DNA of 64,000 bases. Source: Acidobacteriota bacterium. GTDB taxonomy: Bacteria > Acidobacteriota > Thermoanaerobaculia > UBA5066 > Gp7-AA6. The notes under the pieces are model-generated. The model was given only the letters and a program-made list of their open reading frames with translations, had not been told where the DNA came from and ran no database searches. Both the position numbers and the translations under genes were made by a program. This document shows, piece by piece, positions 1 through 64,000 of the stretch. Numbering within the stretch: the first letter of the stretch is position 1; each line of letters begins with the position of its first letter. The stretch lies in contig JBKPBH010000027.1 of NCBI GenBank assembly GCA_046726795.1, forward strand, positions 4,215-68,214, in the 5' to 3' direction.

Positions 1-298
1 AGCGGGCACCGTGACGGACAAGATGGCGCCGGTGCTGCGCAAGATCTATGACCAGATGCCCGAGCCCAAGTGGGTCATCTCCATGGGGGTCTGCGCCTCT
101 TCGGGAGGGTTCTACCGCGCCTACCACGTCACCCAGGGGATCGACGAGATCATCCCGGTGGACGTCTACGTGCCCGGCTGTCCTCCCACGCCCGAGGAGC
201 TGATGTACGGGATCTTCGAACTGCAACGCAAGATCCGGTCGGGCGAGATGTCGCGGGACAGCCGGTCGGCGAAGCGGGCGGCGGAAAGACCCGCTTGA
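1..298 (+). CDS. nuoB: NADH-quinone oxidoreductase subunit B, C-terminal fragment (5' end outside window)
   Basis: ORF 11..298 has the NuoB C-terminal motifs ([22 protein letters not shown]); the frame is open to the window edge. Confidence 0.9.
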
Positions 299-2025
299 GT
301 GCCGTCGCGTCTCCTTCCCTTTCCGCTCCGGCGGAGCGGATCCGCGAGCGCCTTTCCTCCTCGCCCTTGTCTGAGAGGGTCCAGGTCCGGGACCTGGACC
401 TGCCCACTCTCGAGGTCTCTCCGGCCGACTGGCCCGCGCTGGCCCGGTGGCTGCGGGACGATCCCGAATGCCGCTATGACCTCTTCCTCGACCTCGCCGG
501 CGTGGACAACCTGCGGAGGCCGGGACAGAAGGCCCGCTTCGAAGCGGTCGTCCATCTCCACTCACTGCCACGCAACGAGCACGTTCGTGTCAAGGTCCTC
601 CTGCCCGACGGCGCACCTCCTTCGCTTCCGACGGTTCGCGAGGTCTGGCCCGCCTCCGATTGGTTCGAGCGAGAGGCCTACGACCTCTTCGGGTTCGACT
701 TCCCGGGGCACCCCAACCTGCGCCGCATCCTGTGCCACGACGCCTTCGTCGGGCACGCGCTGCGCAAGGACTATGCGCCCGGACAGCGCTGGTTCGCGGC
801 GGAAGAGGACCTGAAGATGCCCCCCTGGGCGCTCGAGACGGGCGCCCACGCCGGGCACTTCGAGACGCAGACCCTGTCGATCGGTCCGTCGCATCCGGCC
901 ACCCACGGGATCATTCACCTGATCGCCCGGCTGGACGGAGAGCGCATCACCCGCGCCGAGACGCAGATCGGCTATCTCCACCGCTGCTTCGAGAAGATGT
1001 CCGAGACGCACACCTGGAACGGCGTCATTCCGTACGCCGACCGGTTGAACTACGTCTCGGCCATGAACAACGGCGTGGGCTACGTCCGGACCGTCGAGAA
1101 AATGCTCGGGATCGAGATCCCGGACCGCGGCGTGCTCGTGCGCACGATTCTCTCGGAGTTCTCGCGCATCATGGACCACTGCGTCAACATCGGAGCGAAC
1201 CTGGTGGACATCGGAGCGCTGACGAACTTCTGGTACCTCTACCAGCCGCGCGAGACGATCTACGACTTGCTCGAGGCCTGCTGCGGCGCCCGGCTGACCG
1301 TGTCCTACGTGCGCGTCGGAGGGCTCGCGATCGACGTCCCCGAGGACTTCGTGCCTCGCTGCCGGAGCCTCCTCGAGTCCATCCCGAAGTTCTTAGACGA
1401 CGTGGACCGCCTCGTCACGAACAACCGGATCGTGCGAGGCCGCCTCCAGGGCACCGGCGTCGTCTCTCGAGAGGACGCGGTCGCCTGGGGATTGACGGGT
1501 CCGATGCTACGCGCCTCCGGAGTCCCGTACGATGTCCGCCGCTCCCGTCCCTACGACTTCTACGACCGGTTCGACTGGGACATCCCGGTCTCCTCTGACG
1601 GCGACAGTTTCTCGCGCTATCTCGTCCGCATGGAGGAGATGCGCCAGTCGCTCTCGATCATCCGGCAGGCCCTGGAGATCTTCCCCGAGAAGGGCCCCGT
1701 CAACTCCAGCGACTGGCACGTCGTCCTGCCGCCCAAAGACGCCGTCTACCACGACATGGAATCGCTCATCTACCACTTCAAGCTGGTCATGGAGGGGATC
1801 AAGGTCCCCCGGGGCGAACGCTACGAATGGGTCGAGGGGGCCAACGGGGAGCTCGGCTTCTACGCCATCTCGGAGGGGTCGGGCGGCCCCTACCGGCTGA
1901 AGGTGCGCCCTCCGTGCTTTCCCATGATGGCGGCATTCGAGAAGATCGTGGTCGGCGGCACGATCTCCGATGCCATCGCGACGCTCGGGACCCTGAACAT
2001 CATCGCGGGAGAGCTCGACCGGTGA
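295..2025 (+). CDS. nuoCD: NADH-quinone oxidoreductase fused subunit C/D
   Basis: N-terminal half is NuoC-like ([24 protein letters not shown]), C-terminal half is NuoD-like ([11 protein letters not shown]...[33 protein letters not shown]). Start taken at TTG 295 overlapping the nuoB stop; no in-frame ATG before residue ~170. Confidence 0.88.
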
Positions 2026-2030
2026 GCGGT

Positions 2031-2681
2031 GTGGTGGACGTGAGAGCGCGGGTCGGGAAGCTGACGCTCGCGCAGCGCCTCTACCTGCCGCAGGTCCTGG
2101 CGGGCATGCGGGTCACGATCCGCCACTTCCTGCGCAACCTCTTCGCGATCCGCCGGCTCCCGACGATCCTCTATCCCGAACAGAGGCGCGACTACTCCGA
2201 CCGCTTCCGCGGCAAGCACATCCTGAAGACACGCGAGGACGGGACCCTGAAGTGCGTGGCCTGCTACATGTGCGCGCAGGTCTGCCCGGCCGAGTGCATC
2301 ACGATCGTGGCCGGGGAGCACCCGAGGATCGCCTACGAGAAGTATCCGGTCGTCTTCGATATCGACATGCTGCGCTGCGTCTTCTGCGGCTTCTGCGTGG
2401 ACGCCTGTCCCAAGGACGCCATCTGGATGTCCCGCAACTACGAGATGGCGTTCTTCAACCGCCAGGAGGCGATCTTCGGAATCGACAAGCTGATCGAGAA
2501 GCCGGGGATCCCGGTCAAGGACGGCTACGGCTACCGCCCCTACTATCCGGGCGACGGCACCGTGCCTCCCGCCGACGCGTCCACGACCTCGGTGACGCCG
2601 GGGGACGGCGAGCGCGAGGAGCTGCGCGGCCGCCTGCCCGTCTTTCGTCCGTCGGCGCCCGGGCTCGCGGCCAAGGGGTAA
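2031..2681 (+). CDS. nuoI: NADH-quinone oxidoreductase subunit I (2x[4Fe-4S] ferredoxin)
   Basis: Two CxxCxxCxxxCP motifs (CVACYMCAQVCP, CVFCGFCVDACP). Start is ambiguous among GTG 2022/2031/2034/2040, with GTG 2022 overlapping the nuoCD stop. Confidence 0.88.
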   Translation: MVDVRARVGKLTLAQRLYLPQVLAGMRVTIRHFLRNLFAIRRLPTILYPEQRRDYSDRFRGKHILKTREDGTLKCVACYMCAQVCPAECITIVAGEHPRIAYEKYPVVFDIDMLRCVFCGFCVDACPKDAIWMSRNYEMAFFNRQEAIFGIDKLIEKPGIPVKDGYGYRPYYPGDGTVPPADASTTSVTPGDGEREELRGRLPVFRPSAPGLAAKG

Positions 2682-2682
2682 A

Positions 2683-2780
2683 CCCCCTTTGTCATTCTGA
2701 GCGAAGCGAAGAATCTGCCCTCGTCCAGCGGCCACGGAGCAGATCCTTCGTCGCTCCGACTCCTCGGGATGACAAGGGGA
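2683..2780. terminator. Long imperfect palindrome between convergent nuoI and the Mo-oxidoreductase gene; putative bidirectional terminator
   Basis: ccccctttgtcattctgagcgaagcgaagaatct ... agatccttcgtcgctccgactcctcgggatgacaagggga; outer arms ccctttgtcat/atgacaaggg are reverse complements; no U-tract. Confidence 0.5.
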
Positions 2781-2806
2781 GGACGCTCCTCAGGATGATA
2801 GGGGGC

Positions 2807-5023
2807 TCAGGGCATCTTCTCCACCCGCACCAAGGCGTTGTAGTCGGGTTCACCGGATTGCTCGTCCAGCGCCGTGCCCGACAGCAGGCCCATTCCCTCG
2901 GGCCAGTGGACGGCGAGGTTGCCGGGCTTGATGGGCGAGATCCTGATGCGGCCCTGGAAGATCCCCGAATCCGACGACAGCCGCACGGGGTCCCCGTCGG
3001 CGAGCGAGAGCCGGATGGCGTCGTCGGCGCTCATCAGGACATCGTGGCGGGAGGCGCCGGTCAGGGGATCGGTCTCGCGGTGGACCATCGAGTTGAACTG
3101 CTTGCCGCGACGGGTCGAGAGACGAAAGAGGCCGTTCGAGAACGCGCGACGGGGGAGAGCCACGGCCGAGAAGCGCGCCTTGCCCCCCGGCAGGGGGAAG
3201 CGGCCGTCCGCGTAGAGACGCTCGCCGCCCCACTGGACCTGATCCCCCTGTTTCGAGAGAGTCTCGATCCCCGCGTAGAGAGGAACGGCGCGGACGATCT
3301 CCTCGCGGATCGCCTGCGTCGAAGCGAAGCGGATCCGGCCGGAGTCTTGGGGGCGTGCCCGCGCCGCGACCTCGCAGAGGACTTCCCACTCCGGCCGCGC
3401 GCCCGGAATGCGCCGGCCGGGGATCTCCGGCGAGTAGATGATGCGCCGCTCGGTCGAGGTCTCCGTGACGCCGCCCGGCGTCTCGTAGCGGGTCGCGGCC
3501 GGAAGGAGAAGAACCGTGTCGGAGGGCTCGACGAGCATGGCGCTCGACACCACGATGTCCTGGTGGACCCGAAGCCCCGGCCTCTCCAGCGCGGCGCGGC
3601 TGCGCGCCGCGTTCGGCAGGGTCTCTAAGAAATTGCCCCCGACGATCCAGAAGACGTCGAGGCGTCCCGCGGCGCTCGCCTCGACCTGCGCGACCGCCGG
3701 CAGTCCGGCCGAGCGCGGGGGCTCGAATCCCCAGACTCGCGCCCAGCGGTCGAGCGTCTTCCCGTCCACGTTCGGAACGCAGCCGACCTCGGCGCCCCCC
3801 TGGACGCCCGAGTGGCCCCGGATCGGAGTCAGGCCGGAGAAGGGCCGTCCCGGCAGACCTCGAGCGAGCGCGACGTTGACGAGCGCGCGGACCGTATCCA
3901 CGCCGTGCGCGTGCTGTGTCAGCCCCATCGCCCAGACGAATTGGGTCCGAGGATGTGCCAGCAGGAGGCGGGCGAAGCTCCGCATCGCCTCTTCCGTCGC
4001 GCCGCTCTCGCGAGCGAGATCCTCCCAGGACTGAGCCCGGACCGCCTCGGCCGCGCCTTCGAAGGCCTCCGTGTGGCCGCGCACGAAGTCCGCGTCCACG
4101 CCGCCTGGCTCTTTGAGCAGTGCCTTGAGGACGCCGTTGAAGAACGCGAGGTCTCCGCCGGTGTCCACGTCGAACCAGTGATCGGCCAGCCGCGTCCCGA
4201 AGAGCGCGCTCTCGAAGACCGACGGGACCCAGTAGCGCTCGAGCCCCGGCTCGCGGTAAGGGTTGACGACCGCGATCCGCGCCCCGTTCTTCTTCGCCAG
4301 GTGAAGGTACTTGGTCGTGACGGGCTGGTTGTTGGGGACGTTCGAACCCAGGAAGACGAGAAGATCGGCGCCGAGCCAGTCCCGGTAGCTCCCCGTCATC
4401 GCGCCGTGGCCGAGGGCCTGCTTCATCGCGGCCGTAGAAGCGGCGTGGCACAGCCGCGCGGAGTTGTCCACGTTGGCCGTCCCGAGGAATCGCGCAACCT
4501 TCTGGGCGGCGTAGTAGGTCTCGTTGGGGATCCCGCGCGAAGTCAGATAGAAGGCCACGCGTCCGGGATCGGCGGCGCGAAGTCTCGCAGCGGCGAGGTC
4601 CAGCGCCTCGCCCCAGCCGATCCGACGGAACCCCATTTCGCCCCGGCGCCGGATCATGGGCACGGGCAACCGTCCCATGTCCCGGAGCTCTTGCGAGGAG
4701 AGTCCCCGGAGACGCCCGGCGTCCTCGAGCCTCTCGGGATCGAGTGGGGGCATCGTGTTCAGCCGCATCAGCTCCAGCCGCACCATGCACAGGTGAGTGC
4801 CGTCGATCGTCCAATCCGAGAGGCCGGAGGTGCCGAGCGCGCAGCCGTCGCAGACACCCCGTTTCAGGATCCGCCAGGCGAAGGGGATCTGGTCCCGGTT
4901 CTCCCACACGATGCGCGCCATCTCGCGGAAATGCCGGGGGCCGGTCTCTTTGAGGCCGAAGGGGGATAAGGAGAACCAATGTGATCGGCGCAGGGGCATC
5001 CGGGGAGATTCTAGCGACTGCAA
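2807..5023 (-). CDS. Molybdopterin oxidoreductase, formate dehydrogenase-like (YdeP/FdhF-like alpha subunit)
   Basis: 738 aa; N-terminal Cys cluster ([29 protein letters not shown]), MGD-type domains, C-terminal beta-barrel typical of the Fdh-like YdeP family. Confidence 0.8.
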
Positions 5024-5045
5024 GTCGAAACGCCGGCCGGGCCTT

Positions 5046-6089
5046 CTACCGCAGTTCCTCCATCATCTTCTCGAGGGCTTCGCGGCCGGGGCGGACGCGC
5101 TCCAGGGGAAGCGTCGCCAGGGGCTCCGCGGGCAGGTCGAGGAGAGCGAGGAAGTCCTTCTTTTGCGGCTCGACGTAGATCAGGCCCGTCAGGAACTCGC
5201 CCTTCTCCTGCGCCTCGTGGAGCAGATTGAAGGCGGCTCTCTTGTCGGTCGCGTCGTAGTCCTCGCGCAGCTTCTTCAAGCGGATGTGCGACCCGTCGTG
5301 CAACGTGACGTCCTGGGTCGTGCCCGGGTCGTAGTCCACGGTGATCTCGTCGAAGTAGGGGACGAAGCCGATTTCCTGGATCGGGATCTCGTGGTCCTTG
5401 GCCCACTTGTAGGACTTGGTCGAGTCCTCGTGGTTGTTGAAGGTGACGCACGGGGAGATGACGTCGAGGAGCGCGGTTCCGCGGTGCGAGATCGCGCCCT
5501 TCAACAGCGCCAGGAGCTGTTTCATGTCCCCCGAGAAGGAGCGCGCCACGTAGGCGCAGCCGAGCTCGATCGCCATCGCGCAGAGGTCGATCGCGGGCAG
5601 GTCGTTGACGACGCCGGTCTTCAGCTTCGATCCCAGGTCCGCGGTGGCCGAGAACTGCCCCTTCGTCAGGCCGTAGACCCCGTTGTTCTCGACGATGTAG
5701 ATCATCGGCACGTTCCGGCGCAGCAGGTGCATGAACTGCCCGGCCCCGATCGAGGCGGTGTCGCCGTCGCCCGAGACCCCGATCGACAGGAGCGTCGTGT
5801 TGGCCAGCATCGCCCCCGTCGCGACCGCCGGCATGCGGCCGTGAACGGCATTGAAGCCGTGGCCGCGGTCGGCGAAGTAGGCCGTCGTCTTCGAGGAGCA
5901 ACCGATGCCCGACATCTTGGCCGCTTTGTAGGGGGATACGCCCATTTCGTAGAAGGCCTGCGTGATCTGCCGGGTGATGACATCGTGCCCGCACCCGACG
6001 CAGAGCGTGGACTTCAACCCGCCGTACTCCTTGGTGGTCAGGCCGATGCGGTTGGTGGGAGGGGACTTGGGTTGGGCGACGGAGGACAT
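5046..6089 (-). CDS. korB: 2-oxoacid:ferredoxin oxidoreductase beta subunit (TPP-binding)
   Basis: Starts [11 protein letters not shown] (trimmed from the 806 aa ORF); TPP motif GDGD...[11 protein letters not shown]; its ATG overlaps the korA stop. Confidence 0.85.
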
Positions 6090-7939
6090 CACTTTTTCTC
6101 CCCGGCTTCGATCCCTTCGACCACCGTCTCGGCATCGATGGGAAAGCCGTCGTAATGGCGGAGCGAACGCAGCTTGGCCGAGTCCCCGGGGGGAAGCTCG
6201 AGCCGCAGGAGATCGAACATCTGGCCGTCGCGGTTCTGGTCCACGACGTAGATTCGGTCGTGGGACGCGACGAAGTCCGCGACCTCGTCTCCGATGGGAA
6301 GGGCCCGCAGGCGCAGGTAGTCCGTGCGGGTTCCCTTGCGCGAGAGGATCTCGCGGGCTTCCTGGATGGCGAAGTCGGAGGAGCCGTAGGCGATCAGGCC
6401 GATCCCCGACCCCGAGCCGTTGGAGAGGATGGGCCTGGGCACGAAACGGCGCGCCGTTTCGAACTTGCGGGCGAGCCGGTCCATGTTCGCCTTGTAGTCG
6501 TCGGGCTTCTCGGTGTACGTCGCCCGCTCGGAGTGGCCGGAGCCGCGGCAGAAATAGGCGGCCGCCGGGTTGTCGATCAAGCCGGGCAACGTACGGTACG
6601 GGATGCCGTCTCCCTCCACGTCCCTGTAGCGCGCGAACTCCTGGAACTTCCGGATGTGCTCCTTCAACTCCTCTTCGGTCCGGATCAGCTTTCCGCGGTC
6701 GACCGGCTTCTCGGGGTAGGCGAAGGGTTCTGCCATCCAGTTGTTCATCCCGAGGTCGAGATCCGTCATGATGAACACCGGCGTCTGGAAACGTTCGGCG
6801 AGGTCGAAAGCCTCCATGGCGAGTGCGTAGCACTCCTCGACCGAGCCGGGAATCACGAGGATGTGCTTGGCATCGCCGTGGGAGAGGAAGTAGGTCGAGA
6901 GGATGTCCCCCTGCATCGTCCGGGTCGGGAGCCCCGTCGAAGGGCCCACACGCTGCACATCCACGATGACGGCGGGGACCTCCGCGTAGTACCCGAGGCC
7001 TACGAACTCGGACATGAGCGAGATGCCGGGGCCGGACGTCGTCGTCATGGCCCGCGCGCCCGCCCAGCCGGCGCCCATGACCATGCCCGCCGCGGCCAGC
7101 TCGTCTTCGGCCTGCACGATCGCGTAGGTGGGCTTGCCCGTGACCGGGTCCTTCCGGAACCGCCGGCTGTACTCGATGAACGCCTCCGCGAGCGATGAGG
7201 ACGGCGTGATGGGGTACCAGGCGAGGACGTTGACGCCCGCCAGCACGCAGCCGATCGCGGTCGCGGCATTGCCGTCGATGATGATCTTGCCGGCCGTCTT
7301 GTTCATGCGCTCGAGCCGGTAGGGGTCCGTCCTGGTCAGATTCTCCTTCGCCCAGCCGAACCCGCCCTGGATGGCGTTCCAGTTGATTTCGACCGCCTTC
7401 TCCTTGCCCTTGAATTGCTTGACCACCGCCTTGCGGATCTCCTCCATGTCGATGTCGAGGAGCCATGCGGCCACGCCGACGTAGATCATGTTGATCGCGA
7501 GGCGCCGCAGCTTTCCGTCGTGCACGAGCTCCAGGACGAGCTTGGAGAAGGGGACGGGGTAGAGGTGCAGGTCGTCCCGCACTGACGTCAAGTTCAGGCT
7601 CTCCTCGTAGATGACCGCGGCGCCGGGGTGGACGGTCCGGACGTCCTCGTGGACCGTTTCGGGGTTCATGCAGATCAGGACGCCGACGTCGCGCCGGCGC
7701 GCGATGAAGCCCTCCTTGGAGGCCCGGATCGTGAACCAGGTCGGAAGTCCCTGGATGTTGGAAGGAAACAGGTTCTTGCCCGAGACGGGAATCCCCATCT
7801 GGAAGATCGACCGCATGAGGATGTTGTTCGAGGACATGCTCCCCGAGCCGTTCGCGGTGGCGACATGGATCGAGAAGTCGTTGACGACACTGGCGCCGCC
7901 CGCCTGTTCGAGGGTTTTTTCTTCAAGGACCGTGCTCAC
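6089..7939 (-). CDS. korA: 2-oxoacid:ferredoxin oxidoreductase alpha subunit
   Basis: KorA-like N-terminus (VNDFSIHVATANGSGSMSSNNIL). Start set at GTG ~7939, preceded by SD aaggag 7 nt upstream; the 40 codons upstream of it look non-coding. Confidence 0.82.
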   Translation of the reverse strand: MSTVLEEKTLEQAGGASVVNDFSIHVATANGSGSMSSNNILMRSIFQMGIPVSGKNLFPSNIQGLPTWFTIRASKEGFIARRRDVGVLICMNPETVHEDVRTVHPGAAVIYEESLNLTSVRDDLHLYPVPFSKLVLELVHDGKLRRLAINMIYVGVAAWLLDIDMEEIRKAVVKQFKGKEKAVEINWNAIQGGFGWAKENLTRTDPYRLERMNKTAGKIIIDGNAATAIGCVLAGVNVLAWYPITPSSSLAEAFIEYSRRFRKDPVTGKPTYAIVQAEDELAAAGMVMGAGWAGARAMTTTSGPGISLMSEFVGLGYYAEVPAVIVDVQRVGPSTGLPTRTMQGDILSTYFLSHGDAKHILVIPGSVEECYALAMEAFDLAERFQTPVFIMTDLDLGMNNWMAEPFAYPEKPVDRGKLIRTEEELKEHIRKFQEFARYRDVEGDGIPYRTLPGLIDNPAAAYFCRGSGHSERATYTEKPDDYKANMDRLARKFETARRFVPRPILSNGSGSGIGLIAYGSSDFAIQEAREILSRKGTRTDYLRLRALPIGDEVADFVASHDRIYVVDQNRDGQMFDLLRLELPPGDSAKLRSLRHYDGFPIDAETVVEGIEAGEKK

Positions 7940-8050
7940 CCATGAACTCCTTTTCCGTGCTCGTTTGGGGACCGCAGGAACCGGGAATGATACCAAACGA
8001 AGCCTTTTCAGGCGAAAACCGCGCTTAGAATCCAACCGGAGGTTCCGCGA

Positions 8051-10144
8051 ATGCATTTCCTCTTTCGCGCCGCGGGCGGCGCCCTTCTGCTCTTCCTGGT
8101 TCGGGACGCCTCGTGGGCCGCGTCGGGACGCCCCTTTCGGTTCGACGAGCTCGCGAGCGTCCGGCGCGTGGGGAGCTTCTCCCTCTCGCCCGACGGGCAG
8201 TGGGTCGCCTACTCAGTGGCAACGCCCGACGTGGAGGAGAACCGCATACGAACGGGGATCTGGATCCAGCCCGTGGCGGGGGGCGAAGCGCGAAAGCTGA
8301 CGTCCGGGGACAAGCGCGACTCGGACCCGAAGTTTTCTCCCGACGGAAAGAGGCTGGCGTTCCTCTCCAATCGCGACGGCGGCTCCCAGATCTACGTCCT
8401 CGACCTGGCGGGCGGGGAGCCCGTGAAGGCGAGCGCTTTTCCGATGGAAGTCCGCGGCTTCCGGTGGTCGCCCGATGGCGGGTTCTTCGTCTTCACCTCG
8501 GATGTCTTCCCCGACTGCGCCGACGCCGCCTGCAACGAGAAGAAGTCGAAGCAGCGGGAGAAGTCCAAGACGAAGGCCCGCGTGGCCGAGCGCCTCCTCT
8601 TCCGGCACTGGGACTCCTGGAAGGACGGCCTGCGGACGCACATCTGGAGGTCACCCGTCTCGGGGCCGGCCCCGGCGGCCGTGGACCTGACCCCCGGGGA
8701 TCGCGACGCTCCGCCCTTCTCCATCGGCGGCGGCGGCGACTACGACATCTCGCCGGACGGCCAGGATCTCGTCTACGCGTCGAACCCGGACAGGGTCGAG
8801 GCCCTCTCGACCAACGGCGACATCTGGATGGTCCCGTTCGACGCGAAGGGAAAGGCGCGGGACCTGACCGCCGCCAACAAGGCCTACGACGGCACGCCGA
8901 AGTTCTCTCCCGACGGAAAATGGATCGCGTACCGCTCGCAGAAGCGCCCCGGATTCGAATCCGACCGGTTCGCGCTCATGCTTCTCGAGCGGGCGACTGG
9001 AAAGATCCGGTCCCTGACCGAAGACTTCGACGGAATGGTCGAGTCGTTCACCTGGGCGCCGGACTCCCGCTCGCTCTGGTTCACCTCCCACGTCGGCGCC
9101 CGCGGGACGATCTTCCGCGTCGGTCTCGAGGGAAAGCCCGCGGAGATCTGGCGCGGAGGCTCGGCCTCCGACCTGACGGCGTCTCGGGACGGGCGGAAGA
9201 TCTACTTCTCGTCGAGCTCGCTCTCCCGCGCTCCCGAGATCTGGAGCGCCGGCGCGGACGGGAAGGGCGCCGCCGCGGTCACCCACGTCAACGACGGGCT
9301 CTGGAGGGAATTCGAGATGGGAGAGGTCTCCGAGCGTGTGACCCGCTCGGCGGACGGGCGGGATCTACAGGCCTGGCTCGTGAAACCCCCGGGCTTCGAT
9401 CGCTCGAAGAGACACCCGGCGGTTTTCCTGATTCACGGCGGCCCGCAGGGCGCCTGGACGGATTCCTGGTCCACCCGCTGGAATCCCCAGGTCTGGGCGG
9501 CCTACGGCTACGTCGTCTACGCCGCCAACCTGCGCGGCTCGACCGGTTTCGGGCAGAAGTTCGTGGACGAGATCTCGGGTGACTGGGGAGGTAAGGTCTA
9601 CGAAGACCTGATGCGCGCCGCCGATGACCTCGAATCGCTCCCCTTCGTGGACAGGACCCGCGTCGGAGCTGCCGGCGCCTCATACGGGGGTTACATGATC
9701 GATTGGATCGCCGGCCACACGAGCCGGTTTGCGGCGCTCGTCTCCCACGATGGCGTCTTCGACACGGTCTCCTCGGGCCTCGAGACCGAGGAGCTCTGGT
9801 TCCCGGCCTGGGAGTTCAAGGGTTTCCCCTGGGACCCGGGCTCGGTCTATCAGAAATGGAACCCCATGCTCTCGGCCGACAAGTTCAAGACGCCGACCCT
9901 CGTCATCACGAGCGAGCGGGATTTCCGTGTTCCCTTCGGCCAGGGCCTCCAGTTCTTCACCGCTCTGCAGGTGCGCGGGGTGCCGTCTAAGCTCCTGACC
10001 TTCCCCGACGAAGGCCACTGGGTCTTGAAGCCCGGCAACTCCCGCCTCTGGCACGCCACGGTGATGGACTGGCTCCATCGCTATCTTGGCGGCGCCGCCC
10101 CCGACCCCGGGGCTCTGGACACCGCCTACAGCGTGACGAGGTAG
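8051..10144 (+). CDS. S9 family serine peptidase (prolyl oligopeptidase / acylaminoacyl-peptidase-like), secreted
   Basis: Signal peptide, beta-propeller region with repeated SPDG motifs, C-terminal alpha/beta-hydrolase with GASYGGYM nucleophile elbow and D/H. Confidence 0.85.
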   Translation: MHFLFRAAGGALLLFLVRDASWAASGRPFRFDELASVRRVGSFSLSPDGQWVAYSVATPDVEENRIRTGIWIQPVAGGEARKLTSGDKRDSDPKFSPDGKRLAFLSNRDGGSQIYVLDLAGGEPVKASAFPMEVRGFRWSPDGGFFVFTSDVFPDCADAACNEKKSKQREKSKTKARVAERLLFRHWDSWKDGLRTHIWRSPVSGPAPAAVDLTPGDRDAPPFSIGGGGDYDISPDGQDLVYASNPDRVEALSTNGDIWMVPFDAKGKARDLTAANKAYDGTPKFSPDGKWIAYRSQKRPGFESDRFALMLLERATGKIRSLTEDFDGMVESFTWAPDSRSLWFTSHVGARGTIFRVGLEGKPAEIWRGGSASDLTASRDGRKIYFSSSSLSRAPEIWSAGADGKGAAAVTHVNDGLWREFEMGEVSERVTRSADGRDLQAWLVKPPGFDRSKRHPAVFLIHGGPQGAWTDSWSTRWNPQVWAAYGYVVYAANLRGSTGFGQKFVDEISGDWGGKVYEDLMRAADDLESLPFVDRTRVGAAGASYGGYMIDWIAGHTSRFAALVSHDGVFDTVSSGLETEELWFPAWEFKGFPWDPGSVYQKWNPMLSADKFKTPTLVITSERDFRVPFGQGLQFFTALQVRGVPSKLLTFPDEGHWVLKPGNSRLWHATVMDWLHRYLGGAAPDPGALDTAYSVTR

Positions 10145-10161
10145 GTCCGGGGAGCGCGCCG

Positions 10162-11091
10162 TCAGAAGCCGATCTGCGCGGCCAGGCCGTGGCGGATCGG
10201 CACGATCTCCAGGGTCGCCTTCGACAGGACTCCCTTTTCCTGCTCGCCGTGGCGGTGAACGAGGAAGTGGCCGACGGCGGTGCCCAGAAACGCCCCCGCC
10301 ACGACGTCGCTCGCGAAGTGATCGCGCGTGTTGATGCGGTCGAACGCGACGACGGTGGCCAGGCCGTAGGCGATCACCGGGATCGGCCAGCTCTTCGAGC
10401 GGGCGGCGATGACGGAGGCGACGGCGAAGGCTTCGGTCGTATGGCCTGAGGGAAAGGAGTCGTGTTTCGAGCCGGGGACGAACACGCTCCGTCCGTCAGA
10501 CTCTGAAGGTCTCTCCCGGCCGAACAGCCGTTTCAAGACACCGGTGTTCAGCACGTAGGCGAGAATCCCGGCTTCGACCGCGTCGCGCCCTGTCTCGCGC
10601 ATGTTCTCGTGGTTGAGGAGCGTTCCCGCGATCCAGAGGCTTCCCGAGAGCTGGAAGCCGTATTGCGCGCCGAGAGGCGTGCTGGCGCTGGAGATACTGT
10701 TGGTGACGTGGGAGCGGTTCTTCTGGGCCGCGCGGTCGATGCTGCGGTCGGCGAACATGAGGCCTCCGACGATCACGACGCTGCCGGCCAGTTTCTCCCA
10801 ATCCTTCTTGTCCCAGGTGATCGGCGCCTTCACCAGGGCCACCGAGTCGGAGCCGTAGCGCCTGACCTCGCGCACGAGGGCGCCATAAAAGCGTGCCGCA
10901 AGCTTCGGCTTGGGCTGTGGCGCGGGCTCGGGCGGGGGTTCCTGGATCGTCGGGTCGATCGCGGGACACTCATCCGGAGGGGAGGTCGCCTCTTCCTGCG
11001 CCGCCAGGCCTGCGGCCAGAGACAGGGAGAAGGCCACGGCCAGGGCCGCCCCACGCCACTTCAGCCGCCGGGGGCCCTCCCTTCGACTCAC
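10162..11091 (-). CDS. PAP2 family phosphatase (phosphatidic acid phosphatase type 2-like), secreted/membrane
   Basis: PAP2 motifs KRLFGRERP, PSGHT, SRDHFASDVVAG. Start trimmed to GTG 11091 giving signal peptide VSRREGPRRLKWRGAALAVAFSLSLAAGLAAQ; the upstream 165 codons of the ORF look non-coding. Confidence 0.7.
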   Translation of the reverse strand: MSRREGPRRLKWRGAALAVAFSLSLAAGLAAQEEATSPPDECPAIDPTIQEPPPEPAPQPKPKLAARFYGALVREVRRYGSDSVALVKAPITWDKKDWEKLAGSVVIVGGLMFADRSIDRAAQKNRSHVTNSISSASTPLGAQYGFQLSGSLWIAGTLLNHENMRETGRDAVEAGILAYVLNTGVLKRLFGRERPSESDGRSVFVPGSKHDSFPSGHTTEAFAVASVIAARSKSWPIPVIAYGLATVVAFDRINTRDHFASDVVAGAFLGTAVGHFLVHRHGEQEKGVLSKATLEIVPIRHGLAAQIGF

Positions 11092-11347
11092 ATCTCGAGG
11101 TTTAGCAAGACATGGGCCGTTTCGAGCTCCGGTGGGGCTCCCGAAGCGTTTCGGCACGGCGTGATGCGCCGCGTCCTGACTCGACGTCCGCGCGGCGTTC
11201 GGCGTCTGTCTCCTCACGCCGCCGTTCTTCATCGTGCCCCCTCGAGGCACGACGGGATAAACGGAACACCGAAATGACCCGCAGGCTTCAAGCTCGCTCC
11301 GTCTGGGACAGAAACTGGCCGTCCGCGGTTTCGTAGGATTGGGAGAG

Positions 11348-12556
11348 ATGTCACACACGGCGGACTCGAGGCGAGTCTGGCTCGCCGCCATCGCGCGCAA
11401 CTCCGCGATCTCGATATCGGTCGGCGTGGCGATCGTTTTCCTTGTCCTTCTCTCGCGCCAGGACCTGTGGGGGTGGCGGCTGGCCCTCTGGGGAGGGCTT
11501 GGCGGCTTCCTGACATACCTCTCCTGCCACTTCCTCGATGCGACCGTGGGGAACCGCATCCGACGCCGGGAGCTCTTGCCAGGCAAGCTCGTGGGCGTGC
11601 CCCTCTATTTTCTCGGCGGTTGTTTCGGGGAGCTCGCAGCCACCTCGCTCCTCAAGGCGTTGAAGCTCCTGCCTTTCACGATGAGCGGACGCGATTGGCG
11701 GATCGCGCTTCTCGTGGGCGGCGGGGTCTCGATCGTCATTGGGCTCCTCTTCTATTCGTTCCGGCTCTTGCGCCGACGACTGCAGGAGTCGGTCGAGCGG
11801 ATCAAGGAACAGGAATTCGCCGAGAAAGAGCTCGTGCTGGCTCGGTCGATCCAGAGGCGCCTCCTGCCGCCGCAAGAGCTCGCGGGACCGGGATACCGGA
11901 TCGCGGCGAGGAACCTGCCGGCGCGCTTCGTGGCGGGCGACTTCTACGATGTCTTCCGCCTCTCCGACGGCGCCCTGGGCGTCGCCGTGGCCGACGTCTC
12001 CGGCAAGGGAATCGGAGCGAGCCTCATCATGGCGTCCGTCAAGGCCGTCCTGCCGCTGATCGCCGAGGGTCGAAGGGCCGCCGAGACGTTGACGGAGTTG
12101 AACCGCAAGCTCTTCGCCGAGCTTGCCCCGCGCGAATTCGTGGCTCTGGCGTACGCGCGCTTCCAGCCGGAGAGCGGCCGACTCGAGCTCGCCAACGCCG
12201 GCCTGCCGGACCCCTATCTGCTTCGTCCGGACGAACGGGCAGAGCCGCTCGGCGCTCCGGGGACGAGGTTTCCGCTGGGCGCGCTCCCGGACGTGGCCTA
12301 CGACAGCCTGCGCATCGCGCTCGCGCCGGGCGAACGCCTCCTCTTCCTGACCGACGGTCTTCCCGAGGCTCCGACCGCGTCGGGAGATCCCCTCGGCTAC
12401 GAGGCGCTGGCCCGTCTCGTGCCGCCGCTCGACGGTGAGCCTCCCGGAGTCCTGCTCGACCGGCTCTTCGCCGCGGTGCGTCAGGCGACGCAGCCCACCC
12501 TCGAGGACGATTGGACCGCGCTCGTGCTCGAGGCCCGGACGGCCGGGCCGCCGTAA
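11348..12556 (+). CDS. Membrane-anchored PP2C-type Ser/Thr phosphatase (SpoIIE/RsbU-like)
   Basis: Four to five N-terminal TM helices followed by a PPM/SpoIIE domain (GDFYDVF...VADVSGKGIGASLIMASV...DGL); ATG 11348. Confidence 0.7.
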   Translation: MSHTADSRRVWLAAIARNSAISISVGVAIVFLVLLSRQDLWGWRLALWGGLGGFLTYLSCHFLDATVGNRIRRRELLPGKLVGVPLYFLGGCFGELAATSLLKALKLLPFTMSGRDWRIALLVGGGVSIVIGLLFYSFRLLRRRLQESVERIKEQEFAEKELVLARSIQRRLLPPQELAGPGYRIAARNLPARFVAGDFYDVFRLSDGALGVAVADVSGKGIGASLIMASVKAVLPLIAEGRRAAETLTELNRKLFAELAPREFVALAYARFQPESGRLELANAGLPDPYLLRPDERAEPLGAPGTRFPLGALPDVAYDSLRIALAPGERLLFLTDGLPEAPTASGDPLGYEALARLVPPLDGEPPGVLLDRLFAAVRQATQPTLEDDWTALVLEARTAGPP

Positions 12557-12565
12557 ACTCGGGCC

Positions 12566-13339
12566 ATGGCGCCCCGCCGGGTCGTTTCGCTCTGTCCTTC
12601 CATCACCGAGACGCTGGTGGCGATCGGGGGCTTGAAGAGGCTCGCCGCGGCGACGAGGTACTGCGTGCGTCCCAAGGGGCTGCTCTGGGGGCTGCCGCGG
12701 ATCGGGGGGACCAAGGACCCGGACATCGGCCGGATCCTCGACTTGAAGCCGGACCTCGTCTTCGCCAATGAGGAAGAGAACCGGATCGAGGACGTGAAAG
12801 CGCTCGAGGCGGCGGGAGTCGAGTTGGACGTGACCTTCCCGAGGACCGTCGCGGAGGTGCCCGGCGCGGTTCGCCAGTGGGGAATGCGCCTGGCCGAGGG
12901 CGCGGAGCTCGAGGCGGAATCCCTGGCGCGGCGCATCGAGGAGGAGCACGCGGCGCTCGCCCGCGAATCGCCATCGCTCCCGTTCCTGTACGCCTACTGG
13001 ATCTGGAAGGATCCCTGGATGACCGTCTCGGACGACACCTACATCGCTGATCTGGTGCGCCTGGCCGGCGGCGTGAACGTCTTCGGCCGCGAGCCGGAGC
13101 GCTACCCCGCCTCGACTCCACAGGACGCGCTCGCCCTCGGGGCCGATGTGCATTTCTTCCCGAGCGAGCCGTACCCCTTCCGGCGGCAGCGGCACGAGGC
13201 CTTGACCGAACAGCTCTTCGGGCGAGAACGGGTCCGCCTCTTCGTCCAGGGCGACGACTACTGCTGGCACGGCGTCCGGACCCTGGACGGCCTGAAGACG
13301 ATGCGCCAGTTGAGGGAGCGATTGGAGACGGAGCGGTAG
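12566..13339 (+). CDS. Periplasmic substrate-binding protein, BtuF / Fe-siderophore (class III) type
   Basis: Overall pattern fits PBP class III (DLKPDLVFANEEEN...); low specificity. Confidence 0.55.
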   Translation: MAPRRVVSLCPSITETLVAIGGLKRLAAATRYCVRPKGLLWGLPRIGGTKDPDIGRILDLKPDLVFANEEENRIEDVKALEAAGVELDVTFPRTVAEVPGAVRQWGMRLAEGAELEAESLARRIEEEHAALARESPSLPFLYAYWIWKDPWMTVSDDTYIADLVRLAGGVNVFGREPERYPASTPQDALALGADVHFFPSEPYPFRRQRHEALTEQLFGRERVRLFVQGDDYCWHGVRTLDGLKTMRQLRERLETER

Positions 13340-13348
13340 AGGACGACG

Positions 13349-13394
13349 CCTTATTTATTCAGTTAAGACTGCACTTTCTCCTAATTAAATAAGG
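13349..13394. terminator. AT-rich hairpin between convergent genes (bidirectional terminator candidate)
   Basis: ccttatttatt-(loop cagttaagactgcactttctcct)-aattaaataagg; strongly AT-rich against a 68% GC background. Confidence 0.5.
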
Positions 13395-13399
13395 CCGCG

Positions 13400-14002
13400 C
13401 TACTGCCGCCGATTCAGCAAATCCAGGAACTCCTCGCGGACAGGGCGGTTGAAGAAGATACCCCGGATGGCCGAGGTGACGGTCAGGGCGCCGGGCTTCT
13501 TGACCCCGCGCATCTCGACGCACAGGTGTCTCGCCTCGACGACGACCATCACGCCCTGGGGGGACAGCTTCTCGGCGAGGAACCCCGCGACCTGCTCGGT
13601 CAGCCGTTCCTGGAGCTGCGGCCGCTGCGCGTAGAACTCGACGATCCGCGACATTTTGGAGAGCCCGACGATCTTGTCGTTGGGGATGTAGGCCAGGTGC
13701 GCGTGCCCGTAGAAGGGGACGAAGTGATGCGAACAAAGGGAGTAGAACGGTATGTCCTTCTCGATGATCATGGCCGTGTAGCGCTCGTCGTTGGAGAAGA
13801 ACGTGATGTTCGGCTCGGCCCCCTCGGCGAGCCCCCGGAACATCTCCAGGTACATCTTGGCCACGCGCTCGGGCGTCTCCGTGAGGTTGGCGTCGGAGAG
13901 GTCGAGGCCGAGCAGCTCGATCACCCGGCGCATCTGCGCCGCGATCGCGCGGATCTTCTCCTCGTCCTCGACGGAGGGGACGGTCGCGACAGTCTCGCTC
14001 AT
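13400..14002 (-). CDS. folE: GTP cyclohydrolase I
   Basis: Trimmed to MSETVATVP...; FolE motifs ([33 protein letters not shown]); its ATG overlaps the stop of the upstream prx (ATGA). Confidence 0.9.
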
Positions 14003-14463
14003 GCGGCGGCGCGCGTCCTCTCGAGGAGCTTTCCGATGTCCCGGGCCACGGGGATGTCGCTCGTCACGATCTCCTTGATCCTCCCGTCCTTTCCGACGAT
14101 GAAGGCGGTCCGGGCGGAAAACCCCTTGTCCTCGAGGTAAACGCCGTATTTCTTCGACACGTCTCCCTTGGGATGGAAGTCGGCGAGCAGCGGGTAGATG
14201 ATTCCATTCTGCGGCGCGAAGGCCTTGTGCGCCCAAAGCGAATCCACCGAGATTCCCAGGACCTCGACGTCGTCGCCCCCCTGCGCGGGAAGAATCTCGG
14301 CGCACAGCTTCGTCTCCTTCGAGCAGGTCGGAGAGAAATCGAGAGGATAGAAGAGCAGCAGGACGTTCTTCTTGCCTCGGTAGTCCGAGAGGGTCACCTT
14401 GTCTCCCACCGTCGAGGGGAGAGTGAAATCCGGGGCCATGTCGCCGGGCTTGAGTTGGGTCAT
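13999..14463 (-). CDS. Peroxiredoxin (Bcp/AhpC-TSA family)
   Basis: Trimmed to [13 protein letters not shown]; Prx active site [13 protein letters not shown]; SD taaggag 9 nt upstream of the ATG. Confidence 0.85.
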
Positions 14464-14600
14464 ATGTAGCGGCTCCTTACAGCATTTGTGCCAGCCGCCG
14501 ATTCTACCGCCTGGGGAAGCCGGTGCTCGGTTTTCGGTCGAGGGTCCAGCCAGGTCGCCGCTGCCCCCGAGAGCCGAGCACCGAGAACCGCTCACCGTTC

Positions 14601-15707
14601 CTACGTGATCGTCTTGTGAAACGCCCGAGTGCTGCCGGCGACGAGGACCGCGGCGATGACGAGCAAGGCCGCGACGCTGCGCCAGAGGTCGCCGAAGACC
14701 GCCCCGCGGATGATGATGCCCCGCGAGATCGCGATGAAGTGGGTGGCGGGGAGCAGCTGCGCGAGGACGCGAAGGGGAGCCGGCAGCGAGGAGAGGGGAA
14801 AGATGTATCCGGAAAGCATGATCGAAGGGAGCAGGAGCATCTGCGCGAGCTGGATGGCCTCCATCTGCGAGCGCGCCCGCGAGGAGACAAGCAGTCCCAT
14901 CGACAGGAGCGCGAAGAGATAGATGACCGAGAGGCCCAGCAGGAGAAGCAGGTTGCCGTGAATCGGCACGCGGAAGACGACCGTCATGAGGAACAGGATG
15001 AAGAGCAGCTGCGCGAAGGCCAGGACGAGGTAGGGGAGGAGCTTGCCGAGCACGACCGCGACGGGAGAAGCCGGCGTGACCATGAGCTGCTCGAGCGTGC
15101 CGCGCTCGCGCTCTCGGACGATCGCGAAGGCGGCCAGCAGCGTGCCGGAGAAAGTCAGCAGGATGGCCACGAGCCCGGGGATCAGCAGGTTCGCGCTCCT
15201 CGAGTCGGGGTTGAAGAGGAAGAGCGGGTGGGTGCGGATGGGAAGGTCCTTCGCGCCCGCGCGCTCGGCCAGCTCGGTCACCGACCGGGCGAAGGCGACC
15301 CCGTTGGCCGCGGCCAGCGCCTGAGCCGAGATCGAGGAATCCGAGCCGTCGATCAGGACGAGGACGTCGGCCGGCTCGCGATTCAACCGCCGCCGCGCGT
15401 AGTCGGGCGGGACCTCGACGCCGACCGAGGCCCGGCCCGAGACGATGAACTCCTTGAGGAACGCGCGCGAGGGGGCGTAGGCGACGATGTCGAAGTAACT
15501 CGTGTTGACGAAGTCGTTGAGCAACTGCCGGCTCTCCTGGGTCCGGCTCTGATCGAAGACGACGGTGCGGACGTGCTTGACGTTCGTGTCGATCAGGCCG
15601 AAGAGGACGAGCTGGAAAGCGGGGACCAAGAGCGCGAACTGGAGCGTTCCCCGGTCGCGGATCATCTGGACCGCCTCTTTCTTCAAGACAGGCAGGAAGC
15701 CTCTCAT
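14601..15707 (-). CDS. ABC-2 type transporter permease
   Basis: Trimmed to [14 protein letters not shown]; six TM helices, ABC-2 family; its ATG overlaps the ATPase stop. Confidence 0.8.
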
Positions 15708-16735
15708 CTGGCCGTCCTGGCCCGCTCGGGGATCTCGCCGCGCTGCTCGATCTGGAGCCGGGTCAGCCGCACGAACACGTCCTCGAGCGAGGCCTCGATG
15801 GGTCGGATCGTGACCTTCGCGTGGGAGGCCTCCTCGAGGTCCCGCGCGATTTGCGCATCGGGCACGTCGGCGCGCACGAGCAGATGGAGCGCGTTGCCGA
15901 AGATCGTGACCTCCTCGACGTAGGGGAGCTTGCGCGCCTGGCTCATGACGGCCGCGGCCCCCTGCTCGCAGTCGGCCTCGACGCGCCGCGTCCCCTCCGG
16001 CGTGATCTCGGGGAGCCTCGTCAAGTCGGCCGGGTCGCCTTCGACGAGCATGCGAGAGAGATAGAGGTACGCGACGCGGCCGCAGCGCTCCGCTTCGTCC
16101 ATGTAGTGGGTGCTGACCAGGAGCGTGACCCCTTCGCCGGCGAGCGTGAAGAGGAGATTCCAGAGCTCCCGGCGGGCGACCGGGTCGATGCCTGCGGTCG
16201 GCTCGTCCAGGAACAGGACGCGCGGGCGATGCATGAGCGCTGCCGCCAGCGCGAGGCGTTGCTTCCATCCACCGGAAAGCTGCCCGGCGAGCCGCTCGCG
16301 GTATGGGCCGATGGACGTCAGCCCGATCGCCCACTCGCGCCGCTCCTTCAACTCCGCGCCCTTCAGGCCGTAGACCGACGCAAAGAAGTCGAGGTTCTCC
16401 TGCACCGTCAGGTCCTCATAGAGCGAGAACCTCTGGGGCACGTAGCCGATGCGTCGGCGGACCTCTTCTCCCTGCTTGGCGACGTCCAGGCCGTCCACGA
16501 AGGCGCGCCCTTCCGTCGGCGTGAGCAGACCGCAGAGGATCCGGATGAGGGTGGACTTGCCGGACCCGTTGGGGCCGAGCAGTCCGTAGATCTCGCCTCG
16601 CGGCACGTGCAACGAGACCTTGTCCAGCGCGCGAACCGGCCCGAAGTCGCGGGACACTCCCTCCACGACGATTCCGTCGTCGCGGGCGCTGGAGGAGGGC
16701 TCGCGCGCCGGCGACCCGGTCTCGGGCCCGGTCAT
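15704..16735 (-). CDS. ABC transporter ATP-binding protein
   Basis: Walker [10 protein letters not shown], signature LSGGWKQR, Walker [13 protein letters not shown]; start trimmed to MTGPETG (ATGA overlap with the hlyD-like stop). Confidence 0.88.
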
Positions 16736-17664
16736 TCGGCCAGCCTCACCGTGGCCGCCATGCCCGGCTTCAATTCCGGGGTCGGTTCGATCGCGACTTT
16801 GACACCGAAGACCTGGTCCATGCGCTGGTCGAGCGTCTGAACGTTGCGGGGCGTGTACTCGGACTGCGTGCGGATCTCGACGACTCTTCCGGGGAACTCC
16901 CGCTTTGGGAAGGTGTCCACGGTCAGGGCCGCCCTCTGGCCGACTCGCACCCGACCGAGCTGCGGCTCGGGTACGTAGACGCGCACCCAGAGCTGGGAGG
17001 GCTCGAGCATACGGGCGACAGGCTGATTGGCCACGACCAGGTCTCCGGGACGCAGGTCCATCGATTCGATCACCCCGGCGGCCGGCACTCGTACGACCGC
17101 TTCGGCGCGCTGGCGCTCGAGGTAGCCCTGCTGCTTCTCCTCCGCTTCGAGAGTCGCTCGGGCCACGGCGATGTCTTCGGGGCGGTTGCCGCGTTCGAGC
17201 TCCAGCGCCGCCTCGCGCGCGACCCTGGCCTGCGTGGCGGCGTCGTCGTACTGCTGCTGCGCCACGACGCCCCGGTCGAGGAGGGTCTTCAGACGCAGAC
17301 GCTCTCTCTCGGTGTTCTGCGCCTGCGCGCGGGCTCGGGCGATTTCTTCGGGCCGGGGCCCGCGCAGGGCCTTGGTCAAGTTGGCCCGCGCCTGCTCGAC
17401 ACGGGCCCGTTCCTGCTGGATCTGGAGATCGATCAGGTCGGTCTCGAACTGGACGATCGGCTGGCCGGCCGAGACCTGCGCGCCCTCTTCCACGAGAACC
17501 CTCGTGACTCGTCCCCCGGTCAGGGAGCCGACTTCCACATCGCGCGCCTCGATCGAGCCGGAGAGGACGAGGGCCTTGTCCCCTTTCCTCGACATCAGCC
17601 ACCAGATGGCGCCGGCCGCCGAGAGAATCACGACGACGAGAACGATGAGGGAGCGGCGGCTCAT
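16732..17664 (-). CDS. HlyD-family membrane fusion protein (periplasmic adaptor)
   Basis: N-terminal TM, coiled-coil and lipoyl-like/beta-barrel segments ([20 protein letters not shown]). Confidence 0.8.
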
Positions 17665-18293
17665 CGGCTTCGTCTCCTGGGGCGAAGCGCGCCCTTCTTC
17701 CAGATCTCGAGGACGGTGCCGAGGTACGCCTCCAGCGGGATCGGCGGCTGGATCCTGAGGACTCGATGGAAGAAGACGTAAGACTGGAGAGATCCGAGGA
17801 AAGCGAGGGCGCCGGCCCTCGCGCTCGGCAGGGAGACTCTTCCGGCGGCTCGGGCCCGTCTTAAGTACGTCTGCAGCGCCGCGACGACGAGCGCAGGCGG
17901 AGAGTTCTTCTGGCGAGGGTCGAAGGGAAGACGGATCGTGCGGGCCTCTTCCTCCGTGCGGGCGCGCAGAAAGCGGGCGATGTTCTCTCCCATCTTCTGC
18001 TCGATGAAGGGGATGAACTCGCGGGCCAGCCGGCGCAACACCTGCGCCGGGTCCGCGTCCGAGGGCACGGAGGCGAGAAAGCCCGCCGGCAGCTCTTCCG
18101 CGGAGGGCTCCGATTCCATGGCCAGGGCGAAGAGAGCTTGCTTGGTCGGAGCGTGGCGCAGCAGCGCCGCCGGGGAGACTCCCAGGCGCGCCCCGATGTC
18201 CGCGAGCGTCGTCCCCTCGAACCCCCGCTCGGCGAAGGCCCGGCGCGCCTCGGCCAGGACCTGCTCCCGCGTCACCCGTTCCGGCCGCCCCAT
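17661..18293 (-). CDS. TetR/AcrR family transcriptional regulator
   Basis: N-terminal HTH ([48 protein letters not shown]); first gene of the efflux operon. Confidence 0.8.
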
Positions 18294-18296
18294 GAG

Positions 18297-18322
18297 AGTA
18301 AATAAATATACAGTTATTTACT
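18297..18322. promoter_or_regulatory. AT-rich imperfect palindrome immediately upstream of the tetR ATG (candidate TetR operator/promoter)
   Basis: AGTAAATAA-ATATACAG-TTATTTACT lies 4-29 nt upstream of the tetR start and overlaps the last codons and TAA of polX. Confidence 0.5.
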
Positions 18323-20077
18323 AAAGGTCAAGGGGGAATCTGGAAGCGGGCCGCCGCGCCGTTTTTCGAGCCATTGCTGCAGCTCGTCCGCCGTCATGGC
18401 GTTCACGGTGGCGTCCGGGCCGACCCAGCCCTTTCGGGCAATCCCGAGGCCGAGCTCGACTAAGCCGAGCTCCGCGACGGAATGGGCGTCCGGGCCGATC
18501 GAGAAAAGGGCTCCCTTCTCCACGGCGCGGCGGACGTGCCTCCAGTCGAGGTCGAGCCTCTCCGGCGAACCGTTGATCTCCAGGGCGCAGCCCGACTCGG
18601 CCGCGGCGTCGAGGACGGCCTCGATGTCCGCGTCCACGCCCTCGCGCGTTAAGAGCAGGCGGCCCGTCGGGTGGCCGAGCACCGAGACACGCGGGTTGCG
18701 CACGGCTCGCAGCAGCCTCGCCGTCTGCTCCGCGCGGGGAAGGCCGAAGCGCGAGTGAATCGAGGCAACGACGAGGTCGAAGACGCCGAGGAAATCGTCC
18801 CCGAAGTCGATCGAGCCATCCGACAGGATGTCGGCTTCCGTCCCGTGAAAGATACGGAAGCCGGGGGATCTCCGCTGCAGGGCCCGGATCTCCTCGCGCT
18901 GCGCGAGAACGCGCCCCTCGTCCAGGCCTCCGGCGTACGCGGCGGTCTTGCTGTGGTCGGTGATCGCGACCCAGGAGTAGCCGGCGGCTCGGGCCCCTCC
19001 GACCATGTCCTCGAGCGTGTCGCGGCCGTCGGACTCGACCGTGTGGACGTGGACAATGCCCCGCAGGTCTTCGCGTGAGACGAGCCGGGGCAACTCCCCC
19101 CGCTCGGCCGCCTCGATCTCTCCTCGGCCTTCCCGCAGCTCCGGCTCGATGTAGGGAAGACCCAGGGCCGCGTAGATCGCCGCTTCGCTGGCGCCGGGGA
19201 GGGCCTCCCCGGGGGGCTGGGTCCGGAACAGACCGTACTCGTTCAACTTCAGGCCCATCCTCTTCGCACGCCCGCGCAGCTCCACGTTGTGCTCCTCGGA
19301 GCCCGTGAAATACAGCCACGCCGCGGGAAACTCCGCTTCCGACACGATCCGAAGATCGGCGGCGAGACCGTCGGTGAACCGCACGGAGGTTTTCGTCGGC
19401 CCGTCCGCCGTGATGTCGGCGACCCGCGGCAGGCGGCAGAAGGCGTCGGCCAGCGCTCCTGGATCCGGAGAGGCGGCGACGATGTCGATGTCGCGAACGA
19501 TCTCCTTTCGGCGTCGCAGGCTGCCCGCGATCTCGATCCGGGAAGCGAGCCCGGCGCTCTCCAGAGCGGCGAGCGCCTCCTCGGCGCGCCGGCGGGCCCG
19601 GCTGTAGCGGTGAAGGCCGGCCGAGGAGCGCAGGAGCGCGATTCCCTTCAGGATCCGTTCGGCGGTGCGGGAGCCGAACCCTTTGACGCCGGCGAGTCTC
19701 CCTTCTCGGCATGCGGCTTCCAGCGCTTCCAGCGAGTCAATGCCGAGTGTCTCGTGGAGTTGCCGCGCCTTCCGCGCGCCCAGCCCCGGGATCGTCAAAC
19801 ACTCTCGAAGGCCGGGAGGAAACCGCGCGCACAACTCCTCGTAGTAGGGGAGCGAGCCGGTCCGCACGAGGGTCTCGATGTTGCCGAAGAGCCCCGCCCC
19901 GATGCCCGGGACATCCAGGAGGTCGCGGCTGGCGACCGCGGCTTCCAGGTCTCCCGGAAAGGCCAGAATCGCCTGCGCCCCCATCTCGTAGGCCCGCACC
20001 CTGAACCGATTCTCGCCGGCCAGCTCCAGCATCGCCGCGATCTCAGCGAGCACGCGAGCGACCTCTCCGCGGTCCAT
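18314..20077 (-). CDS. polX: DNA polymerase X family protein with C-terminal PHP domain
   Basis: Trimmed to MDRGEVARVLAEIAAMLELAGENRFRVRAYEMGAQAIL (Pol beta-like N-term) plus a PHP histidinol-phosphatase-like C-term (VHVHTVESDG...HS); alternative ATG at 20101. Confidence 0.8.
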   Translation of the reverse strand: MDRGEVARVLAEIAAMLELAGENRFRVRAYEMGAQAILAFPGDLEAAVASRDLLDVPGIGAGLFGNIETLVRTGSLPYYEELCARFPPGLRECLTIPGLGARKARQLHETLGIDSLEALEAACREGRLAGVKGFGSRTAERILKGIALLRSSAGLHRYSRARRRAEEALAALESAGLASRIEIAGSLRRRKEIVRDIDIVAASPDPGALADAFCRLPRVADITADGPTKTSVRFTDGLAADLRIVSEAEFPAAWLYFTGSEEHNVELRGRAKRMGLKLNEYGLFRTQPPGEALPGASEAAIYAALGLPYIEPELREGRGEIEAAERGELPRLVSREDLRGIVHVHTVESDGRDTLEDMVGGARAAGYSWVAITDHSKTAAYAGGLDEGRVLAQREEIRALQRRSPGFRIFHGTEADILSDGSIDFGDDFLGVFDLVVASIHSRFGLPRAEQTARLLRAVRNPRVSVLGHPTGRLLLTREGVDADIEAVLDAAAESGCALEINGSPERLDLDWRHVRRAVEKGALFSIGPDAHSVAELGLVELGLGIARKGWVGPDATVNAMTADELQQWLEKRRGGPLPDSPLTFSK

Positions 20078-20110
20078 CGATCGATTGTAGCGGGGTAACA
20101 TGGCGCGCCG

Positions 20111-20935
20111 ATGCGCGTGGACCTGCACAGCCACTCTTCCGTCTCCGACGGCCTCGACTCGCCGGCCGAGCTGGTCCGGAAGATGAAGACGGCAGGAATC
20201 GAGACCTTCGCGCTGACCGATCACGACACGCTGCAAGGGCTGCCGGAGGCGCGCGCCGAAGCGGAGGCAGTCGGCATCGAGCTCGTCCCGGGCGCCGAGG
20301 TCTCGGCCGATTTCCAGGGGCAGGACGACGTCCACATCCTCGCCCTGTTCGTGGACGAGACGAACCCCCGGTTCAACGCGCGCCTGGCCGAGCGTCAGGA
20401 GAATCGGCGCCGGCGGGGGGAGCTCATGGCGGAAAAGCTGATGGCCGCGGGCTACCCGCTCGACCTCGACGCGATCCGCCGCGACGTCGGCGGCGGCGTC
20501 TGGGGGAGGCCGCACCTGGCGCGCGCTCTCGTCCGAGCCGGGCACGCCGCCTCCAACGAAGACGCCTTCGAGCGGTTTCTGGGCCGCGAGCGCCCCTGGT
20601 ACGTGCCTTCGACGAAATGGGCGGCGGCTGACGTGATCGAGGCGGTCCGCGAGGCCGGCGGAGTTTCCTCGCTCGCGCACGCCGTCTGGTACAAGGACGC
20701 GGAGGGTCTCATCCGCGCGCTGGTCGAGGCGGGACTCGACGCCATCGAAGTCTTCCATCCCGACCACGCGGCGGCGGAGGAGGCGCGGTTCGGGGGCCTC
20801 GCTCGGGAGCTCGGCCTGCTCGTGACGGCCGGCAGCGACTTCCACGGCGCTCCGGAGGGGCGCAAGCACCCGGGCGGCGTGGTCGGCACCGCGGAAATGC
20901 TGGGCCTTCTGCGAGGCCGGGCGCGTCCCCGATGA
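20111..20935 (+). CDS. PHP domain phosphoesterase (TrpH/YciV-like)
   Basis: MRVDLHSHSSVSDG...ALTDHDT PHP motifs; divergent from polX with an intergenic gap of <=33 nt. Confidence 0.7.
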   Translation: MRVDLHSHSSVSDGLDSPAELVRKMKTAGIETFALTDHDTLQGLPEARAEAEAVGIELVPGAEVSADFQGQDDVHILALFVDETNPRFNARLAERQENRRRRGELMAEKLMAAGYPLDLDAIRRDVGGGVWGRPHLARALVRAGHAASNEDAFERFLGRERPWYVPSTKWAAADVIEAVREAGGVSSLAHAVWYKDAEGLIRALVEAGLDAIEVFHPDHAAAEEARFGGLARELGLLVTAGSDFHGAPEGRKHPGGVVGTAEMLGLLRGRARPR

Positions 20936-21315
20936 TCCCGCCGGAAGCACCGGTACGTCCCTTCTGGGTGCTTCTCGTGCAACGGGGGGCGCCGGACGCC
21001 CTCTACGAGGCCGCCGCGATGACGGCCGCGGCGGTCTCGCTCGGGATCGACGTCACCGTGATCTGGTTCGACGCGGCGCTCGAAGCGCTGGCCTCGGGAC
21101 GCCTGGCGCAGGACGAAGGGGAGACCGGTCACGCCGGCCGCCTGCTTGCCGAGGCGCGAGAGGCAGGCGGCGGCGTGCGCTTCCTCGCCTGTTCCGCCTC
21201 CATGGTCAATCGAAGGATCGATCGCGAGGCCGTCGCCGGGTGTGTGGACGACGTCGTCGGCTGGCCGACGGCGATCGCGCTCATCCGCTCCGCCGAGCGC
21301 TCCTTCGTCTGGTAG
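20932..21315 (+). CDS. DsrE/DsrF/TusD-like small protein
   Basis: 127 aa; FWVLLVQRGAPD...RFLACSASMV has a DsrE-like fold signature with a conserved Cys; ATGA overlap with the PHP gene. Confidence 0.45.
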   Translation: MIPPEAPVRPFWVLLVQRGAPDALYEAAAMTAAAVSLGIDVTVIWFDAALEALASGRLAQDEGETGHAGRLLAEAREAGGGVRFLACSASMVNRRIDREAVAGCVDDVVGWPTAIALIRSAERSFVW

Positions 21316-21384
21316 CAGATACGGAACGAAGGCCGCTCCCGGGCCTCGGACATCATTTGTCCCTCGCACAGCGTCCAATAGGTC

Positions 21385-21393
21385 TGTGGATAA
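21385..21393. promoter_or_regulatory. Perfect DnaA box (TGTGGATAA, reverse complement of TTATCCACA) upstream of dnaB
   Basis: Exact 9-mer consensus, followed by the palindrome atcgaa-atttttt-tcgat; a second 2-mismatch box ttgtggaaat lies at 21448-21457. Confidence 0.5.
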
Positions 21394-21469
21394 CGCGATC
21401 GAAATTTTTTTCGATGCGTCTCTCCCGGCGCGACGCCGGCCTCCCGGTTGTGGAAATCGTTTTCGACCG

Positions 21470-21500
21470 TTGACAGCGCTGCACACAGCGGAATAAGAAT
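21470..21500 (+). promoter_or_regulatory. Putative sigma70-type promoter for dnaB
   Basis: TTGACA-18 nt-TAAGAAT, 23 nt upstream of the dnaB ATG. Confidence 0.35.
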
Positions 21501-21523
21501 CCGACGCTCGCTCCCAAAAACGA

Positions 21524-22891
21524 ATGCTCGAAGAAGCCGTCGCCGAGAAGGCACTGCCGCAGAACGCCGAGGCCGAACGCGCCATCCTCGGCTCGATCCT
21601 GCTCGATCCGTCCGCCATCGCTCTGGTCGTTCCGATCCTCCCGAACGCGGACGAGTTCTACAGCGACAAGCACCAGAGGATCTATCGAGGCATGCTCGAT
21701 CTCTTCGGGCGGTCCGCCGAGATCGATCTCCTGACTCTCAAGGAGGAATTGAACACGGGCCAGGTGGAGACCGTGGACGCCGCCTACCTGTCCTGGCTTC
21801 TCGACGGCGTGCCCGACATCGGCAACGTCGAGCATTATGCCCGGATCGTCAAGGAGAAAGCGACGCTGCGACGCTTGATCCGCGCCGGCCAGCGGATCGT
21901 CCGCGACGGGCTCACGCAGGAGAAGACGGCGGAGGAGCTTCTCGGGGAGGTGACCGGCGAGATCTTCGAGATTGCGGACGATTCGGTGCGCGAGGCGTTC
22001 ACCCCCATCGGAAAGATCGTCAAGCACAACCTCGAGGTGATCGAAGACGCCCGGACCCGCCAGGGGATGCTCTCGGGCCTGGCGACCGGCTTCACGGAGC
22101 TCGACCGGATGACCTCGGGACTCCAGACATCGGACCTGATCATCCTGGCGGCCCGGCCTTCGGTCGGGAAGACCTCGCTCGCCTTAAACATCGCCCAGCA
22201 CGTCGCCCTGCGCGAGGCGAAATCGGTGGCGTTCTTCTCGCTCGAGATGTCCATGGAACAGCTGGGGTTTCGCGTCCTCTGTTCGGAAGCGGACGTGGAC
22301 GCCAAGAAGGTCCGCGACGGCTATGCTTCGAAGGAGGCGATCGGACGTCTCGTGCTCGCGCAGACCACGATCGCGGGGGCGAACTTCTTCATCGACGACA
22401 GCGCTGGAGTGAACGTCCCGATGATGCGCGCCAAGGCGCAGCGCCTGAAACGCGAGAAGGGGCTGGACCTGCTCATCGTGGACTACCTCCAGCTCATGGC
22501 GGGACACGGCCGGTTCGACAACCGCACCCAGGAGGTTTCCCAGATCTCCCGCGGTCTGAAGCTCCTCGCCAAGGAGCTGAAAGTTCCGATCATCGCCCTC
22601 TCGCAGCTCTCCCGTCAGCCGGAGCAGCGCAAGGGAGACCTGCGCAAGCCACAGCTGGCGGATCTGCGCGACTCGGGCTCGCTCGAACAGGACGCCGACG
22701 TCGTGATCATGCTCTACCGGGAGGAGCTCTACGACCGCAACACCGAGCGCAAGGGGATCGCCGACGTCATCATCGCCAAGCAGCGCAACGGCCCGGTCGG
22801 CGATTTCGAGGCCGTCTTCCTGCCCGACCACATGACCTTCCGCAACTATGCCCGAGAGGCACCGCCTCCCTCCTCGGACCAGCCCTTCTAG
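21524..22891 (+). CDS. dnaB: Replicative DNA helicase
   Basis: DnaB N-domain plus RecA-like core (ARPSVGKTSLALNIA, Walker B LLIVDYLQLM, SQLSRQPEQR). Confidence 0.95.
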   Translation: MLEEAVAEKALPQNAEAERAILGSILLDPSAIALVVPILPNADEFYSDKHQRIYRGMLDLFGRSAEIDLLTLKEELNTGQVETVDAAYLSWLLDGVPDIGNVEHYARIVKEKATLRRLIRAGQRIVRDGLTQEKTAEELLGEVTGEIFEIADDSVREAFTPIGKIVKHNLEVIEDARTRQGMLSGLATGFTELDRMTSGLQTSDLIILAARPSVGKTSLALNIAQHVALREAKSVAFFSLEMSMEQLGFRVLCSEADVDAKKVRDGYASKEAIGRLVLAQTTIAGANFFIDDSAGVNVPMMRAKAQRLKREKGLDLLIVDYLQLMAGHGRFDNRTQEVSQISRGLKLLAKELKVPIIALSQLSRQPEQRKGDLRKPQLADLRDSGSLEQDADVVIMLYREELYDRNTERKGIADVIIAKQRNGPVGDFEAVFLPDHMTFRNYAREAPPPSSDQPF

Positions 22892-22905
22892 AAGAAGTCG
22901 TGCGC

Positions 22906-22972
22906 TGTTGAGTCATGAGCCGTGAGTTAGCCTTGTCTGTTTGAACTCACGACTGACGACTCCTGACTCACT
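22906..22972. repeat. Intercistronic stem-loop (dnaB-alr) with arms made of tandem heptamers
   Basis: Left arm tgttgag tcatgag ccgtgag; right arm actcacg actgacg actcctg actcact; begins 15 nt after the dnaB TAG. Confidence 0.55.
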
Positions 22973-24083
22973 CCTGTTCTCCCGTCCGACCCTCGCCGTC
23001 GTGGACCTGGGGGCCATCGCCCGCAACTACGGGCTGCTGAAGAAACGCGTGGGTGGCGCCGTGGCGGTCTTTCCCGTCGTCAAGGCGGACGCCTACGGGC
23101 ACGGGGCGGTACCGGTGGCGCGCCGGCTGACCGCGGAGGGGGCGCGGACGCTCGCCGTCGCGATCGCGGAGGAAGGGATCGCGTTGCGGCGCGCGGGCGT
23201 TGCGGGCGAGATCCTGCTGCTGAACTTTTCCGACCCGGCGGAGACCCCGCTGCTGCGAGCCTACGGCCTGACGCCGGCGCTCTATGACCTCGAGCACGCC
23301 GCCGCCTTCGCCCGTGCCGCCGCCGCTCTGCCTTCCCCGCTCCCGGTCCACGCCAAATTCGACACCGGGATGGGGCGGCTCGGGCTCGCGCCGGAGGACA
23401 CCGGCGCCCTCGCCGGTCTCTTCCGAGGTTCGCGGCTGAAGCTGGCGGGCGTCTTCGCGCAACTTTCGTCGGCCGAGGATTCCACGTCTCCCGCGACGGC
23501 GGCCCAGGTGCGGGGGCTGGCCGGCGTGGTTTCGGCCCTGCGCGGGATGGGCCTCGATCCCGGCCTCGTCCACCTCGCCAACTCCGCCGGAGTTCTCGCG
23601 CGCCCGGATTCCCACTTCGACGCGGTGCGTCCTGGCATTGCCCTCTATGGGATCCCTCCATCGCCCACGATGGAAAGAGAGGGCCTCGAACCCGCGCTGA
23701 CTCTGGAGACTCGCGTCATGTCCGTGAGACGGGTGCCCTCCGGCACGTCCCTCGGATACGGCGGAGTCTTCGTCACGCGCCGGCCTTCGACCATCGCGGT
23801 CCTTCCGATCGGCTATGATGACGGCCTTCGAAGGTCCTTCTCCGGTCGGATTTCCGTGTTGGTCGAGGGCAAGGAGGCGCCGATCGTCGCTGCGGTGAGC
23901 ATGGATCTGACGCTCGTGGACGCGACAGACTGCGGCGCCGCCCGGGGCGATCGGGTCGTGTGTCTGGGGGCGGAGGGCCGGCGTTGTGTGACCGCGTGGG
24001 ACCTCGCCCGCGCGGCCGGGACGGTCCCGTATGAGATCCTCTGCGGGATTTCCGCCCGCGTGCCCAGAAGGTATCGGGATTGA
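22941..24083 (+). CDS. alr: Alanine racemase
   Basis: PLP motif VVKADAYGHG and C-terminal domain; the ORF-track start TTG 22941 lies inside the heptamer hairpin, and the alternative start is GTG 23001 (VDLGAIARNY). Confidence 0.88.
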   Translation: MNSRLTTPDSLLFSRPTLAVVDLGAIARNYGLLKKRVGGAVAVFPVVKADAYGHGAVPVARRLTAEGARTLAVAIAEEGIALRRAGVAGEILLLNFSDPAETPLLRAYGLTPALYDLEHAAAFARAAAALPSPLPVHAKFDTGMGRLGLAPEDTGALAGLFRGSRLKLAGVFAQLSSAEDSTSPATAAQVRGLAGVVSALRGMGLDPGLVHLANSAGVLARPDSHFDAVRPGIALYGIPPSPTMEREGLEPALTLETRVMSVRRVPSGTSLGYGGVFVTRRPSTIAVLPIGYDDGLRRSFSGRISVLVEGKEAPIVAAVSMDLTLVDATDCGAARGDRVVCLGAEGRRCVTAWDLARAAGTVPYEILCGISARVPRRYRD

Positions 24084-24853
24084 CGCGCTTCCTCGAGGCG
24101 ATCGGCCGCGTCGTCCTACGGGTCTTCGAGGAGGTCGGGCACTTCTTCTCGATGCTCGGAAGCGTCGCGGCCTGGGCGGTGCGGCCTCCCTACGATGTGG
24201 CCGAGCTGTTGCGGCAGATGGTCCGCGTCGGGTACGACTCGATTCCCGTCGTCTTCGTCACGACTCTCTTCACCGGCATGGTGCTCGCGCTCCAGACCTT
24301 CAACGGCTTCGCCCGTTTCCACGCCCAGAACCTGGTCGGAAGCGTGGTGGCCCTGTCGCTGACACGGGAGCTCGCGCCGGTGCTGACCGCGCTCATGGTG
24401 ACCGGGCGCGTCGGCAGCGCGATGGCCGCGGAGCTCGGCACGATGCGGGTCACCGAGCAGATCGATGCCTTGACCTCGCTCGCCACCGAGCCGGTGCAGT
24501 ACCTGATGGTGCCGCGGGTCACGGCGTCCATCCTGATGCTCCCGCTCCTGGTCATCATGGGGGATGTCGTTGGGATCTACGGCGGCTATTTCGTGGCGGT
24601 GCAGCTGCTCGGCGCGAACCCCGTCGCCTATCTCGACAACTCCTTCCAGTACCTGCACGTGAGCGACGACGTCGTTTCGGGCGTCATCAAGGCGGCGGTC
24701 TTCGGGCTGATCTTTTCGCTGATCGCCTGTGTGCGCGGTTACTACACGGAGGGGGGCGCGGAGGGCGTGGGCCGCTCGACAACGAGGGCCGTCGTCTCCG
24801 GCAGCCTGTCGGTCCTCGTCGCGGACTTCTTCCTGACCAAGCTTCTGTATTAG
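24080..24853 (+). CDS. mlaE: MlaE-family ABC transporter permease
   Basis: Aligns with MlaE/Ttg2B (LRQMVRVGYDSIPVV...LTRELAPVLTALMVTGRVGSAMAAELGTMRVTEQIDAL); TTG start overlaps the alr stop. Confidence 0.8.
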   Translation: MTRFLEAIGRVVLRVFEEVGHFFSMLGSVAAWAVRPPYDVAELLRQMVRVGYDSIPVVFVTTLFTGMVLALQTFNGFARFHAQNLVGSVVALSLTRELAPVLTALMVTGRVGSAMAAELGTMRVTEQIDALTSLATEPVQYLMVPRVTASILMLPLLVIMGDVVGIYGGYFVAVQLLGANPVAYLDNSFQYLHVSDDVVSGVIKAAVFGLIFSLIACVRGYYTEGGAEGVGRSTTRAVVSGSLSVLVADFFLTKLLY

Positions 24854-24862
24854 GACAACGCG

Positions 24863-25672
24863 ATGGAAGGCAAGGCCTCCACGGCCCCGCGCCCCGAAGA
24901 GGCTTCCCCGAAGCTCGAGGCGGAGGATCTGCACAAGTCCTTCGGCGACAAGGTCGTGCTGGACGGCATCTCGTTCTCGGTCGCGCAAGGGGAGTCGCTC
25001 GTGATCGTTGGCCCTTCCGGCACGGGGAAGAGCGTTCTCCTGAAGCACTTGATCGGCCTGATCCGGCCCGATTCCGGGAAGGTCTTCGTCGCGGGCGAGG
25101 ACTTCTGGGCGCTGTCTCACGTCGAGCGCAACCGCGCCCGCAAGAGGTTCGGCATGTCGTTCCAGGAGGGAGCGCTCTTCGATTCGATGTCGGTCTTTGA
25201 CAACATCGCCTTTCCCCTGCGCCGATCGGGACAGCCGGCGGACCGAGTCCGCGAGCGCGTGAGGGAGTGCCTGGAGATCGTGCACCTGCCCAACGTCGAG
25301 GAGAAGCGCACGTCGGAGCTCTCCGGAGGCATGCGTCGGCGTGTCGGATTCGCGCGCGCGATCGCCCACGAGCCCGAAATCCTGCTCTTCGACGAGCCCA
25401 ACACGGGGCTCGACCCGATCATGACGGAAATCATCGACGAGGTGATTCTCGAGATGCGCGAGCGCATGAAGCCGACGATCGTGACGATCACGCACCACAT
25501 CGAAAGCGCCCGGAAAATCGGGGACCGGGTCGCCCTGCTCTTCGGGGGAAAGCTCCTCTATGACGCCCGGCCCGACGAGTTCCTCGCGGCATCGGATCCG
25601 GCCGTGCGGCAGTTCGTCGAGGGAAAATCCCAGGGTCCCCTGACGCGGGATTTCGAGGTGTCGGCGCGATGA
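24863..25672 (+). CDS. mlaF: MlaF-like ABC transporter ATP-binding protein
   Basis: Walker A GPSGTGKS, signature LSGGMRRRV, Walker B LLFDEPNTGLD. Confidence 0.85.
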   Translation: MEGKASTAPRPEEASPKLEAEDLHKSFGDKVVLDGISFSVAQGESLVIVGPSGTGKSVLLKHLIGLIRPDSGKVFVAGEDFWALSHVERNRARKRFGMSFQEGALFDSMSVFDNIAFPLRRSGQPADRVRERVRECLEIVHLPNVEEKRTSELSGGMRRRVGFARAIAHEPEILLFDEPNTGLDPIMTEIIDEVILEMRERMKPTIVTITHHIESARKIGDRVALLFGGKLLYDARPDEFLAASDPAVRQFVEGKSQGPLTRDFEVSAR

Positions 25673-25706
25673 TCGAATCCGGACGAGGTTTCCCTTCGGA
25701 GGGCGC

Positions 25707-27152
25707 ATGAACACTGCGGCGAAGGTCGGAGGGTTTTTCCTGGTGATCCTGATCCTGGCGGGTCTCCTGATCTGGAGGATCGAGGACCTGCGCTTGGGTC
25801 GGGGACCGGCCAAGAAGATCTCGGTCGAGTTCAAGGACGTGGCAGGCCTGGACGCCAAGTCCACCGTGCGCCTGGCCGGCGTCCGCGTGGGGAAGGTGGC
25901 CCGGATCCGCCTGACGTCCGACGGGCGCGCGATCGTGGACATGGACCTCGATCACGAAGTGGAGCTGCGGCGCGGAGCGTCGGCCTCAATCGCGAATCTG
26001 GGTCTGCTCGGAGAGAAGTACGTCGAGCTCGTGCCCGGGCCGGTGGGCGCGCCCGAGCTTCCCGAGGGGACGACACTCAAGGGGGACATCCCCGTCAGCT
26101 TCGACCAGATCACCAAATTGGCGAGAGACATCGAGGTGGACGTCAAGGACATCACGAAGAATCTGAGCCAGTCGCTCGGCGGGCCCCAGGGGGAGGAGCG
26201 GCTCCGCACGATCATCGACAACATCAAGATCATTACCGAGGATCTGCGCGTGATGGTCGCCTCCAACCGCGGCAACGTGGACGCGACGCTGGCGAATCTC
26301 AAGGATCTCACGGAGGGGATGACGCAACTGGTGGACCGCGTGGACAAGCTCATCGCCTCCAACTCCGCCAACGTCACGCAGGGCATCGCCAACATCAGGG
26401 ACGTCTCCGGCAAGCTCGAGACAACGGCCGAGAACCTCAACCAGATCACCGGCAAGATCAAGTCCGGGGAGGGGACTGTCGGGAAGCTCGTCGAGAGCGA
26501 GGAAACCCACAAGAACCTGAACGAGGCCCTGGTCGCGGTCAAGGAAGGGGTCGCGGGGCTGAACAAGGCCCTGGGATCGGTCGGGCGGACCCGGTTCGAC
26601 CTGGGCGTCCGTTCCGAGCTGCTGACGCGCTTCTCGAAGGGAAAGGGCTACTTTTCCCTCGACATCAATCCCCCCGAGTCCCCCCGCTTCTATCGGTTCG
26701 AGCTGTCCACGGAGCCCTTCGGGCGCCGCGTCTCCTCGACGAGCGTCGAGACGACGACCTTTCCGGACGGGCACGTCGAGGTCAAGACGACCGACACGCA
26801 GGAGTTCAAGGACGACTTCGCCATCACAGCGCTCTTCGGATACCGGTGGAGGGACTGGGGCCTGCGGGCCGGGGTCATCGAGTCCCGCGGCGGCGCGGGC
26901 CTCGACTACAAGCTCCTGAAGGACCGCCTTCGCCTCTCGGCCGACGTGTGGGACTTCACCCGCCCCGATTTTGCCGCCCATGCAAAATTCACGGGCCGCT
27001 ACTTCATCTCGCCTTCCGTCTATTTTCAGGGGGGCTGGGACGACTTCCTGAACCGCTCGCGGGCAGCCGACTCGATCTTCGTGGGGGCGGGCGTGCGCTG
27101 GACCGACGACGACATCAAGTACCTGCTCGGCTCGGTGCCCATCAAGCCGTGA
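25707..27152 (+). CDS. mlaD: MlaD/MCE-domain protein
   Basis: N-terminal TM followed by an Mce domain (KISVEFKDVAGLDAKSTVRLAGVRVGKV) and a long coiled-coil C-terminal extension. Confidence 0.75.
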   Translation: MNTAAKVGGFFLVILILAGLLIWRIEDLRLGRGPAKKISVEFKDVAGLDAKSTVRLAGVRVGKVARIRLTSDGRAIVDMDLDHEVELRRGASASIANLGLLGEKYVELVPGPVGAPELPEGTTLKGDIPVSFDQITKLARDIEVDVKDITKNLSQSLGGPQGEERLRTIIDNIKIITEDLRVMVASNRGNVDATLANLKDLTEGMTQLVDRVDKLIASNSANVTQGIANIRDVSGKLETTAENLNQITGKIKSGEGTVGKLVESEETHKNLNEALVAVKEGVAGLNKALGSVGRTRFDLGVRSELLTRFSKGKGYFSLDINPPESPRFYRFELSTEPFGRRVSSTSVETTTFPDGHVEVKTTDTQEFKDDFAITALFGYRWRDWGLRAGVIESRGGAGLDYKLLKDRLRLSADVWDFTRPDFAAHAKFTGRYFISPSVYFQGGWDDFLNRSRAADSIFVGAGVRWTDDDIKYLLGSVPIKP

Positions 27153-27240
27153 AACGTGAACCGTAAAGCGTCAAGCGTGACCCGGAGCGGCCGAGACGGG
27201 ACGGCGCTTCGTTTCGGGTTTCACGTCTAACGTCTGAGGA
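27147..27240. repeat. Stem-loop with tandem-heptamer arms between mlaD and radA
   Basis: Left arm ccgtgaa acgtgaa ccgtaaa gcgtcaa gcgtgac spans the mlaD TGA; right arm gcttcgt ttcgggt ttcacgt ctaacgt ctgagga; cgtgaaacg and cgtttcacg are complementary. Confidence 0.55.
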
Positions 27241-27247
27241 TCCGAAT

Positions 27248-28591
27248 ATGCCCCGCGCCACGACGGTTTTCGCGTGCCAGTCCTGCGGGGCTTCGTCGTC
27301 CAAGTGGCTCGGCCGCTGCCCGGACTGCGGGGAGTGGAACAGCTACGTCGAGGAGCTTCGGGCGGAGAGGGCCGCTCCGCAGGCGGCCCTCCCCGCCTCG
27401 ATGGCGCAGGTGCAGGGCGAAGCGAGCACGCGGCTGGCGACCGGCCTGCCGGGTCTCGACCGGGTGCTCGGCGGAGGACTGGTCGCGGGTTCGGTCGTTC
27501 TTCTGGGCGGCGAGCCCGGCATCGGCAAGTCCACCTTTCTCCTCCAGGCGGCCCGCGCCCTCGCGACACTGGGCGGCGATGTCCTCTACGCCACCGCGGA
27601 GGAGTCGGCGGCTCAGGTCCGGATGCGAGGCGAGCGGCTTCGCGTGCGGGAGGAGACCCTGCTGCTCGCCGCCGAAACGGACGTCGAGCGCGTCGTCGCG
27701 GCCGCCGAGCGCCGCCCGCCGGCGCTGCTGATCGTGGACTCCATCCAGGCCGTTCGAGAACCGGCTCTCTCGTCGGCGGCCGGCACAGTCACGCAGGTGC
27801 GCGAGTGCGCCTCGGTCCTGCAGCGGTTCGCCAAGACGCGAGACGTGCCGGTCATCCTGATCGGCCACGTGACCAAGGACGGCAGCCTCGCCGGTCCCAA
27901 ATCGCTCGAGCACCTCGTGGACACCGTCCTGACGCTCGAAGGGGAGAGGACCTCTCTGCGGCGCGTCCTGCGCGCCACGAAGAACCGGTTCGGGCCGGTC
28001 GAGGAGCTCGCGCTTTACGACATGACCGGGGAGGGTCTTTCCGAGATCTCCAATCCTTCGGCTGCGCTCCTGGCCGAGCGGCGGGCCGGCCTTCCGGGCA
28101 GCGCCGTGACGGCCACGCGGGAAGGGTCCCGTTGCCTTCTCGTGGAGATCCAGGCACTCGTCGGGCCGCCGGCGGCGGGCTCCCCCCGGCGTGTGGCGAT
28201 CGGTTTCGATCCCGGACGGCTCGCCCTTCTCCTGGCCGTTCTCGAAGGGTCGGGCCTGCCGCTGGCGTCCCGGGAGGTCTTCGTCTCCTGCGCGGGAGGC
28301 CTCTCCACCGCCGAGCCCGCGGCGGACCTGGCCGCGGTGGCGGCGCTGGCCTCTTCCGCCCGAGGGCGCGCCATCCCCGCGGACGTCGTCTGCTTCGGCG
28401 AAATCGGATTGCTCGGCGAAGTTCGTCGAGTTCCGGCGGCCAGCTCCCGTCTGAAGGAGGCCGTGGCCATGGGCTTTCAAACAGTTTACCTGCCCTCCGG
28501 AGACGCGGCGGAAGCCGGGCGCTTTCAGGATCTCGCGATCCGCCCCGTCGAGCGGGTCAGGGACTTCGTCCAGGAGATTTGTGATTTGTGA
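27248..28591 (+). CDS. radA: DNA repair protein RadA/Sms
   Basis: N-terminal Zn ribbon CQSCGASSSKWLGRCPDCGEW, RecA-like Walker A GEPGIGKST, KNRFG motif, Lon-like C-terminus. Confidence 0.95.
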   Translation: MPRATTVFACQSCGASSSKWLGRCPDCGEWNSYVEELRAERAAPQAALPASMAQVQGEASTRLATGLPGLDRVLGGGLVAGSVVLLGGEPGIGKSTFLLQAARALATLGGDVLYATAEESAAQVRMRGERLRVREETLLLAAETDVERVVAAAERRPPALLIVDSIQAVREPALSSAAGTVTQVRECASVLQRFAKTRDVPVILIGHVTKDGSLAGPKSLEHLVDTVLTLEGERTSLRRVLRATKNRFGPVEELALYDMTGEGLSEISNPSAALLAERRAGLPGSAVTATREGSRCLLVEIQALVGPPAAGSPRRVAIGFDPGRLALLLAVLEGSGLPLASREVFVSCAGGLSTAEPAADLAAVAALASSARGRAIPADVVCFGEIGLLGEVRRVPAASSRLKEAVAMGFQTVYLPSGDAAEAGRFQDLAIRPVERVRDFVQEICDL

Positions 28592-28659
28592 TTGTTGATT
28601 TGTGATTTGTGATCAGGGCAGCAAGCGTCGCTTCGCCCCCTCACTCATCACAAATCACC
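28576..28659. repeat. Tandem heptamer array (GATTTGT x5) spanning the radA stop codon, with a downstream inverted copy
   Basis: gatttgt gatttgt gattgtt gatttgt gatttgt encodes the last radA codons (ICDL*); atcacaaatcac at 28647-28658 is the reverse complement of gtgatttgtgat at 28581-28592 (12 bp stem). Confidence 0.6.
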
Positions 28660-28673
28660 TCGCCGATTGTCCA

Positions 28674-29255
28674 TCAAAGCGATGGCCGAAAACGAGGTGA
28701 GCGCTCGTTCTCTCGCTCCAAGGACACGAGAAGCCGCAAGGGCGCGGGGCCGGGCGAATCGGGCGGGAAAGGGGCGATCAGGGTGACGCGGGCGGCCGGA
28801 TCCAGCTGGAATGCGGCCGGTTCGAACGTTCGCCGCTCCACCACCCGGTAGCGCCGCAGACCCAGGGAAGTCGTCAGGCGGACCCGGTCGCCAAGCCTCA
28901 TCCGGCCGACCGCCTGGGCGCATCGCCCTCGCGAGATCGCGATCGCCGAGGGCGTGCCGGTCTTCTCCTCTCCGGGCAGCGCCGTCTCCGGCACGTGACC
29001 GGCGCCCCGGGCGAGTGTGTTCGCCGCAATCCCCTCGAGCACGGGCGCATCGAGCGCCAGTCGCGCCACGGTCAACCGGGCGATGAGGTCGCCCTCCGGG
29101 ATTCGGGACGCGCGGGCCCCCGACGAAGAGCGAACCACGCTTCCTGCCCGCCGTTCGATTCCGGAATAGACATCCCGCGCGAAGGGAACGGTGAACAGGA
29201 TCCCGAACCCGAGACCGACGGAAGTTAAGGCCGGAGCGAGCCTGTGGGAGAACAT
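28674..29255 (-). CDS. Sortase-like transpeptidase-fold protein (possibly catalytically degenerate)
   Basis: N-terminal TM; sortase-like layout ...LARGAGHVPETALPGEEKTGTPSAIAISRGR...LGDRVRLTT..YRVVERRTFEP...VTLIAPFP. By my alignment the canonical AGHR His and TLxTC Cys positions read SRGR and TLIAP. Confidence 0.4.
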   Translation of the reverse strand: MFSHRLAPALTSVGLGFGILFTVPFARDVYSGIERRAGSVVRSSSGARASRIPEGDLIARLTVARLALDAPVLEGIAANTLARGAGHVPETALPGEEKTGTPSAIAISRGRCAQAVGRMRLGDRVRLTTSLGLRRYRVVERRTFEPAAFQLDPAARVTLIAPFPPDSPGPAPLRLLVSLERENERSPRFRPSL

Positions 29256-29329
29256 TTTTCTGGAGCCGGATAGCCTGGCGCCCGGCCCCGCCCGAGGGCG
29301 AGGACCGGGCGCAGGAGTCCTGTTTGGAT

Positions 29330-29983
29330 CTAGAGGGTCTTCCGACCGATCAGCAAGCCGGCCGCTATGAGGGCGAGGCCTGCCAGGGCCATTCGAGGAA
29401 ACACGGAGGCCGTCTTGGGGAGCGTCGTCTCGGCCGGAGCCGGCGCAGCCGGAGGCGGAACGTACGCGGGCGCCGGGGGCGCCGGGGCGGGCGCCGCGGG
29501 TTCCGGAGGGGGCGCGGCCATGGTCGAAGTCGAGGTCGATGTCGTGCTCTGCGCGATGACGGTGGAGGTCGTCGTGATGCCCACCTCCTTGCGGTCGATG
29601 ACCTCTCCGCTCACGTTCAAGGCGACGACCGCGATCCGGTGACTCCCCGGGGGGACGCTGTCGATCGTGGCGGTATTGGACTCCGTCCCCTTCAGCGTGG
29701 CCTTGCGTTGATTATCGAGATAGACGTCGAAGCGCGGCTGCGGGAAGTTGGCCTCTCCGAAACGGGTGCCCTGGCCCGCCCCGAAGACCTGGTGGTTGTA
29801 GTCCACGGTGACGCGGACGCTGCTTCCGGAGATGGTGGCGCCCTCGGCGGGCTCCATCAGCTTCAACTTGAGAGTGTTCTTGGTCGGGCCGCCGGTGTTC
29901 GGGTCGGCGTTCTGGGCGAGAGCCGTTCCGGCAAAGGCGCAAAGGGCGACTGCGGCGATGAGGGTCGAGATTCTCCTGCGCAT
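29330..29983 (-). CDS. Secreted protein with C-terminal sortase-type sorting signal (LPKTA + TM + basic tail)
   Basis: Signal peptide MRRRISTLIAAVALCAFAGTALAQ, globular domain, Pro/Ala/Thr-rich linker, then ETTLPKTASVFPRMALAGLALIAAGLLIGRKTL; strong SD aggaaggaga upstream. Confidence 0.55.
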   Translation of the reverse strand: MRRRISTLIAAVALCAFAGTALAQNADPNTGGPTKNTLKLKLMEPAEGATISGSSVRVTVDYNHQVFGAGQGTRFGEANFPQPRFDVYLDNQRKATLKGTESNTATIDSVPPGSHRIAVVALNVSGEVIDRKEVGITTTSTVIAQSTTSTSTSTMAAPPPEPAAPAPAPPAPAYVPPPAAPAPAETTLPKTASVFPRMALAGLALIAAGLLIGRKTL

Positions 29984-30115
29984 GGTCTCTCCTTCCTGTG
30001 AGGGCGACGCCCAAAAAGCGACGCCGAGGAGAGGCGAAGCAAATGCCGGGCCAATATCAACGGGACGGCCCAGGTTTCAAGGTCCAAGCCTCGAGGGGCC
30101 CGAAGCTTGAGCCTT

Positions 30116-31003
30116 CTAGAGCCGGCAGTCTTCTCCGGTCAGGGTCCTGTAGGCCTCGAGGTATTTCTCGCGCGTCGTGCGGACCACTCCCTCCGGAAGA
30201 CGCGGCGCGGGAGGCCGCCGGTCCCAGCCCGTCGAGTCGAGCCAGTCTCGGACGAACTGCTTGTCCAGCGAGTGCGGGCTGTGCCCCGGCCTGTAGTGGG
30301 CCGAATCCCAGTAGCGCGAGGAATCGGGGGTGAACGCTTCGTCGATCCAGACGAGACGCCCTTCCACTCGCCCGAACTCGAGCTTCGTGTCCGCCAGAAT
30401 CAATCCCCGGGAGGCCGCATGATCCCGCGCCCGGCAGTAGAGGTCGAGCGTCAAGTCGCGCAGCCGCTCGGCTTCTTCGCGGCCGGTCTGGTTGACCATC
30501 TCATCGAAGGTAACGTTCTCGTCGTGGCCGCGCTCGCTTTTTGTCGCCGGAGTGAAGATGGGGCGAGAGAGACGGTCGGCCTCGACGAGCCCCGCCGGAA
30601 GGCGGACTCCACAAACCTGCTTCGTCTTTCTGTACTCCGCCCAGCCCGAGCCCGCGAGGTAACCGCGAGCCACGCACTCGAACGGAATCACCTCGGCCTT
30701 TCGAACGATCACCGAGCGCCCGGCGAGCATGGCTCGGTCGGACTGGAGCGGTTCGGGGAAGCGCTCGACTTCCGTTTCGATCAGGTGGTTCTCGACGTCG
30801 ACGAACTTTCGGAACCAGAAATTCGAAAGCTGAGTCAGGATCTTCCCCTTGTCGGGAACCCCCGGTGACAGGACGCAATCGAAGGCCGAGATGCGGTCGC
30901 TCGCGACGAGGAGAAGGCTGTCCCCGAGGTCGTAGAGCTCACGGACCTTGCCGCGCCGGGACAGGCGAGCGCCGGAGAGGTGAGTTTCCACGACGGCGGC
31001 CAT
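30116..31003 (-). CDS. purC: Phosphoribosylaminoimidazole-succinocarboxamide synthase
   Basis: SAICAR synthetase motifs (GKVRELYD, LILADTKLEFG). Confidence 0.95.
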   Translation of the reverse strand: MAAVVETHLSGARLSRRGKVRELYDLGDSLLLVASDRISAFDCVLSPGVPDKGKILTQLSNFWFRKFVDVENHLIETEVERFPEPLQSDRAMLAGRSVIVRKAEVIPFECVARGYLAGSGWAEYRKTKQVCGVRLPAGLVEADRLSRPIFTPATKSERGHDENVTFDEMVNQTGREEAERLRDLTLDLYCRARDHAASRGLILADTKLEFGRVEGRLVWIDEAFTPDSSRYWDSAHYRPGHSPHSLDKQFVRDWLDSTGWDRRPPAPRLPEGVVRTTREKYLEAYRTLTGEDCRL

Positions 31004-31092
31004 CGGGAGGGTGACATTAGCATGAAGACGCCCCGGGGTTGAGAGTGGAGGGCTACCAAGAGCGACGCCCGGCTCTGGTATCGTTTCGCGCG

Positions 31093-32556
31093 ATGCGTTT
31101 GCGGGTCACCGATTCCGCGCCCCGCACGGGGCGCCGGCTCTGCGTGGCGTTTCTGCACGAGGCCAAGAATCCGGCGGCGCAGGCGCCCGCGTCCGTTCGG
31201 AAAGAGCTCGAAGAGGCCTGCCGCGTATCGGCCTTCCGCGGCCGGGAAAAGGAAGTCGCCGGAGCTCTCACGAAACGCGGCGGCTGGGTTCTCGTCGGCC
31301 TGGGCCCCGCCGAAGGCCCGCTCGCGAAGCTCCGTCGGGCGCTCCGCCGCGCCATCCGGGATGCCCTCCGGCAGCCGGGGCGCGGGTTGCTGCTCGCCTT
31401 CGGAGAAGGGATCGGAAAAGGGCGAATGCGGGTGCTCCTTCGCGAGCTCGCCCAGGGGGACTACCGCTTCCGGCGCTACAAGTCGGGCCAGGACGCGCGC
31501 AAACTCGCCCGGGGAGCCGACGCGGTCGTGCTGCCGCCTCCCGGGATCCCGGCGGCCGGGCTCGAGAGAGAGGCGCGCGAGGCCGAGCTGCTCTCGGAAG
31601 CCGTCTGCTGGGCCCGAGACCTCGGCAACACGCCGGGGAACGACCTGGGCCCGTCGGAGCTCGCGCGGGCGGCGCGGGCGATGGCGCGGCGGGAGGGGCT
31701 GCGCCTGACCGTCCTCGGCCGGAGAGAGATCGCGCGGGAACGGATGGGAGGACTCCTGGCCGTCAACTCAGGGAGCGCCCGCCCGCCCGTCTTCCTGATC
31801 GGCGAGCACCGCCCAGCCCGCTCCCGGGGGACGGCCGTGCTCGTCGGCAAGGGAATCACGTTCGACTCGGGTGGTATCTCGATCAAGCCCGCCGCTTCGA
31901 TGGGGGAGATGAAGTACGACATGATGGGGGCGGCGACGGTCTTCGCGTGCCTGCGGGCGGCCAAGCGTCTCGAGCTTCCAGTCCGGGTCGTCGCGCTGGC
32001 GCCGGTGACGGAAAACCTGCCGAGCGGTTCGGCCTGCCGCCCGGGAGACATCCTGCGTATGCGCAACGGCAAGACCGTCGAGGTGGACAACACCGACGCC
32101 GAAGGCCGGCTCGTGCTGGCCGACGCGCTTTCGTACGCGGAGAAATTCCGTCCCGACGTTCTGCTGGACTATGCCACGCTGACCGGAGCCGTCCTGGTCG
32201 CGCTCGGCCACGAGTGCGCGGGCCTCATGACCCCGGACGAGACCCTCGCGCGCGAGCTCATCGCCGCCGGCGAGACCACGAGCGAGAGGCTGTGGCGCCT
32301 CCCCATCTGGCCGGATTACCGGGAAAACCTGAAGTCCGAATGGGCCGATATGAAGAACACGGCGGGACGCTCGGCCGGCACGATCAATGCCGGGGTCTTC
32401 CTGAAGGAATTCGTCCCGAAGGGAGTCGCCTGGGCGCATATCGACATCGCCGGCGTCGCGCATTTCGAGAAGGAGCACGCCGGATACGACGCCGGGGCGA
32501 CCGGTTTCGGCGTCGCTCTGACGATGGAATTCCTGAGAGACCATTTTGGCCGCTGA
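31093..32556 (+). CDS. pepA: Leucyl aminopeptidase (M17)
   Basis: M17 catalytic motifs VGKGITFDSGG, NTDAEGRL; start chosen at ATG 31093 (MRLRVTD), with GTG 31039 as the alternative. Confidence 0.9.
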   Translation: MRLRVTDSAPRTGRRLCVAFLHEAKNPAAQAPASVRKELEEACRVSAFRGREKEVAGALTKRGGWVLVGLGPAEGPLAKLRRALRRAIRDALRQPGRGLLLAFGEGIGKGRMRVLLRELAQGDYRFRRYKSGQDARKLARGADAVVLPPPGIPAAGLEREAREAELLSEAVCWARDLGNTPGNDLGPSELARAARAMARREGLRLTVLGRREIARERMGGLLAVNSGSARPPVFLIGEHRPARSRGTAVLVGKGITFDSGGISIKPAASMGEMKYDMMGAATVFACLRAAKRLELPVRVVALAPVTENLPSGSACRPGDILRMRNGKTVEVDNTDAEGRLVLADALSYAEKFRPDVLLDYATLTGAVLVALGHECAGLMTPDETLARELIAAGETTSERLWRLPIWPDYRENLKSEWADMKNTAGRSAGTINAGVFLKEFVPKGVAWAHIDIAGVAHFEKEHAGYDAGATGFGVALTMEFLRDHFGR

Positions 32557-32619
32557 GATTTGAGGAGTGGAGCGTCGCGGGTTGTGTCCGCGGCTCCCGC
32601 CGGCTGCTTCCCGACTCGA

Positions 32620-33975
32620 CTAACCTCGGGCGGGCGGGGGCCTCAGGAGGGCGGCGACCGGGATCGAGCGGGCGCCGTTCTTTCCGACCGCGCGGATCGC
32701 GAAGAAGTGGTTGTCCGTCGAGACTCCCTTGAGGATGTTCTCTCCCGCAGAGGCAACGAAATCATAGACCGACCAGCGCGGCTCGGTCGTCTCGCGCCAG
32801 AGGATCTCGAAGCCTTCGCGCTCACCGTCCTCCTCGGCCGACCACGCGATTTTCGCGTCCGGCGTGACGCCGCCGGCGATTGTGACGTCTCTGGGCGCGG
32901 CCGGCGCCAGGGCGAGCTGGCGCAGCGTCTCGGCGTTGGCTCGCGCGACGTGGCCGAGGAATTCGAAGCTCAAGAACTGGAGGAGGTCGCCGTACTGCCG
33001 CCCGTTCTCCACGCGCGGCGTCTGGTGCTCGTGGTCGTAGTTCTCGAGCGGCTCGGTGAACCGCACGGCCGGAAGACCCGCCTCCACAAAGGGGCGGTGG
33101 TCTCCTGCGCGCCCCAACCGGTCGAGGCGGAAGACCAGACGGACGGCGTCGCGACCGGCCACCTCTTCGACGGCCCGCGCAAGATCCCGCGAGGGGGAGT
33201 CCACCCCGTCCGGGCCTCCTCCCGAGAAGACGCGCACGCGGTGCGGACCACCCGGCGCGGTGTCCGCGCCGACGATGTCGTTGTTTAGCAGGCCGCCGAT
33301 CGTGTAACCCTTCTCCTTCAGGTACTCGAGCAGCCGCTTGCCGCCGAGGAGCCCCTGTTCCTCCCCCGAGACCGCGGCGAACAGGAGGCTCGCCCGGTAG
33401 GTTCCGCCAGACAACAGCCGCGCGCATTCGATCGAGACCGCCGTGCCCGAGGCGTCGTCGTCGGCTCCCGGCGCGTCGGCCTCGGGATCCATGATGGAGG
33501 ACGGCATCGAATCAAAATGGCCGGAGACGACGTAGACGGTCTTCGCGAGTTTCGGATCGCTCCCCGGCAGGAACGCCAGCACGTTCTCCAGCCGCGCCGC
33601 CTTGTCGCGCGTGCGCGGGGCCGTCGCCTCGAATCGGTCTACGACGACGGTCAGTCTACCGCCCGACGATTTCGCAATCTGGGTGAGGCGCGCGAGGATT
33701 TTGTCGCGCCCGCAGCCGATGCCGCGCCGTGGATCGTCCCAGGATGAGAGCGAGTGCCGCGTTCCGCAGGAGACGAGATCCTCGATCGTGGCCCGGAGCG
33801 ATTTCTCGTCCACCGCCTTGCGGGAGATCGCCCCGACGGGAGGAGGCGGCGATTTCGGCCGCGGCCGGGCCGTCGTCGGCTCGGCGGGGTCCTGTGCCGC
33901 GAGAGCGCCGGCCGCCAGACACGCCGCCGCCGCGAGTTTGACTGCCAGGAATCGCTTTGTTAGGTTCGCGCTCAC
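32620..33975 (-). CDS. M28 family Zn aminopeptidase, secreted
   Basis: Signal peptide VSANLTKRFLAVKLAAAACLAAGALAAQ; M28 motifs HFDS, DDDASG, SGEEQGLLG, followed by a C-terminal beta-sandwich. Start is GTG 33975 with SD ggag; the upstream 470 codons of the ORF were judged spurious. Confidence 0.75.
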   Translation of the reverse strand: MSANLTKRFLAVKLAAAACLAAGALAAQDPAEPTTARPRPKSPPPPVGAISRKAVDEKSLRATIEDLVSCGTRHSLSSWDDPRRGIGCGRDKILARLTQIAKSSGGRLTVVVDRFEATAPRTRDKAARLENVLAFLPGSDPKLAKTVYVVSGHFDSMPSSIMDPEADAPGADDDASGTAVSIECARLLSGGTYRASLLFAAVSGEEQGLLGGKRLLEYLKEKGYTIGGLLNNDIVGADTAPGGPHRVRVFSGGGPDGVDSPSRDLARAVEEVAGRDAVRLVFRLDRLGRAGDHRPFVEAGLPAVRFTEPLENYDHEHQTPRVENGRQYGDLLQFLSFEFLGHVARANAETLRQLALAPAAPRDVTIAGGVTPDAKIAWSAEEDGEREGFEILWRETTEPRWSVYDFVASAGENILKGVSTDNHFFAIRAVGKNGARSIPVAALLRPPPARG

Positions 33976-34761
33976 ATGCCACTCCGCGAGTTTCGGATCG
34001 GTCCGGTCGGGGAGGAAGTCTATCCTCGCTTCGTCGCGGAGCTCGCCGAGCGGTTCGACGACCCCGCCCTCGACCGCAACCTCGTCGCGCGCGACACGCT
34101 CTGCCAGCTCTATCTGGGCCGTCCTTTCGGGGAAGGAGCGCTGACGGATCGCCGTCTCCCGATCGAGACGAAGTCCCTGCTCGCGAGCCTGGACCCGCGC
34201 AACGCAACGCTCGAGGCGGAGTACTACCGGGAGATCGACCTCGCGAAGTGGGCGAAGGTCAAGCCACTTCTCTGGTTCTGGCAGATGTTCGATCACTCTC
34301 CCGTCGGACGAAACGTGCGTCTGGGCACCCAGGTCCGGGCAATGCTCGCGCAACGCGTCTTCAGGCGCTGCGGCAAGAGCGTCCGGATCTTCCACGGCGT
34401 CGAATTCTCCTTCGGCTACAACCTCTCCGTCGGCGACAGCGTGACAATCCACCGAAACGTCCTGATCGACGACCGGGGCGAGGTCGTTCTCGGAAACGAG
34501 GTCTCGATCTCCGATTACGCCAACATCTATTCCCATTCCCATTCGGTCGAGGACATCCACGACGTGACGCTCGGCCGGACGGTCATCGGCGACCGCGCGC
34601 GGATCACCTACCACGCCGTCGTGCTGTCCGGAGTCACGATCGAAGCCGATGCGCTGGTCGGCTCCATGGGCGTGGCCTCCAAGCCCGTCCCAGCCGGAGT
34701 CATCGCCGCCGGCATCCCCGCCAGGCCCATCGGACAGAAGAAGACCCGCCCCCCGGCCTGA
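33976..34761 (+). CDS. Hexapeptide-repeat (LbH) sugar O-acetyltransferase, WcaF/CapG-like
   Basis: LWFWQ...RIFHGVEFSFGYNLSVGDSVTIH...SHSHS...hexapeptide repeats through ...AAGIPARPI; the only in-frame start upstream of the conserved LWFW motif is ATG 33976. Confidence 0.68.
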   Translation: MPLREFRIGPVGEEVYPRFVAELAERFDDPALDRNLVARDTLCQLYLGRPFGEGALTDRRLPIETKSLLASLDPRNATLEAEYYREIDLAKWAKVKPLLWFWQMFDHSPVGRNVRLGTQVRAMLAQRVFRRCGKSVRIFHGVEFSFGYNLSVGDSVTIHRNVLIDDRGEVVLGNEVSISDYANIYSHSHSVEDIHDVTLGRTVIGDRARITYHAVVLSGVTIEADALVGSMGVASKPVPAGVIAAGIPARPIGQKKTRPPA

Positions 34762-34936
34762 CCCCGCAGGGACGATTCCGGGTCGCTTCCACGTGTCGTC
34801 CGGACCGACGACGGCACCGCAGGGGCCGGATCGAACGGACGCAACGGCCTGTCGGCCAAGCCCCGTCACGATCACGCCTCGAGGCTCGCGGCTCGGCGGC
34901 CGCCCGGGCACCCGGCGCCCTGAGATAATTCCGCCC

Positions 34937-36601
34937 ATGCTGCGGCGGCTGACGGTCAAGAACCTGGCGATCGTCGAGGATCTGGAGATGGAGCTCGAGG
35001 GAGGGCTGACGGTCATCACCGGGGAGACGGGCGCCGGCAAGTCCATCCTCGTGGACGCGCTGTCGCTGCTGGCCGGAGGGCGGGGATCCGTGGAGCTCGT
35101 GCGCGATGGAGCAGTGCGGCTGACGGTCGCCGGGGAGTTCGAGGCGGACGCGGCGGTGCGGCGGATTCTGTCGGAGGCCGGGCTGCCCGGGGGCGCCACT
35201 CTTCTTCTGCGCCGGGAGTTCTCTCCCGACGGCAAGGGACGGGTCTTCGTCGAGGACGAGCCGGCTTCGGTCCGGACGCTGGCGAAGATCGGCGAGAGGC
35301 TCGTGGCGATCCATGGCCAGAACTCGGAGCGCGAGCTCGCCGAGGCCGCGGCCCCACTCGAGCTGCTCGACGCCTTCGCGCGCGCCGACGCCGAGAGCCT
35401 CGCCACGAGCGAGGCGGCAGGAGCCTGGAAACAGGCGCGGGAAGCCAGGGAGGCGCTGGAAGACTCGCGCCGGGACCGGGGGGCCAGGCTCGAGATGCTC
35501 GACTATCAGATCCGCGAGATCCGGGACACGGCGCCGGACGAGAAGGAGGAAGAAGAGCTGCTCGGTCGGCGCGAGAGGCTCGTCCACGCCGACCGCATCC
35601 GTTCGGCCGCCGAGGCGGCGCTCGCCGCCCTGTCGGAGGCGGAAGGCTCGGCGGCGGACCGTCTGGGCGAGGCGGCGAAAGCGTTCGGGCTCCTCGCGGC
35701 GATCGATCCGCGCGAGAAGGCGCACCTCGAGGAGATCGAAGATGTCAAGCGCCGGGTCGCGGACCTCGCGGCGGCGGCTCGGGACGCGGCCGGGGAGAGC
35801 GAGGGCGATCCCGATCTCCTGACGCGTATCGAGTCGCGCCTGGAGAGGTTGTCGCGGTTGAAGCGCAAGTACGGCGGCACTCTGGCCGAGGTCCTCGCCG
35901 TTGCGGAAAGGCTTGAGCGGGAGCGCGAGGAGTTATCCAACATCGAAGACGCGCTCGGCCGCCGGCAGAAGGAGGAAGAAGCGTCTCGCTCCCGCTACCG
36001 CGAGGCGGCTGGCGTGCTGTCGGCGAAGCGCCGCGCGGCTGCCGGGAAATTCTCGGCCGCCGTCGAGACGGAGCTCCAGGCGCTCGCCATGGAGAAGGCC
36101 CGCTTTCGGGCGGTGCTCGAGCCGTTCGCGGAGGACGCGCCGAGGGCCTCGGGACTCGAGACAGCCTCGTTCCTGTTCGCGCCGAATCCCGGTGAGGCCT
36201 CCAAGCCCGTCGAGAGAATCGCGTCGGGAGGGGAGTTGTCGCGGCTCCAGCTCGCCATCCAGTCGGTGGCGGCAGGGCACGGCGGCGGTCGCACCCTCGT
36301 CTTCGACGAAGTGGACTCCGGCATCGGAGGCCGGACGGCCGAGGTCGTCGGGAAGAAATTGAAGGCGCTCGCAGCGCGGGGTCAGGTTCTCTGCGTCACG
36401 CACGTCCCGCAGATCGCGGCGGTGGCGGATCGTCACTTTCTTGCCGAGAAATCGCAGCTCAAAGGAAGGACGATCGCGACGGTGCGCGTTCTCGAAGGCA
36501 AAGAGCGCGTGGGAGAGATCGCCCGGATGCTGGCTGGCGAAAGGGTTCCGGAGACCGCCATCAAGCATGCGCGGACGCTGCTCGCGGCGGGGCAATCGTG
36601 A
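34937..36601 (+). CDS. recN: DNA repair protein RecN
   Basis: Trimmed to MLRRLTVKNLAIVEDLEMEL; Walker A GETGAGKS, long coiled coil, signature SGGELSRL, FDEVDSGIGG. Confidence 0.9.
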   Translation: MLRRLTVKNLAIVEDLEMELEGGLTVITGETGAGKSILVDALSLLAGGRGSVELVRDGAVRLTVAGEFEADAAVRRILSEAGLPGGATLLLRREFSPDGKGRVFVEDEPASVRTLAKIGERLVAIHGQNSERELAEAAAPLELLDAFARADAESLATSEAAGAWKQAREAREALEDSRRDRGARLEMLDYQIREIRDTAPDEKEEEELLGRRERLVHADRIRSAAEAALAALSEAEGSAADRLGEAAKAFGLLAAIDPREKAHLEEIEDVKRRVADLAAAARDAAGESEGDPDLLTRIESRLERLSRLKRKYGGTLAEVLAVAERLEREREELSNIEDALGRRQKEEEASRSRYREAAGVLSAKRRAAAGKFSAAVETELQALAMEKARFRAVLEPFAEDAPRASGLETASFLFAPNPGEASKPVERIASGGELSRLQLAIQSVAAGHGGGRTLVFDEVDSGIGGRTAEVVGKKLKALAARGQVLCVTHVPQIAAVADRHFLAEKSQLKGRTIATVRVLEGKERVGEIARMLAGERVPETAIKHARTLLAAGQS

Positions 36602-37737
36602 CCGAGGCAAGAGTTCCCCCCTCCCCCCGGTCGGCCGCTCGCTCCGCGAGGCGCGGCCTTCGGTCGCGGCCGACGCAGAAGTCAGCGGGGGGAGACCCCC
36701 CGAGCCCCCTCGCTCCCGTGGGGCGATATTCGAGGTCCGTCCTGTTTCCCGGGATCGGGGAGGAGGGCCAGAGGCGCATCGAAGAGTTCTCGATCGTGTT
36801 CGTCGGCGTCGGGGCGGTTGGAGCCGCGGCGGCGGAGGCGGCGGCGCGGGCGGGGATTGGTCGGATCACGCTCGTGGATCGGGACGTGGTCGAGGAGTCG
36901 AACCTCTCACGGCAGTTCCTTTTCGACGCCGAGGACGCGGCGCGCGTCGCGCCCAAGGCCGAGGCTGCGGCCGCTCGGCTGGGCGAGATCGCTCCGAACC
37001 TCCGGGCCCGCGGCGTCGTGGCGGACCTGGATCACCGGAACGCGCGTAAGATCCTCTCCGGCCACGATCTCGTCTTCGACGGCTCGGACAACTTCGAGAC
37101 GCGCCTGCTCGTTTCCGACGCCGCGCAGGCACTCCGCCTTCCCTCTCTTTACGCGGCCTGCGTCGGCGAGAAGGGCCTCGTGGCCGCGAGCGTTCCGGGG
37201 GAGACGCCCTGTCTTCGCTGCTACCTGGAGTCTCTCCCGCCGGCCGGCTCGGGGCCCACGTGCGATACGGCCGGCATCGTTCCGACGCTTCCTCTGCTCG
37301 TCGCCTCGGCCGGCGTCACGGAGGCCCTGCGCCTCGCGGTCGGCCGGCGCGTCTCGCGCGGCGTTCTTTCCCTCGAGATCTGGAAGGAAGGCCTCACGTC
37401 GCGGCGTCTCTTCGAGCGAGCGCGTCCGTCGGCGGCCTGTCTTGTGTGTGCCGGTAGTCGGTTCCCCGCGCTGGAAGGAGAAGGCGCCTCCGAAGTCGTC
37501 AAGCTCTGCGGGCGCAACTCCGTTCAGGTCGCCCCCGCCGGGCGCGAGAGACCGGACTTCGCGTCGCTCGAAGCCCGGCTCTCCCGCGTCGCCCGGGTCC
37601 GCAGGTCCGAGCAGCTTCTCTCGGCCGACCTCGAGGATGTGAGCCTCTCGGTCTTCTCCGACGGACGCTGCATCGTGCGAGGAACCAACGATCCCCGGCG
37701 AGCTCGGGTTCTTTACGAGCGCTACGTCGGGAGGTGA
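36598..37737 (+). CDS. ThiF/MoeB-family E1-like adenylyltransferase with C-terminal extension
   Basis: RYSRSVLFPGIG...VGVGAVG Rossmann, ESNLSRQ, and two CxxC pairs (CLRCY, CLVCAG), followed by ~100 aa beyond the E. coli MoeB end. GTG 36598 overlaps the recN stop; alternative start GTG 36718. Confidence 0.78.
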   Translation: MTEARVPPSPRSAARSARRGLRSRPTQKSAGGDPPSPLAPVGRYSRSVLFPGIGEEGQRRIEEFSIVFVGVGAVGAAAAEAAARAGIGRITLVDRDVVEESNLSRQFLFDAEDAARVAPKAEAAAARLGEIAPNLRARGVVADLDHRNARKILSGHDLVFDGSDNFETRLLVSDAAQALRLPSLYAACVGEKGLVAASVPGETPCLRCYLESLPPAGSGPTCDTAGIVPTLPLLVASAGVTEALRLAVGRRVSRGVLSLEIWKEGLTSRRLFERARPSAACLVCAGSRFPALEGEGASEVVKLCGRNSVQVAPAGRERPDFASLEARLSRVARVRRSEQLLSADLEDVSLSVFSDGRCIVRGTNDPRRARVLYERYVGR

Positions 37738-37741
37738 GGCG

Positions 37742-38347
37742 ATGCGCCGCGTGCGGATCGCGGACCTGATCGCTTCGCCGGAGGAGATCGGGGAGCTCCG
37801 GATGTTCCTGGCGCAGGGACGGCTCGTGGCCATACCGACCGAGACCTTCTACGGTCTGGCGGTGGATCCAACGAGCCGGGAGGGTGTGCGGCGGGTCTTC
37901 GAAGCGAAGGGGCGCGAGGAGGGAAAGCCGGTCCCCGTCGTGTTCGCGACGCGCAAGCAGCTCGAGGAGCTCGGAGCGGCCCCTCCGGACGACGTGCTGG
38001 CCAGCTATTTTGGCATCTGGCCGGCACCGCTGACCGTCGTTCTGCCGCTGAAGAAGCCGATCGCCGCCTCGGTCGATCGTCCGAACCTCGCCCTGCGCAT
38101 TCCGGCATGTCCCGAGCTGGTCCGTCTCCTCGAGGCGATCGGTCCGGTCACCGCGACGAGCGCGAATCGGAGCGGGGAGGCGCCCCTCACGGACCCGGAT
38201 GAAGTGGCCCGGATCTTCGAGGGAGCCGTGGACCTCCTCGTGGACGGCGGGCCGACTCCCGGCGGAAGACCCTCGACGCTTCTCGACGCGACCGTGGATC
38301 CGCCGGTGGTCCTGCGGCCGGGAGCGTTTTCCTGGCCTGCCCGATAA
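37742..38347 (+). CDS. tsaC: L-threonylcarbamoyladenylate synthase (YrdC/Sua5 family)
   Basis: YrdC-like fold (AIPTETFYGLAVDP...KGREEGKPVPV...TATSANRSGE). Confidence 0.88.
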   Translation: MRRVRIADLIASPEEIGELRMFLAQGRLVAIPTETFYGLAVDPTSREGVRRVFEAKGREEGKPVPVVFATRKQLEELGAAPPDDVLASYFGIWPAPLTVVLPLKKPIAASVDRPNLALRIPACPELVRLLEAIGPVTATSANRSGEAPLTDPDEVARIFEGAVDLLVDGGPTPGGRPSTLLDATVDPPVVLRPGAFSWPAR

Positions 38348-38385
38348 GAGACGGCCGGACGCCGCATGCTAGATTCTCCGCGCCA

Positions 38386-38916
38386 ATGGGATTGATCAAG
38401 GAATTCGGAGGGAAGACTCCGAGCATCGGCGAGCGGGTCTATCTGGCCGAGACGGCCGCGGTCATCGGGGACGTCGTCCTCGAAGACGACGTTTCGGTCT
38501 GGTACAACTCCGTGCTGCGCGGGGACTGCCATTCGATTCGGGTTGGCGCGCGCTCGAACATCCAGGACAACTGCGTGATCCACGTCACTCAGGACAAGTA
38601 CCCGACCGTGCTCGGCGAAGAAGTCACGCTGGGCCATGGAGCGATCGTGCACGGCGCAGTCGTGCGGTCGGGCGCGCTCATCGGGATCCGCGCCACGGTC
38701 TTGGACGGCGCCGATGTCGGGGAGTCCGCCTTCGTCGGAGCCGGCGCCCTCGTGACGCCCCGCACCGTCGTGCCCCCCCGCACACTGTGGCTGGGCTTTC
38801 CTGCCCGGCAGATCCGCGTCCTGTCGGAGGCCGAGGTCGAGGACCTGAAGCACTTCCATCGGAACTACCTCGACTACAAGAAGGAGTACTTCCGCGTCGA
38901 CGGGAAGTGGGCGTAG
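38386..38916 (+). CDS. Gamma-class carbonic anhydrase family protein (LbH, YrdA/PaaY-like)
   Basis: Hexapeptide repeats with conserved His (NIQDNCVIHV, LGHGAIVHGA). Confidence 0.85.
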   Translation: MGLIKEFGGKTPSIGERVYLAETAAVIGDVVLEDDVSVWYNSVLRGDCHSIRVGARSNIQDNCVIHVTQDKYPTVLGEEVTLGHGAIVHGAVVRSGALIGIRATVLDGADVGESAFVGAGALVTPRTVVPPRTLWLGFPARQIRVLSEAEVEDLKHFHRNYLDYKKEYFRVDGKWA

Positions 38917-38930
38917 CTCTTCGAGCCACG

Positions 38931-40207
38931 ATGAAGTACCGCGCGGTCAAAGGAACCCGAGACCTCCTTCCCACCGAGAGCGAGAGGTTCGCGGGCGCGG
39001 AGGCGGCGGCCCGCCGTGTCTTCACCGCCTATGGCTACGGGGAAGTCCGGACGCCTTGCCTGGAGGCGACCGAGCTCTTCGCGCGCTCGGTCGGCGAGAC
39101 GACCGACCTCGTGCACAAGGAGATGTACACGTTTCCGGATCGCAAGGGGCGATCGTTGACGCTGCGGCCGGAGAACACCGCCGGGGTCGTGCGCGCCGTC
39201 ATCGAAAACGGCCTTGCGGCCGGCCCTATGCCTCTGCGGCTCTGGTACGAAGGGCCTCAGTTCCGGTACGAGCGCCCACAGGCCGGGCGTTACCGGGAGT
39301 TCCGGCAGATCGGAGCGGAGCTCCTCGGGGTCCCGGGGCCGGCGGCGGAAGTCGAGATCCTGACGATGCTCTTCGACTTTCTCGAAGCGCTCGGTTTCCG
39401 AGGGCTGACCGTGGCTCTCAATTCCGTGGGGACCGCTCAATCCCGGGAAGCTTTCGGAAGGGCCCTGAAGGAATACCTGTCCCCGCACTCCTCTGGTTTC
39501 GGCGAGGACGACCGCCGCAAGCTCGAGGAAAACCCCCTGCGCCTCTTCGATTCGAAGGACGCGGCCGTCCGCGCCGCCCTGGAGGGATCGCCCCGGACCC
39601 TCGACTTCCTCGACGCCGGGTCCCGCCAGCACCATGAAGAGGTCCGGCAGCTGCTCGGCGAGTCGGGCCTTCCCTTTCGCGACGAGCCGTCCCTGGTCCG
39701 CGGACTCGACTACTACACGCGAACCGTTTTCGAAGTCACTTCGGCGGAGCTCGGCGCGCAGGATGCGATCCTGGGAGGCGGCCGTTACGACAACCTGGTC
39801 GAGTTGCTGGGAGGTCCCGCCCTGCCCGCGATCGGATTCGCCATCGGCGAGGATCGCCTCCTCCAGGCCGCCCCGCGCCCGGCTCCGTTGCGGTCCCTGC
39901 TCCTCGTGCTGCCGCAGGGTCCGGAAGACCTTGCCGACGCTCTCCGTCTGGCCGGCGAGCTGCGGGCCGGCGTCGGCGGAGCGGTCGAAGTCGATCTGCT
40001 CGCGCGCGGATTCAAGAAGGGGATGGCAAGGGGCAACGCTCTCTTCGAGGAAGCCTCGGCGCGCGGGCTCGACTCGGAAAAGATCTTCGCCGTCCTGCTC
40101 GGCGCGCGAGAAAGAGAAGAGGGGACCGTGACGGTCAAGCGGCTCGCCTCGGGCGAGCAGGAGACGATCCCGCGCGCCCGGGTCGCCGGATGGTTCGGGG
40201 GGCGGGC

Positions 40208-40211
<4 letters not shown>
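38931..40211 (+). CDS. hisS: Histidine--tRNA ligase
   Basis: Trimmed to MKYRAVKGTRDLLP; class II aaRS motifs (RYREFRQIG, GGGRYDNLV) and anticodon-binding domain. Confidence 0.95.
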
Positions 40212-41979
<1,768 letters not shown>

Positions 41980-41983
<4 letters not shown>

Positions 41984-43065
41984 GAGAGCCCCGTCGGATC
42001 GCGGCCGGCGGCTCCGAGGGGAGCTGGGAAAGCATCCTCTGGATCGGGCCGGGCCTTCTGGAGGCACCAGCTCCGTATCTGGCCTCTCCCTCGGGCCGTT
42101 ACGTCCTGGTGTCTTCGGCCGGCTCGCAGGAGGCGGCTCGCAGGATCCGCGCGGGGCTCGCGGGCCGGATCCTGGCGGACGTCGAGATCGACGACCGCGA
42201 AGAGGCGAAGACGCTGACCACGGTGGCGCGTATCGCCGACGCCGCGCTGGCGGCCGGCCTGCGCCGCGACGACGCGCTGGTCGCGGTCGGAGGCGGAGTC
42301 GTCTGCGACGCCGCCGGGTTCTCGGCCGCGATCCTGCTGCGCGGGATCCCCTGGAATGCCGTGCCCACGACGACGGGCGCGATGGCGGACGCCGCGATCG
42401 GGGGAAAGACCGGCGTGGACCACGCGGCCGGCAAGAATCTGCTGGGGGCGTTCCATCCGCCTCGGGCGGTCGTGATCGATCCCGCGGCGGCCGCCACGCT
42501 GCCCGGCCGGGACTTCCGAGCCGGTCTGGTCGAGGCCATGAAGGCGGCCTGGATCGTCGACGCGGACCTGGCCGCCCGGGCGGAACGGGACATGGGGAAG
42601 ATCCTGGCGCGCGAGGAGGAAGCGCTCCTCGACCTTCTCTCTGGCGCGGCCGCGATCAAGGCCGCGATCGTCTCGGAAGATCTGAGAGAAGGGGACCGGC
42701 GCCGCCTCTTGAACTTCGGTCACACTCTCGGCCACGCGTTCGAGGCCGCCGGCGGATACCGCGACTTGAAGCACGGAGAGGCCGTGGCCTGGGGGATCGC
42801 GGCGGCGCTCGAGATCTCGCGGAACCGGGCGGGGCTGCCCGCGGAGGACGCCGAGCGGGTCCGGGAGGCCCTCCGGAGTCTCGGCCCCTTCCCAAAACCG
42901 TGTCGGGATCCGGCTGTCCTCGCCCCCTTTCTGTCCCGGGACAAGAAGTCCACGGCGCGGGGGACGGCGGGTGTCTTGCTGGAAGCGATCGGACGAGGCC
43001 GGATCGACGAGGCGATCCCGCTCGAGGAATGGCTCGACGCGGCGGCCAGGCTCCGGCTCGACTGA
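41980..43065 (+). CDS. aroB: 3-dehydroquinate synthase
   Basis: GGGVVCDAAGF, NFGHTLGHAFE motifs; GTG 41980 overlaps the aspS stop (GTGA); the upstream 120 codons of the ORF overlap aspS and were trimmed. Confidence 0.88.
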
Positions 43066-43092
43066 GTCCACCGGCGTTATAATCGTCAGACC

Positions 43093-44826
43093 GTGGCCGG
43101 GCGTTCCGCGAGGCGTCGGATTCGCCTCTTTGTCGTCCTGTCAGGCGCGCTCGTTCTGGCCTCGCTGGTTCCTCTGCTGGTTTCCGACGGTGTCCTCATC
43201 CGCCGCAACCAGCGGACCCTCGAGACGCTGGAAGAGAAGTACCTGACCAGGTCCTCCTCCGCCCTGGCGGACCACCTGGCGGCCTTCTATGGCTCCGCGC
43301 GGGAGAGGCTGAAGAGCGCGGCGGCTTCCCTGTGGCTGGCCGGACAGCTCACCGGGAAGGACCCCTTCACTTCGGAGGACGGTCCGCGCCTCCTCGGGTC
43401 CTTCCTCTCGGGCCGCACGCCGCTCGTGGCGTTGCGGGGCTTCAACGTGACCGGCTCGGGCCGCTTCGTGGGACCCGACGTGCGCTCGCCGTCGCTCGAC
43501 TACGAGTTCCGCAAGGGTTTCGAGTCGGCGCGCGACGGCGTGCTTTACCAGGGCAAACCCTTCTGGATGCCGGAGCTCGGTCCCGTGGCGGTTCTCGCGC
43601 TGCCGGTGATGGACGAGGGGAAAGGCCGGTCCGGGGTCGTCGAGGCTCTGGTGTCCTGGCAGCCGATCGCCAACGAGTTCCGCGACGAAGCGCACAGGGA
43701 AGTCCACGTCAGCCTCATCGACCGGGAAGGAGACGTCCTCTTTCCCCTCTTCGCGCGCGCCCAGAAACGCCGCGGGTCGCTCCTGGTGGCCGACTTCATG
43801 CGCTTCCCCGCCAGGTTGACCCGGTCGGAGATGACGCCTCGGGGCGCCGTGCTCGCTTCCATCGCGCCGGTCGGGCAGCCGGACTGGGGGGTCCTGGTCG
43901 AACGCGACCGCGACCTCGCCTTCGCGTCGGTGGACCTGATGGTGCGAGACACCGTGATCTGGAGCGCGGTCGCCCTGGCCTGCGCCCTGCTCCTCGGCAT
44001 CGTGTTCGCTCGGCGTCTCTCCGACCCGATCGCCCGCCTGGCTCAATCGACCTACGCCATCAGCGAAGGGGAGTACGGGGCGACCGTCGAAGTCGCCGGG
44101 ACGGCGGAGATCGCGGACCTGTCGGAGAACTTCAACCGAATGAGCGCGTCGATCCGGACGGCCTTCGACCAGGTCCAGAGAGCGGCCCGGGAAAACCGGG
44201 AGCTGTTCCTGGCCTCCATCCGCGCGCTCGCAGAGGCCATCGACGCCAAGGACCCCTACACGCGAGGCCACTCGGAACGCGTGGCGGCCTACGCGGCGGT
44301 CGTTGCGTCGGAGATGGGGCTGCCGCCTCCGGAGGTCGAGCGCATCCGCCTGTCCGCTCTCCTCCACGATGTCGGCAAGATCGGGGTGGACGACCGCATC
44401 ATCCGCAAGCCGACGGCCCTGTCGGAGCAAGAATTCCAGTTGATGAAGACCCATCCGATCAAGGGGGCCGCGATCATGTCGGCGATTCCCCAGCTGGCCG
44501 ACGTCATCCCGGGCATGAAGTACCACCACGAGAAGTGGGGCGGCGGCGGATATCCGGAGGGTTTGAAGGGCGAGGAGATTCCGCTGCAGGCCCGGATCGT
44601 CACGGTCGCCGACACCTTCGACGCCATGACCACGACGCGCCCTTACCAGCAGGCCATGGAGACCGACTACGTGATCCAGAGAATCAAGCAGTTCGCGGGC
44701 GTCCGCTACGATCCCGCGGTCATCGAGGCCTTCGTGCGGGCCTATGAGAAGGGAGAGCTCACGCCGATCCCCGTCCGTCCGGCGCTCGAGGAGCCGGAGG
44801 AGTCGGAGCTGGCCGAAGCGCTTTGA
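43093..44826 (+). CDS. HD-GYP domain c-di-GMP phosphodiesterase with periplasmic sensor and HAMP domain
   Basis: N-terminal TM, ~250 aa periplasmic region, second TM, HAMP, then HD-GYP motifs (HSERVAAYA, HDVGKIG, HHEKWGGGGYPEGL). Confidence 0.8.
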   Translation: MAGRSARRRIRLFVVLSGALVLASLVPLLVSDGVLIRRNQRTLETLEEKYLTRSSSALADHLAAFYGSARERLKSAAASLWLAGQLTGKDPFTSEDGPRLLGSFLSGRTPLVALRGFNVTGSGRFVGPDVRSPSLDYEFRKGFESARDGVLYQGKPFWMPELGPVAVLALPVMDEGKGRSGVVEALVSWQPIANEFRDEAHREVHVSLIDREGDVLFPLFARAQKRRGSLLVADFMRFPARLTRSEMTPRGAVLASIAPVGQPDWGVLVERDRDLAFASVDLMVRDTVIWSAVALACALLLGIVFARRLSDPIARLAQSTYAISEGEYGATVEVAGTAEIADLSENFNRMSASIRTAFDQVQRAARENRELFLASIRALAEAIDAKDPYTRGHSERVAAYAAVVASEMGLPPPEVERIRLSALLHDVGKIGVDDRIIRKPTALSEQEFQLMKTHPIKGAAIMSAIPQLADVIPGMKYHHEKWGGGGYPEGLKGEEIPLQARIVTVADTFDAMTTTRPYQQAMETDYVIQRIKQFAGVRYDPAVIEAFVRAYEKGELTPIPVRPALEEPEESELAEAL

Positions 44827-44838
44827 GACGGCGAGAGC

Positions 44839-44938
44839 GGCTGGGCGACTGGGCGACTGGGGGACTGGGGGACTGGGAGAAAACTTGAAAGCAGCACCGG
44901 CCTCTCTCCCAGTCTCCCCGTCTCCCAGTCCCCCAGTC
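44839..44938. repeat. Stem-loop with tandem octamer arms (GACTGGGN x5 and YCCCAGTC x4)
   Basis: ggctgggc gactgggc gactgggg gactgggg gactggga ...spacer... tcccagtc tccccgtc tcccagtc ccccagtc; begins 12 nt after the HD-GYP TGA. Confidence 0.65.
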
Positions 44939-44944
44939 CGCTGT

Positions 44945-45697
44945 TTGTTCGCCGTGCTGGCTCTCATTGCGATAATTCCCTTTGCCGGCGCATGCTCGTC
45001 GCAAAGGAAGGCGCAGACCTCGACCGAGCTGCTCTTGAACGAACGGATGGCCGCCGTTCTGCTGCGGGAGGGACGCGCGCGCGAGGCGGAAGACGCTTAT
45101 CGCGATGTGCTGCGCTCGGATCCGAAGAAGCCCGACCTCCATGACGGGCTGGGCCTCTGCCTGCTCGCGCAGGGGAAGCTGCGCGAGTCGCTCGACTCCT
45201 TTGACCGAGCCGTCAAACTCGACGCCGAGAAAGCGCTCTACCGGATCCACCGCGGAATGGCTCGCACGCAGCTCGGCCGGTACGGGGAGGCCGAGGAAGA
45301 CTTCCGCGTCGCGGAGAGATCTCCGGCACCCGAGGACCAGCTCGACCTGGCGTTGAACCGCGGCCGGATGCGACTTCGGATGGGAGACGACGCAGCGGCC
45401 GAGGCCCAGTTCTCCGTCGCGCTCTCTCGGGAACCCAAGTCCATGGACGCGCTGCTCGGGCGGGGCATGGCCCGCGAATCGCGCAAGGACTTCGCGGCGG
45501 CCGCCGAGGACTACCTGGAGGCCGTTCGCCTGCAGCCCAGGAGTCCGGAGGCGAATCTGCACCTGGGTCTGGCGCTCGTGACCCTGAAGAAAACGGCGCT
45601 CGGCCGCCGATACCTCGAGCGCACCGTGGAACTCGACCCCACCGGCGCCGCCGGCGCGAAGGCTCGCCTCCTGCTCGAGAACGGTCCGCCGAGCTAG
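44945..45697 (+). CDS. TPR-repeat lipoprotein
   Basis: Lipobox FAGAC followed by four to five TPR repeats. Start TTG 44945 or GTG 44954; an upstream in-frame TTG at 44885 would make the right repeat arm code SPSPSPP. Confidence 0.6.
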   Translation: MFAVLALIAIIPFAGACSSQRKAQTSTELLLNERMAAVLLREGRAREAEDAYRDVLRSDPKKPDLHDGLGLCLLAQGKLRESLDSFDRAVKLDAEKALYRIHRGMARTQLGRYGEAEEDFRVAERSPAPEDQLDLALNRGRMRLRMGDDAAAEAQFSVALSREPKSMDALLGRGMARESRKDFAAAAEDYLEAVRLQPRSPEANLHLGLALVTLKKTALGRRYLERTVELDPTGAAGAKARLLLENGPPS

Positions 45698-45784
45698 CGT
45701 TTGCGCGGCCGCTCGACGCGGCCGGGAGAGAGCGAACCGGCGACTCGCCCGCGACGCGGTGGAATCAGGAATAATCCAGGCAAG

Positions 45785-46753
45785 ATGAGCGAGAGCACTC
45801 CCGGATCGCCCGATCGCGAAAGGGCGCGGTCCGGCTTCTTCGCGAAGGTCCGGCGCGGGTTGTTCATGACCCACACCGAGATCCTGGAGAAGCTCGGCTC
45901 GGCGGTGAAGAAGGGACTCGGCTTCGACGAGTCGGTAATGGAATCGCTCGAGGAAGCCCTGATCTCCGCGGATGTCGGCGCCGAGACGGCCGAGGCTCTC
46001 ACCGGCGCGGTCCGATCCCGCACGGCGGCGGCGGATCGGACGGACCTCGCGGACCTGCGACGTCTGGTGATCGAGGAGATCGAGCGCTTGATCGCCGCGG
46101 CGCCGAAACCGCCGGACGTCGCACCTGTTCCCCTGGAGGTCGTCTTCCTGGTCGGCGTCAACGGCTCCGGCAAGACCACGACGACGGCCAAGCTCGCGGC
46201 GCGGTATCTCGAGCGGGGCGATTCCGTGCTCCTGGCGGCGGCGGACACCTTCCGCGCCGGGGCGATCGAGCAGCTCGCGATCTGGGCGGCGCGGCTGCAG
46301 GCGCCGGTCGTCCGCCACCGGGAGGGCGCCGATCCTTCGGCGGTCCTCTTCGACGCGATTGCGGCCGCGAGGGCCCGCGGCGTCCGGACGCTCCTCGTGG
46401 ATACGGCCGGCCGTCTCCATACCAAGAAGAACCTGATGGAGGAGCTGGCCAAGATGCGCCGGATCGCGGGCCGCGAGGTGCCTGGAGCTCCGCACCAGAC
46501 CCTTCTCGTGCTCGACGCGACAACGGGCGTCAACGGCCTCTCTCAGGCACGCAGGTTCGTGGAGGCGGCCGGCGCCACCGGGGTCGTGTTGACGAAGCTC
46601 GACGGAAGCGCGAAGGGGGGAGTCGTCCTGGCCATCTATCGCGAACTCCGGCTCCCGGTCCTCTACGTCGGAGTCGGCGAAGGCCTGGACGACCTCATCC
46701 CGTTCAATCCCTCCGATTACGCGCGTGCCCTGCTCGGAGACGATGGATCCTGA
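45785..46753 (+). CDS. ftsY: Signal recognition particle receptor FtsY
   Basis: Trimmed to MSESTPGS; NG domain motifs (GVNGSGKTTT, DTAGRL, TKLDGSAKGG). Confidence 0.9.
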   Translation: MSESTPGSPDRERARSGFFAKVRRGLFMTHTEILEKLGSAVKKGLGFDESVMESLEEALISADVGAETAEALTGAVRSRTAAADRTDLADLRRLVIEEIERLIAAAPKPPDVAPVPLEVVFLVGVNGSGKTTTTAKLAARYLERGDSVLLAAADTFRAGAIEQLAIWAARLQAPVVRHREGADPSAVLFDAIAAARARGVRTLLVDTAGRLHTKKNLMEELAKMRRIAGREVPGAPHQTLLVLDATTGVNGLSQARRFVEAAGATGVVLTKLDGSAKGGVVLAIYRELRLPVLYVGVGEGLDDLIPFNPSDYARALLGDDGS

Positions 46754-47945
46754 ATCTCTCATGAGTCGCCGAGACTCTCCCATCGACCCGAAGTGGATGG
46801 ACCGCGCGCTGGAGCTGGCAGAACGCGGCCGGTACACGGTTTCGCCAAACCCCATGGTCGGAGCCGTCGTGGTGAAGGCCGGCCGAATCGTCGGCGAAGG
46901 CTTTCACGAGCTGGCGGGCGGTCCCCACGCCGAGGTCGTGGCGCTCGCCGCGGCCGGAGCGCGCGCGCGGGGCGCGGACCTGTACGTGACGCTCGAGCCC
47001 TGCTCGCACTTCGGGCGGACCCCACCCTGCGCCGATGCGCTCGTGGACTCCGGGGTCGCGCGGGTCATCGTGGCGGCGAGGGATCCGAATCCCGTCGTCG
47101 CGGGGCGCGGGACGGCGGCGCTTTCCCGCGGGGGCATCGAGGTCATCGAGGCCGACTTGGGACGGCGGCGGCGCGCGGAGCGCCAGAACGAGAAATTCCG
47201 GGTCTGGATCTCAGCCCGGCGTCCCTTCGTGCTCGCCAAGTGGGCGCAGACGCTGGACGGGAAGATCGCGGCGGCGGGGGGCGGCAGCCGATGGATCACC
47301 GGGGCGGAATCCCGGAAGCGGGCGCTTCTTCTCCGGGAAGAATACGACGCGGTCTTAGTCGGTGCGAACACCGTGATCGCGGACGATCCCAGGCTGACGC
47401 GCCGCCTGGGAAAGAATCGCGCGACCCGGCACCGGCGGATCGTCCTGGACGGCCGGCTCCGGGTCTCCCAGAACGCCCGCCTCTTCCACTCTCCGGAGGG
47501 GACGGTCGTGGTGACCAGCCGCCCCGAAGGCCACGGCGATGTCCGGCGGCTCGCTTCACGCGGGGTCTGCGTCTGGAGCCTGCCCGGCAGGGAGGGACGG
47601 GTGAGTGTTCCGCGCCTCTTGAGGAGGCTCGCCCGCGAGGGAATCGCGAGCCTCCTGGTCGAGGGAGGAGGAGACACACTCTGGCAGTTCTTTCGCGCCG
47701 ATCGGGTGGATCGGGTCGCCGTCTTCCTCGCGCCCCGGATCCTCGGCGGCGGCCGCGCCCCGGGGGCCGTCGGCGGCCAGGGCTTCTCGCTTCGCTCCAC
47801 GCCTCGCCTCCAAGATGTCGAGGTCGAGGGCCTCGGGGAGGACCTCTTCATCACCGGCCGCGTCTCCCGTGACCGGCGGGCCGGGGGACTGGGCGACTCC
47901 GTGACCGGGACAAGGCGGACGACCGGGAGAAAGCAGTCACTGTGA
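46743..47945 (+). CDS. ribD: Bifunctional riboflavin biosynthesis deaminase/reductase
   Basis: Deaminase HAEV...PCSHFGRTPPC plus reductase domain; ATG 46743 overlaps the ftsY 3' end (alternative ATG 46761). The last ~30 aa overlap a degenerate GACTGGG repeat copy. Confidence 0.88.
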   Translation: MDPESLMSRRDSPIDPKWMDRALELAERGRYTVSPNPMVGAVVVKAGRIVGEGFHELAGGPHAEVVALAAAGARARGADLYVTLEPCSHFGRTPPCADALVDSGVARVIVAARDPNPVVAGRGTAALSRGGIEVIEADLGRRRRAERQNEKFRVWISARRPFVLAKWAQTLDGKIAAAGGGSRWITGAESRKRALLLREEYDAVLVGANTVIADDPRLTRRLGKNRATRHRRIVLDGRLRVSQNARLFHSPEGTVVVTSRPEGHGDVRRLASRGVCVWSLPGREGRVSVPRLLRRLAREGIASLLVEGGGDTLWQFFRADRVDRVAVFLAPRILGGGRAPGAVGGQGFSLRSTPRLQDVEVEGLGEDLFITGRVSRDRRAGGLGDSVTGTRRTTGRKQSL

Positions 47946-47999
47946 TCACCGATCTGCCGGTCTCCCCATCTCTCAGTCTCCCAGTCGTTGACCGGCAGA
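47883..47999. repeat. Second, degenerate copy of the GACTGGG/CCCAGTC element plus a 10 bp stem hairpin downstream of ribD
   Basis: gggggactgggcgactcc lies inside the ribD 3' end and shares the 12-mer gactgggcgact with 44847-44858. The hairpin tctgccggtc...gaccggcaga (47953-47999) has a loop containing tctcccagtc, identical to 44921-44930. Confidence 0.55.
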
Positions 48000-48015
48000 C
48001 TAGACTCCCTTAGAG

Positions 48016-48627
48016 ATGTTTACCGGGATCGTCACCGGGATGGGCGAAGTCGTGTCCCTGGCACGCCGGCGCGGCGGAGCGCGGCTCACCATCCAGCCTC
48101 CGGCGCGTTATGGCCGCTTCGAGCGGGGAGAGAGCGTCGCCGTATCCGGCGTCTGCCTGACCGCGATCCGAGGCGGGCGGCACCTCGTGACCGACCTGTC
48201 CGCAGAGACTCTTCGGCGCTCCACGCTCGGCCTCGTGCGCCCCGGAGGGGTCGTCAACCTCGAGAGAGCCCTCGTCTGGGGGGATTGCCTCTCGGGCCAC
48301 TTCGTGCTTGGACATGTCGACGGAGTCTCCCGGGTTCTCTCGGTCGCGGCGGCCGGGAACTCCTGGACCTGCCGGTTCTCGATTCCTGAGGGGACGTCTC
48401 GCTTCGTTGTCGAAAAGGGCTCCGTGGCCTTAGACGGGGTGAGCCTGACCGTCGCGGGCAGGGGGGCCCGGGAATTCTCGGCCGCGATCATTCCGGAGAC
48501 CCGGCGCCGGACCACCCTCGGACAGGCTCGCGCCGGCACCCGCCTCAATTTCGAGGCGGATGTCTTCGCCCGCTACGGCGCGGCGGGATGGCGCCGGCGC
48601 GTCGGTCAGCCGCAACGCGTCTCATGA
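48016..48627 (+). CDS. ribE: Riboflavin synthase
   Basis: MFTGIV...two lumazine-binding repeats (GESVAVSGVCLT / GSVALDGVSLT). Confidence 0.9.
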   Translation: MFTGIVTGMGEVVSLARRRGGARLTIQPPARYGRFERGESVAVSGVCLTAIRGGRHLVTDLSAETLRRSTLGLVRPGGVVNLERALVWGDCLSGHFVLGHVDGVSRVLSVAAAGNSWTCRFSIPEGTSRFVVEKGSVALDGVSLTVAGRGAREFSAAIIPETRRRTTLGQARAGTRLNFEADVFARYGAAGWRRRVGQPQRVS

Positions 48628-49619
48628 TCCTCTTCGAAGGATCTCGGGCTCCGACCGTCCGGGCCGGAGAGTTCGAGCTGGCCTCACGCCGGATTGCGGC
48701 CCGGGCCTTTCCGTACGCGGGGGAGGTCGGGGGCGCCCGGTTCCGTTTCGATCCGATCGAGCGGCGTTTCCACTCGCGCTCGGCGGAGGGGACCGTCCTG
48801 GCGGGGCCTCACGAGCCCCCGGCATGGAGAACCGCGCTCTTGCGCGGACCGGCGGGACCAGTCCTGGTCGGCCCTGGCTCCGTCGGCGAAGAAGTCCGCG
48901 GCGTCTACCAGGCCGCGGCGGAAGGCGCCCGTCAGTCCGGGCGCGCCGTCTATCTTCTCGATCCGGAGCCCTCGGGTCTCCCGGAGGGGCCTGGGGCCGC
49001 CTTTACGGCTCTCTTCGTGTGGTTCCCGGGATTGGAGGCGCCCGACCAGACGCTCGCGGAGGCGCGTGCGCGCGGAATCGCGGCGGGCTGGCTCCTGCCG
49101 CTCGTCGCCGGCTGGACCGCGACCCCGGAGATCGAGGACGACGCGGCGCGGCGCGCCGCTCTCTCGGGGGCTTCGTTTCTGGCCGGCGTCCCGCTCGCCG
49201 ACGACGGCCTGGCTCGGCGCGTCGCCCTGGAGGCGGCTGCCCTGACGACGCCCGAGTCGGTCGAGACGCTCTTCGAGCGGGTGCATCACGGGGCCGAACC
49301 GGATGAAATGCGGAGAGCTCAGGACCGCCTTCGCGAAGCCTGTGCGCGCGAGGGACTCGCCTGCGTGCCGCCGCGGCCCGTGGGCACGCGGGAACCGGCC
49401 GCCAACGCGGCCGCCGCGGCGCGCCTCGAGGAGAAGGCGGAGGCGACGTCCGGCGACGAGCATCGAGCGGCCCTCTTCCATGCGGCGGCGCGCTGGTTGG
49501 ACGAATCGGGGCGCGACCTCGGGCCGATCGCCCGGGAAGGGAACCTGCCCAAGGTCTTTCCCTTCGGAGCGGACCTCGCCCGCGAGGTCGAGGAAGCGCT
49601 GACGGTCGGTAGACCGTGA
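48624..49619 (+). CDS. Hypothetical Ala-rich protein, function unknown
   Basis: 331 aa ORF; ATGA overlap with the ribE stop and GTGA overlap with the hemW start suggest translational coupling; no motif recognised. Confidence 0.4.
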   Translation: MILFEGSRAPTVRAGEFELASRRIAARAFPYAGEVGGARFRFDPIERRFHSRSAEGTVLAGPHEPPAWRTALLRGPAGPVLVGPGSVGEEVRGVYQAAAEGARQSGRAVYLLDPEPSGLPEGPGAAFTALFVWFPGLEAPDQTLAEARARGIAAGWLLPLVAGWTATPEIEDDAARRAALSGASFLAGVPLADDGLARRVALEAAALTTPESVETLFERVHHGAEPDEMRRAQDRLREACAREGLACVPPRPVGTREPAANAAAAARLEEKAEATSGDEHRAALFHAAARWLDESGRDLGPIAREGNLPKVFPFGADLAREVEEALTVGRP

Positions 49620-50800
49620 CTTCGCCGTCGCCGCCCGCCTCCCATCGCCCGGCCACCCGATCGCCCGATAACCCGATTCCCTCCGGGATCTACGTTCACC
49701 TTCCGTATTGCCGATCGCGATGCGGCTACTGCGCCTTCGTCGTCAGCACCGACGAGTCGACGCAAGGTGCCTATCTCGACGCCCTCGGGCGCGAAATCGA
49801 GATTCTCGCGATCGAAGCGCGGGGCGCTTCTTTCGACTCCGTGTACCTGGGAGGAGGGACGCCTTCGCGGACCTCCGAGGCGGACCTAGCGCGGCTTTTG
49901 GACCGGTTGCGCCGGCGCTTCGCCGTCTCCCCTTGCGCCGAGGTGACACTCGAAGCGAACCCCGAAGATGTCACGGCCGCGGTCGCGCGATCCTGGGCCG
50001 AGGCGGGGGTGACCCGCGTCTCGGTCGGAGTCCAGTCCTTCGAGGACCGGGAGCTCTCCGCGGTGGGACGCCGGCACGACGCCGCGGCCGCCCAACGGGC
50101 CCTCGAAACTCTCGCCGGCTTGCGGCTGTCGGTCTCCGGCGACCTGATCCTCGGGCTTCCCGAGCAGACCACCGCGAGCTTCCGGGCGAGCCTCGCGCGG
50201 TTGCGCGACTCGGGAGCCGGGCACATCTCGGCCTATCTCCTCGAGGTGGAGAAATCGAGGACGATCGAGGAAGACCGCCGCGCGAGTCCCGAGCGCTACC
50301 TCTCCGACGACGCGCAGGCCGAGGCATGGCTGGAAATGGGGGAGACACTCGCCCGGGCCGGCTTCGTCCACTACGAGGTCTCCAATTGGGCGCTCCCGGG
50401 CCGGCGGGCCCGTCACAACATGAAGTACTGGATGCGGACGCCGACGCTCGGGCTCGGAGTCTCGGCTCACGAGCTCTGGCACGGCCGGCGCCGCGCCAAC
50501 GTCTCGGCCCTGCCGCGATACATCGCGGAGCTCGCCGCGGGGCGCCGGCCGCTCGCCGCGGACCATCTCGTGGACGAGGAGGAGGCAGCCGGGGAACGCA
50601 TCGTGCTCGGCCTGCGACTTCGCGAAGGGGTTCCGGCGCGGGACATCCAGGATCGGATCCTCGGCTCCCACGACCCAACCTTGTCGGAGGACTATGAATC
50701 CTGGAAAGACGAAGGCCTCCTCGTGGAAGAGGCGGGGCAGGTGCGCTTGACCGAGCGCGGCTTTCTTCTCTCGAATGAAATGCTCTGCCGGTTTGTTTGA
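49616..50800 (+). CDS. hemW: Radical SAM heme chaperone HemW (HemN-like, oxygen-independent coproporphyrinogen oxidase family)
   Basis: CRSRCGYCAF (CxxxCxxC) radical SAM motif and HemN-like C-terminal domain. Confidence 0.85.
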   Translation: MTSPSPPASHRPATRSPDNPIPSGIYVHLPYCRSRCGYCAFVVSTDESTQGAYLDALGREIEILAIEARGASFDSVYLGGGTPSRTSEADLARLLDRLRRRFAVSPCAEVTLEANPEDVTAAVARSWAEAGVTRVSVGVQSFEDRELSAVGRRHDAAAAQRALETLAGLRLSVSGDLILGLPEQTTASFRASLARLRDSGAGHISAYLLEVEKSRTIEEDRRASPERYLSDDAQAEAWLEMGETLARAGFVHYEVSNWALPGRRARHNMKYWMRTPTLGLGVSAHELWHGRRRANVSALPRYIAELAAGRRPLAADHLVDEEEAAGERIVLGLRLREGVPARDIQDRILGSHDPTLSEDYESWKDEGLLVEEAGQVRLTERGFLLSNEMLCRFV

Positions 50801-50852
50801 GCCCGAGCATAGAATTTCGCCTTCGTCCGGGAAGAACCGAAAGGAGACTGTT

Positions 50853-51488
50853 TTGAATTCGCGATCACGGAAGACGGCGGCCCTCGCGCTCGCCACCCTT
50901 CTCCTGGGAGGTGTCCTCCAGGCCGAGGCCTTCTCGTCCGTTCACTGGAAATCCAGGAGCGAGATGGTCGGGGGCTCTCAGGGAGACATGACAACCGAGT
51001 CCGAGCTCTGGATGAAGGAAAAGAAGGTCCGGGTCAAGACGAAAGCCATGGGAATGAACATGAATGTCGTCAAGTCCGGGGACTTCGTGTACCAGTGGCA
51101 GGAAGGGGAGACCACCGGGATGAAGATGTCCACTACCATGCGGCGGCGCGGCGGCAGCTCGATGGACTACGTGGAGAAGATGGAGGACATCCGCACCAAA
51201 GGGAAGAAGGTCGGCGCCGAGACGGTGGACGGCCATTCCTGCGACGTTTACGAGTACTCGGAGACGGCGGGCGAGCGGGGACCCATCCAGCAGAAATACT
51301 GGCTGGCGCGGGACCTGAAGAACTTCCCGGTCAAGGTGGTATCCGAAACCGGGGGAATGAAGATCACCACCACCAACTCCGACATCGAGATCGGCGCTTC
51401 CGTGCCGGATTCGATGCTGACCCCGCCCGAGAACGTCAAGTTCCGGGACATGTCCGAGATGATGAAGGGGATCGCGCCGAAGAACTAG
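50853..51488 (+). CDS. Secreted Met-rich hypothetical protein (DUF4412/LolA-like fold suspected)
   Basis: SD aaggag + 6 nt + TTG 50853; signal peptide LNSRSRKTAALALATLLLGGVLQAEA; many Met in the mature region; family assignment is tentative. Confidence 0.45.
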   Translation: MNSRSRKTAALALATLLLGGVLQAEAFSSVHWKSRSEMVGGSQGDMTTESELWMKEKKVRVKTKAMGMNMNVVKSGDFVYQWQEGETTGMKMSTTMRRRGGSSMDYVEKMEDIRTKGKKVGAETVDGHSCDVYEYSETAGERGPIQQKYWLARDLKNFPVKVVSETGGMKITTTNSDIEIGASVPDSMLTPPENVKFRDMSEMMKGIAPKN

Positions 51489-51490
51489 GA

Positions 51491-51518
51491 GTCGATCGTC
51501 GACAGTCGATGGTCGAAA
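51491..51518 (+). repeat. Tandem heptamer array (GTCGANN x4) immediately after the stop codon
   Basis: gtcgatc gtcgaca gtcgatg gtcgaaa starts 3 nt after the TAG at 51486-51488. Confidence 0.55.
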
Positions 51519-51526
51519 GTTCCGCG

Positions 51527-51560
51527 AAAAAGAAAGGCCTGGCTCGCGCCGGGCTTTTTC
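51527..51560. terminator. Bidirectional intrinsic terminator between the secreted-protein gene and hppA
   Basis: aaaaagaaa-GGCCTGGC-tcgc-GCCGGGC-ttttt; 7 bp GC stem with one G.U pair, flanked by A- and T-tracts. Confidence 0.65.
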
Positions 51561-51595
51561 ATGTCTTACTTTCCTCCGCGTCTCCGCGTCTCGTT

Positions 51596-53764
<2,169 letters not shown>

Positions 53765-53810
53765 CTCTTGGAGTGATTCCGTTTCCGCTTGGGCGGGACG
53801 ATATCAAAGT

Positions 53811-53897
53811 ATTTTGGATTCTGGATTTTGGATCTTGGATTGCGACAGGAGATCCCGGCTCAATCCAAAATCTAAAATCGAGAATCTAAGATCGTGC
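53811..53897. repeat. AT-rich stem-loop with tandem heptamer arms between exbD (3' end) and hppA (5' end)
   Basis: ttttgga ttctgga ttttgga tcttgga ...aggagatcccggc... tccaaaa tctaaaa tcgagaa tctaaga; the right arm ends at the exbD stop codon. Confidence 0.6.
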
Positions 53898-54310
53898 TAT
53901 TGGATGGGCACCGTCTCCAGCACGATCCCGATGTTCTTGGCGCCGGCGTTGCGAACAATGTCCATGACCTTGATGACCTCGCCGTAGTTGGCCGCGTCGT
54001 CTCCTGAGAAGAAAACCGTCTTGTCGCGCCGGTTCTTCAAGATGTCCCCGACCTGCTGTGCAAGCTGCTGGGGGGTCACCTGCTGCTTGTTCAGGAAGAT
54101 CTGATTCTGGGGCGTGAGCGAGACGATTACCTGGTCCACCAGGGACTGCGGCTGGTCCACCGTCGCCTTCGGCGGGACCTTCACGTCGTATCCCATCTGC
54201 AGGAGAGGCGTGATGACCATGAAGATGATCAGGAGCACGAGGACGATGTCCACGAGCGGGGTGATGTTGATGTCGCTCTTGTAGTCGCCGGATCCGCCGC
54301 CGGGAACCAT
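53897..54310 (-). CDS. exbD: Biopolymer transport protein ExbD/TolR
   Basis: SDINITPLVDIVLVLLIIFMV TM followed by a periplasmic domain. Confidence 0.85.
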   Translation of the reverse strand: MVPGGGSGDYKSDINITPLVDIVLVLLIIFMVITPLLQMGYDVKVPPKATVDQPQSLVDQVIVSLTPQNQIFLNKQQVTPQQLAQQVGDILKNRRDKTVFFSGDDAANYGEVIKVMDIVRNAGAKNIGIVLETVPIQ

Positions 54311-54371
54311 GCCGAGTTTCTCCTTGGGCGGGCGTTGCTGGTTGCGGGGACAGTCAGAATCCCTGCGAACG

Positions 54372-54809
54372 TCAGCTCTTGCCCGCTCCCTTCTGCTTCT
54401 TGTCGGCGATCAGACCGACGTTCTGGAAGCCGGCCTCCTTGGCCAACTTCATGACTTCCTTGACGTCGCCGTACTTCAGCCTCTGGTCCGCCTTGATGAT
54501 GATGTCCGCGCTGGGCGACCGCTGGTAGAGCTCGTCCAGCCGCTTCTGGACGTCGTCCTTGGAGAGCTTGTCCGCTTCGAAATAATAGGCCGGAGGCGTC
54601 GCCCATCCGACCGTGAGCAGCTTCTGACTCGCGTTCTCGGGTTTCTTGTCGGGGTTGTCGGTGGTCGGGAGCTGGACGGCGATCCCCTTCTGGAGAAGGG
54701 GCGTGACCACCATGAAAATGATCAGGAGCACGAGGCAGACGTCCACCAGAGGGGTGACGTTGATATCGCTCTGGAGCTTGTCGCGGCTGCTCGCGCCGCC
54801 CATCGCCAT
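54372..54809 (-). CDS. exbD: Biopolymer transport protein ExbD/TolR (second paralog)
   Basis: SDINVTPLVDVCLVLLIIFMV. Confidence 0.85.
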   Translation of the reverse strand: MAMGGASSRDKLQSDINVTPLVDVCLVLLIIFMVVTPLLQKGIAVQLPTTDNPDKKPENASQKLLTVGWATPPAYYFEADKLSKDDVQKRLDELYQRSPSADIIIKADQRLKYGDVKEVMKLAKEAGFQNVGLIADKKQKGAGKS

Positions 54810-54830
54810 GGCCGGTCCTCCCCGGGTCCC

Positions 54831-55535
54831 CTAAGAGGCTCGAGCGCCCAGCTTGACGCCGGCGCCGCGCCGCTTGATGAAGTAGTCGAGCAGTGTCGAG
54901 GCCGAGTTGGACATCTCGACCTGGAACCGTTCGATCTTGTTCATGAAGATGTTGAAGAGCCAGACCGCCGGGATCGCGACGAAGAGGCCCAGGGCCGTCG
55001 TGATGAGGGCCTCGGCGATGCCGGTCGACACCGCCGCGATACCACCCGAGCCGGTCAGGGCCATGCCGCGGAAGGCGTTGATGATGCCGATGACCGTTCC
55101 GAACAGCCCGATGAACGGAGCCGTCGTCCCGATCGTGGCCAGACCCGAGAGCCCCTTCTTCATGTCCGCCGTCGTGATCAGGGCCTCCCGCTCGATCGCG
55201 CGCTCGGCCGCCTCGATCGGGTCGTGGCCGGGCGTGTCGGCGGACCCGGTCGTGAGGTCGTGCTGGAACTCGTAGAGACCGGCCGAAACGACGCGGGCCA
55301 GGTGGCTGTTCTTGAAGCGCTTCGAGGAGTCGATCGCCTCCTGGAGCTTGTCCTGCTTCAGGTAGCCCGTCACGAGCGTCGCGAACTGGAGCGACTGCTT
55401 CTTGGCCTTGCCGTAGTAGATGAACCTCTCGACGGCCACCGTCAGCGAATAGATGGACATCAAGATGAGCAGGATGCAGACGCCCTTGGCCAGAGGCGTC
55501 ATCGAATTCCAGAGATCCACAGGGTTAAAACTCAT
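54831..55535 (-). CDS. exbB: MotA/TolQ/ExbB proton channel
   Basis: Trimmed to MSFNPVDLW; three TM helices, GTVIGIINAF motif; SD aaggag. Confidence 0.85.
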   Translation of the reverse strand: MSFNPVDLWNSMTPLAKGVCILLILMSIYSLTVAVERFIYYGKAKKQSLQFATLVTGYLKQDKLQEAIDSSKRFKNSHLARVVSAGLYEFQHDLTTGSADTPGHDPIEAAERAIEREALITTADMKKGLSGLATIGTTAPFIGLFGTVIGIINAFRGMALTGSGGIAAVSTGIAEALITTALGLFVAIPAVWLFNIFMNKIERFQVEMSNSASTLLDYFIKRRGAGVKLGARAS

Positions 55536-55621
55536 GAAGCGCTCCTTCTCGTTCTCCTTGTTCTCAAGCCGTCCAGGCTTCCGGGCTCCATCTCCCCGGC
55601 GACCCGGCAACCCCCCTCATC

Positions 55622-56356
55622 CTAGTGCAAGTTGAACGTCACGGTCACGGTCAGGTACACGCGCACCGCCCTCCCGTTGAGGGTGGCGGGCTTGTATCTC
55701 CATTGCTGCACCGCGCGGACCGCGGAGGCATCCAGCAGCGGATTGACGGACTTCAAGACCTTCACGTCCTCGACGCTGCCGGAAGCCGTGATGATGGCCT
55801 CCAGGATGACGACGCCTTCCATCCGGGCCTTGCGCGCCGCCTCGGGATAGGTCGGCTCGACGCGGTTGGTCAGGACGGGGGCCTTGACCTCGCCTCCGAC
55901 TCGAAGCGGCTCGCCTTCGCCCGTGCCGGGTCCCGTGCCGCCCGGCACTCCGCCCAGGACGCCGCCCGGCACCCCGCCTTCGACGCCGCCCGGGACGCCG
56001 CCTTCCACCCCGGCCGGCGCCTCCGGCTCGGGCGCGGAGAGCGGCTTGGGGATGTTCTCGGGAATGATGGTCGGCGCCACCATCTCCGTCGGCCGGACCG
56101 GCACCTGCTTCTGGACCTCGGGCGCCTTGGGCTTGGGCGCCGGGGCAGCCGCCGGGGGCGGGGGGGGTGGGGGGGGGGCCGAGGCGTAGAAGGTGACCGG
56201 AATCGGAGGCTCCGGCACGTCTTCGACGAACCAGATCGAGGCGCCGAGCGCGATGCCGATGACGATCGCGTGGATGGCGATCGACACGGGCAGGGTCACG
56301 GCCTTGCGCGAATCCCCCTTGTGAGGAGCCGATTCGATCAGCGACTCTTCGAACAT
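55622..56356 (-). CDS. tonB: Energy transducer TonB
   Basis: N-terminal TM, Pro-rich spacer (PPPPPPPPAAAPAPKPKAPE) and TonB C-terminal domain. Confidence 0.8.
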   Translation of the reverse strand: MFEESLIESAPHKGDSRKAVTLPVSIAIHAIVIGIALGASIWFVEDVPEPPIPVTFYASAPPPPPPPPAAAPAPKPKAPEVQKQVPVRPTEMVAPTIIPENIPKPLSAPEPEAPAGVEGGVPGGVEGGVPGGVLGGVPGGTGPGTGEGEPLRVGGEVKAPVLTNRVEPTYPEAARKARMEGVVILEAIITASGSVEDVKVLKSVNPLLDASAVRAVQQWRYKPATLNGRAVRVYLTVTVTFNLH

Positions 56357-56385
56357 GCTTGTCCTCCAGACCCCTCAGGACACCG

Positions 56386-57219
56386 TTACTTCTTAGCCGG
56401 TTCCGGCGTCGGAGTCGTGGCGAGACTCTTCTTACGCAATTCGAGTGCCTGCTCGCGGTACTTGTCGGCGGTCGCGATGTCCTCCTGCTTCTTGGCGTCG
56501 TCGGTCTCGATCTTTGCCCGCTCGCGGTAGAGCAGGTTCATGTACGTCAGGGCGTCGAAGTTGTCCGGCTTGATCTTCAGGGCAGTCTGCAGGGCGTTCA
56601 TGCCTTCGTCGATGATCTTGGCGCGCGTGGCCGGGTCGATCTCGGGGAAGTGATAGGAGCGGTCCCAGGCCTGAACTCCCACCATGACGTAGGGCTCGGG
56701 GTTGTTGGGCTCCAGGGCCGCCCGCTTCTTCTCCCACTCGAGGCCCTGGTTGAAGTCCCCCTTCTTGAAGTACATGGCCGCGACCGACGTCATGGCCTTG
56801 ACGTCGTTGGGGTCCTTCTTCAGGAGGTCCTGGTAGAAGAGGATGGCATCGTCGTAGCGGTCGATCGCCAGGTACATGGAGACAAGGAACTCCCGGACCT
56901 TCTTGTCAGTGGGGTAGTCTTTGAGGTACGTCTGCAGCTCCTGGATCGCCTTGTTAGCGAACTCGAGGTCCTTGGGGTGCCTGGACCCGGGCTGGTACAG
57001 GGCCATGTAGGTCTCGCCAATGAACTTGTGGAGCTTCGTCTCGCCCGGGTCCAAACGCAGCGCCTCCTGGTAGTTGGCCAGCGCGGCCTGATACTGCGTC
57101 GCCTTGAAGAACTCGTTGCCCTTCTTGATCTCCTGCCGGGCCTTGATCTTGTTGCAGCCCGACAGCCCCGCAGCCGCCATCAGAAGAATGGCCGCCGCGG
57201 CCAGACGTGGACTCCGCAT
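56386..57219 (-). CDS. TPR-repeat lipoprotein, first gene of the exbBD-tonB operon
   Basis: Lipobox LSGC followed by TPR repeats. Confidence 0.7.
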   Translation of the reverse strand: MRSPRLAAAAILLMAAAGLSGCNKIKARQEIKKGNEFFKATQYQAALANYQEALRLDPGETKLHKFIGETYMALYQPGSRHPKDLEFANKAIQELQTYLKDYPTDKKVREFLVSMYLAIDRYDDAILFYQDLLKKDPNDVKAMTSVAAMYFKKGDFNQGLEWEKKRAALEPNNPEPYVMVGVQAWDRSYHFPEIDPATRAKIIDEGMNALQTALKIKPDNFDALTYMNLLYRERAKIETDDAKKQEDIATADKYREQALELRKKSLATTPTPEPAKK

Positions 57220-57424
57220 TCTTCGGTTGCTCCTTCTCTCGTGTTGTCAACCGGGAGGCCCGTCCCGGAGGGCGGAATTCTGTTGAATTCTCTCCGACAA
57301 AGCAACAGTGTTTTTCGAGACATCCGGGTGCTTCTGGCCGGTCGCCGGAGGCGGCCCGATCGTCGCAGGAAACGCGGGGAATATTCCGGCGCGGCAGGAG
57401 TTTGCGTTGACTTCAGGAGGACTC

Positions 57425-59131
57425 TTGAAAAGACCCCGACTCCTTGCCGCGGCGCTCCTGTTCGCGGCGCCGCTCCTGGCCCAGAAACCCCCCGAGCCGG
57501 CCCAGAAGCCCCCCTCGTCCGCGGACAAGCCGCTGCCGCCCGTCAGCGAGAGGGTCGAGGTCGCGGTCACCAACGTCGAGGTCGTCGTCACCGACTCGAA
57601 GGGGAAACGAGTCCCTGGCCTGACCCGCGATGACTTCGAGGTCTGGCAGGACGGCACGCCGCAGAAGATCACGAACTTCTACGCGGTGTCGGGAGGCAAG
57701 GTCCTCCTCGACGATGGCAAAGTCGTCGCCCTGGATTCCCCGGCGGCCTCCGCGGAGATCCCGGTCGACCTGAAGGCCCGCTACATCCTCTTCATCGACA
57801 ACCTGAACATCCAGCCCCAGAACCGCAACCGGATGTTCAAGCGTCTCGAGGAGTTCGTGCAGCAGACGATCGGCCCGCGCGCCGAGGCGATGGTCGTGAC
57901 CTACAACCGATCCCTGAAGACCCGGCGCAAGTTCACCTCCGAGCCGAGCGAGGTCGTGGCCGCGCTCGACGAGATCGAGAAGGAGACGGGCGGCGGCACC
58001 ACGCTCGTCTCCGAGCGGCGCGACGCCCTCCACCAGATCGACGAGTCGACCAACGCCGGCTCCGCTTTGACCATCGCGCGCAGCTACAGCCGCTCGCTGC
58101 GCAACGATCTCCTGTTCCTCGTGGACGCGTTGAAGAACACGATGAACAGCCTTGCGGGAATCGAGGGGCGCAAGATCCTGGTCTACGTCTCCGAGGGGAT
58201 TCCCTCGACGGCCGGGCTCGAGCTCTTCGATCAGATCCAGCGGAAGTTCCGGGACCAAGCCGGCACTTCGACGCTCGAGCAGTTCGAGTTCGACATGAAC
58301 GCGAAATACGCCGGCATCATCCAGTCGGCCAACGCGCAGGGGGTCACGATCTGGGCGCTCGATGCGTCGGGCCTGACGACCGAACAGCTCACCTCCGCGG
58401 AGAACCGGTCCTTCGAGACGCGCCCCAACGACTTCGTCCTGCGCCAGAACACGCAGGCGCCGCTGCAGCTCATGGCGGACCAGACCGGCGGCATGGCCGC
58501 CATCAACACCAATGACTGGAAGAAGAGCTTGGACGAGCTGTCCTCGGACTTCTCCAACTTCTACTCGATCGGCTACCGCACGACCCGCTCGGCGGTGGAC
58601 CGCCCGCACTCCGTCGAGGTGCGGGTCAAGCGCAAGGGCCTGACCGTCCGCGCGCGCAAGGGGTTCCTCGAGAAGACGGTCGAGACGAAGACAGCCGAGG
58701 GAGTCCTGGCGAGCCTCTTCTACCCGCGGGACGACAATCCTCTCGCCATCAGCGTCTCCGTCGGCGCGCAGCGCCCCTACGACCAGGAGAACTTCGCCCT
58801 ACCCGTCCGTATCGCCGTCCCGATCGGCAAGCTCGGCCTCGTGCCGACCGGCGACCACTACGAGGCGACCTTCTTCGTCTACGTGGTGGCCCGGGACAAC
58901 TCGGAAAAGCAGTCGGACCTGGCGGTCCAGCGTCAGGTTGTGACGGTCCCCGCCAAGGAGCTCGACAAGGCGCAGCGCAAGGACTGGTACTACGACTTCA
59001 CGATGACCGTGGCGCCCGGCGCCCAGCGAGTGGCTTTCGCCGTCCGGGACGGAATCTCGAACCAGGTCTCTTATTACCAGAAGAACCTGTTCATCTCGCT
59101 CCTCCCGAAGGAGACCAAAGCCAAGAGTTGA
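57425..59131 (+). CDS. Secreted von Willebrand factor A (VWA) domain protein
   Basis: SD aggagg + TTG 57425 gives signal peptide MKRPRLLAAALLFAAPLLAQ; VWA fold with MIDAS-like residues (ILFIDNLN...S..G.T). Confidence 0.7.
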   Translation: MKRPRLLAAALLFAAPLLAQKPPEPAQKPPSSADKPLPPVSERVEVAVTNVEVVVTDSKGKRVPGLTRDDFEVWQDGTPQKITNFYAVSGGKVLLDDGKVVALDSPAASAEIPVDLKARYILFIDNLNIQPQNRNRMFKRLEEFVQQTIGPRAEAMVVTYNRSLKTRRKFTSEPSEVVAALDEIEKETGGGTTLVSERRDALHQIDESTNAGSALTIARSYSRSLRNDLLFLVDALKNTMNSLAGIEGRKILVYVSEGIPSTAGLELFDQIQRKFRDQAGTSTLEQFEFDMNAKYAGIIQSANAQGVTIWALDASGLTTEQLTSAENRSFETRPNDFVLRQNTQAPLQLMADQTGGMAAINTNDWKKSLDELSSDFSNFYSIGYRTTRSAVDRPHSVEVRVKRKGLTVRARKGFLEKTVETKTAEGVLASLFYPRDDNPLAISVSVGAQRPYDQENFALPVRIAVPIGKLGLVPTGDHYEATFFVYVVARDNSEKQSDLAVQRQVVTVPAKELDKAQRKDWYYDFTMTVAPGAQRVAFAVRDGISNQVSYYQKNLFISLLPKETKAKS

Positions 59132-59206
59132 GAGTTGAGGCTTGAGAGTCGAGAAGGGAGAGGAACCCGGGAGCCCTCTCTTGACTCTCGACTCTCAACT
59201 CTGAAC
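59125..59206. repeat. Stem-loop with tandem heptamer arms spanning the VWA stop codon
   Basis: gagttga gagttga ggcttga gagtcga gaaggga gaggaac ...cccgggagcc... tcttgac tctcgac tctcaac tctgaac; the TGA at 59129-59131 lies inside the first unit. Confidence 0.6.
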
Positions 59207-59215
59207 ACTCCCGAC

Positions 59216-59911
59216 ATGGTGGACAGGCTTCCGAGCCTTCTTCTCTTCGCGAAGGCTCCCGCTCGAGGCCGCGTCAAGACGAGGCTCGTGCCGCCCCTGT
59301 CCGAGGCGCAAGCCCTCGCCCTGTATCTGGCCTTTCTCGAGGACGCGGCGACGACCTACTCGTCCCCGGGGAGGTGGCAGGCGGTTCTCGACGCCGATCC
59401 CGATCCGGACGCTCCGGCCCTGGCGGCGCTTTTTCAGGGATGCTGGCGGCGCCGCCGGCAGGCGGCCGGGGATCTCGGCGAGCGTCTGGCGGCATCCTTC
59501 GAACGCGAGTTTTCCGAAGGCGCTCCGGCCGCCGTCGCCGTGGGATCGGACCACCCGGCCTTGGAGCTCCGCCTGCTCGAGCAAGCCTTCGGCCACCTCG
59601 CCGGCGGCGACGACGCCGTCGTGATCCCGGCGGACGACGGCGGTTACTGCGCGATCGGGCTCGCGTCGCGTGCTCCCGTCCGGAAGGTCTTTTCCGGAAT
59701 CCCATGGTCGTCGTCGTCCGTCCTGAGGACGACCCGGCAGCGCTTCGAGGCCCTGGCCCTACGGGCGTCCATCCTCGAGCCGGCCTACGACGTCGACCGT
59801 CCCGAGGATCTCGACCGGCTCCGCAGGGACCTCGCGCGTCGCGACCCGGCGCGGCCAGACTATCCGCGGGCGACGGCTCGCGCGCTCGGGGTCTTTCTGG
59901 AGGCTCCGTGA
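59216..59911 (+). CDS. DUF2064 family (MobA-like nucleotidyltransferase fold) protein
   Basis: Trimmed to MVDRLPSLLLFAKAPARGRVKTRL; the upstream part of the ORF is encoded by the hairpin repeat. Confidence 0.5.
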   Translation: MVDRLPSLLLFAKAPARGRVKTRLVPPLSEAQALALYLAFLEDAATTYSSPGRWQAVLDADPDPDAPALAALFQGCWRRRRQAAGDLGERLAASFEREFSEGAPAAVAVGSDHPALELRLLEQAFGHLAGGDDAVVIPADDGGYCAIGLASRAPVRKVFSGIPWSSSSVLRTTRQRFEALALRASILEPAYDVDRPEDLDRLRRDLARRDPARPDYPRATARALGVFLEAP

Positions 59912-61452
59912 TCCCCGTCTTGGACGCGCGGCGCATGCGCGCCGCGGACGCCGCGGCGATCCGGGGCGGCATCGCCTCCGGACGGCTCATGGAAAACGCC
60001 GCCCGGGGGATTGCGGCCGAGCTCGTTCGCTCGTACCCTCAAGCCAGGACGATCGCTGTTGCCTGCGGCCCCGGAAACAACGGCGGCGATGGCCTCGCGG
60101 CCGCCCGGCTTCTCGCCGGGCGCGGCCTCTCGGTGTCCGTCTTCACGCTCGCCGACCCCGCCGCCTATCGGGGAGACGCCGCCGAGAACGCGCAGCGGGC
60201 CCGCGAGGCCGGCCTCGATCTCGTGCCCCTTTCGCGTCGAGTGGCGAGGGCCGCTTTTGGGCGAGGGCTGCGCGGGGCCGACGTCGTCGTAGACGCTCTC
60301 TTCGGAACCGGGCTGACACGACCCCTCTCCGGCGCGGCAGCCCGCGCGGTCTCCGCGATCAACGCGGCCGGTCGGCCCGTGGTCGCGGCGGATCTGCCCT
60401 CGGGACTCTCGGCCGACACGGGCAAGCTGCTCGGTCTCGCGGTCAGAGCCTCGATCACCGTGGCGTTTGCGGCCGTCAAACACGCTCACGTCTTCTGGCC
60501 GGCGCGAGGCTTCTGCGGGCGAGTCGTCGTCGAAGACATCGGGATTCCGCGGCGGGTTCTCCTGGCGCGAGCGCAGCCTCTCGCGGTGGCCGAGCCCCGC
60601 GACCTTTGCGCGTGGCTGCCTCCCCGTCCCGGCGATTCGCACAAGGCCGACTTTGGCCACCTGGCGGTCCTGGCGGGGTCGCGCGGCAAGGCGGGGGCGG
60701 CGGTGCTGACAGCCCGAGGGGCCCTCCGGGCGGGCGCGGGTCTCGTCACGGTTTTCTGTCCGGCTTCGATCGAGCCGATCGTCGTCTCCGCGCTCCCCGA
60801 GGCCATGACGCGCGCGATGCCGGAAGAGAACGGCGCTCTGGCTTCCTCGGCTGGGGAAGAGCTCCTGGAAGCGCTTGGCGGATTCGACGCGGTCGTGGCC
60901 GGTCCCGGGCTCGGCACGGCTCCGGGCACAGTCGAGGTTCTGGAAAGACTGCTGGAGGCCCCGTATTCCGTCGTGTGCGACGCGGACGCGTTGAACGCCT
61001 TCGCCGGCCGTCCCCGCGTCTTCTCCCGCCGCAGGGAAACGACCATCCTGACGCCTCACCCCGGGGAGGCGGGCCGGCTGCTCCGGATCGGCAGCTCACG
61101 CGTTCAGGAGGACCGCCTGACGGCGGGTAAGCGCCTGGCGCGGGCGAGCGGCGCGATCGTGGTCCTCAAAGGAGCCGCGACCCTGATCGTGACGCCGGCC
61201 GGCCGCGTCACGGTCAATCCGACCGGCACGCCGCTGATGGCGACCGCCGGCTCGGGGGACGTACTGGCCGGCGCCGCCGGAGCCCTCCTCGCAGCGGGAG
61301 TCGGCGCGGAGCGAGCCGCCGTCGCCGCCGCGTACCTGCACGGCCTGGCCGGAGAGCTGCTCGCCCGGACCCTCGGCGATGCCGGGCTCCTGTCCGGACA
61401 GCTCGCGGACGCGCTGCCGCTGGCGCGGCGGGCGCTGCTCGGAGCGTCATGA
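59908..61452 (+). CDS. nnr: Bifunctional NAD(P)H-hydrate epimerase/dehydratase
   Basis: YjeF-N (ACGPGNNGGDG) and YjeF-C (GHLAVLAGSRGKAGAAVL...TAGSGDVLAG); GTG 59908 overlaps the previous stop (GTGA). Confidence 0.85.
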   Translation: MIPVLDARRMRAADAAAIRGGIASGRLMENAARGIAAELVRSYPQARTIAVACGPGNNGGDGLAAARLLAGRGLSVSVFTLADPAAYRGDAAENAQRAREAGLDLVPLSRRVARAAFGRGLRGADVVVDALFGTGLTRPLSGAAARAVSAINAAGRPVVAADLPSGLSADTGKLLGLAVRASITVAFAAVKHAHVFWPARGFCGRVVVEDIGIPRRVLLARAQPLAVAEPRDLCAWLPPRPGDSHKADFGHLAVLAGSRGKAGAAVLTARGALRAGAGLVTVFCPASIEPIVVSALPEAMTRAMPEENGALASSAGEELLEALGGFDAVVAGPGLGTAPGTVEVLERLLEAPYSVVCDADALNAFAGRPRVFSRRRETTILTPHPGEAGRLLRIGSSRVQEDRLTAGKRLARASGAIVVLKGAATLIVTPAGRVTVNPTGTPLMATAGSGDVLAGAAGALLAAGVGAERAAVAAAYLHGLAGELLARTLGDAGLLSGQLADALPLARRALLGAS

Positions 61453-61928
61453 GGCGTGCGGCGGGGGACGCCGCGCCATGGAATCGGGAAGAGCGCACCG
61501 AGAGCGAGCAGGAGACCGAGCGGTTCGGCGTGCGTCTGGCGGCCGCGGTCGGGCCGGGCGACGTTGTCTATCTGGTCGGCCGGCTCGGCGCGGGCAAGAC
61601 CGCTCTGGCGCGGGGGCTGGCGCGGGGTCTCGGGGCGTCCGCGGGCCAGGTCGCCTCGCCGAGCTTTGCGATCCTCCACGAGTACGCGGGGGCGTTGGGC
61701 GAAATCGTGCTGCGCCACCTGGATCTCTATCGCCTGAAAGACGAGGAAAAAGAGCTGGCGATCCTGGGGCTGCCCGGCGCGGTGTCGGACGCTCCGGTGG
61801 CCGTCGAATGGCCCGGTCAGGCGATCGGGAAGCTTCTCCCGCCGACGATCGAGGTCCGCATCGAGGTGCTCGGGGACGCCGCTCGGAAGATCGGGCTCGT
61901 CAGAAGGCGAGGATCAGCCCGCCGTTGA
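61449..61928 (+). CDS. tsaE: tRNA threonylcarbamoyladenosine biosynthesis protein TsaE
   Basis: P-loop GRLGAGKT; ATGA overlap with nnr. Confidence 0.85.
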   Translation: MRRAAGDAAPWNREERTESEQETERFGVRLAAAVGPGDVVYLVGRLGAGKTALARGLARGLGASAGQVASPSFAILHEYAGALGEIVLRHLDLYRLKDEEKELAILGLPGAVSDAPVAVEWPGQAIGKLLPPTIEVRIEVLGDAARKIGLVRRRGSARR

Positions 61929-62571
61929 TGTCCCCGTTGCCCAGCCAGTCGCTCCGGTTGCGATCGCAGCGGCGCGTCGAATCGCAGCGGTCGCCGCGCA
62001 GGAGAGTGCCGTAGTAGCGACCGTCGAAGCGGAACCCGAAGTGCGGCGTCGCGAAAGTCTTGATCCCCGCGCCGGCGCTGGCCGTGTAACACCAGTCCGC
62101 GCCAGGGTTGGAGCAGGGCTGCGGCCGGACCCTGCAGACGTCTGGGTCCAGGCGCGCGGCTCCCATCCCGAACGTCACGTAGGGGACGACGCGCCGGTGG
62201 CCGAAGTTGAAGGTCATGTAGCCCAGGGTGTAGTCGATCGTCAGGTCTCCCAGGCGGCCGCGGGACGACTCGAAGAGCACGTCGCCGCCCGGGCTCTCGA
62301 AGTGGGTCTCGGTCCGGGAGAATTGCGCCTCGGCCTCGAAGGTGCTGGTGATGTTCCATCCGATGCGGCCGCCGTAGGTCACGCGGTCTTCCACATCCAC
62401 CTTGCTCGTGAAGAGCCCGTTGCTTCCCGCCGGGAAGCGTCCGCCGAAGAGATATCCCCCGAAGGGATTGATTTCCACGGTGCCGGAACGGATCTGAGCC
62501 AGAGAGACGCGAGCGAAGAGAGGAGAGAAGAGGACGAACAGCCCGAGCAGCGCGATCTGGGATTTCCTCAT
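61900..62571 (-). CDS. Outer-membrane beta-barrel protein (OmpW/OmpA-like)
   Basis: Signal peptide, alternating beta-strand pattern, C-terminal ...GGLILAF ending in F. Confidence 0.6.
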   Translation of the reverse strand: MRKSQIALLGLFVLFSPLFARVSLAQIRSGTVEINPFGGYLFGGRFPAGSNGLFTSKVDVEDRVTYGGRIGWNITSTFEAEAQFSRTETHFESPGGDVLFESSRGRLGDLTIDYTLGYMTFNFGHRRVVPYVTFGMGAARLDPDVCRVRPQPCSNPGADWCYTASAGAGIKTFATPHFGFRFDGRYYGTLLRGDRCDSTRRCDRNRSDWLGNGDINGGLILAF

Positions 62572-62606
62572 GGTCGGCTCCCGATGGACGAAGGAGGTGG
62601 AACGAT

Positions 62607-63104
62607 TCAGCGTGATTTCTTCTGAGGTTTCAACCGCTTTTCGATGACCTGTTTCCAGCGCTCCTCGACCTTCTCCGAATACCCCACCGCACGGTCGAGC
62701 AACAGGCGGTCCGGCCCGATGATGAATGTCGAGGGGATGCCCATGGCCGTCATCTGGCCGGCGTCCTCGGGCGACGCGAAGTAGATCGGAAGGGAGATGT
62801 TGTACCTCTTCTTGAAGGGCTCGATCTTGTTGCGGTCGGCATCGACATTGACGGCGAGCACCACGAAGTTGCGATCGCTATACCTGTCATACATCTTCTG
62901 AACGATCGGCAGCTCCATTCGGCACGGGCCGCACCAGGTGGCCCAGACGTTCAAGAGGACGACGTTGCCCCTCAGCTGGGAGAGACGGATCGAGCCGCCG
63001 TCGGCTCCGGCCAGCTCCAGGTCGGGGAAGATCGGGAGAGGGTCTTCGGCGATCGCTACGCCCGCGGCGACGAGCAGACAAAGGCTCAAGAACCACGAAC
63101 GCAT
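62607..63104 (-). CDS. TlpA-like thiol:disulfide oxidoreductase (thioredoxin fold)
   Basis: Trimmed to MRSWFLSLCLLVAAGVAIA; WATWCGPC active site. Confidence 0.75.
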   Translation of the reverse strand: MRSWFLSLCLLVAAGVAIAEDPLPIFPDLELAGADGGSIRLSQLRGNVVLLNVWATWCGPCRMELPIVQKMYDRYSDRNFVVLAVNVDADRNKIEPFKKRYNISLPIYFASPEDAGQMTAMGIPSTFIIGPDRLLLDRAVGYSEKVEERWKQVIEKRLKPQKKSR

Positions 63105-63296
63105 CAAACCGCGCAAACGGCCCTCCAGAAAAGAATATTCCGCCTTTCCCGCGTTTCGATCAAGGATCGCGTCGCAGGCGGTCTTACTCGTTTGACTCCG
63201 GGCGTCAGCGATGCTCTTGGCCCGGTCTTGAATTCTCTCGGCAGCCTGTTCGTGAAAGCATCGCCACGGCCGAAAGCCGTGATAGAAGGCTCGCCG

Positions 63297-64000
63297 ATGG
63301 GGCCTCCGCCGATCCTCGCCCGCGTCTCGCGCGGGAAGAGGGTCGAATCGGTCCATCGCGGGAGCGTGGCGGTGGTGGACGAGGAGGGCGCCCTGACGGC
63401 GTTTGCGGGCGCTCCGCAGGCGGGCATCTACCTTCGCTCCGCGGCCAAGCCGTTCCAGGCCATGGCCCTCTTAGACGCGGGGGGCGAGAAGGCGTTCCGG
63501 CTGGGCAGCGACGAGATCGCCCTGCTCTGCGCCTCCCATGGAGGGGAGCCGCGGCACGTGCGCGTCGCGAGGCGGCTTCTCGAGCGAGGCGGTTTCACTG
63601 CTGACGACCTGGCCTGCGGAGCGCACGCCCCGATGCACGAGCCCTCGGCGCGGGCTCTCATCGCTGCCGGAGAGCGACCCACAGCGCTCCACAACAATTG
63701 TTCCGGCAAGCACGCCGGGCTGCTGCTCGCATGCCGCCTTCGCGGACTCGATCCCGAGGGGTACTGGAGCCCTTCGCATCCGATCGAGAAGGTCGTGGTC
63801 GAGCGCCTGGGGGTCTTCTGTTCGGTTGCCTCCTCCCGAATCGGGATCGCCGTGGACGGATGCAGTCTCCCCGTCTTCCATCTTCCCCTCGCGGCCCTCG
63901 CCCTTGCGTACGCGAGGCTCTGCGCAGTCTCGCGGCCCGGGGGAAGGATGGGAGCCGGTGTCCGCGAAAGGATCCGACGGGCGATGTGGGAAAGCCCCGG
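63297..64000 (+). CDS. L-asparaginase II family protein, N-terminal fragment (continues past window end)
   Basis: Not in the ORF track (no stop inside the window); translation from ATG 63297 gives MGPPPILARVSRGKRVESVHRGSVAVVD...AKPFQAMALLDAGG...CASHGGEPRHV...NNCSGKHAG. Confidence 0.6.
   Translation, partial: MGPPPILARVSRGKRVESVHRGSVAVVDEEGALTAFAGAPQAGIYLRSAAKPFQAMALLDAGGEKAFRLGSDEIALLCASHGGEPRHVRVARRLLERGGFTADDLACGAHAPMHEPSARALIAAGERPTALHNNCSGKHAGLLLACRLRGLDPEGYWSPSHPIEKVVVERLGVFCSVASSRIGIAVDGCSLPVFHLPLAALALAYARLCAVSRPGGRMGAGVRERIRRAMWESP

Follow-up and report, generated by a model that had tools for sequence, protein, structure and literature searches.

We analyzed a stretch of 64,000 nucleotides (67.7% G+C; hereafter the window) from an Acidobacteriota bacterium, a soil Acidobacterium of the class Thermoanaerobaculia. 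Three co-directional reading frames fill positions 2-2681 of the window, and the features detected there and immediately downstream are as follows.

2 to 298, plus strand: nuoB, C-terminal 98 codons (PF01058, Oxidored_q6, 1.3e-22; NCBIfam NuoB, 1.2e-40).
295 to 2025, plus strand: fused nuoCD, 576 aa (PF00329, Complex1_30kDa, 4e-38; PF00346, Complex1_49kDa, 6e-107; TIGR01962).
2022 to 2681, plus strand: nuoI, 219 aa (TIGR01971; Fer4 domains; two 4Fe-4S motifs, N6a and N6b).
About 2683 to 2808, no strand assigned: long imperfect hairpin, intergenic (RNA fold dG -62.6 kcal/mol, z = -3.0 versus shuffles).
2807 to 5023, minus strand: FdhF/YdeP-family molybdopterin oxidoreductase (TIGR01701, 589.7 bits, above cut-off).
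5046 to 6089, minus strand: korB, 2-oxoacid:ferredoxin oxidoreductase (Pfam TPP_enzyme_C, PFO_beta_C).
6089 to 8056, minus strand: korA, 2-oxoacid:ferredoxin oxidoreductase (Pfam POR, POR_N).

The nuoB gene is incomplete because the window edge falls inside it, and the presence of nuoA upstream therefore cannot be read from the window itself. Even though it is a fragment, its product scored 138.7 with the NuoB model NF005012, against a cut-off of 116. Over the corresponding C-terminal part it shared 94% identity with the full-length NuoB (183 aa) from a related locus (L001), and it contained two of the four cluster-N2 cysteines (in GVCASSGG and PGCPP). Within the fused NuoCD protein, the NuoC domain spans approximately residues 40-162 and the NuoD domain approximately residues 190-576. 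Both the NuoD model TIGR01962 (472.5 bits) and the NuoI model TIGR01971 (121.1 bits) exceeded their curated cut-offs of 459.35 and 113.05, respectively. NuoI ends in a Pro/Gly-rich C-terminal extension of ~40-60 aa. The TTG start of nuoCD at position 295 overlaps the stop codon of nuoB (TTGA), the GTG start of nuoI at position 2022 overlaps the stop codon of nuoCD (GTGA), and the overlap is 4 bases at both junctions. nuoB-nuoCD-nuoI is a compact, translationally coupled operon, to which the plain names nuoB, nuoCD and nuoI fit for annotation. The original prediction, made from the window alone, held that nuoI directly follows the fused nuoCD with no nuoE, nuoF, nuoG or nuoH between them, and the overlap of the two genes bore this out. 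It further described the cluster as consisting of the Q-module subunits B, C, D and I only. When the 64-kb window was searched by tblastn with two query sets, the full set of 13 Nuo proteins of E. coli and 12 from a Myxococcota operon, we found no nuo genes beyond B, CD and I, in agreement with that description. Pfam scans of 27 further predicted proteins of the window, out of ~40 candidate ORFs, identified housekeeping genes only.

A 125-bp spacer lies 3' of nuoI and separates the convergent nuoI and ydeP-like genes. A palindromic terminator had been proposed at this place. A long imperfect hairpin is indeed present, but it has no T-tract, and intrinsic-terminator prediction called no terminator within ~2683-2808; hence the palindrome stood while the canonical intrinsic terminator did not. 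The hairpin likely forms the end of both convergent transcripts, and its motif GTCATTCTGAGCGAAGCGAAGAATC has a single occurrence in the window. The convergent gene anticipated beyond nuoI is the FdhF/YdeP-family gene, which marks the operon boundary and lies outside the operon. It was close to nuoI in only ~10 of the 80 related loci described below and was missing in the closest metagenomic relative. The korAB genes are likewise convergent with nuoI, and their synteny downstream of nuoI was kept in most Thermoanaerobaculia loci.

We scanned one genome per GTDB species with NuoCD and collected 80 related loci, whose NuoCD proteins were 58-90% identical to that of the window. Nearly all of these loci came from metagenome-assembled genomes (MAGs) labelled Thermoanaerobaculia or Acidobacteriota, with a few labelled Holophagales or Ca. 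Sulfomarinibacteraceae. nuoB, nuoCD and nuoI were adjacent in all 80, and in the closer relatives the genes mostly overlapped as they do in the window. Sulfomarinibacteraceae MAGs (loci L072, L073 and L078) carried the stand-alone B-CD-I unit as well. Since the upstream side of nuoB is cut off in the window, the proposed check for an upstream nuoA was made through these relatives. No nuoA was found; in most of the loci extending that far (about 60 of 80), the gene immediately preceding nuoB was that for peptide deformylase (def). In the closest relatives the def-nuoB gap was only ~35-200 bp, which leaves no room for nuoA. With the E. coli and Myxococcota query sets, none of nuoA, E, F, G, H and J-N was detected in the flanks, up to 10 kb, of the 80 loci. 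The original prediction had named a rearranged single operon, with nuoH and nuoJ-N just upstream, as the finding that would speak against it; the relatives contradict such an arrangement, with def upstream and no membrane-subunit gene within 10 kb. Thus, def-nuoB-nuoCD-nuoI is a conserved stand-alone layout across Thermoanaerobaculia. NuoI was 217-240 aa long in most orthologs, and the C-terminal extension was present there too. Two matches from one MAG (L048 and L065) were considered as paralogs and rejected, since they were 98.6% identical and diverged exactly after nuoCD, indicating an assembly variant. Name look-ups among representative protein clusters revealed no second, unfused NuoD from Thermoanaerobaculia, and a plasmid collection yielded proteobacterial operons only.

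We then examined the residues that distinguish complex I from related enzymes, counting only those orthologs whose length allowed alignment to the E. coli proteins (72-78 per subunit). The quinone-site residues of NuoD, His220 and His224 in the beta1-beta2 loop and Tyr273 (numbering of the 596-aa E. coli protein), were invariant in 78 of 78 NuoCD orthologs. The cluster-N2 cysteines of NuoB (E. coli positions 63, 64, 129 and 158, the tandem CC included) were kept in 73-74 of 74 orthologs, and all eight cysteines that ligate the two 4Fe-4S clusters in NuoI were invariant in the window and 72 orthologs. This invariance indicates purifying selection for what would be canonical quinone chemistry. 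By contrast with [NiFe] hydrogenases, NuoD lacks the ligand cysteines, as had been noted from the window; the positions of the RxCGxC and DPCxxC motifs read GPSHPATHG and, at the C-terminus, AGELDR, both of them Cys-free. A [NiFe] hydrogenase identity was rejected on these grounds. Among proteins of solved structure, the best relatives of NuoCD were Aquifex NuoCD2 (7q5y), E. coli NuoCD and the 49-kDa subunits of mitochondrial complex I at ~340-400 bits, whereas hydrogenase large subunits reached ~133-137 bits only. Hydrogenase subunit models of NCBIfam scored far under their cut-offs. Models of NDH-1 (NdhH, 351.6 against 583; ndhI, 63.7 against 302) and of Fpo (FpoD, 293 against 600; FpoI, 69 against 180) also stayed below theirs. 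The quinone-site His/His/Tyr set, the Fe-S ligands and the NuoD and NuoI model scores above cut-off therefore uphold the assignment to the complex I type rather than to the [NiFe] hydrogenases. Judged by residue conservation, nuoB-nuoCD-nuoI encode a complex I-type Q-module that is predicted to be a working one.

Outgroups were sought among 1.84 billion representative proteins, and the genomic context was inspected for six relatives. The NuoCD family comprised two clusters at 54-56% identity to the window protein, one of which is a B-C-D triple fusion, and the next relatives followed at 43-49%. The named nearest relatives by sequence were Blastocatellia, Eisenbacteria, KSB1, Myxococcota and Binatia; Chloroflexi were not among them. 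The triple-fusion relative had the order nuoBCD-nuoE-nuoF-nuoG-nuoI with no membrane subunits within 10 kb, and its nuoI product was also 219 aa. We assigned it to Blastocatellia because its NuoF matched proteins of that name: the 120 best matches were all Blastocatellia, at no less than 82% identity. A contig without an assigned lineage carried nuoB-CD-E-F-G-I, GCA_041443065.1 carried nuoCD-E-F-G-I and a Binatia MAG carried nuoB-G-I-CD-EF. In a KSB1/Deferribacteres MAG the operon ran from nuoA through nuoI and ended there, and in a Myxococcota MAG it was contiguous (nuoA-B-CD-E-F-G-H-I-J-K-L-M), the locus record stopping inside the twelfth gene. The hydrophilic arm was thus encoded apart from the membrane arm in four of the six outgroup contexts, and operons for the peripheral arm only are a common arrangement in the nearest relatives. 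The operons of Blastocatellia, the unassigned contig, GCA_041443065.1 and Binatia, with NuoCD 43-54% identical to ours, resemble the window in having no membrane subunit nearby. They differ in that they keep nuoE, nuoF and nuoG, while the Thermoanaerobaculia operon encodes the Q-module only. By gene content, the latter looks like such a peripheral-arm operon from which nuoEFG have been removed or relocated.

The layout also has counterparts among described systems. The '2M' complex I of Chloroflexi has a separated nuoB-CD-I locus with a fused nuoCD (PMC7117926, citing Chadwick et al. 2018). This locus is equal to ours in gene content and order (B, fused CD, I) and in lying apart from the membrane-arm genes. 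It belongs to another phylum, and the closest sequence relatives found for the window are not Chloroflexi. The 2M type is defined by a second nuoM and an extended lateral helix of NuoL, both in the partner membrane-arm cluster; the feature seen in common with it here is the split B-CD-I layout only. Canonical operons (E. coli nuoA-N and Myxococcota) encode homologous subunits with a fused nuoCD and equal cofactor and quinone-site residues but, unlike the window, contain all subunits in one transcription unit with nuoI after nuoH. 'Split' nuo operons are a recognized category, with Bdellovibrio and the cyanobacterial NDH-1 as examples (Degli Esposti, PMC4758237). In cyanobacterial and chloroplast NDH-1 and in other split sets such as Bdellovibrio, complex I genes are distributed over several loci and the N-module may be absent; their gene groupings differ from that of the window, and the NdhH and NdhI models scored far under their cut-offs here. 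The Group 4 [NiFe] hydrogenases (Hyc/Hyf, Ech and Mbh) have small, large and ferredoxin-like subunits homologous to the window proteins, but the NiFe-ligand cysteines are absent from the window NuoD and the similarity is much lower than to complex I. With a published precedent in Chloroflexi and those newly documented here in the outgroups, the feature is an ordinary one.

For the lineages concerned, Flieder et al. reported that every marine Acidobacteriota MAG of their set, Ca. Sulfomarinibacter included, encodes Nuo complexes. Their supplement contains no Nuo subunit list, and statements on Nuo for this class likewise come without subunit lists. Acidobacteria do not feature in the reviews of Spero and of Degli Esposti, and we found no description of the def-nuoB-nuoCD-nuoI layout in Thermoanaerobaculia in the literature. 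Cultured Thermoanaerobaculia are strict anaerobes. Aerobic isolates of Blastocatellia, on the other hand, have been reported with a complete electron transport chain including NADH dehydrogenase. Since Blastocatellia have peripheral-arm-only operons and yet include aerobes for which a complete respiratory chain is reported, the split layout is compatible with a working enzyme.

Taken together, these observations favor the explanation, to which we give a probability of about 80%, that the operon is the Q-module piece of a split complex I gene set in Thermoanaerobaculia, the rest of which is encoded elsewhere in the genome. We infer that nuoA, nuoH and nuoJ-N reside at another locus and that their products assemble with B, CD and I. 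In such an enzyme, electrons would enter at the 4Fe-4S clusters N6a and N6b of NuoI and move on through cluster N2 of NuoB to the His/Tyr site in the NuoD domain, where quinone would be reduced. In structures of complex I, the quinone chamber needs NuoH and NuoA; the quinone site predicted here would accordingly be complete only once NuoB and NuoCD sit on these membrane subunits. The genes are intact and coupled, and their functional residues are kept class-wide, which argues for a quinone chamber that is still used. The electron-input module would be encoded elsewhere, either as NuoEFG or as a ferredoxin docking on NuoI. What weighs against the split set is that nuoE, nuoF and nuoG were lost from the operon relative to the sister lineages, which raises the question of the electron donor.

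One answer to that question would be a genome without NuoEFG, in which B-CD-I and a membrane arm make up an enzyme of 11 subunits that takes its electrons from reduced ferredoxin, as in the photosynthetic NDH-1; the neighbouring KorAB could be one source of this ferredoxin. This would be a sub-case of the split set, differing in the electron donor only. We regard it as possible but less likely than not. Several observations speak for it: nuoE, nuoF and nuoG, which lie between CD and I in sister operons, are missing here and in the 80 related loci, korAB is a conserved convergent neighbour, the cultured members of the class are strict anaerobes and 11-subunit enzymes are widespread. A ferredoxin-fed 11-subunit enzyme in largely anaerobic bacteria would be in keeping with the conserved korAB next door and with an operon that has lost EFG, but these are only a hint. 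Convergent neighbours are not co-transcribed, so that the synteny of korAB may reflect conserved gene order only, and nuoEFG may merely have moved. Moreover, it is the Nuo models that NuoD and NuoI match, not those of NdhH/NdhI or Fpo, and the C-terminal extension of NuoI also occurs in the Blastocatellia relative that retains EFG. Rather unlikely, in our estimate, is that the operon supplies the Q-module of a modified complex I, such as the '2M' type, which has a NuoM in addition to the usual one, and whose membrane-arm cluster would lack B, CD and I. The set might also be a dedicated paralog, if the genome carried a complete nuo operon besides. The sole published description known to us of a separated nuoB-CD-I with fused nuoCD is that of the Chloroflexi 2M enzyme (PMC7117926), and it is common for a genome to encode several isoforms of complex I. 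The nearest sequence relatives are not Chloroflexi, however, and the only candidate pair of copies (L048/L065) is the assembly variant of one MAG described above.

The stand-alone nature of the unit could also be taken literally. Thermoanaerobaculia would then have no Nuo membrane arm at all, and B-CD-I would act as a soluble oxidoreductase or be attached to another partner; the def-nuoB-nuoCD-nuoI Q-module would pass electrons to quinone or to a different acceptor, either at the surface of the membrane or on a partner other than Nuo, with KorAB ferredoxin as a possible donor. Membrane subunit genes were indeed found neither within 10 kb in the 80 genomes nor in the 61 kb downstream in the window, and the B-CD-I unit is strongly conserved by itself. 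Nevertheless, neither the residues of the quinone site nor the tandem-Cys N2 motif vary, and selection on them is expected only if NuoH completes the quinone chamber. In addition, aerobes for which a complete respiratory chain has been reported occur in the sister lineages whose operons encode the peripheral arm only. We know of no soluble Q-module of this kind, and we consider this arrangement, in its soluble and its partner-bound version alike, very improbable; if true, a Q-module in a genome without a membrane arm would be the only surprising reading of the locus. Finally, as no more than three or four of the 14 subunits have their genes at this locus, the operon might be taken for a relic in decay, left after the other parts of complex I were lost. 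The frames are intact and translationally coupled, the proteins are 58-90% identical class-wide and every ligand residue is kept, and a remnant or pseudogene was rejected as contradicted by these observations, leaving it next to no probability.

The explanation by a split complex I gene set would mean that the hydrophilic and the membrane arm have separate operons throughout a class of Acidobacteriota abundant in soil and sediment, as well as in several lineages close to it. Software that judges the completeness of complex I by one contiguous cluster would therefore under-call the enzyme in these bacteria. The series from the BCD-E-F-G-I operon of Blastocatellia to the B-CD-I operon of Thermoanaerobaculia would also offer a natural case for telling whether the N-module was relocated or lost as a lineage turned anaerobic.

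We compared the region downstream of nuoI in the window with that of the related loci and identified the following genes, all on the minus strand:

2807-5023, minus strand, FdhF/YdeP-family molybdopterin oxidoreductase, placed between nuoI and korB
5046-8056, minus strand, korB and korA (2-oxoacid:ferredoxin oxidoreductase), convergent with nuoI

Among the 80 related loci, only about 10 had a homolog of the FdhF/YdeP-family oxidoreductase downstream of nuoI; none was found in L082, the closest metagenomic relative. The gene at 2807-5023 looks like a variable insertion. In L082, korB and korA (7398-10288) are also convergent with nuoI, and the stop codons of nuoI and kor lie 22 bp apart.

The spacer 3' of nuoI contains the motif GTCATTCTGAGCGAAGCGAAGAATC (2691-2715, within the hairpin at 2683-2808), which occurs once in the window and translates to 'CHSERSEES' in one frame. 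It is similar to a palindromic repeat element frequent in the genomes of soil bacteria. The last ~60 codons of nuoI itself (2022-2681) encode a Pro/Gly-rich C-terminal extension (GYRPYYPGDG...PGDGER...) that is partly conserved in most orthologs; these are 217-240 aa long as compared to 180 aa in E. coli.

At the other end of the operon, the gap between def and nuoB in L057, a distant relative, was found to hold one gene:

L057 8914-9135, BFD-like [2Fe-2S] protein of 73 aa (PF04324, 1.8e-11)

The gene was identified in L057, the one locus analysed for it; in other distant loci (Holophagales-like, ~60% identity) the def-nuoB gap is also wide enough to hold such a gene. It was missing from the close relatives. 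L048 and L065, two contigs of one MAG, were 98.6% identical across def-nuoB-nuoCD and diverged exactly at the end of nuoCD (from ~7058 onward in L048), where an unrelated ORF takes the position of nuoI in L048. This difference may come from an insertion at strain level or from chimeric assembly.

Some Acidobacteriota relatives carry NuoB-C-D triple fusions of 771-817 aa, and the following fused or rearranged operons were noted:

L070 9287-11740, NuoB-C-D triple fusion, with nuoI apparently directly after it
L085 (Blastocatellia contig) 10001-12316, NuoB-C-D triple fusion (P0122), then nuoE-F-G-I, among which lie two ORFs of 144 and 149 aa that have no annotation
L087 (Binatia MAG) 7193-13544, rearranged peripheral-arm operon, nuoB-nuoG-nuoI-nuoCD, then a nuoE-nuoF fusion (613 aa)

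Elsewhere in the window we observed, among others, the following features with no link to the nuo genes:

18314-20950, minus strand, PolX-type DNA polymerase with PHP domain
51596-53764, minus strand, membrane H+-pyrophosphatase (886 bits)
53897-57219, minus strand, ExbB/ExbD/ExbD/TonB cluster with TPR protein

The nuoI-korB-korA neighbourhood was kept in most Thermoanaerobaculia loci.

Follow-up and report, generated by a model that had tools for sequence, protein, structure and literature searches.

The window analysed here is a 64-kb stretch of acidobacterial DNA, the host of which is a soil bacterium. A first-pass annotation had claimed tandem 7/8-mers at 22906 (S1), 27147 (S2), 28576 (S3), 44839 (S4), 51491 (S5), 53811 (S6) and 59125 (S7), and arrays were indeed found at all seven positions, with two additional sites at 14522-14590 (S8) and 47960-47986 (S9). 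All nine follow the 3' end of a gene, seven in co-directional and two in convergent gaps, and the divergent gaps of the window (1,444 nt) contain no array. The arrays are real and well beyond chance expectation. Intergenic DNA makes up 3,966 nt, or 6.2% of the window, and instead of being equally frequent inside genes, a possibility that the annotation had raised against itself, all nine non-redundant period-7 arrays reported by TRF are intergenic and none is coding. The chance value for 7/8-mer arrays of at least three copies was 0.025 in dinucleotide shuffles of the intergenic DNA, and whole-window shuffles gave 0.69 such arrays compared with 13 observed.

At S8, a CCGAGAA array of 3.4 copies (14567-14590) lies 10 nt from the stop codon of a minus-strand ABC-2 permease gene and is paired with a G-rich arm, GGTGCTCGGTTTTCGGTCGAGGG (14522-14544; TTCTCGG unit). 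The 5' arm of S1, three TGAGNNN units (TGAGTCA TGAGCCG TGAGTTA, 22909-22929), begins 18 nt past the dnaB stop codon (TAG, 22889-22891); its 3' arm is an inverted array of 3.9 ACTCACG-type heptamers with 70% matches (22945-22971) which may overlap the 5' end of alr. The S2 array (CGTGAAN, 4.7 copies, 27148-27180) spans the mlaD stop codon at 27150-27152, and a degenerate complementary arm (27206-27235) is found upstream of the radA start at 27248. S3 begins with 5.4 copies of GATTTGT (28576-28613), the first two of which specify the RadA C-terminus ICDL plus the stop codon, in agreement with the earlier statement that this array encodes the last codons of radA. A G+C-rich core CAGGGCAGCAAGCGTCGCTTCGCCCC and a short 3' arm ATCACAAATCAC of about two units follow (28614-28666).

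The S4 unit is an octamer, given as GACTGGGG, with 5.1 copies of GCGACTGG/GGGACTGG in the 5' arm (44837-44877) and 4.2 copies of TCTCCCAG in the 3' arm (44905-44938). The unit of this 3' arm is also that of S9 in the ribD-ribE gap (47954-47998), where 3.4 unpaired copies of GTCTCCCA (47960-47986) lie within a loop closed by the 9-bp stem CTGCCGGTC/GACCGGCAG. S5 lies between convergent genes and consists of 4.4 copies of the self-complementary GTCGANN (51490-51520) immediately 3' of the stop codon of a DUF4412 gene, followed by a core (51533-51560) that is a canonical intrinsic terminator, AAAGGCCTGGC-TCGC-GCCGGGCTTTTT, with G+C hairpin and T-tract, and by 2.4 copies of the octamer CTCCGCGT (51574-51592) adjoining the H+-PPase stop codon. 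S6 combines 4.4 ATTTTGG-type heptamers (TTTTGGA type, 53811-53841) with 4.6 complementary units of the AATCTAA type (53862-53893) that end 4 nt from the stop codon of a minus-strand exbD. Finally, the upstream 607-aa gene has its stop codon (59129-59131) inside the 5' arm of S7 (AGAGTTG, 4.4 copies, GAGTYGA, 59124-59154), and the 3' arm of S7 (CTCTCGA type, 3.6 copies, 59178-59209) ends 6 nt short of the probable DUF2064 start ATG at 59216. At S2, S3 and S7 the first array units are at the same time native gene ends, many units have variable positions next to a conserved core (GTCGANN, TGAGNNN, CGTNAAN), and most sites have neither unit nor core in common. The single architecture of array, spacer and inverted array proposed earlier is therefore only partly borne out: the arrays are present at all seven sites, but in this genome S5 carries no reverse-complement partner array, the arms of S3 are unequal (5.4 units left, about two right) and the hairpin is uneven.

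When each site was compared with 200 shuffles, RNA folding was strong at S4 (z -6.1, with a whole-hairpin MFE of -69.7 kcal/mol), S6 (z -6.0) and S7 (z -5.2), moderate at S8 (z -3.0), S3 (z -2.8) and S5 (z -2.6), and not beyond shuffles at S1 (z -1.1) and S2 (z +0.15), so that the hairpins that had been claimed stand at three sites strongly and at three moderately but not at 22906 and 27147. Folding is about as good for the antisense as for the sense RNA, no G-U asymmetry marking the transcribed strand was seen, the GATTTGT family gives weak covariation support (12 pairs, covariation term +0.31) and Rfam gave no family match for the elements. The elements are probably transcribed, since their position is invariably 3' of a gene, in many cases within probable operons, and, with the exception of S5, they carry no T-tracts.

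The elements probably do not act as terminators. They share with intrinsic terminators the stem-loop past the stop codon, but their stems (25-40 bp) and loops (20-30 nt) differ, a T-tract is absent at the eight sites other than S5 and several hairpins are found inside probable operons. The earlier statements that no site has a U-tract and that the pattern is not that of an intrinsic terminator thus apply to these eight sites and fail at the S5 core. Factor-independent terminators of a U-tract-less type in a high-G+C lineage would explain why all sites are downstream of stop codons, why the stems of S4, S6 and S7 are very stable and why the S5 arrays flank a real terminator. We consider this quite improbable, however, because S4 and S9 lie within operons, the flanking genes overlapping or being 10 nt apart in relatives, and because the same gene junctions in relatives have no hairpins. 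In addition, intrinsic termination by mycobacterial RNA polymerase in vitro depends on a U-tract, which counts against such a type as do the large loops.

A scan of 2.3 Mb from several phyla gave inverted array pairs for just two periods, 7 (10 pairs) and 8 (3 pairs), with none for periods 5, 6 and 9-12. In the 5' arms G exceeds C in 27 cases and C exceeds G in 2, with 3 ties (27/29 informative), whereas plain hairpins have no polarity (450 vs 435). Slippage alone accounts for neither the limit to units of 7-8 nt nor the polarity. Certain unit motifs recur across phyla, namely GATT (15 units, 4.8 expected) and CAGT (9 units, 3.4 expected), and GGA and GATT are common in 5' arms. The last observation, together with the conserved cores and variable positions of the units and the four or more G-runs of S4, might point to binding-site arrays for an RNA- or DNA-binding protein, or to G-quadruplex regulatory elements. 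Such functions have been put forward for related repeats, with the proteins S1, Csp or CsrA as binders in the case of the TAACTGA repeats (PMC4679880). Yet a single sequence-specific protein could hardly bind units that vary so much from site to site, the motifs are base-paired within the stem and only S4 is capable of forming a G-quadruplex, making this explanation very improbable.

Syntenic metagenome relatives reveal how the arrays change. The strain L081 is 98% identical to the window (9,435 nt aligned, 189 mismatches) and differs by only three indels: one of +7 nt in the S3 array, one of 12 nt in the S2 array and a single base elsewhere. The S3 arrays are exactly one GATTTGT unit apart (6.4 copies in L081, 5.4 in the window), and the S2 array is 12 nt shorter in the strain, which is not a multiple of the unit. 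The left array of S5 has 4 copies in the window, 4 in L090 and 6 in L166 (GTCRACA in the latter two); in L090 the terminator stands between complementary arrays, GTCGACA in four and TGTCGAC in three copies, the latter at the place of the CTCCGCGT array of the window, and in L166 the right array is missing altogether, so that the left one is unpaired. At S6 both arms differ (TGGATTT in the window, GTGATTT in L090, L166 and L167) while the inner ends are still homologous. The arrays are hot spots of indels, gaining and losing units; the two arms vary independently in copy number and yet drift together in sequence, and such concerted evolution is one reason for the locus-specific units.

The presence of whole elements varies among genomes with 86–94% protein identity. 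L085 lacks S2 and S3 and has gaps of 17 nt in their place, S7 is missing in L090, S9 is missing in L166 and L167, with a ribD-ribE gap of only 10 nt in relatives, and S4 is missing in L166, L167 and L169 and degenerate in L171. S4 is a 118-nt palindrome, inserted where these relatives have a 4-nt GTGA stop/start overlap, an insertion which local slippage could hardly produce. S7, S9, S3, S2 and an exbD-exbD hairpin are likewise clean insertions into gaps of 4–20 nt. Whole elements thus come and go between genomes, even within former stop/start overlaps. Moreover, the S3 arms and core (GATCAGGGCAG.AAGCG..TTCGCC) recur at two non-orthologous loci in close relatives, an insert in L083 and the GATTTGT-type element of L167, L166 and L090 at the S6 position, of which the window S6 is the diverged ortholog. 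Some sites are therefore dispersed copies; at least one type forms a dispersed family, dispersal being evident for this family only. The earlier assertion that the sites are not copies of one mobile element cannot be upheld in this form, as S4 and S9 also share a unit.

These data raise the possibility of non-autonomous mobile elements (MITE/REPIN-like), for which the gene of a transposase or HUH/Y1 nuclease would lie outside the window. The heptamer arrays would be the subterminal binding or cleavage repeats of this enzyme, and several old families, together with local homogenisation, would have produced the unit diversity. Such elements would agree with the three non-orthologous loci at which close relatives carry the homologous element, core included, with the clean inserts, with the density of about 12 arrays per 64 kb in the window vs 0–2 per 14–22 kb in relatives and with the motifs recurring across phyla, and the uniform polarity could come from a common ancestor. 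However, S4, S9 and S3 show no target-site duplication, the 64-kb window holds no transposase, RAYT or other mobilising gene, unit and core are mostly not shared between its sites, the differing copy numbers of the arms and the single-unit changes are slippage behaviour, and some arrays are unpaired (S9; S5 in L166). We regard this as the best placed of the alternatives, but still as doubtful.

Next in rank, and unlikely, is a neutral by-product, in which a short intergenic hairpin such as a terminator stem had its 7–8-nt stem halves each amplified by slippage, loops of this size evading mismatch repair, with neither mobility nor function. Slippage of heptamers has been hypothesised in the literature, the indels are confined to arrays and of single units, arms are unequal (S3; S5 in L166, 6 vs 0), each locus has its own unit and the first units are native gene ends at S2, S3 and S7. 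Left unexplained are the common core at non-orthologous loci, the large palindrome within a 4-nt overlap, the 27:2 G-first polarity not seen in plain hairpins and the missing periods. The polarity is exactly that expected of break-repair scars, for which a short G-rich unit would be synthesised over and over at both 3' ends of a double-strand break before the ends are joined head-to-head as in telomere fusion, with the G-rich strands running 5'->3' toward the centre; the 7–8-nt periods and G/T-rich units resemble telomeric repeats and the window contains a family-X polymerase gene. Nevertheless, a conserved G+C hairpin or terminator occupies the centre, where a junction would be expected, the exclusive placement behind stop codons and the dispersed family with its common core are unexplained and, to our knowledge, Xanthomonas and Nostoc are not known for such a polymerase, so that this is the least probable explanation of all.

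Although the sites had been described as fitting no known pattern, heptamers by stop codons, including convergent pairs, have already been published (Rehm 2015; Mrazek 2007; STRR), and the hairpins described here are a variant of this repeat class known from Xanthomonas and cyanobacteria. Heptanucleotide repeats are, according to Mrazek (2007) as cited in PMC4679880, the commonest 5–11-nt SSR class in most genomes. Xanthomonas has 70–75 convergent GGGAATC pairs per genome, mostly 0–50 bp from or overlapping stop codons (PMC4692102). As in the window, Xanthomonas GGGAATC and Nostoc GGGGA(C/T)T (Rehm et al. 2015, PMC4692102) are tandem intergenic heptamers, seldom found in coding sequence or in divergent gaps and variable in length and sequence between close species, and the Xanthomonas pairs could fold into stem-loops. 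The S4 unit GACTGGGG equals the Nostoc-type GGGGACT plus one base. Those genomes, however, have essentially one unit genome-wide as against at least six unit types in 64 kb here, the G-quadruplex explanation of the authors suits only S4, and their report makes no mention of the anatomy of core hairpin plus arms, the polarity rule across units or the dispersal of cores (PMC4692102).

Heterocystous cyanobacteria carry short tandemly repeated repetitive (STRR) heptamers (Mazel et al. 1990, as cited in PMC4692102), which are likewise heptanucleotide tandem arrays in non-coding DNA. They belong to another phylum with another G+C content, and the arrays here are typically paired as hairpin arms. S4 corresponds to the reverse complement of STRR1 (CCCCAGT) plus C, and the S5 unit of L166, AGTCAAC, is a rotation of STRR3 (CAACAGT); these are likenesses of sequence, which may reflect either homology or convergence.

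REP, BIME and REPIN elements are also imperfect palindromes outside genes, and their transcription, at the 3' end of a message or between two cistrons, is what the present elements would undergo; they too have dispersed copies that are present or absent among relatives, and the RNA stem-loops of REP protect the upstream mRNA. The elements here have neither a conserved 20–40-nt REP sequence nor a GTAG-type head, and their arms are slipping tandem 7–8-mers; the distinction from REP/BIME drawn in the first-pass annotation is confirmed in that no common 20–40-nt palindrome exists among the sites.

Taken together, we favour, with a probability of about 0.55, the interpretation that the elements are intergenic heptanucleotide tandem repeats (LSSR/STRR class) in a convergent-pair form, which grow by slippage, spread by copy-and-paste and have a REP-like RNA role. 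Each would be an imperfect palindrome immediately 3' of a stop codon, with a short G+C-rich core hairpin (at S5 a genuine intrinsic terminator) whose stem has been lengthened outward by tandem 7- or 8-nt units, G-rich in the 5' arm and C-rich in the 3' arm. Units would be gained through slipped-strand mispairing in replication and new copies would arise from some copy-and-paste process. The most likely role, if there is any at all, is probably that of a REP-like RNA stem-loop, which might serve as a barrier to 3' exonucleases or as a processing or insulating structure, and the G-rich-first order may hide C-rich, Rho-attracting RNA until the partner strand is made.

The TAACTGA repeats of Beggiatoaceae, cyanobacteria and Bacteroidetes (MacGregor 2015, PMC4679880) are similar intergenic heptamer arrays with a patchy distribution across phyla, but they lie mostly just upstream of start codons and are almost never inverted (169 direct sets vs 1 indirect). 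The units GACAACT/CAACTGA of L001 and L020 are related to them.

By a gene map derived from codon usage, checked with Pfam and compared with the gene calls of syntenic relatives, every array lies directly 3' of a stop codon. The window has a G+C content of 67.7%, and among species representatives the closest matches to its RadA come from Thermoanaerobaculia MAGs (Acidobacteriota), with 72% and 71% identity. The first-pass annotation had described at least seven stop-codon-adjacent stem-loops with tandem repeats as arms, and direct reading as well as Tandem Repeats Finder (TRF) confirmed tandem heptamers (octamers at 44839) at all seven. In detail, S1 (22906) lies at the junction of DnaB and Alr, S2 (27147; unit CGTGAAN) at that of MlaD and RadA, S3 (28576; GATTTGT) between the convergent genes of RadA and a sortase, S4 (44839) between a HAMP/HD-GYP gene and that of a TPR lipoprotein, S5 (51491; GTCGANN type) between the convergent genes of a DUF4412 protein and the H+-PPase, S6 (53811; TTTTGGA type) where ExbD is followed by the H+-PPase on the minus strand, and S7 (59125; GAGTYGA) between a 607-aa protein without assigned identity and DUF2064. 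Two further sites of like make-up were added: S8 (14522-14590), which lies behind an ABC-2 permease gene, and S9 (47960-47986), an unpaired octamer array between ribD and ribE in the loop of a 9-bp stem.

TRF reported 13 arrays in the window as against 0.69 in shuffled whole windows; shuffles of the intergenic DNA gave 0.025. A chance origin is ruled out by these shuffles. Of the nine non-redundant period-7 arrays every one falls in intergenic DNA, which amounts to 3,966 nt or 6.2% of the window, and coding sequence has none; arrays are thus not equally frequent inside genes, the outcome that had been named as fatal to the initial observation, which therefore stands. Seven of the nine sites are in co-directional gaps, two in convergent and none in divergent ones (1,444 nt in total). 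Head-to-tail 7-nt (here also 8-nt) copies in runs longer than chance and confinement to non-coding DNA, two of the marks of LSSR/STRR repeats, are therefore both found. An assembly artefact is ruled out by the presence of the same elements in the independent assemblies of five relatives (L081, L090, L166, L167 and L171). The arrays are real and strongly non-random, but they had been overstated at three sites.

Folding energies were compared with those of 200 dinucleotide shuffles. Folding was exceptional at S4 (z -6.1), S6 (z -6.0) and S7 (z -5.2), moderate at S8 (z -3.0), S3 (z -2.8) and S5 (z -2.6) and not distinguishable from shuffles at S9 (z -1.7), S1 (z -1.1) and S2 (z +0.15), so that the hairpins proposed for the seven sites hold strongly for three and moderately for S3 and S5 but not for S1 and S2. 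The arms of S3 are unequal, with 5.4 versus about 2 units. At S5 the window contains no inverted array, contrary to the initial description, and the unit itself contains the palindrome GTCGAC; a textbook G+C hairpin plus T-tract comes after the array, at 51533-51560. The statement that none of the sites has a U-tract is thus wrong at S5, whose core (51541-51555) is also the sole match among the sites to an intrinsic terminator, i.e. a G+C-rich stem with a 3-8 nt loop and a T-tract. As no heptamer hairpin was flagged as such, the view that these are not ordinary terminators was borne out.

Plus- and minus-strand RNA folding energies differed inconsistently, and G-U versus A-C mismatches were uninformative on the strand of action. 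Sense and antisense folds are equally good, and the structures are therefore not yet tied to RNA rather than DNA. Covariation within the GATTTGT family was weak, since the alignment is made ambiguous by the register of the repeats. A stop codon in each unit, such that three units provide stops in all three frames, was found in five of the eight sense-strand 5' arms of the window; by eye, however, many units at other loci have no stop codon.

The suggestion that these structures fit no known pattern has to be given up, since both heptamer repeats and convergent pairs of them have been published (PMC4692102; PMC4679880). Heptanucleotide repeats are the commonest class of 5-11-nt repeats in most genomes (Mrazek et al. 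2007, cited after MacGregor 2015, PMC4679880), and the same study is said there to have suggested a connection with how long a piece of DNA the polymerase holds. In Xanthomonas, GGGAATC repeats are intergenic, under-represented between divergent genes and form 70-75 convergent pairs per genome, which are potential stem-loops and vary between close species (Rehm et al. 2015, PMC4692102). The window sites resemble these pairs in that opposite-strand arrays of one unit lie close together near stop codons and rarely between divergent genes. They differ in that Xanthomonas uses one dominant, G-quadruplex-capable G-tract unit genome-wide, whereas six or more types of unit are present in the 64 kb studied here and only S4, with at least four runs of three or more G, has such potential. 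Regulatory effects of heptamer repeats near promoters are described in a Nostoc preprint.

REP, BIME and REPIN elements are many copies of a conserved 20-40-nt imperfect palindrome with a likewise conserved 5' tetranucleotide, which is not the case here; all-against-all blastn detected no sequence common to the sites except within the S3 family, in agreement with the initial exclusion of REP/BIME. Known RNA families are ruled out, as no Rfam 15 family matched at its gathering threshold; at E<=1 only sub-threshold miRNA-precursor matches were obtained, on S4 and S6, both generic long hairpins. The S4 unit differs from the reverse-complemented STRR1 unit of cyanobacteria by one additional base, and the S5 unit in L166 is a rotation of STRR3. 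The literature covered offers no established function or mechanism for heptanucleotide repeats, and no account of many units per genome, of arms around a core, of a polarity rule, of inverted pairs restricted to periods 7 and 8 or of core spread. The hairpins hence belong to a known but unexplained repeat class, to which the rules and the evolutionary series described here are added.

Syntenic contigs were retrieved via homologs of RadA, the H+-PPase and HD-GYP, and together with the window they constitute a natural time series of gain, loss, single-unit slippage, concerted change of two arms and core spread. In the alignment with L081 (9,435 nt, 189 mismatches) there are three indels only: in L081, S3 is longer by 7 nt, precisely one GATTTGT unit, the S2 array is shorter by 12 nt, and a single base is inserted or lost elsewhere. 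The only multi-base indels in 9.4 kb thus fall into two arrays, which amounts to copy-number polymorphism between close strains, a further mark of LSSR/STRR repeats. The left array of S5 counts six units in L166 as against four in both the window and L090. In L090 (PPase 94% identical) the terminator hairpin of S5 lies between GTCGACA x4 and TGTCGAC x3, a layout in which, it is concluded, the arrays prolong a core stem outwards. L166 has the left array alone, and in the window CTCCGCGT x2.4 takes the place of the right arm; the arms therefore grow and decay independently.

Whole elements also come and go. L085 (RadA 92%) is without S2 and S3, both gaps being 17 nt, S7 is missing from L090, and S9 is missing from L166 and L167, both of which have a 10-nt gap at that place. 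The position of S2 is occupied in L082 by a different hairpin (GGGAGAC x3 / GTCTTCC x4). The clearest case of gain or loss is S4, a 118-nt palindrome at a junction where the genes of L166, L167 and L169 (HD-GYP 87-89%) overlap by GTGA with zero intergenic DNA; L171 (HD-GYP 92%) contains a degenerate homolog whose right half matches at 27 of 34 positions in a manual alignment. The native C-termini (IKP*, AEAL*, APKN*, VPIQ*, PLFI*) are kept, and changes are limited to the last one or two codons at S3 (ICDL vs ICGL) and S7 (KS* vs KG*), two sites at which the coding sequence runs into the first repeat units. Both arms of S6 are of the TGGATTT type in the window as against the GTGATTT type in L090, L166 and L167, while their inner ends are homologous (GATTGCGACAGG vs GATTACGACG), a pattern of concerted evolution as read from these sequences. 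The comparison thus showed that the elements are unstable palindromes which gain and lose units, change their arms in concert and turn over rapidly.

The TPR-lipoprotein frame is open across the whole S4 hairpin (44885-44945), with a TTG at 44885 in the loop, a Shine-Dalgarno-like GGGAGA before it and a putative signal peptide with K/R residues (MKAAPASLPVSPSPSPPVRCLFAV...AGAC). As judged from this arrangement, the insertion may have supplied a new start and N-terminus of the lipoprotein after destroying the ancestral start in the GTGA overlap. Such elements change where genes start and end (the lipoprotein start and the radA C-terminus being cases in point) and mislead gene callers. In L167 a TGGACCT x5.9 array (5281-5321) between the Sua5 and hexapeptide-transferase genes has been called within the downstream ORF; the same junction in the window is a 38-nt gap with no array.

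The S3 element including its core (GATCAGGGCAGCAAGCG..TTCGCC) matches the one that L167 carries at S6 (a 24-nt seed containing one mismatch; E 2e-4 in 2.4 Mb) and is alignable to it end to end; it also matches an insert in L083, in a gap that is empty in the window, L081 and L082. At least the GATTTGT type is therefore a dispersed family, S3 is a distant paralog of S6 in the window, and these matches showed that one family has spread to different loci. The earlier conclusion that the sites are not copies of one mobile element, or of one another, does not survive the recurrence of this core at non-orthologous loci. S4 and S9 have a common unit; GGGAGAC-type units occur at S4, S9 and in L082 and L171, and GAGTC-type units at S1, S5, S7 and in L082 and L083, but within these two types only units and no common core were detected. 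Of the features of MITEs, inverted arms are present and dispersed copies were found for the S3 type. No target-site duplications were seen at S3, S4 and S9, and the Pfam-checked gene map of the 64-kb window contains no mobilising gene, including RAYT (Y1 transposase), the gene associated with REP-type elements.

Units would be added by slipped-strand mispairing. Mismatch repair is efficient on loops of 1-3 nt (PMC4060949), and loops of 7-8 nt may escape it. If each element homogenises its own arms and several founding families exist, each locus would come to have its own unit. The elements are probably tolerated only 3' of genes. Four or five elements are placed within probable operons, most clearly S4 and S9, where the genes of the relatives overlap or nearly abut. 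This placement, together with the lack of a T-tract, would make transcription termination by the elements unlikely. The best fit is either a REP-like function as an RNA stem-loop (a barrier to exonucleases, a site for RNase III or an insulator between cistrons) or the lack of any function.

The wider survey comprised 166 sequences (2.3 Mb) from many phyla, and arrays were carried by Pyrinomonadaceae, other Acidobacteriota, Nitrospirota, Nitrospinota and Bacteroidota. Inverted TRF array pairs numbered ten at period 7 and three at period 8, with none among the 247 arrays whose period was 5, 6 or 9-12; same-strand pairs were absent from the entire set. Among hairpins with at least one 7/8-mer array as arm, the 5' arm had G>C in 27 of 32, C>G in two and a tie in three, a polarity that is valid on either strand since the structures are palindromes, whereas 1,057 plain hairpins with stems of 10 bp or more, from the same G+C-rich loci, had no such bias (450 vs 435). 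GATT/AATC occurs in 15 of 78 distinct units versus 4.8 expected (z 5.2) and CAGT/ACTG in nine versus 3.4, both figures being inflated by related loci. The units are not arbitrary.

The polarity could be selected, as a C-rich arm in first position would expose a Rho-loading site before its partner arm, or it could equally come from a common ancestor or from the mechanism of synthesis. A far-reaching reading, which we consider unlikely, is that tandem-arm hairpins form one cross-phylum class of self-propagating palindromic elements, made and moved by a dedicated machine (nuclease, transposase or polymerase) that measures about 7 nt. It would embrace the Acidobacteriota, Nitrospirota, Nitrospinota and Bacteroidota of this survey and, from the literature, Xanthomonas and cyanobacteria, with period 7 or 8 only, the G-rich arm first, a position behind stop codons and recurrent GATTGGN and CAGT motifs as its rules. 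If true, such a machine would explain the STRR repeats, the function of which is still called unknown in the literature; should the polarity reflect Rho avoidance or a dedicated enzyme, a neglected repeat class would be linked to transcription or genome maintenance. The rules are directly testable: inverted pairs of periods 7 and 8 only, the G-rich arm first, a location always 3' of a gene and arrays that can flank a terminator.

Hairpins of other kinds were also observed. A near-perfect 125-nt hairpin at 2682-2806 (MFE -63.8 kcal/mol with 10-nt flanks), between the convergent genes of a 4Fe-4S protein and a molybdopterin oxidoreductase, contains TTGTCATTCTGAGCGAAGCGAAGAATCTG with an exact 27-nt match in the unrelated MAG contig L070 and is a dispersed repeat of a different kind. 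The 61-nt gap between two exbD genes (54311-54371) holds a stable hairpin (GCGGGGACAGTCAGAATCCCTGC); with gaps of 4 nt in L090 and 2 nt in L166, it is another recent hairpin insertion, without tandem units. A G+C-rich hairpin at 29256-29329 (GGCGCCCGGCCCCGCCCGAGGGCGAGGACCGGGCGC) is 89-97% identical across L081-L085 and thus stable over relatives, in contrast to the rapid turnover of the heptamer hairpins. The A+T-rich hairpin at 13340-13399 (49% G+C with flanks), between convergent genes, has a perfect 10-bp stem (CCTTATTTAT...ATAAATAAGG) and a composition unlike the remainder of the window.

A family-X DNA polymerase of 878 aa (18314-20950, minus strand; HHH_8, Pol beta thumb and PHP domains) has an N-terminal extension of about 290 aa without Pfam match; nothing was seen that ties this gene to the repeats. 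The 640-nt gap in the gene map at 34297-34936 is probably not intergenic, since the annotation of relatives has a hexapeptide-repeat protein ahead of the SMC_N/AAA_23 gene and a plus-strand ORF is present at 33976-34761; this casts doubt on the intergenic status of a period-7 TRF hit at 34878. At 33568, within a predicted minus-strand coding region (32620-34296), the window and L081 differ by a 1-base indel, which reflects a frameshift or else faulty assembly of one or the other record. Finally, repeats of period 12/24/36 and a G-run of about 25 nt at 55937-56018 and 56154-56178, inside the minus-strand TonB gene, probably encode the proline-rich spacer of TonB.

Follow-up and report, generated by a model that had tools for sequence, protein, structure and literature searches.

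A copy-number-variable heptanucleotide array at the radA stop codon forms one arm of a predicted hairpin between convergent genes in an Acidobacteriota genome

The 3' end of radA in this Acidobacteriota genome is written by a heptanucleotide tandem array, an SSR that varies in copy number and belongs to a wider class; in our judgement it is probably a young repeat that makes up the 5' arm of an imperfect palindrome about 110 nt long at a convergent spacer, possibly with a role in RNA. The class comprises small elements built as an array, a G+C-rich spacer and an inverted array, abundant in this Thermoanaerobaculia-like genome, placed directly at stop codons and likely to gain and lose whole units by slipped-strand mispairing. 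The radA frame runs four codons into the array and ends there, since TGA occurs wherever two units meet and the 7-nt period offers a stop in all three frames. If active, the hairpin would be expected to work at the RNA level as a 3'-end stem-loop that lacks a U-tract, impeding read-through or the advance of 3' exonucleases on both convergent transcripts. As it begins at the stop codon, it could also damp termination or ribosome release at radA. Coordinates below are those of the window, the whole 64-kb stretch of DNA that was analysed.

The array, (GATTTGT)x5.4, occupies 28576-28613 of the + strand according to TRF (period 7, 87% matches, score 62) and a repeat search, and consists of two GATTTGT units, the variant GATTGTT as unit 3, two further GATTTGT units and a terminal GAT. 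The gene that it enters, radA/sms (27248-28591, + strand, 447 aa), was defined from its ORF, from Pfam and from named homologues; its product has the Zn-ribbon, the RecA-like ATPase domain (AAA_25/KaiC-type) and the Lon/ChlI-like C-terminal domain of RadA/Sms, and homologues with 70-100% identity carry the source annotation 'DNA repair protein RadA/Sms'. Array and gene overlap over the last 16 nt of the CDS (28576-28591). The 3' end reads GAG ATT TGT GAT TTG TGA, giving E-I-C-D-L-stop, with the codons at 28577-28591 inside the array and the TGA stop (28589-28591, + strand) at the junction of units 2 and 3. Thus, the proposals in the initial annotation that a GATTTGT x5 array is present and that it writes the I-C-D-L-stop end of radA were both borne out. 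On the + strand the array offers TGA in all three frames, and on the - strand it contains no stop. Such an arrangement of more than three head-to-tail 7-nt units is longer than chance would give, as in a long SSR: in the whole window the GATTTGT 14-mer, with up to two mismatches, has 5 matches against 0.04 expected, and the 12-mer GTGATTTGTGAT, of which the array holds two copies, at 28581-92 and at 28602-13, has 5 matches with up to one mismatch against 0.08 expected. Array and inverted arm therefore far exceed chance expectation.

The overlap is harmless to the protein. The array-coded codons ATT TGT GAT TTG mostly end in A or T in a gene with a GC3 of 0.85, and their counterparts in a relative of 92% identity (L082) are ATC TGC GGT TTG; these radA codons have been moulded by repeat homogenisation and not by codon choice. 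Comparison of RadA tails showed a conserved core, PVxRVxDFhxxh, followed by a distal tail that varies from 0 to 19 residues and is CDL here, so that the array encodes only this non-conserved tail and one conserved hydrophobic residue. The initial annotation had suggested looking for an EICDL ending in relatives: L082 ends in ICxL-stop, and the tail beyond the core is variable among relatives. For radA itself the array has little consequence, since the protein is intact and the array-coded tail is dispensable.

The same annotation held that orthologous radA genes with a conserved C-terminus and no repeat would point to an assembly artefact. Orthologues without the array do exist (L082-L089, at most 92% identical), and short repeats are prone to mis-assembly, yet the array is present in each of three assemblies made independently of one another from data of NCBI (the window), ENA (contig L081) and JGI (contig L086), and its alleles differ by exactly one unit and one substitution. 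Because three assemblies carry it, the array is not an artefact, a reading to which we attach a negligible probability. The two alleles have 5.4 units (window) and 6.4 units (L081 and L086) and encode the same RadA end. Across 8.9 kb shared with a 97.8%-identical strain there are three indels, two of them in arrays: a 7-nt insertion in the radA array and a 12-nt deletion in the CGTGAAA array next to it. The third is a single nucleotide at a contig end. The radA array thus varies by whole units between close strains, again as long SSRs do, and arrays of this kind could be used as natural strain-typing markers.

Since an SSR of variable copy number overlaps the coding end, gain and loss of units might be thought to make radA a phase-variable contingency locus, in which the RadA C-terminus or RadA expression is switched. 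We consider this highly improbable. The allele with one additional unit encodes an identical RadA protein, a simulation of slippage gave a constant tail length in all alleles with at least two units, and radA is a housekeeping repair gene. For the tail in particular, the L081 allele and the simulation rule phase variation out.

Downstream of the array lies a G+C-rich spacer, CAGGGCAGCAAGCGTCGCTTCGCCCCC (28614-28640), which is unique in the window and folds into a small stem-loop of its own, followed by the 3' arm (28641-28661, + strand). The 12 nt of the array reported earlier to match an inverted copy perfectly do so: ATCACAAATCAC, at 28647-58, is the exact reverse complement of GTGATTTGTGAT. 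However, this right arm is not the isolated 12-mer that had been implied but a degenerate inverted array of three units, TCACTCA, TCACAAA and TCACCTC, traced through the inverted-repeat pairs I1-I5. Folds of either strand predict an imperfect hairpin of roughly 110 nt (28561-28672), which covers the end of radA and the entire 82-nt convergent spacer, stopping 1 nt short of the stop codon (28674-28676) of a convergent sortase-like gene. The latter (28674-29255, - strand, 193 aa) was identified by its ORF and by a match to Pfam PF04203 Sortase (31.6 bits, cut-off 26.6, E = 1.6e-7); its stop lies exactly 15 nt beyond 28658, as had been noted, and the order of radA and the sortase-like gene is repeated in relatives.

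The predicted stability of the structure exceeds that of shuffled sequence. On the + strand the 121-nt region folds at -40.1 kcal/mol (z = -2.9), with 0 of 200 shuffles as stable, and on the - strand at -42.5 kcal/mol (z = -3.8). The main stem is rich in A/U and G-U pairs and overlaps coding sequence, the G+C-rich part being confined to the inner spacer. In the favoured register 28576-85 pairs with 28647-56 and 28588-91, which includes the stop codon, with 28641-44, and the stem reaches into radA coding sequence by pairing 28561-74 with 28658-72. For the stop codon (U28589-A28591) the ensemble predicts pairing to 28641-43 at P about 0.7-0.8; an alternative inner register that leaves the stop unpaired has P about 0.19. 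The register named in the initial annotation, 28581-92/28647-58, costs about 5 kcal/mol more if forced. The claim that a hairpin sequesters the radA stop was therefore right as to the predicted hairpin and stop pairing, but the register was one unit off and the sequestration applies to naked RNA. To terminate, a ribosome has to melt that arm, and once the 5' arm is opened an inner hairpin of -20 kcal/mol is predicted to be left. The arms are unequal (5.4 units against about 3 degenerate ones), and variant units are without compensation in the opposite arm.

A stem-loop that starts at a stop codon, or no further than 15 nt from it, might serve as a translational attenuator, stalling the terminating ribosome and thereby lowering RadA or triggering cleavage of the mRNA. 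About 80% of the predicted ensemble has the stop base-paired, with a stem that enters the coding sequence, sibling hairpins in the window begin 0-15 nt from stops, and REPs no more than 15 nt from the stop are reported to stall ribosomes in E. coli (PMC12306157, citing Liang et al. 2015). However, the hairpin is not conserved at radA in relatives, no selection on register is evident, the 6.4-unit allele brings a further register and ribosomes normally unwind such stems; we believe attenuation to be decidedly unlikely. Rfam covariance models gave no match at E <= 1 in 26000-31000 and none at the gathering score across the window, which also contains neither tRNA nor tmRNA genes, and a G-quadruplex was rejected as GATTTGT has no G-runs. 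On the antisense transcript the array would read (ACAAAUC)n, which lacks G and might, on a purely speculative view, form a Rho rut site.

Far from being unique to radA, this array hairpin is one among many at stop codons in the genome. The window contains nine period-7 arrays against 0.54 expected and four period-8 arrays against 0.56, with at most one array at each other non-homopolymer period, so that within this window period 7 is over-represented. All eight period-7 arrays other than the one at 34878-34900 overlap a stop codon or sit within about 17 nt of one. With the comparison loci added to the window, 21 of the 42 arrays are no more than 20 nt away from the stop of a long ORF, where 6.1 +/- 2.1 would be expected. 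Stops also fall inside the arrays at mlaD (27150-52) and at a 607-aa gene (59129-31), and most stop-adjacent arrays fold with an inverted partner, at -25 to -76 kcal/mol. The unit is particular to the locus, the sibling units and spacers being unrelated, and at least seven unit families occur in this one window; as the units differ at every locus, a sequence-specific protein-binding iteron was rejected.

All of this might be a pure by-product of mutation, neutral debris of slippage and quasi-palindrome template switching in a tolerant intergenic spacer that plays no part in RNA or DNA metabolism. We hold that reading to be possible, if doubtful. It would accommodate the fast turnover of the arrays, with presence and absence among close relatives, their behaviour as indel hotspots and the unequal, uncompensated arms at radA; the excess of heptameric SSRs in bacteria has itself been put down to polymerase slippage in published accounts (PMC4679880 and PMC4692102, both citing Mrazek 2007). 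Nor is there a bias towards folding on the sense strand: of the 17 array hairpins for which a sense strand could be assigned, only 10 are more stable on that strand and 6 on the antisense strand. This difference is not significant, and there is therefore no clear signature of RNA selection. Against a by-product stand the enrichment of arrays close to stops, the arrays at 44837, 47960 and 53893 that keep to the stop-codon side although the spacer is roomy, the return of the paired-array architecture in a given spacer, built from units that are unrelated, and the retention of several AT-rich arrays in a high-GC genome.

The structure is dispensable, as it is missing in relatives. The array is absent at radA from L082 to L089. 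L082 keeps the ICxL-stop ending but has no right arm and no hairpin; its degenerate left arm and spacer start resemble a copy decayed in place, not an empty site. In L082 and L089 the mlaD-radA spacers are 17-19 nt long and without a hairpin. Orthologous spacers in relatives hold other hairpins or arrays with different units, among them GGGAGAC/GTCTTCC (L083, L088) and GGGACTC (L084, L087). At orthologous spacers the architecture recurs even as its sequence turns over. This genome and those of related uncultured Acidobacteriota carry dense, fast-evolving heptamer hairpins exactly at gene ends, and in metagenome assemblies such arrays lead to ambiguous annotation of gene ends, contig breaks and strain-level length polymorphism. 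They also provide a compact system for testing why 7-nt repeats are favoured as long SSRs in bacteria and whether they are active; the repeats occupy a defined position, at a stop codon and in a hairpin arm, and hence are open to probing.

Related copies of the array-spacer element are present in other genomes. GATTKGT elements with a similar spacer lie at loci not orthologous to radA, at 5034-5113 in L084/L085 and at 570-646 in L087, and the similarity to the radA spacer has P<0.0005 for L085 and P about 0.006 for L084 and L087. The contig of L085 ends within the element, and polX of L087 ends in PLPDL-stop, encoded by GATTTGTGA, which is also written at radA. The occurrence of the same heptamer with a similar spacer elsewhere in relatives suggests a dispersed family, and local slippage alone is no explanation for spacer similarity at non-orthologous loci. 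One might therefore propose a mobile or gene-converted palindrome, REPIN- or MITE-like, of the form (GATTKGT)n - AGGGC..GCCCC - (ACMAATC)n, the whole unit being carried to further stop codons through recombination or the action of an enzyme in trans, so that it was inserted at radA and did not grow there. The two non-orthologous copies in relatives, the L085 contig that breaks off inside one of them and the L087 copy that again overlaps a stop codon all favour such mobility, but we think it unlikely. A single copy of array and spacer occurs in 64 kb, where REPs and REPINs would show one repeated palindromic consensus; the target-site duplication that a MITE should have is not visible; and neither a transposase nor a RAYT (Y1 transposase) was found among about 40 window proteins. 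Furthermore, with at least seven unit families in one window, many mobilisers would be needed, and the degenerate left arm and spacer start of L082 fit long residence and decay in place. GATTTGT arrays also occur in unrelated contigs with a GC of 25 to 65%. In viral contigs a scan for the array plus spacer found none, and the bare array matched 34 unrelated contigs; the heptamer is widespread, and these matches are uninformative on the origin of the element.

It is also conceivable, though in our estimation improbable, that paired heptamer-array palindromes are a distinct, undescribed dispersed class, with families defined by unit and spacer (such as GATTKGT-AGGGC..GCCCC), docking at stop codons and forming 3'-end or intercistronic RNA hairpins tuned by slippage. 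Such a class may range over the Acidobacteriota and apparently the Nitrospirota and other soil and groundwater lineages. Its elements may donate the stop and the last residues of genes (radA, polX of L087, mlaD and the 607-aa gene), and its hairpins may tie translation termination to the fate of the RNA or to translation of the next gene. We found no description of heptamer hairpins in Acidobacteria or Nitrospira in the literature.

The slippage-prone SSR that we favour belongs to a known kind of bacterial repeat, the heptameric, STRR-like SSRs. In cyanobacterial STRRs a few heptamers are amplified in tandem at many intergenic loci. Those of heterocystous cyanobacteria were rejected as a match because the host here, placed by the similarity of its RadA, is an acidobacterium: phylum and units differ, GATTTGT presumably not being among the STRR units, and neither hairpin pairs nor stop docking define STRRs. 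Parallels also come from Xanthomonas, where GGGAATC or (GGGANTN)n repeats are described as inverted array pairs able to form stem-loops (PMC4679880, PMC4692102) and where, as in other bacterial LSSRs, the accounts given there have tandem 7-nt units that are mostly intergenic, vary in copy number and sequence between close strains and are ascribed to slippage. The sibling arrays GGGACTC and GGGATTC fit GGGANTN. In Xanthomonas, as portrayed in these sources, one G-rich unit dominates the genome and is studied as a G-quadruplex former, whereas here the unit changes from locus to locus, GATTTGT is unable to form a G4, and arrays as a rule pair with an inverted array and abut stops. The TAACTGA repeats of Beggiatoaceae (PMC4679880) also contain TGA in a heptamer and so carry stops in all three frames, the same logic as at radA, mlaD and the 607-aa gene. 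Unlike the arrays here, they use a single unit genome-wide, almost never form inverted pairs and are mostly oriented to downstream start codons, with a translational role proposed.

Among structured elements, the REPs and REPINs of Enterobacteria and Pseudomonas are likewise extragenic, transcribed stem-loops that lie 3' of genes or in the gaps of convergent pairs, their inverted pairs measuring about 100 nt; they differ in having one genome-wide consensus linked to RAYTs, in contrast to tandem-heptamer arms that change with the locus. REPs are described as stabilising upstream mRNA as well as being able to stall ribosomes within 15 nt of a stop (PMC12306157). Intrinsic terminators share with the radA structure a stable stem-loop right after the gene, here common to two convergent genes, but the present stem is AU/GU-rich and overlaps coding sequence. 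A terminator scan of 28500-28700 on both strands gave no terminator-like site, and neither the scan nor direct reading of the flanks revealed a U-tract 3' of the stem on either strand; a canonical terminator at this site was rejected. Elsewhere in the window a canonical terminator lies at about 51533-51560, so that the organism also uses standard terminators.

We show that the stable palindrome lying between two convergent genes, radA and a sortase-like gene, has a slippage-prone heptamer SSR as one of its arms. The plus-strand ORF 27248..28591 (447 aa) is the sole long, high-GC3 ORF at the site; its product has a Zn-ribbon, a RecA/KaiC-type ATPase and a Lon/ChlI-like C-terminal domain, which is the RadA/Sms architecture, and hundreds of its homologues carry the source name RadA/Sms. 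The array (28576-28613) consists of two GATTTGT units, GATTGTT, two further GATTTGT units and a final GAT, and is described by TRF as period 7, 5.4 copies, 87% matches and a score of 62. As the initial annotation had claimed, the end of radA (GAG ATT TGT GAT TTG TGA) takes I-C-D-L-stop (28577-28591) wholly from array units 1-3. The inverted 12-mer that it had also described is equally exact: GTGATTTGTGAT occurs twice in the array (28581-92 and 28602-13) and as a perfect reverse complement at 28647-58, with 5 matches at up to one mismatch against 0.08 expected from shuffles; an array 14-mer with up to two mismatches gives 5 against 0.04. The sortase-like gene, a minus-strand ORF (28674..29255) with a Pfam Sortase match above cut-off, does have its stop 15 nt past 28658.

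The overlap of array and coding sequence is harmless to RadA. The conserved C-terminal core, PVxRVxDFhxxh among 120 homologues, is the exact end of the protein in 27 of them, and the rest carry 1-19 extra variable residues. The window RadA ends in PVERVRDFVQEI followed by CDL, and the array's contribution to the protein is confined to the final core residue (I, ATT) plus a variable three-residue tail. Given that most of the four codons written by the array end in A or T while the GC3 of the gene is 0.85, and that a relative with 92% identical RadA (L082) has ATC TGC GGT TTG there, the sequences indicate that repeat homogenisation replaced native radA codons, leaving I and C unchanged and turning the third residue from G to D. 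In L082 the gene ends CAG CAG ATC TGC GGT TTG TGA TCGGGGCCGTCTCTAAC, after which comes the sortase stop; the 17-nt spacer holds two degenerate proto-units and the spacer start (GATCGGGGC...CGTCTCT), and the right arm is absent from it. In the comparison of C-termini proposed in the initial annotation, the L082 tail, QQICGL-stop, is of the same ICxL-stop kind as that of the window; in relatives with 79-88% identical RadA the protein ends in IG-stop, IRML-stop or LFA-stop and the radA-sortase spacer holds different hairpins. Phase variation of radA was considered and ruled out, because simulated alleles with at least two units leave the tail length unchanged and a TGA falls in every plus-strand frame of the array; its minus strand has no stop.

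RadA places the window in Acidobacteriota, near Thermoanaerobaculia MAGs; its best matches among GTDB representatives share 72% and 71% identity, and metagenomic RadA proteins reach 99-100%. The relatives' contigs fetched keep the genes in the order dnaB-alr-mlaEFD-radA-(sortase, minus strand). Of these, L081 from ENA (RadA 99%; DNA 97.8% over 8.9 kb), and L086 from JGI carry a 6.4-unit allele (GATTTGT x3, GATTGTT, GATTCGT, GATTTGT, GAT) with a RadA end identical to that of the window. Only three indels separate the window from L081, namely a 7-nt insertion in the radA array, a 12-nt deletion in L081 within the CGTGAAA array between mlaD and radA, and 1 nt at the contig end. Since the radA array is found in three assemblies and one of the three indels against L081 falls in it, it is real, not an assembly artefact, and is an indel hotspot.

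The right arm (28641-28661; TCACTCA, TCACAAA, TCACCTC) comprises three degenerate inverted units and is longer than the 12-mer, and an inverted-repeat search extends the pairing into the flanks (28566-91 with 28641-66; 26 nt, 81% complementary). Folding of the 121-nt region gives -40.1 kcal/mol for the plus strand (z = -2.9; equalled by 0/200 shuffles) and -42.5 kcal/mol for the minus strand (z = -3.8). One register dominates the predicted plus-strand ensemble (P ~0.8): array bases 28576-85 pair with 28647-56, G28588-A28591, including the radA stop, with 28641-44, and radA coding bases 28561-74 with 28658-72. A second, inner register pairs units 4-5 with the right arm at a predicted P of ~0.19. 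In keeping with the initial annotation, the stop is predicted to be paired in the dominant register, but the register originally drawn is ~5 kcal/mol worse when forced. When bases to 28603 are forced single-stranded to mimic a ribosome at termination, the prediction retains an inner hairpin of -20 kcal/mol. No U-tract follows the hairpin on either strand, the terminator scan at the site was empty, and an Rfam search matched no family to the hairpin region.

If active at all, the palindrome would serve the radA and the sortase-like transcripts alike as a 3' stem-loop that lacks a U-tract. Starting as it does at the stop codon, it may also hinder termination, an effect that would be similar to that of E. 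coli REP elements, which stall ribosomes when located ≤15 nt from the stop (PMC12306157). A strong rival is that the palindrome is purely mutational in origin, as folding lacks strand bias, variant units are uncompensated in the opposite arm, and the element is present in some relatives and absent in others. Polymerase slippage is the explanation offered for the excess of heptameric SSRs in bacteria by Mrazek et al. 2007, as relayed in PMC4679880 and PMC4692102.

The 64-kb window holds 9 period-7 arrays of at least three copies against 0.54 expected from Markov-2 shuffles, and 4 period-8 arrays against 0.56. Gene 3' ends host at least 8 of the 9. Across the window and the fetched loci of relatives, 21 of the 42 period-7 arrays are found no more than 20 nt from the stop of a long ORF, compared with 6.1 ± 2.1 under random placement. 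Most of the listed window arrays share the layout of array, G+C-rich spacer and inverted array, each with its own unit. Stops lie inside the array for radA (28576-28661), for mlaD (CGTGAAA array and inverted array, 27148-27240, stop in unit 1) and for a 607-aa gene (AGAGTTG/CAACTCT, 59124-59202, stop 59129-31). Others follow the stop of an ABC-2 permease by 10 nt (GGTTCTC-type, 14499-14590), of exbD by 3 nt (GGATTTT/AATCCAA, 53811-53893) and of a DUF4412 gene by 1 nt (AGTCGAT, 51490-520), or lie after dnaB (ACTCACG, 22895-22971) and 14 nt after ribD (GTCTCCCA, 47960-86, within 47883-47986). The ninth, CTCGCGG (34878-34900), is inside a Peptidase_M28 gene (32620..35406) and lacks an inverted counterpart. 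An octamer pair, GCGACTGG x5 and TCTCCCAG x4 (44837-44938), stands 10 nt after an HD-GYP gene stop and forms the strongest hairpin in the window (-75.7 kcal/mol); the G-rich arm of this pair (GGGACTGG) is reminiscent of the GGGANTN repeats of Xanthomonas. A canonical U-tract terminator (~51533-51560) follows the array after the DUF4412 gene; array hairpins and terminators of the standard type thus occur side by side. The 95-nt mlaD-radA spacer is nearly all CGTGAAA hairpin, with the mlaD TGA at 27150-52 and the 3' arm extending to a GAGGA Shine-Dalgarno 8 nt before the radA ATG; it is possible that ribosome melting of the 5' arm would couple translation of mlaD and radA. Further repeats, of 24-nt period (55937-56018) and a G-rich run (56154-56178; a C-run on the coding strand), lie in a TonB-like gene (55622..56356, minus strand) and encode a Pro-rich linker, ordinary in TonB.

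At two non-orthologous loci in relatives the GATTKGT unit is found again, together with a spacer of significant similarity (AGGGC..GCCCC). In a relative with 88% identical RadA, a GATTTGT x3.4 element (L084 5034-5113; L085 3113-3178) occupies a separate spacer 1.4 kb past radA, with an AGGGC..CCCC spacer and a degenerate inverted array; RadA is identical in the two contigs, the spacer loop differs, and L085 terminates within the element. In a relative at 79% (L087 570-646), the hairpin of a GATTGGT/GATTTGT array extends over the polX stop, and PolX ends PLPDL-stop, with D-L-stop written GAT TTG TGA, the same three codons as the window RadA end; the window PolX, unlike this, ends PLPDSPLTFSK-stop, and its 20-nt polX-TetR spacer is without an array. 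Similarity to the radA-element spacer is at P < 0.0005 for L085 and P ~0.006 for L084 and L087; spacers of hairpins with other units show none. Matching units and similar spacers at non-orthologous loci hint at dispersal by mobility or gene conversion, although the element is single-copy in 64 kb, no transposase occurs among the ~40 housekeeping proteins of the window, and L082 resembles a copy decayed in place.

Each single property of the radA element has precedent. Xanthomonas GGGAATC arrays are strain-variable and sometimes in inverted pairs (PMC4692102), and the TAACTGA arrays of Beggiatoaceae contain a stop in every frame and in 13 cases run over an upstream stop codon (PMC4679880). The literature searched did not yield the combination, in Acidobacteriota, of units specific to each locus, arrays paired as a rule and docking at stop codons. 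Array hairpins also follow radA in distant Acidobacteriota (L010, GCGGATT; L017, CAGAATT; L061), and at a Nitrospirota locus (L018) a hairpin of paired heptamer arrays stands behind a different gene, while radA is followed by a solitary AGCTGTC array. The orthologous mlaD-radA spacer carries GGGAGAC/GTCTTCC in L083 and L088, GGGACTC in L084 and L087, and no array in L082 and L089. The GGATTTT unit of 53811-53893 also builds the post-radA hairpin of L061 (7299-7435), a Blastocatellia MAG. The window array at 47960-86 is the reverse complement of the GGGAGAC/GTCTTCC family, whose paired arrays in 80-86% relatives (L083 4894-4996; L088 9899-10000) fold at -60 to -70 kcal/mol; the unit repertoire seems limited and common to different loci. 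The GATTTGT heptamer is widespread in environmental DNA and, since it occurs as arrays in 34 IMG/VR contigs of 25 to 65% GC, is not clade-specific. In IMG/VR, 'viral' contigs of ~60% GC (L093, L100, L101, L103, L098, L116, L120) pair GATTTGT arrays with inverted CACCAATC-type arms, and in L099 the array is followed by a canonical terminator.

Follow-up and report, generated by a model that had tools for sequence, protein, structure and literature searches.

Gene layout and genome context

The 64-kb stretch of DNA analysed as a whole (the window) derives from a diderm host, a member of the Thermoanaerobaculia within the Acidobacteriota, and carries two adjacent genes on its minus strand: a gene for a small exported target protein comes first and is followed, after a gap of 74 nt, by a gene for a sortase-like protein. 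The first-pass annotation had described these as co-directional genes, and both open reading frames are present, in the same orientation. The strong Shine-Dalgarno sequence it ascribed to them precedes the target gene (GGAAGGAGAG), the sortase-like gene being without one. The two genes and their flanks comprise the following features.

30053..30080, minus strand: sigma-70-like promoter candidate TTGAAA-16-GATATT, 5' of the target gene; a consensus match only, function not implied
29986..29997, minus strand: Shine-Dalgarno region GGAAGGAGAG of the target gene, read from the sequence
29330..29983, minus strand: target gene, 217 aa, exported (signal peptide-like N-terminus), with a C-terminal sorting signal
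29262..29320, minus strand: GC-rich hairpin between the two genes, CCCGGyCCyCGC...GCGGGrCCGGG; -45.3 kcal/mol, z = -4.3
28674..29255, minus strand: sortase-like gene, 193 aa; AF2-predicted N-terminal membrane helix (aa 6-36), linker and eight-stranded sortase barrel (aa 55-181)
28585..28672, no strand assigned: long AT-rich inverted repeat with GATTTGTGA repeats, lying where radA and the sortase-like gene converge at their 3' ends; -35.9 kcal/mol, z = -4.3

The promoter candidate is the sole promoter-like site between positions 28300 and 30400, with 0.0 expected from shuffled sequences. The inverted repeat is a probable bidirectional terminator, which a consensus terminator scan did not call. 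Folding of 21 orthologous loci gave an intergenic hairpin at the corresponding position in every one, with z values between -1.1 and -5.7, and in L019, L025 and L028 a U-run follows it; RNAalifold shows the hairpin sequence to be conserved, with little covariation. The hairpin probably serves as a partial terminator, an attenuator or an mRNA-stabilising element; such a conserved element between the two genes suggests that less of the sortase-like protein than of the target is produced. The idea that the hairpin is a genome-wide repeat was rejected: its core pattern occurs twice within the window, close to the 1.5 occurrences expected.

Comparison with related genomes, which the first-pass annotation had proposed, shows the order purC, target gene, sortase-like gene, radA and mla to be conserved. 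That annotation based the diderm character of the cell on neighboring genes; MlaE, an MlaF-type ABC protein, MlaD, TonB_C and OMP_b-brl were found and confirm it, and the ExbB and ExbD it also listed were not located. TonB_C and OMP_b-brl have the following coordinates.

55622..56356, minus strand: TonB_C
61900..62571, minus strand: OMP_b-brl

Sortase fold and lost catalytic residues

The sortase-like protein scores 31.6 bits against the Pfam profile PF04203 (Sortase; gathering cut-off, 26.6), with residues 61 to 178 covering profile positions 1 to 121 of 125. It is predicted to form an eight-stranded sortase barrel with an N-terminal membrane anchor: the AF2 model (pLDDT of 86 overall and above 93 across the barrel) contains strands β1 to β8 and a helix at residues 6 to 36, and Foldseek aligns this model with sortases of classes C, A and D at a probability of 1.00 (E value of 4.5e-11). 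The membrane-anchored sortase-like layout given in the first-pass annotation is thereby borne out. Of the two outcomes that it said would overturn its reading, the lack of a sortase profile match for 28674..29255 and an unconserved target C-terminus, neither was found.

The best sequence and structure matches among solved enzymes are Gram-positive sortases of classes C, D and E (8t28, 3rbi, 4d70 and others), with E values of 3.7e-07 by phmmer from the single sequence, 5.9e-15 by hmmsearch with the family profile and 4.5e-11 by Foldseek. The window protein shares with them the N-terminal membrane anchor and the GxGHxxxTxLPG motif but differs in its diderm host, in lacking the catalytic cysteine and histidine and in its NCBIfam scores of 26 to 39 bits against cut-offs of 160 to 165. 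Membership in a named class (GN, C, D or E) was ruled out, since all class models remain far below their cut-offs: 33.4 bits versus 165 for class D (NF033746), 39.3 versus 160 for class E (NF033747) and 26.1 versus 160 for class C (NF033745). Some sources label members of this clade "class D sortase" or "sortase A"; for these proteins such annotations are misleading.

Dedicated sortase/single-target dyads of Gram-negative bacteria have been described as class GN ("marine"), TIGR03784, in which the partner is an LPXTG-bearing VIT/vWA protein (Haft & Varghese 2011, PMC3237569); Gram-negative dyads are also attributed to Comfort & Clubb 2004, as cited in PMC8225981. The locus resembles the class GN dyads in its diderm host, in the adjacency of one sortase-fold gene to one protein with a motif, transmembrane segment and basic tail, in the LP[QK]T[AS]-like motif and in being without experimental characterization. 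It departs from them in score (31.8 bits; cut-off, 158.25), which contradicts assignment to this proteobacterial family, in its 217-aa target, which has a predicted FN3-like sandwich instead of a VIT or vWA domain, and in the missing catalytic cysteine and histidine. A literature search for acidobacterial, Thermoanaerobaculia or cysteine-less sortases and for pseudo-sortases returned only general statements on Gram-negative dyads.

Sortases, a textbook example of cysteine transpeptidases, are popular tools of protein engineering, and to our knowledge every described sortase uses a triad of histidine, cysteine and arginine. The corresponding positions of the window protein were placed by alignment to active relatives and to solved SrtC structures.

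28932..28934, minus strand: codon of Ser108, at the catalytic histidine position (xHRD in active relatives), from alignments
28770..28772, minus strand: codon of Pro162, at the catalytic cysteine position (TLxTC changed to TLIAP), from alignments
28734..28736, minus strand: codon of Arg174, the kept third residue of the sortase triad (GPAPxR), invariant in dead and active clades

The histidine position after β4 reads IAISRG in the window protein and is occupied by Pro, Ala, Ser, Thr or Arg in its clade, compared to His in 100% of the active relatives. At the end of β7, clade members covering the site have Pro, Ala or Ser throughout, and active relatives again have Cys in 100% of cases. The loss of both residues is common to 103 protein clusters, to 24 GTDB species genomes and to the top 17 representatives from a search of 1.84 billion proteins, which form the clade referred to below as dead; the remaining 133 of the 150 representatives listed all carry both His and Cys, a clean switch. 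The occurrence of the same substitutions in more than 100 independent sequences excludes sequencing error. Cysteine is missing altogether from six of 16 clade members examined. N102, H108, F113, C162 and F165 are invariant in active relatives, and all five positions are unconstrained in the dead clade, where the fold residues and R174 stay invariant.

The first reading of this locus, an ordinary dedicated sortase that cleaves LPKT|A of its neighbor and attaches the target to the diderm envelope, agrees with the significant profile match and predicted fold, with the adjacent conserved tripartite signal and with active homologous systems in related clades. A working sortase is nevertheless contradicted by the replacement of the TLxTC cysteine by Pro162 and of the histidine by Ser108: the thiol nucleophile and the catalytic histidine, essential in every characterized sortase, are absent clade-wide, and the class-specific NCBIfam models all stay far below their cut-offs. 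This reading is now scarcely credible.

An enzyme with a noncanonical active site on the sortase fold, built for example from His87, Arg174, Arg109, Thr158 or Asp166, is improbable, although strong purifying selection and the retention of the substrate motif, including the scissile Thr-Ala/Gly, would be expected of it. The clade shows little or no variation at His87, Arg109, Thr158 and Arg174, and Asp166 is conserved in at least 90% of members; the first four are equally conserved in active sortases and are thus no new acquisitions. The lost Cys and His positions are variable, with no replacement nucleophile fixed there, and the relaxation of N102, F113 and F165 around the active center gives the site the look of one abandoned and not remodelled. 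No cysteine-independent sortase is known to us. The more specific proposal that the clade has acquired cysteine-independent chemistry, by which it cuts or transfers LPxT|[AG] of its FN3-like partner in the diderm periplasm, is likewise improbable; if true, it would constitute a new mechanistic class of sorting enzyme.

The N-terminal membrane segment contains the clade-specific conserved residues R5 and L20, which are missing in active relatives; their conservation fits a membrane-embedded partnership. A co-varying salt bridge between Arg197 of the target and Asp166 of the sortase-like protein was considered and ruled out, since position 197 varies among subclades (Glu, Thr or Gln) without any change at Asp166.

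The target signal, its pairing and clade history

The target begins with the signal-peptide-like segment MRRRISTLIAAVALCAFAGTALA|QNAD (read from the sequence; signal peptide, aa 1 to 23), and the start of the mature protein, QNADxNTGGPT, is invariant. A single domain, an FN3/Ig-like β-sandwich (approximately aa 38 to 140), and a Ser/Thr/Pro-rich linker (approximately aa 141 to 186) lead to the C-terminus LPKTAS-VFPRMALAGLALIAAGLLIG-RKTL, that is, LPKTAS, 20 hydrophobic residues and RKTL. The tripartite tail that had been claimed for a small secreted protein can be read here directly.

29405..29422, minus strand: LPKTAS motif, aa 188-193 of the target, read from the sequence
29333..29404, minus strand: remainder of the sorting signal, with VFPR, then the hydrophobic helix MALAGLALIAAGLLIG and the basic tail RKTL, aa 194-217

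With LPxT[GA], a hydrophobic helix of about 20 residues, a terminal basic tail and a signal peptide, the target has all the parts that define an LPXTG-type signal. AF2 predicts a helix at residues 195 to 216. Within the motif, P189 and T191 never vary among the target homologues, position 3 is free, and the others are restricted to Leu (rarely Met or Ile) at position 1, Ala or Gly at position 5 and Ser or Thr at position 6; the fixed Pro and Thr and the free x follow the pattern of sortase signals. A199, G202, G209 and R214 are invariant as well. The tail is kept in 119 of 120 target homologues among those listed, which confirms the conservation of the LPKTA-TM-RK C-terminus in orthologues and shows that it is not a chance pattern. 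Curated sorting-signal models score the target below their cut-offs (13 bits versus 32 for NF058670, LPxTATN; 14.1 versus 50 for TIGR04383), and PF00746 does not match the window target; a few homologues bear a precomputed PF00746 match. No further convincing sorting-signal open reading frame was found in the window, the other eight pattern matches being overlapping out-of-frame reading frames without a real hydrophobic anchor.

An FN3-like LPxT[AG][ST] protein lies directly upstream of the sortase-like gene in 23 of the 24 dead-clade genomes, and the sorting signal is recovered at 22 of the 24 loci by a strict pattern and at 23 by a family HMM. The exception is L011, one genome in which the sortase-like gene has no adjacent target. 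The dead clade is monophyletic in 100 of 100 neighbor-joining (NJ) bootstraps, and there appears to have been a single loss of both Cys and His from an active sortase in an ancestor within a Thermoanaerobaculia lineage, after which selection has maintained the protein together with its neighbor.

The sortase-like gene is under purifying selection, with dN/dS values of 0.08 to 0.29 in 23 pairs, by which pseudogene decay is ruled out. As a homologue that lacks the essential catalytic residues and is maintained by purifying selection, the window protein, presumably inactive, is a pseudoenzyme by the usual definition. The notion of a functionless, decaying relic, beside a target whose tail is a plain membrane anchor with a leftover ancestral motif, could draw on the lost catalytic residues and the one locus without a target. 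It is very unlikely in view of these dN/dS values, of reading frames that are intact across 24 species and over 100 clusters, of 17 invariant positions kept among members only 36 to 80% identical to the window protein and of a motif that retains the sortase-signal pattern across a deep clade.

Active sortases of the same subfamily (GPGH..TALPG, GPAPxR) are found in the same phylum (L030 to L085 and L087 to L089). Of the 80 genome loci retrieved, 56 carry active sortases, and in about 40 of these an LPxT[AGS]-type target lies no more than 3 kb away. The first-pass annotation regarded sortase-target dyads as rare in diderms; an anchored sortase-fold protein paired with one LPxTA-type protein does occur in this diderm, but such dyads are common in the Acidobacteriota, where active sortases paired with LPxTAS targets are widespread. 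The active systems share the extended signal LPxTA[ST]xxP-TM-R/K with the dead clade but keep N102, H108 (xHRD), F113, C162 (TLxTCYPF) and F165, and most pair with a target family other than the FN3-like one of the window. Homologous FN3-like targets precede active sortases in L046 and L087 to L089, so in related clades a functional sortase accompanies this signal.

Proposed docking or possible processing in trans

The reading favored here, with moderate confidence, sees in the 193-aa protein a pseudo-sortase anchored in the membrane, to which the sorting signal would bind without being cleaved. The target would be exported by Sec and anchored in the inner membrane through its C-terminal helix; the pseudo-sortase, fixed beside it by its N-terminal helix, would dock LPxT[AG] noncovalently in the retained groove, in which Arg174 and the TL elements of β7 are kept. 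A thioacyl intermediate being impossible, the signal would remain bound and uncleaved. The sorting signal would have turned into a docking or retention motif, by which the FN3 domain may be retained in the periplasm on a long tether; a Pro-rich linker of about 45 residues precedes LPxT[AG][ST]xxP, which is followed by the transmembrane helix and the basic tail. Alternatively, the bound signal might be presented to another enzyme.

Pseudoproteases such as CspA/CspC of C. difficile (PMC7200643) and metacaspase 4 of T. brucei (PMC3220528) offer comparable cases, with replaced catalytic residues, maintained selection and a genetic link to the pathway of active relatives; they differ from the window protein in fold and system.

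Several observations weigh against a pseudo-sortase that only binds. The lower dose suggested by the hairpin fits a transient factor better than a 1:1 structural partner, L011 lacks an adjacent target, and a strict Thr followed by a small residue is a need of a cleaved motif and not obviously of a bound one. In addition, the genome DASWIB01 combines a dead locus, L017, with an active sortase, L032, so cleavage in trans may take place.

Such processing is a possible, though rather doubtful, alternative: the target would be a genuine substrate of an active sortase from another locus of the genome, with the pseudo-sortase acting as an accessory (holdase, specificity adaptor or competitive regulator). 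A candidate for the active partner is the Thermoanaerobaculia sortase of the clade L030 to L034, L049 and L063, which groups as sister to the dead clade in the NJ tree. Its gene belongs to a conserved cluster that also encodes an L,D-transpeptidase and an M23 peptidase (msbA-like/TPR/BI-1/sortase/YkuD/M23 synteny) and has no adjacent substrate, as expected of a housekeeping enzyme. The coexistence of both types in DASWIB01, the invariant Thr and small residue, which fit ongoing cleavage, and the attenuator-like hairpin, which fits a substoichiometric accessory, likewise agree with processing in trans.

Against this stands the detection of an active paralogue in only 1 of the 24 dead-sortase genomes, which include assemblies with contigs of 4.46 Mb (L009) and 1.34 Mb (L006), by a scan with the exact pattern GH[VL]P[GE]TALPG; several close active sortases, L087 to L089, deviate from this pattern, so that absence from the other 23 genomes is not established. 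The window contains no second sortase-domain open reading frame, and we know of no precedent for accessory pseudoenzymes of sortases. The msbA/TPR/BI-1/YkuD/M23 neighborhood does not occur within the 64 kb, which is uninformative.

If the pseudo-sortase reading is true, the protein would be the first natural pseudo-sortase of which we are aware, and an LPXTG-type signal could either become a protein-protein docking motif or need a noncatalytic helper. The comparison also brings to light unstudied sortase systems throughout this diderm phylum, the Acidobacteriota, among them the active sortase whose cluster includes L,D-transpeptidase and M23 peptidase genes. Such acidobacterial systems provide a direct handle on the old question of what sortases do in cells with an outer membrane.

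The gene pair and its lost active site

The first-pass annotation had read this region as a dedicated sortase beside a small secreted protein with an LPKTA-type sorting signal. The two genes are co-directional as described, both lying on the minus strand with the target gene first. The region contains these features:

29983..29330, minus strand: target gene, 217 aa, upstream member of the pair, read from sequence
29262-29320, minus strand: GC-rich intergenic hairpin (CCCGGyCCCGC...GCGGGrCCGGG; -45 kcal/mol, z = -4.3), filling the gap between target and pseudo-sortase
29255..28674, minus strand: pseudo-sortase ORF, 193 aa, 74 nt after the target gene, Pfam Sortase match
28575-28672: AT-rich long inverted repeat between the convergent pseudo-sortase and radA 3' ends (-35.9 kcal/mol, z = -4.3)

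The target shows a signal-peptide-like N-terminus (MRRRISTLIAAVALCAFAGTALA, followed by QNAD...), a ~100-residue domain, a Ser/Thr/Pro-rich linker and a C-terminus, LPKTAS-VFPRMALAGLALIAAGLLIG-RKTL, that bears out the proposed tripartite signal. A strong SD (GGAAGGAGAG) and the sole promoter-like site found by a promoter scan of the region lie 5' of this gene. The sorting tail is kept in orthologues. Across the locus homologues and listed protein matches, the Pro and Thr never vary and position 3 is unconstrained. Leu occupies position 1, with Met or Ile as rare exceptions, while Ala or Gly stands at position 5 and Ser or Thr at position 6; a Pro two residues on, a helix and a basic tail complete the signal. 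Conservation of this kind is what a sortase signal should show. No further convincing sorting-signal ORF was seen in the 64-kb window.

The mature N-terminus of the target, QNADxN(T/S)(G/A)(G/A)PT(K/R)N (residues 24 to 47; window 29840-29915, minus strand), is near-invariant in the family and common to the branches linked to dead and to active sortases, yet it is predicted at low confidence (pLDDT 51 to 64). An invariant but apparently disordered peptide suggests a candidate binding or modification site.

The pseudo-sortase reaches 31.6 bits against the Pfam Sortase model (gathering score, 26.6) but only 26 to 39 bits against the NCBIfam class E, D, GN (Gram-negative), and C models, whose cut-offs are 158 to 165, and it was not assigned to any of these classes. 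The AF2 model, for which 51 sequences were used, reaches a pLDDT of 86 (barrel, >93), with an N-terminal helix at residues 6 to 36 and eight strands, and Foldseek matches it to solved class C, A, and D sortases with a probability of 1.00. Alignments with active relatives and with solved SrtC and SrtD chains are unambiguous: Ser108 (IAISRG) is the counterpart of the xHRD histidine after β-4, and Pro162 (TLIAP) that of the cysteine in TLxTC, where β-7 ends. R174 (in GPAPLR) is the only catalytic residue kept. The single cysteine, C112, is unconserved, and 6 of the 16 dead-clade members (relatives without the catalytic Cys and His) examined have none. With both residues missing, the plain dedicated-sortase reading is contradicted. 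With high confidence, the protein is functional and maintained by selection, and it is unable to work as a canonical cysteine transpeptidase.

Extent and ancestry of the dead clade

Both catalytic residues are absent from all 103 homologue clusters P0001 to P0103 and present in the more distant P0104 to P0109. Database sources name the close homologues as Thermoanaerobaculia or Acidobacteriota. When 1.84 billion representative proteins were searched exhaustively with a profile, the best 17 matches lacked whichever catalytic residues they cover, after which the list changes cleanly to proteins that have both His and Cys (133 of 150 among the matches listed); no single-loss intermediates occur among these matches. 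With one genome per GTDB species, 24 Thermoanaerobaculia/Acidobacteriota genomes carry the Cys/His-less form and 56 loci carry active forms, counts that rest on a peptide pattern from which close active sortases often deviate. All 100 bootstraps of an NJ tree recover the dead clade as monophyletic, and the tree nests it among Thermoanaerobaculia-type active sortases. The loss is a clade property, neither an error nor a one-off.

Pairwise dN/dS values for the pseudo-sortase (0.08 to 0.29; 23 comparisons) resemble those of the target (0.09 to 0.30). The gene is under purifying selection, which contradicts its reading as a decaying relic. The fold-defining residues and R174 remain invariant in the dead clade, while N102, H108, F113, C162, and F165, invariant in active relatives, are unconstrained. 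A Cys-independent catalytic mechanism is very improbable, as the entire active center is relaxed and no replacement nucleophile is fixed.

One subclade (P0063 to P0100) carries a putative C-terminal extension of ~40 aa (...SATRSTGWISTLATPVVSIALPEGR), which may be genuine or antisense read-through; at locus L003 (10444-10612), the extended ORF overlaps the radA 3' end on the opposite strand by ~170 nt.

Gene neighborhood

The surroundings are housekeeping genes, with purC upstream and convergent radA, mlaD/F/E, alr, and dnaB downstream. A synteny comparison with relatives found the order purC-target-pseudosortase-radA-mla retained in distant members, and a target homologue lies directly upstream of the pseudo-sortase in 23 of 24 genomes. 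The Thermoanaerobaculia locus L011 (2710-3537) keeps purC and a Cys-less sortase, separated by ~270 nt with no FN3-like target gene, indicating that the pseudo-sortase can persist without an adjacent partner. In L008, a second, paralogous FN3-like target (3615-4310; ending ...ALPKTASPYAALALAGAALLTTGLLLARKVR) lies directly downstream, giving the order target, pseudo-sortase, target.

The intergenic hairpin recurs at the equivalent site in all 21 orthologous loci folded (among L006 to L029), in some with a U-run after it. It was ruled out as a dispersed repeat and is probably an attenuator lowering pseudo-sortase expression relative to the target. The repeat at 28575-28672 is unusually AT-rich for this high-GC genome. 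The radA stop codon falls within its tandem GATTTGTGA units, which form a long hairpin with their reverse complement ~50 nt further.

The host is a diderm. MlaEFD, a protein with a TonB C-terminal domain, and an OMP β-barrel confirm this part of the first-pass annotation; the ExbB and ExbD that it also named were not located. At 70-2025 (plus strand), one ORF with both 30-kDa and 49-kDa Complex I domains is apparently a fused NuoC/NuoD subunit.

Active relatives and the proposed role

The FN3-like target family is wider than the dead clade (265 matches to an L046-type query). At four of five further loci examined (L046, L087, L088, and L089), an active sortase (NCVIAGHRDSFF...TLITCYPF) immediately follows the target, which indicates that, in related clades, a working enzyme accompanies the signal and that the window's clade derives from such sortases. 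A Ku protein gene just upstream of the target at three loci outside the purC-radA context (L046:1088-1918, L086:1-564, and L088:3076-3909) is probably inherited synteny with no functional link.

A second active clade (L030 to L034, L049, and L063), sister to the dead clade in the NJ tree, has no adjacent substrate and lies in a conserved cluster with YkuD and M23 genes. At L030, L031, L032, L034, L049, and L063 (e.g., L032:2716-5418), this cluster around a Thermoanaerobaculia-type active sortase consists of msbA-like ABC, TPR protein, BI-1/YccA, sortase, YkuD L,D-transpeptidase, M23 peptidase, and Zn-ribbon genes, and no LPxT substrate lies within 3 kb. A sortase beside peptidoglycan cross-linking and hydrolyzing enzymes is a hint that, in a diderm, sorted proteins may be attached to peptidoglycan.

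The remaining active sortases of Acidobacteriota mostly pair with another family, of ~230 to 300 aa and unrelated to the FN3-like one (L035:1094-1798, L041, L053, L059, L081, and ~30 other loci). Its consensus is D.W.KKT..TFS.P...PG..LPAGTY.F...D...RH.VQIFN...LAIPNYRL.PT, ending in LP[KRQT]TASxxPL-TM-R/K, and its genes lie upstream of the sortase, often with one gene intervening (a weak VWA match in L005). Given both target families, the view that dyads are rare in diderms does not hold within Acidobacteriota, where they are common.

Dedicated sortase dyads of Gram-negative bacteria are known from comparative genomics, according to a passage of PMC8225981 citing Comfort & Clubb 2004, as are the TIGR03784 dyads (PMC3237569). 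The window pair differs from the latter, class GN: its sortase-like protein fails the GN model and its target is unrelated to GN targets, so membership was rejected. The literature searched, the coverage of which is incomplete, contained no account of a sortase homologue without the catalytic Cys and none of sortase systems in Acidobacteriota.

In the main rival reading, which is less likely, the target would still be cleaved by an active sortase encoded elsewhere, with the pseudo-sortase serving as an accessory. The genome DASWIB01 carries a dead form (L017) together with a YkuD/M23-linked active form (L032); the 64-kb window holds no second sortase-domain ORF. We somewhat favor a pseudo-sortase that would bind the LPxT[AG] signal of the neighboring protein as a receptor, without catalyzing a reaction. 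On this view, a tail anchor would keep the FN3 protein in the inner membrane, with a long Pro-rich stretch as its tether. The conservation of R5 and L20 in the pseudo-sortase membrane segment, specific to the dead clade, fits such a membrane-embedded partnership.
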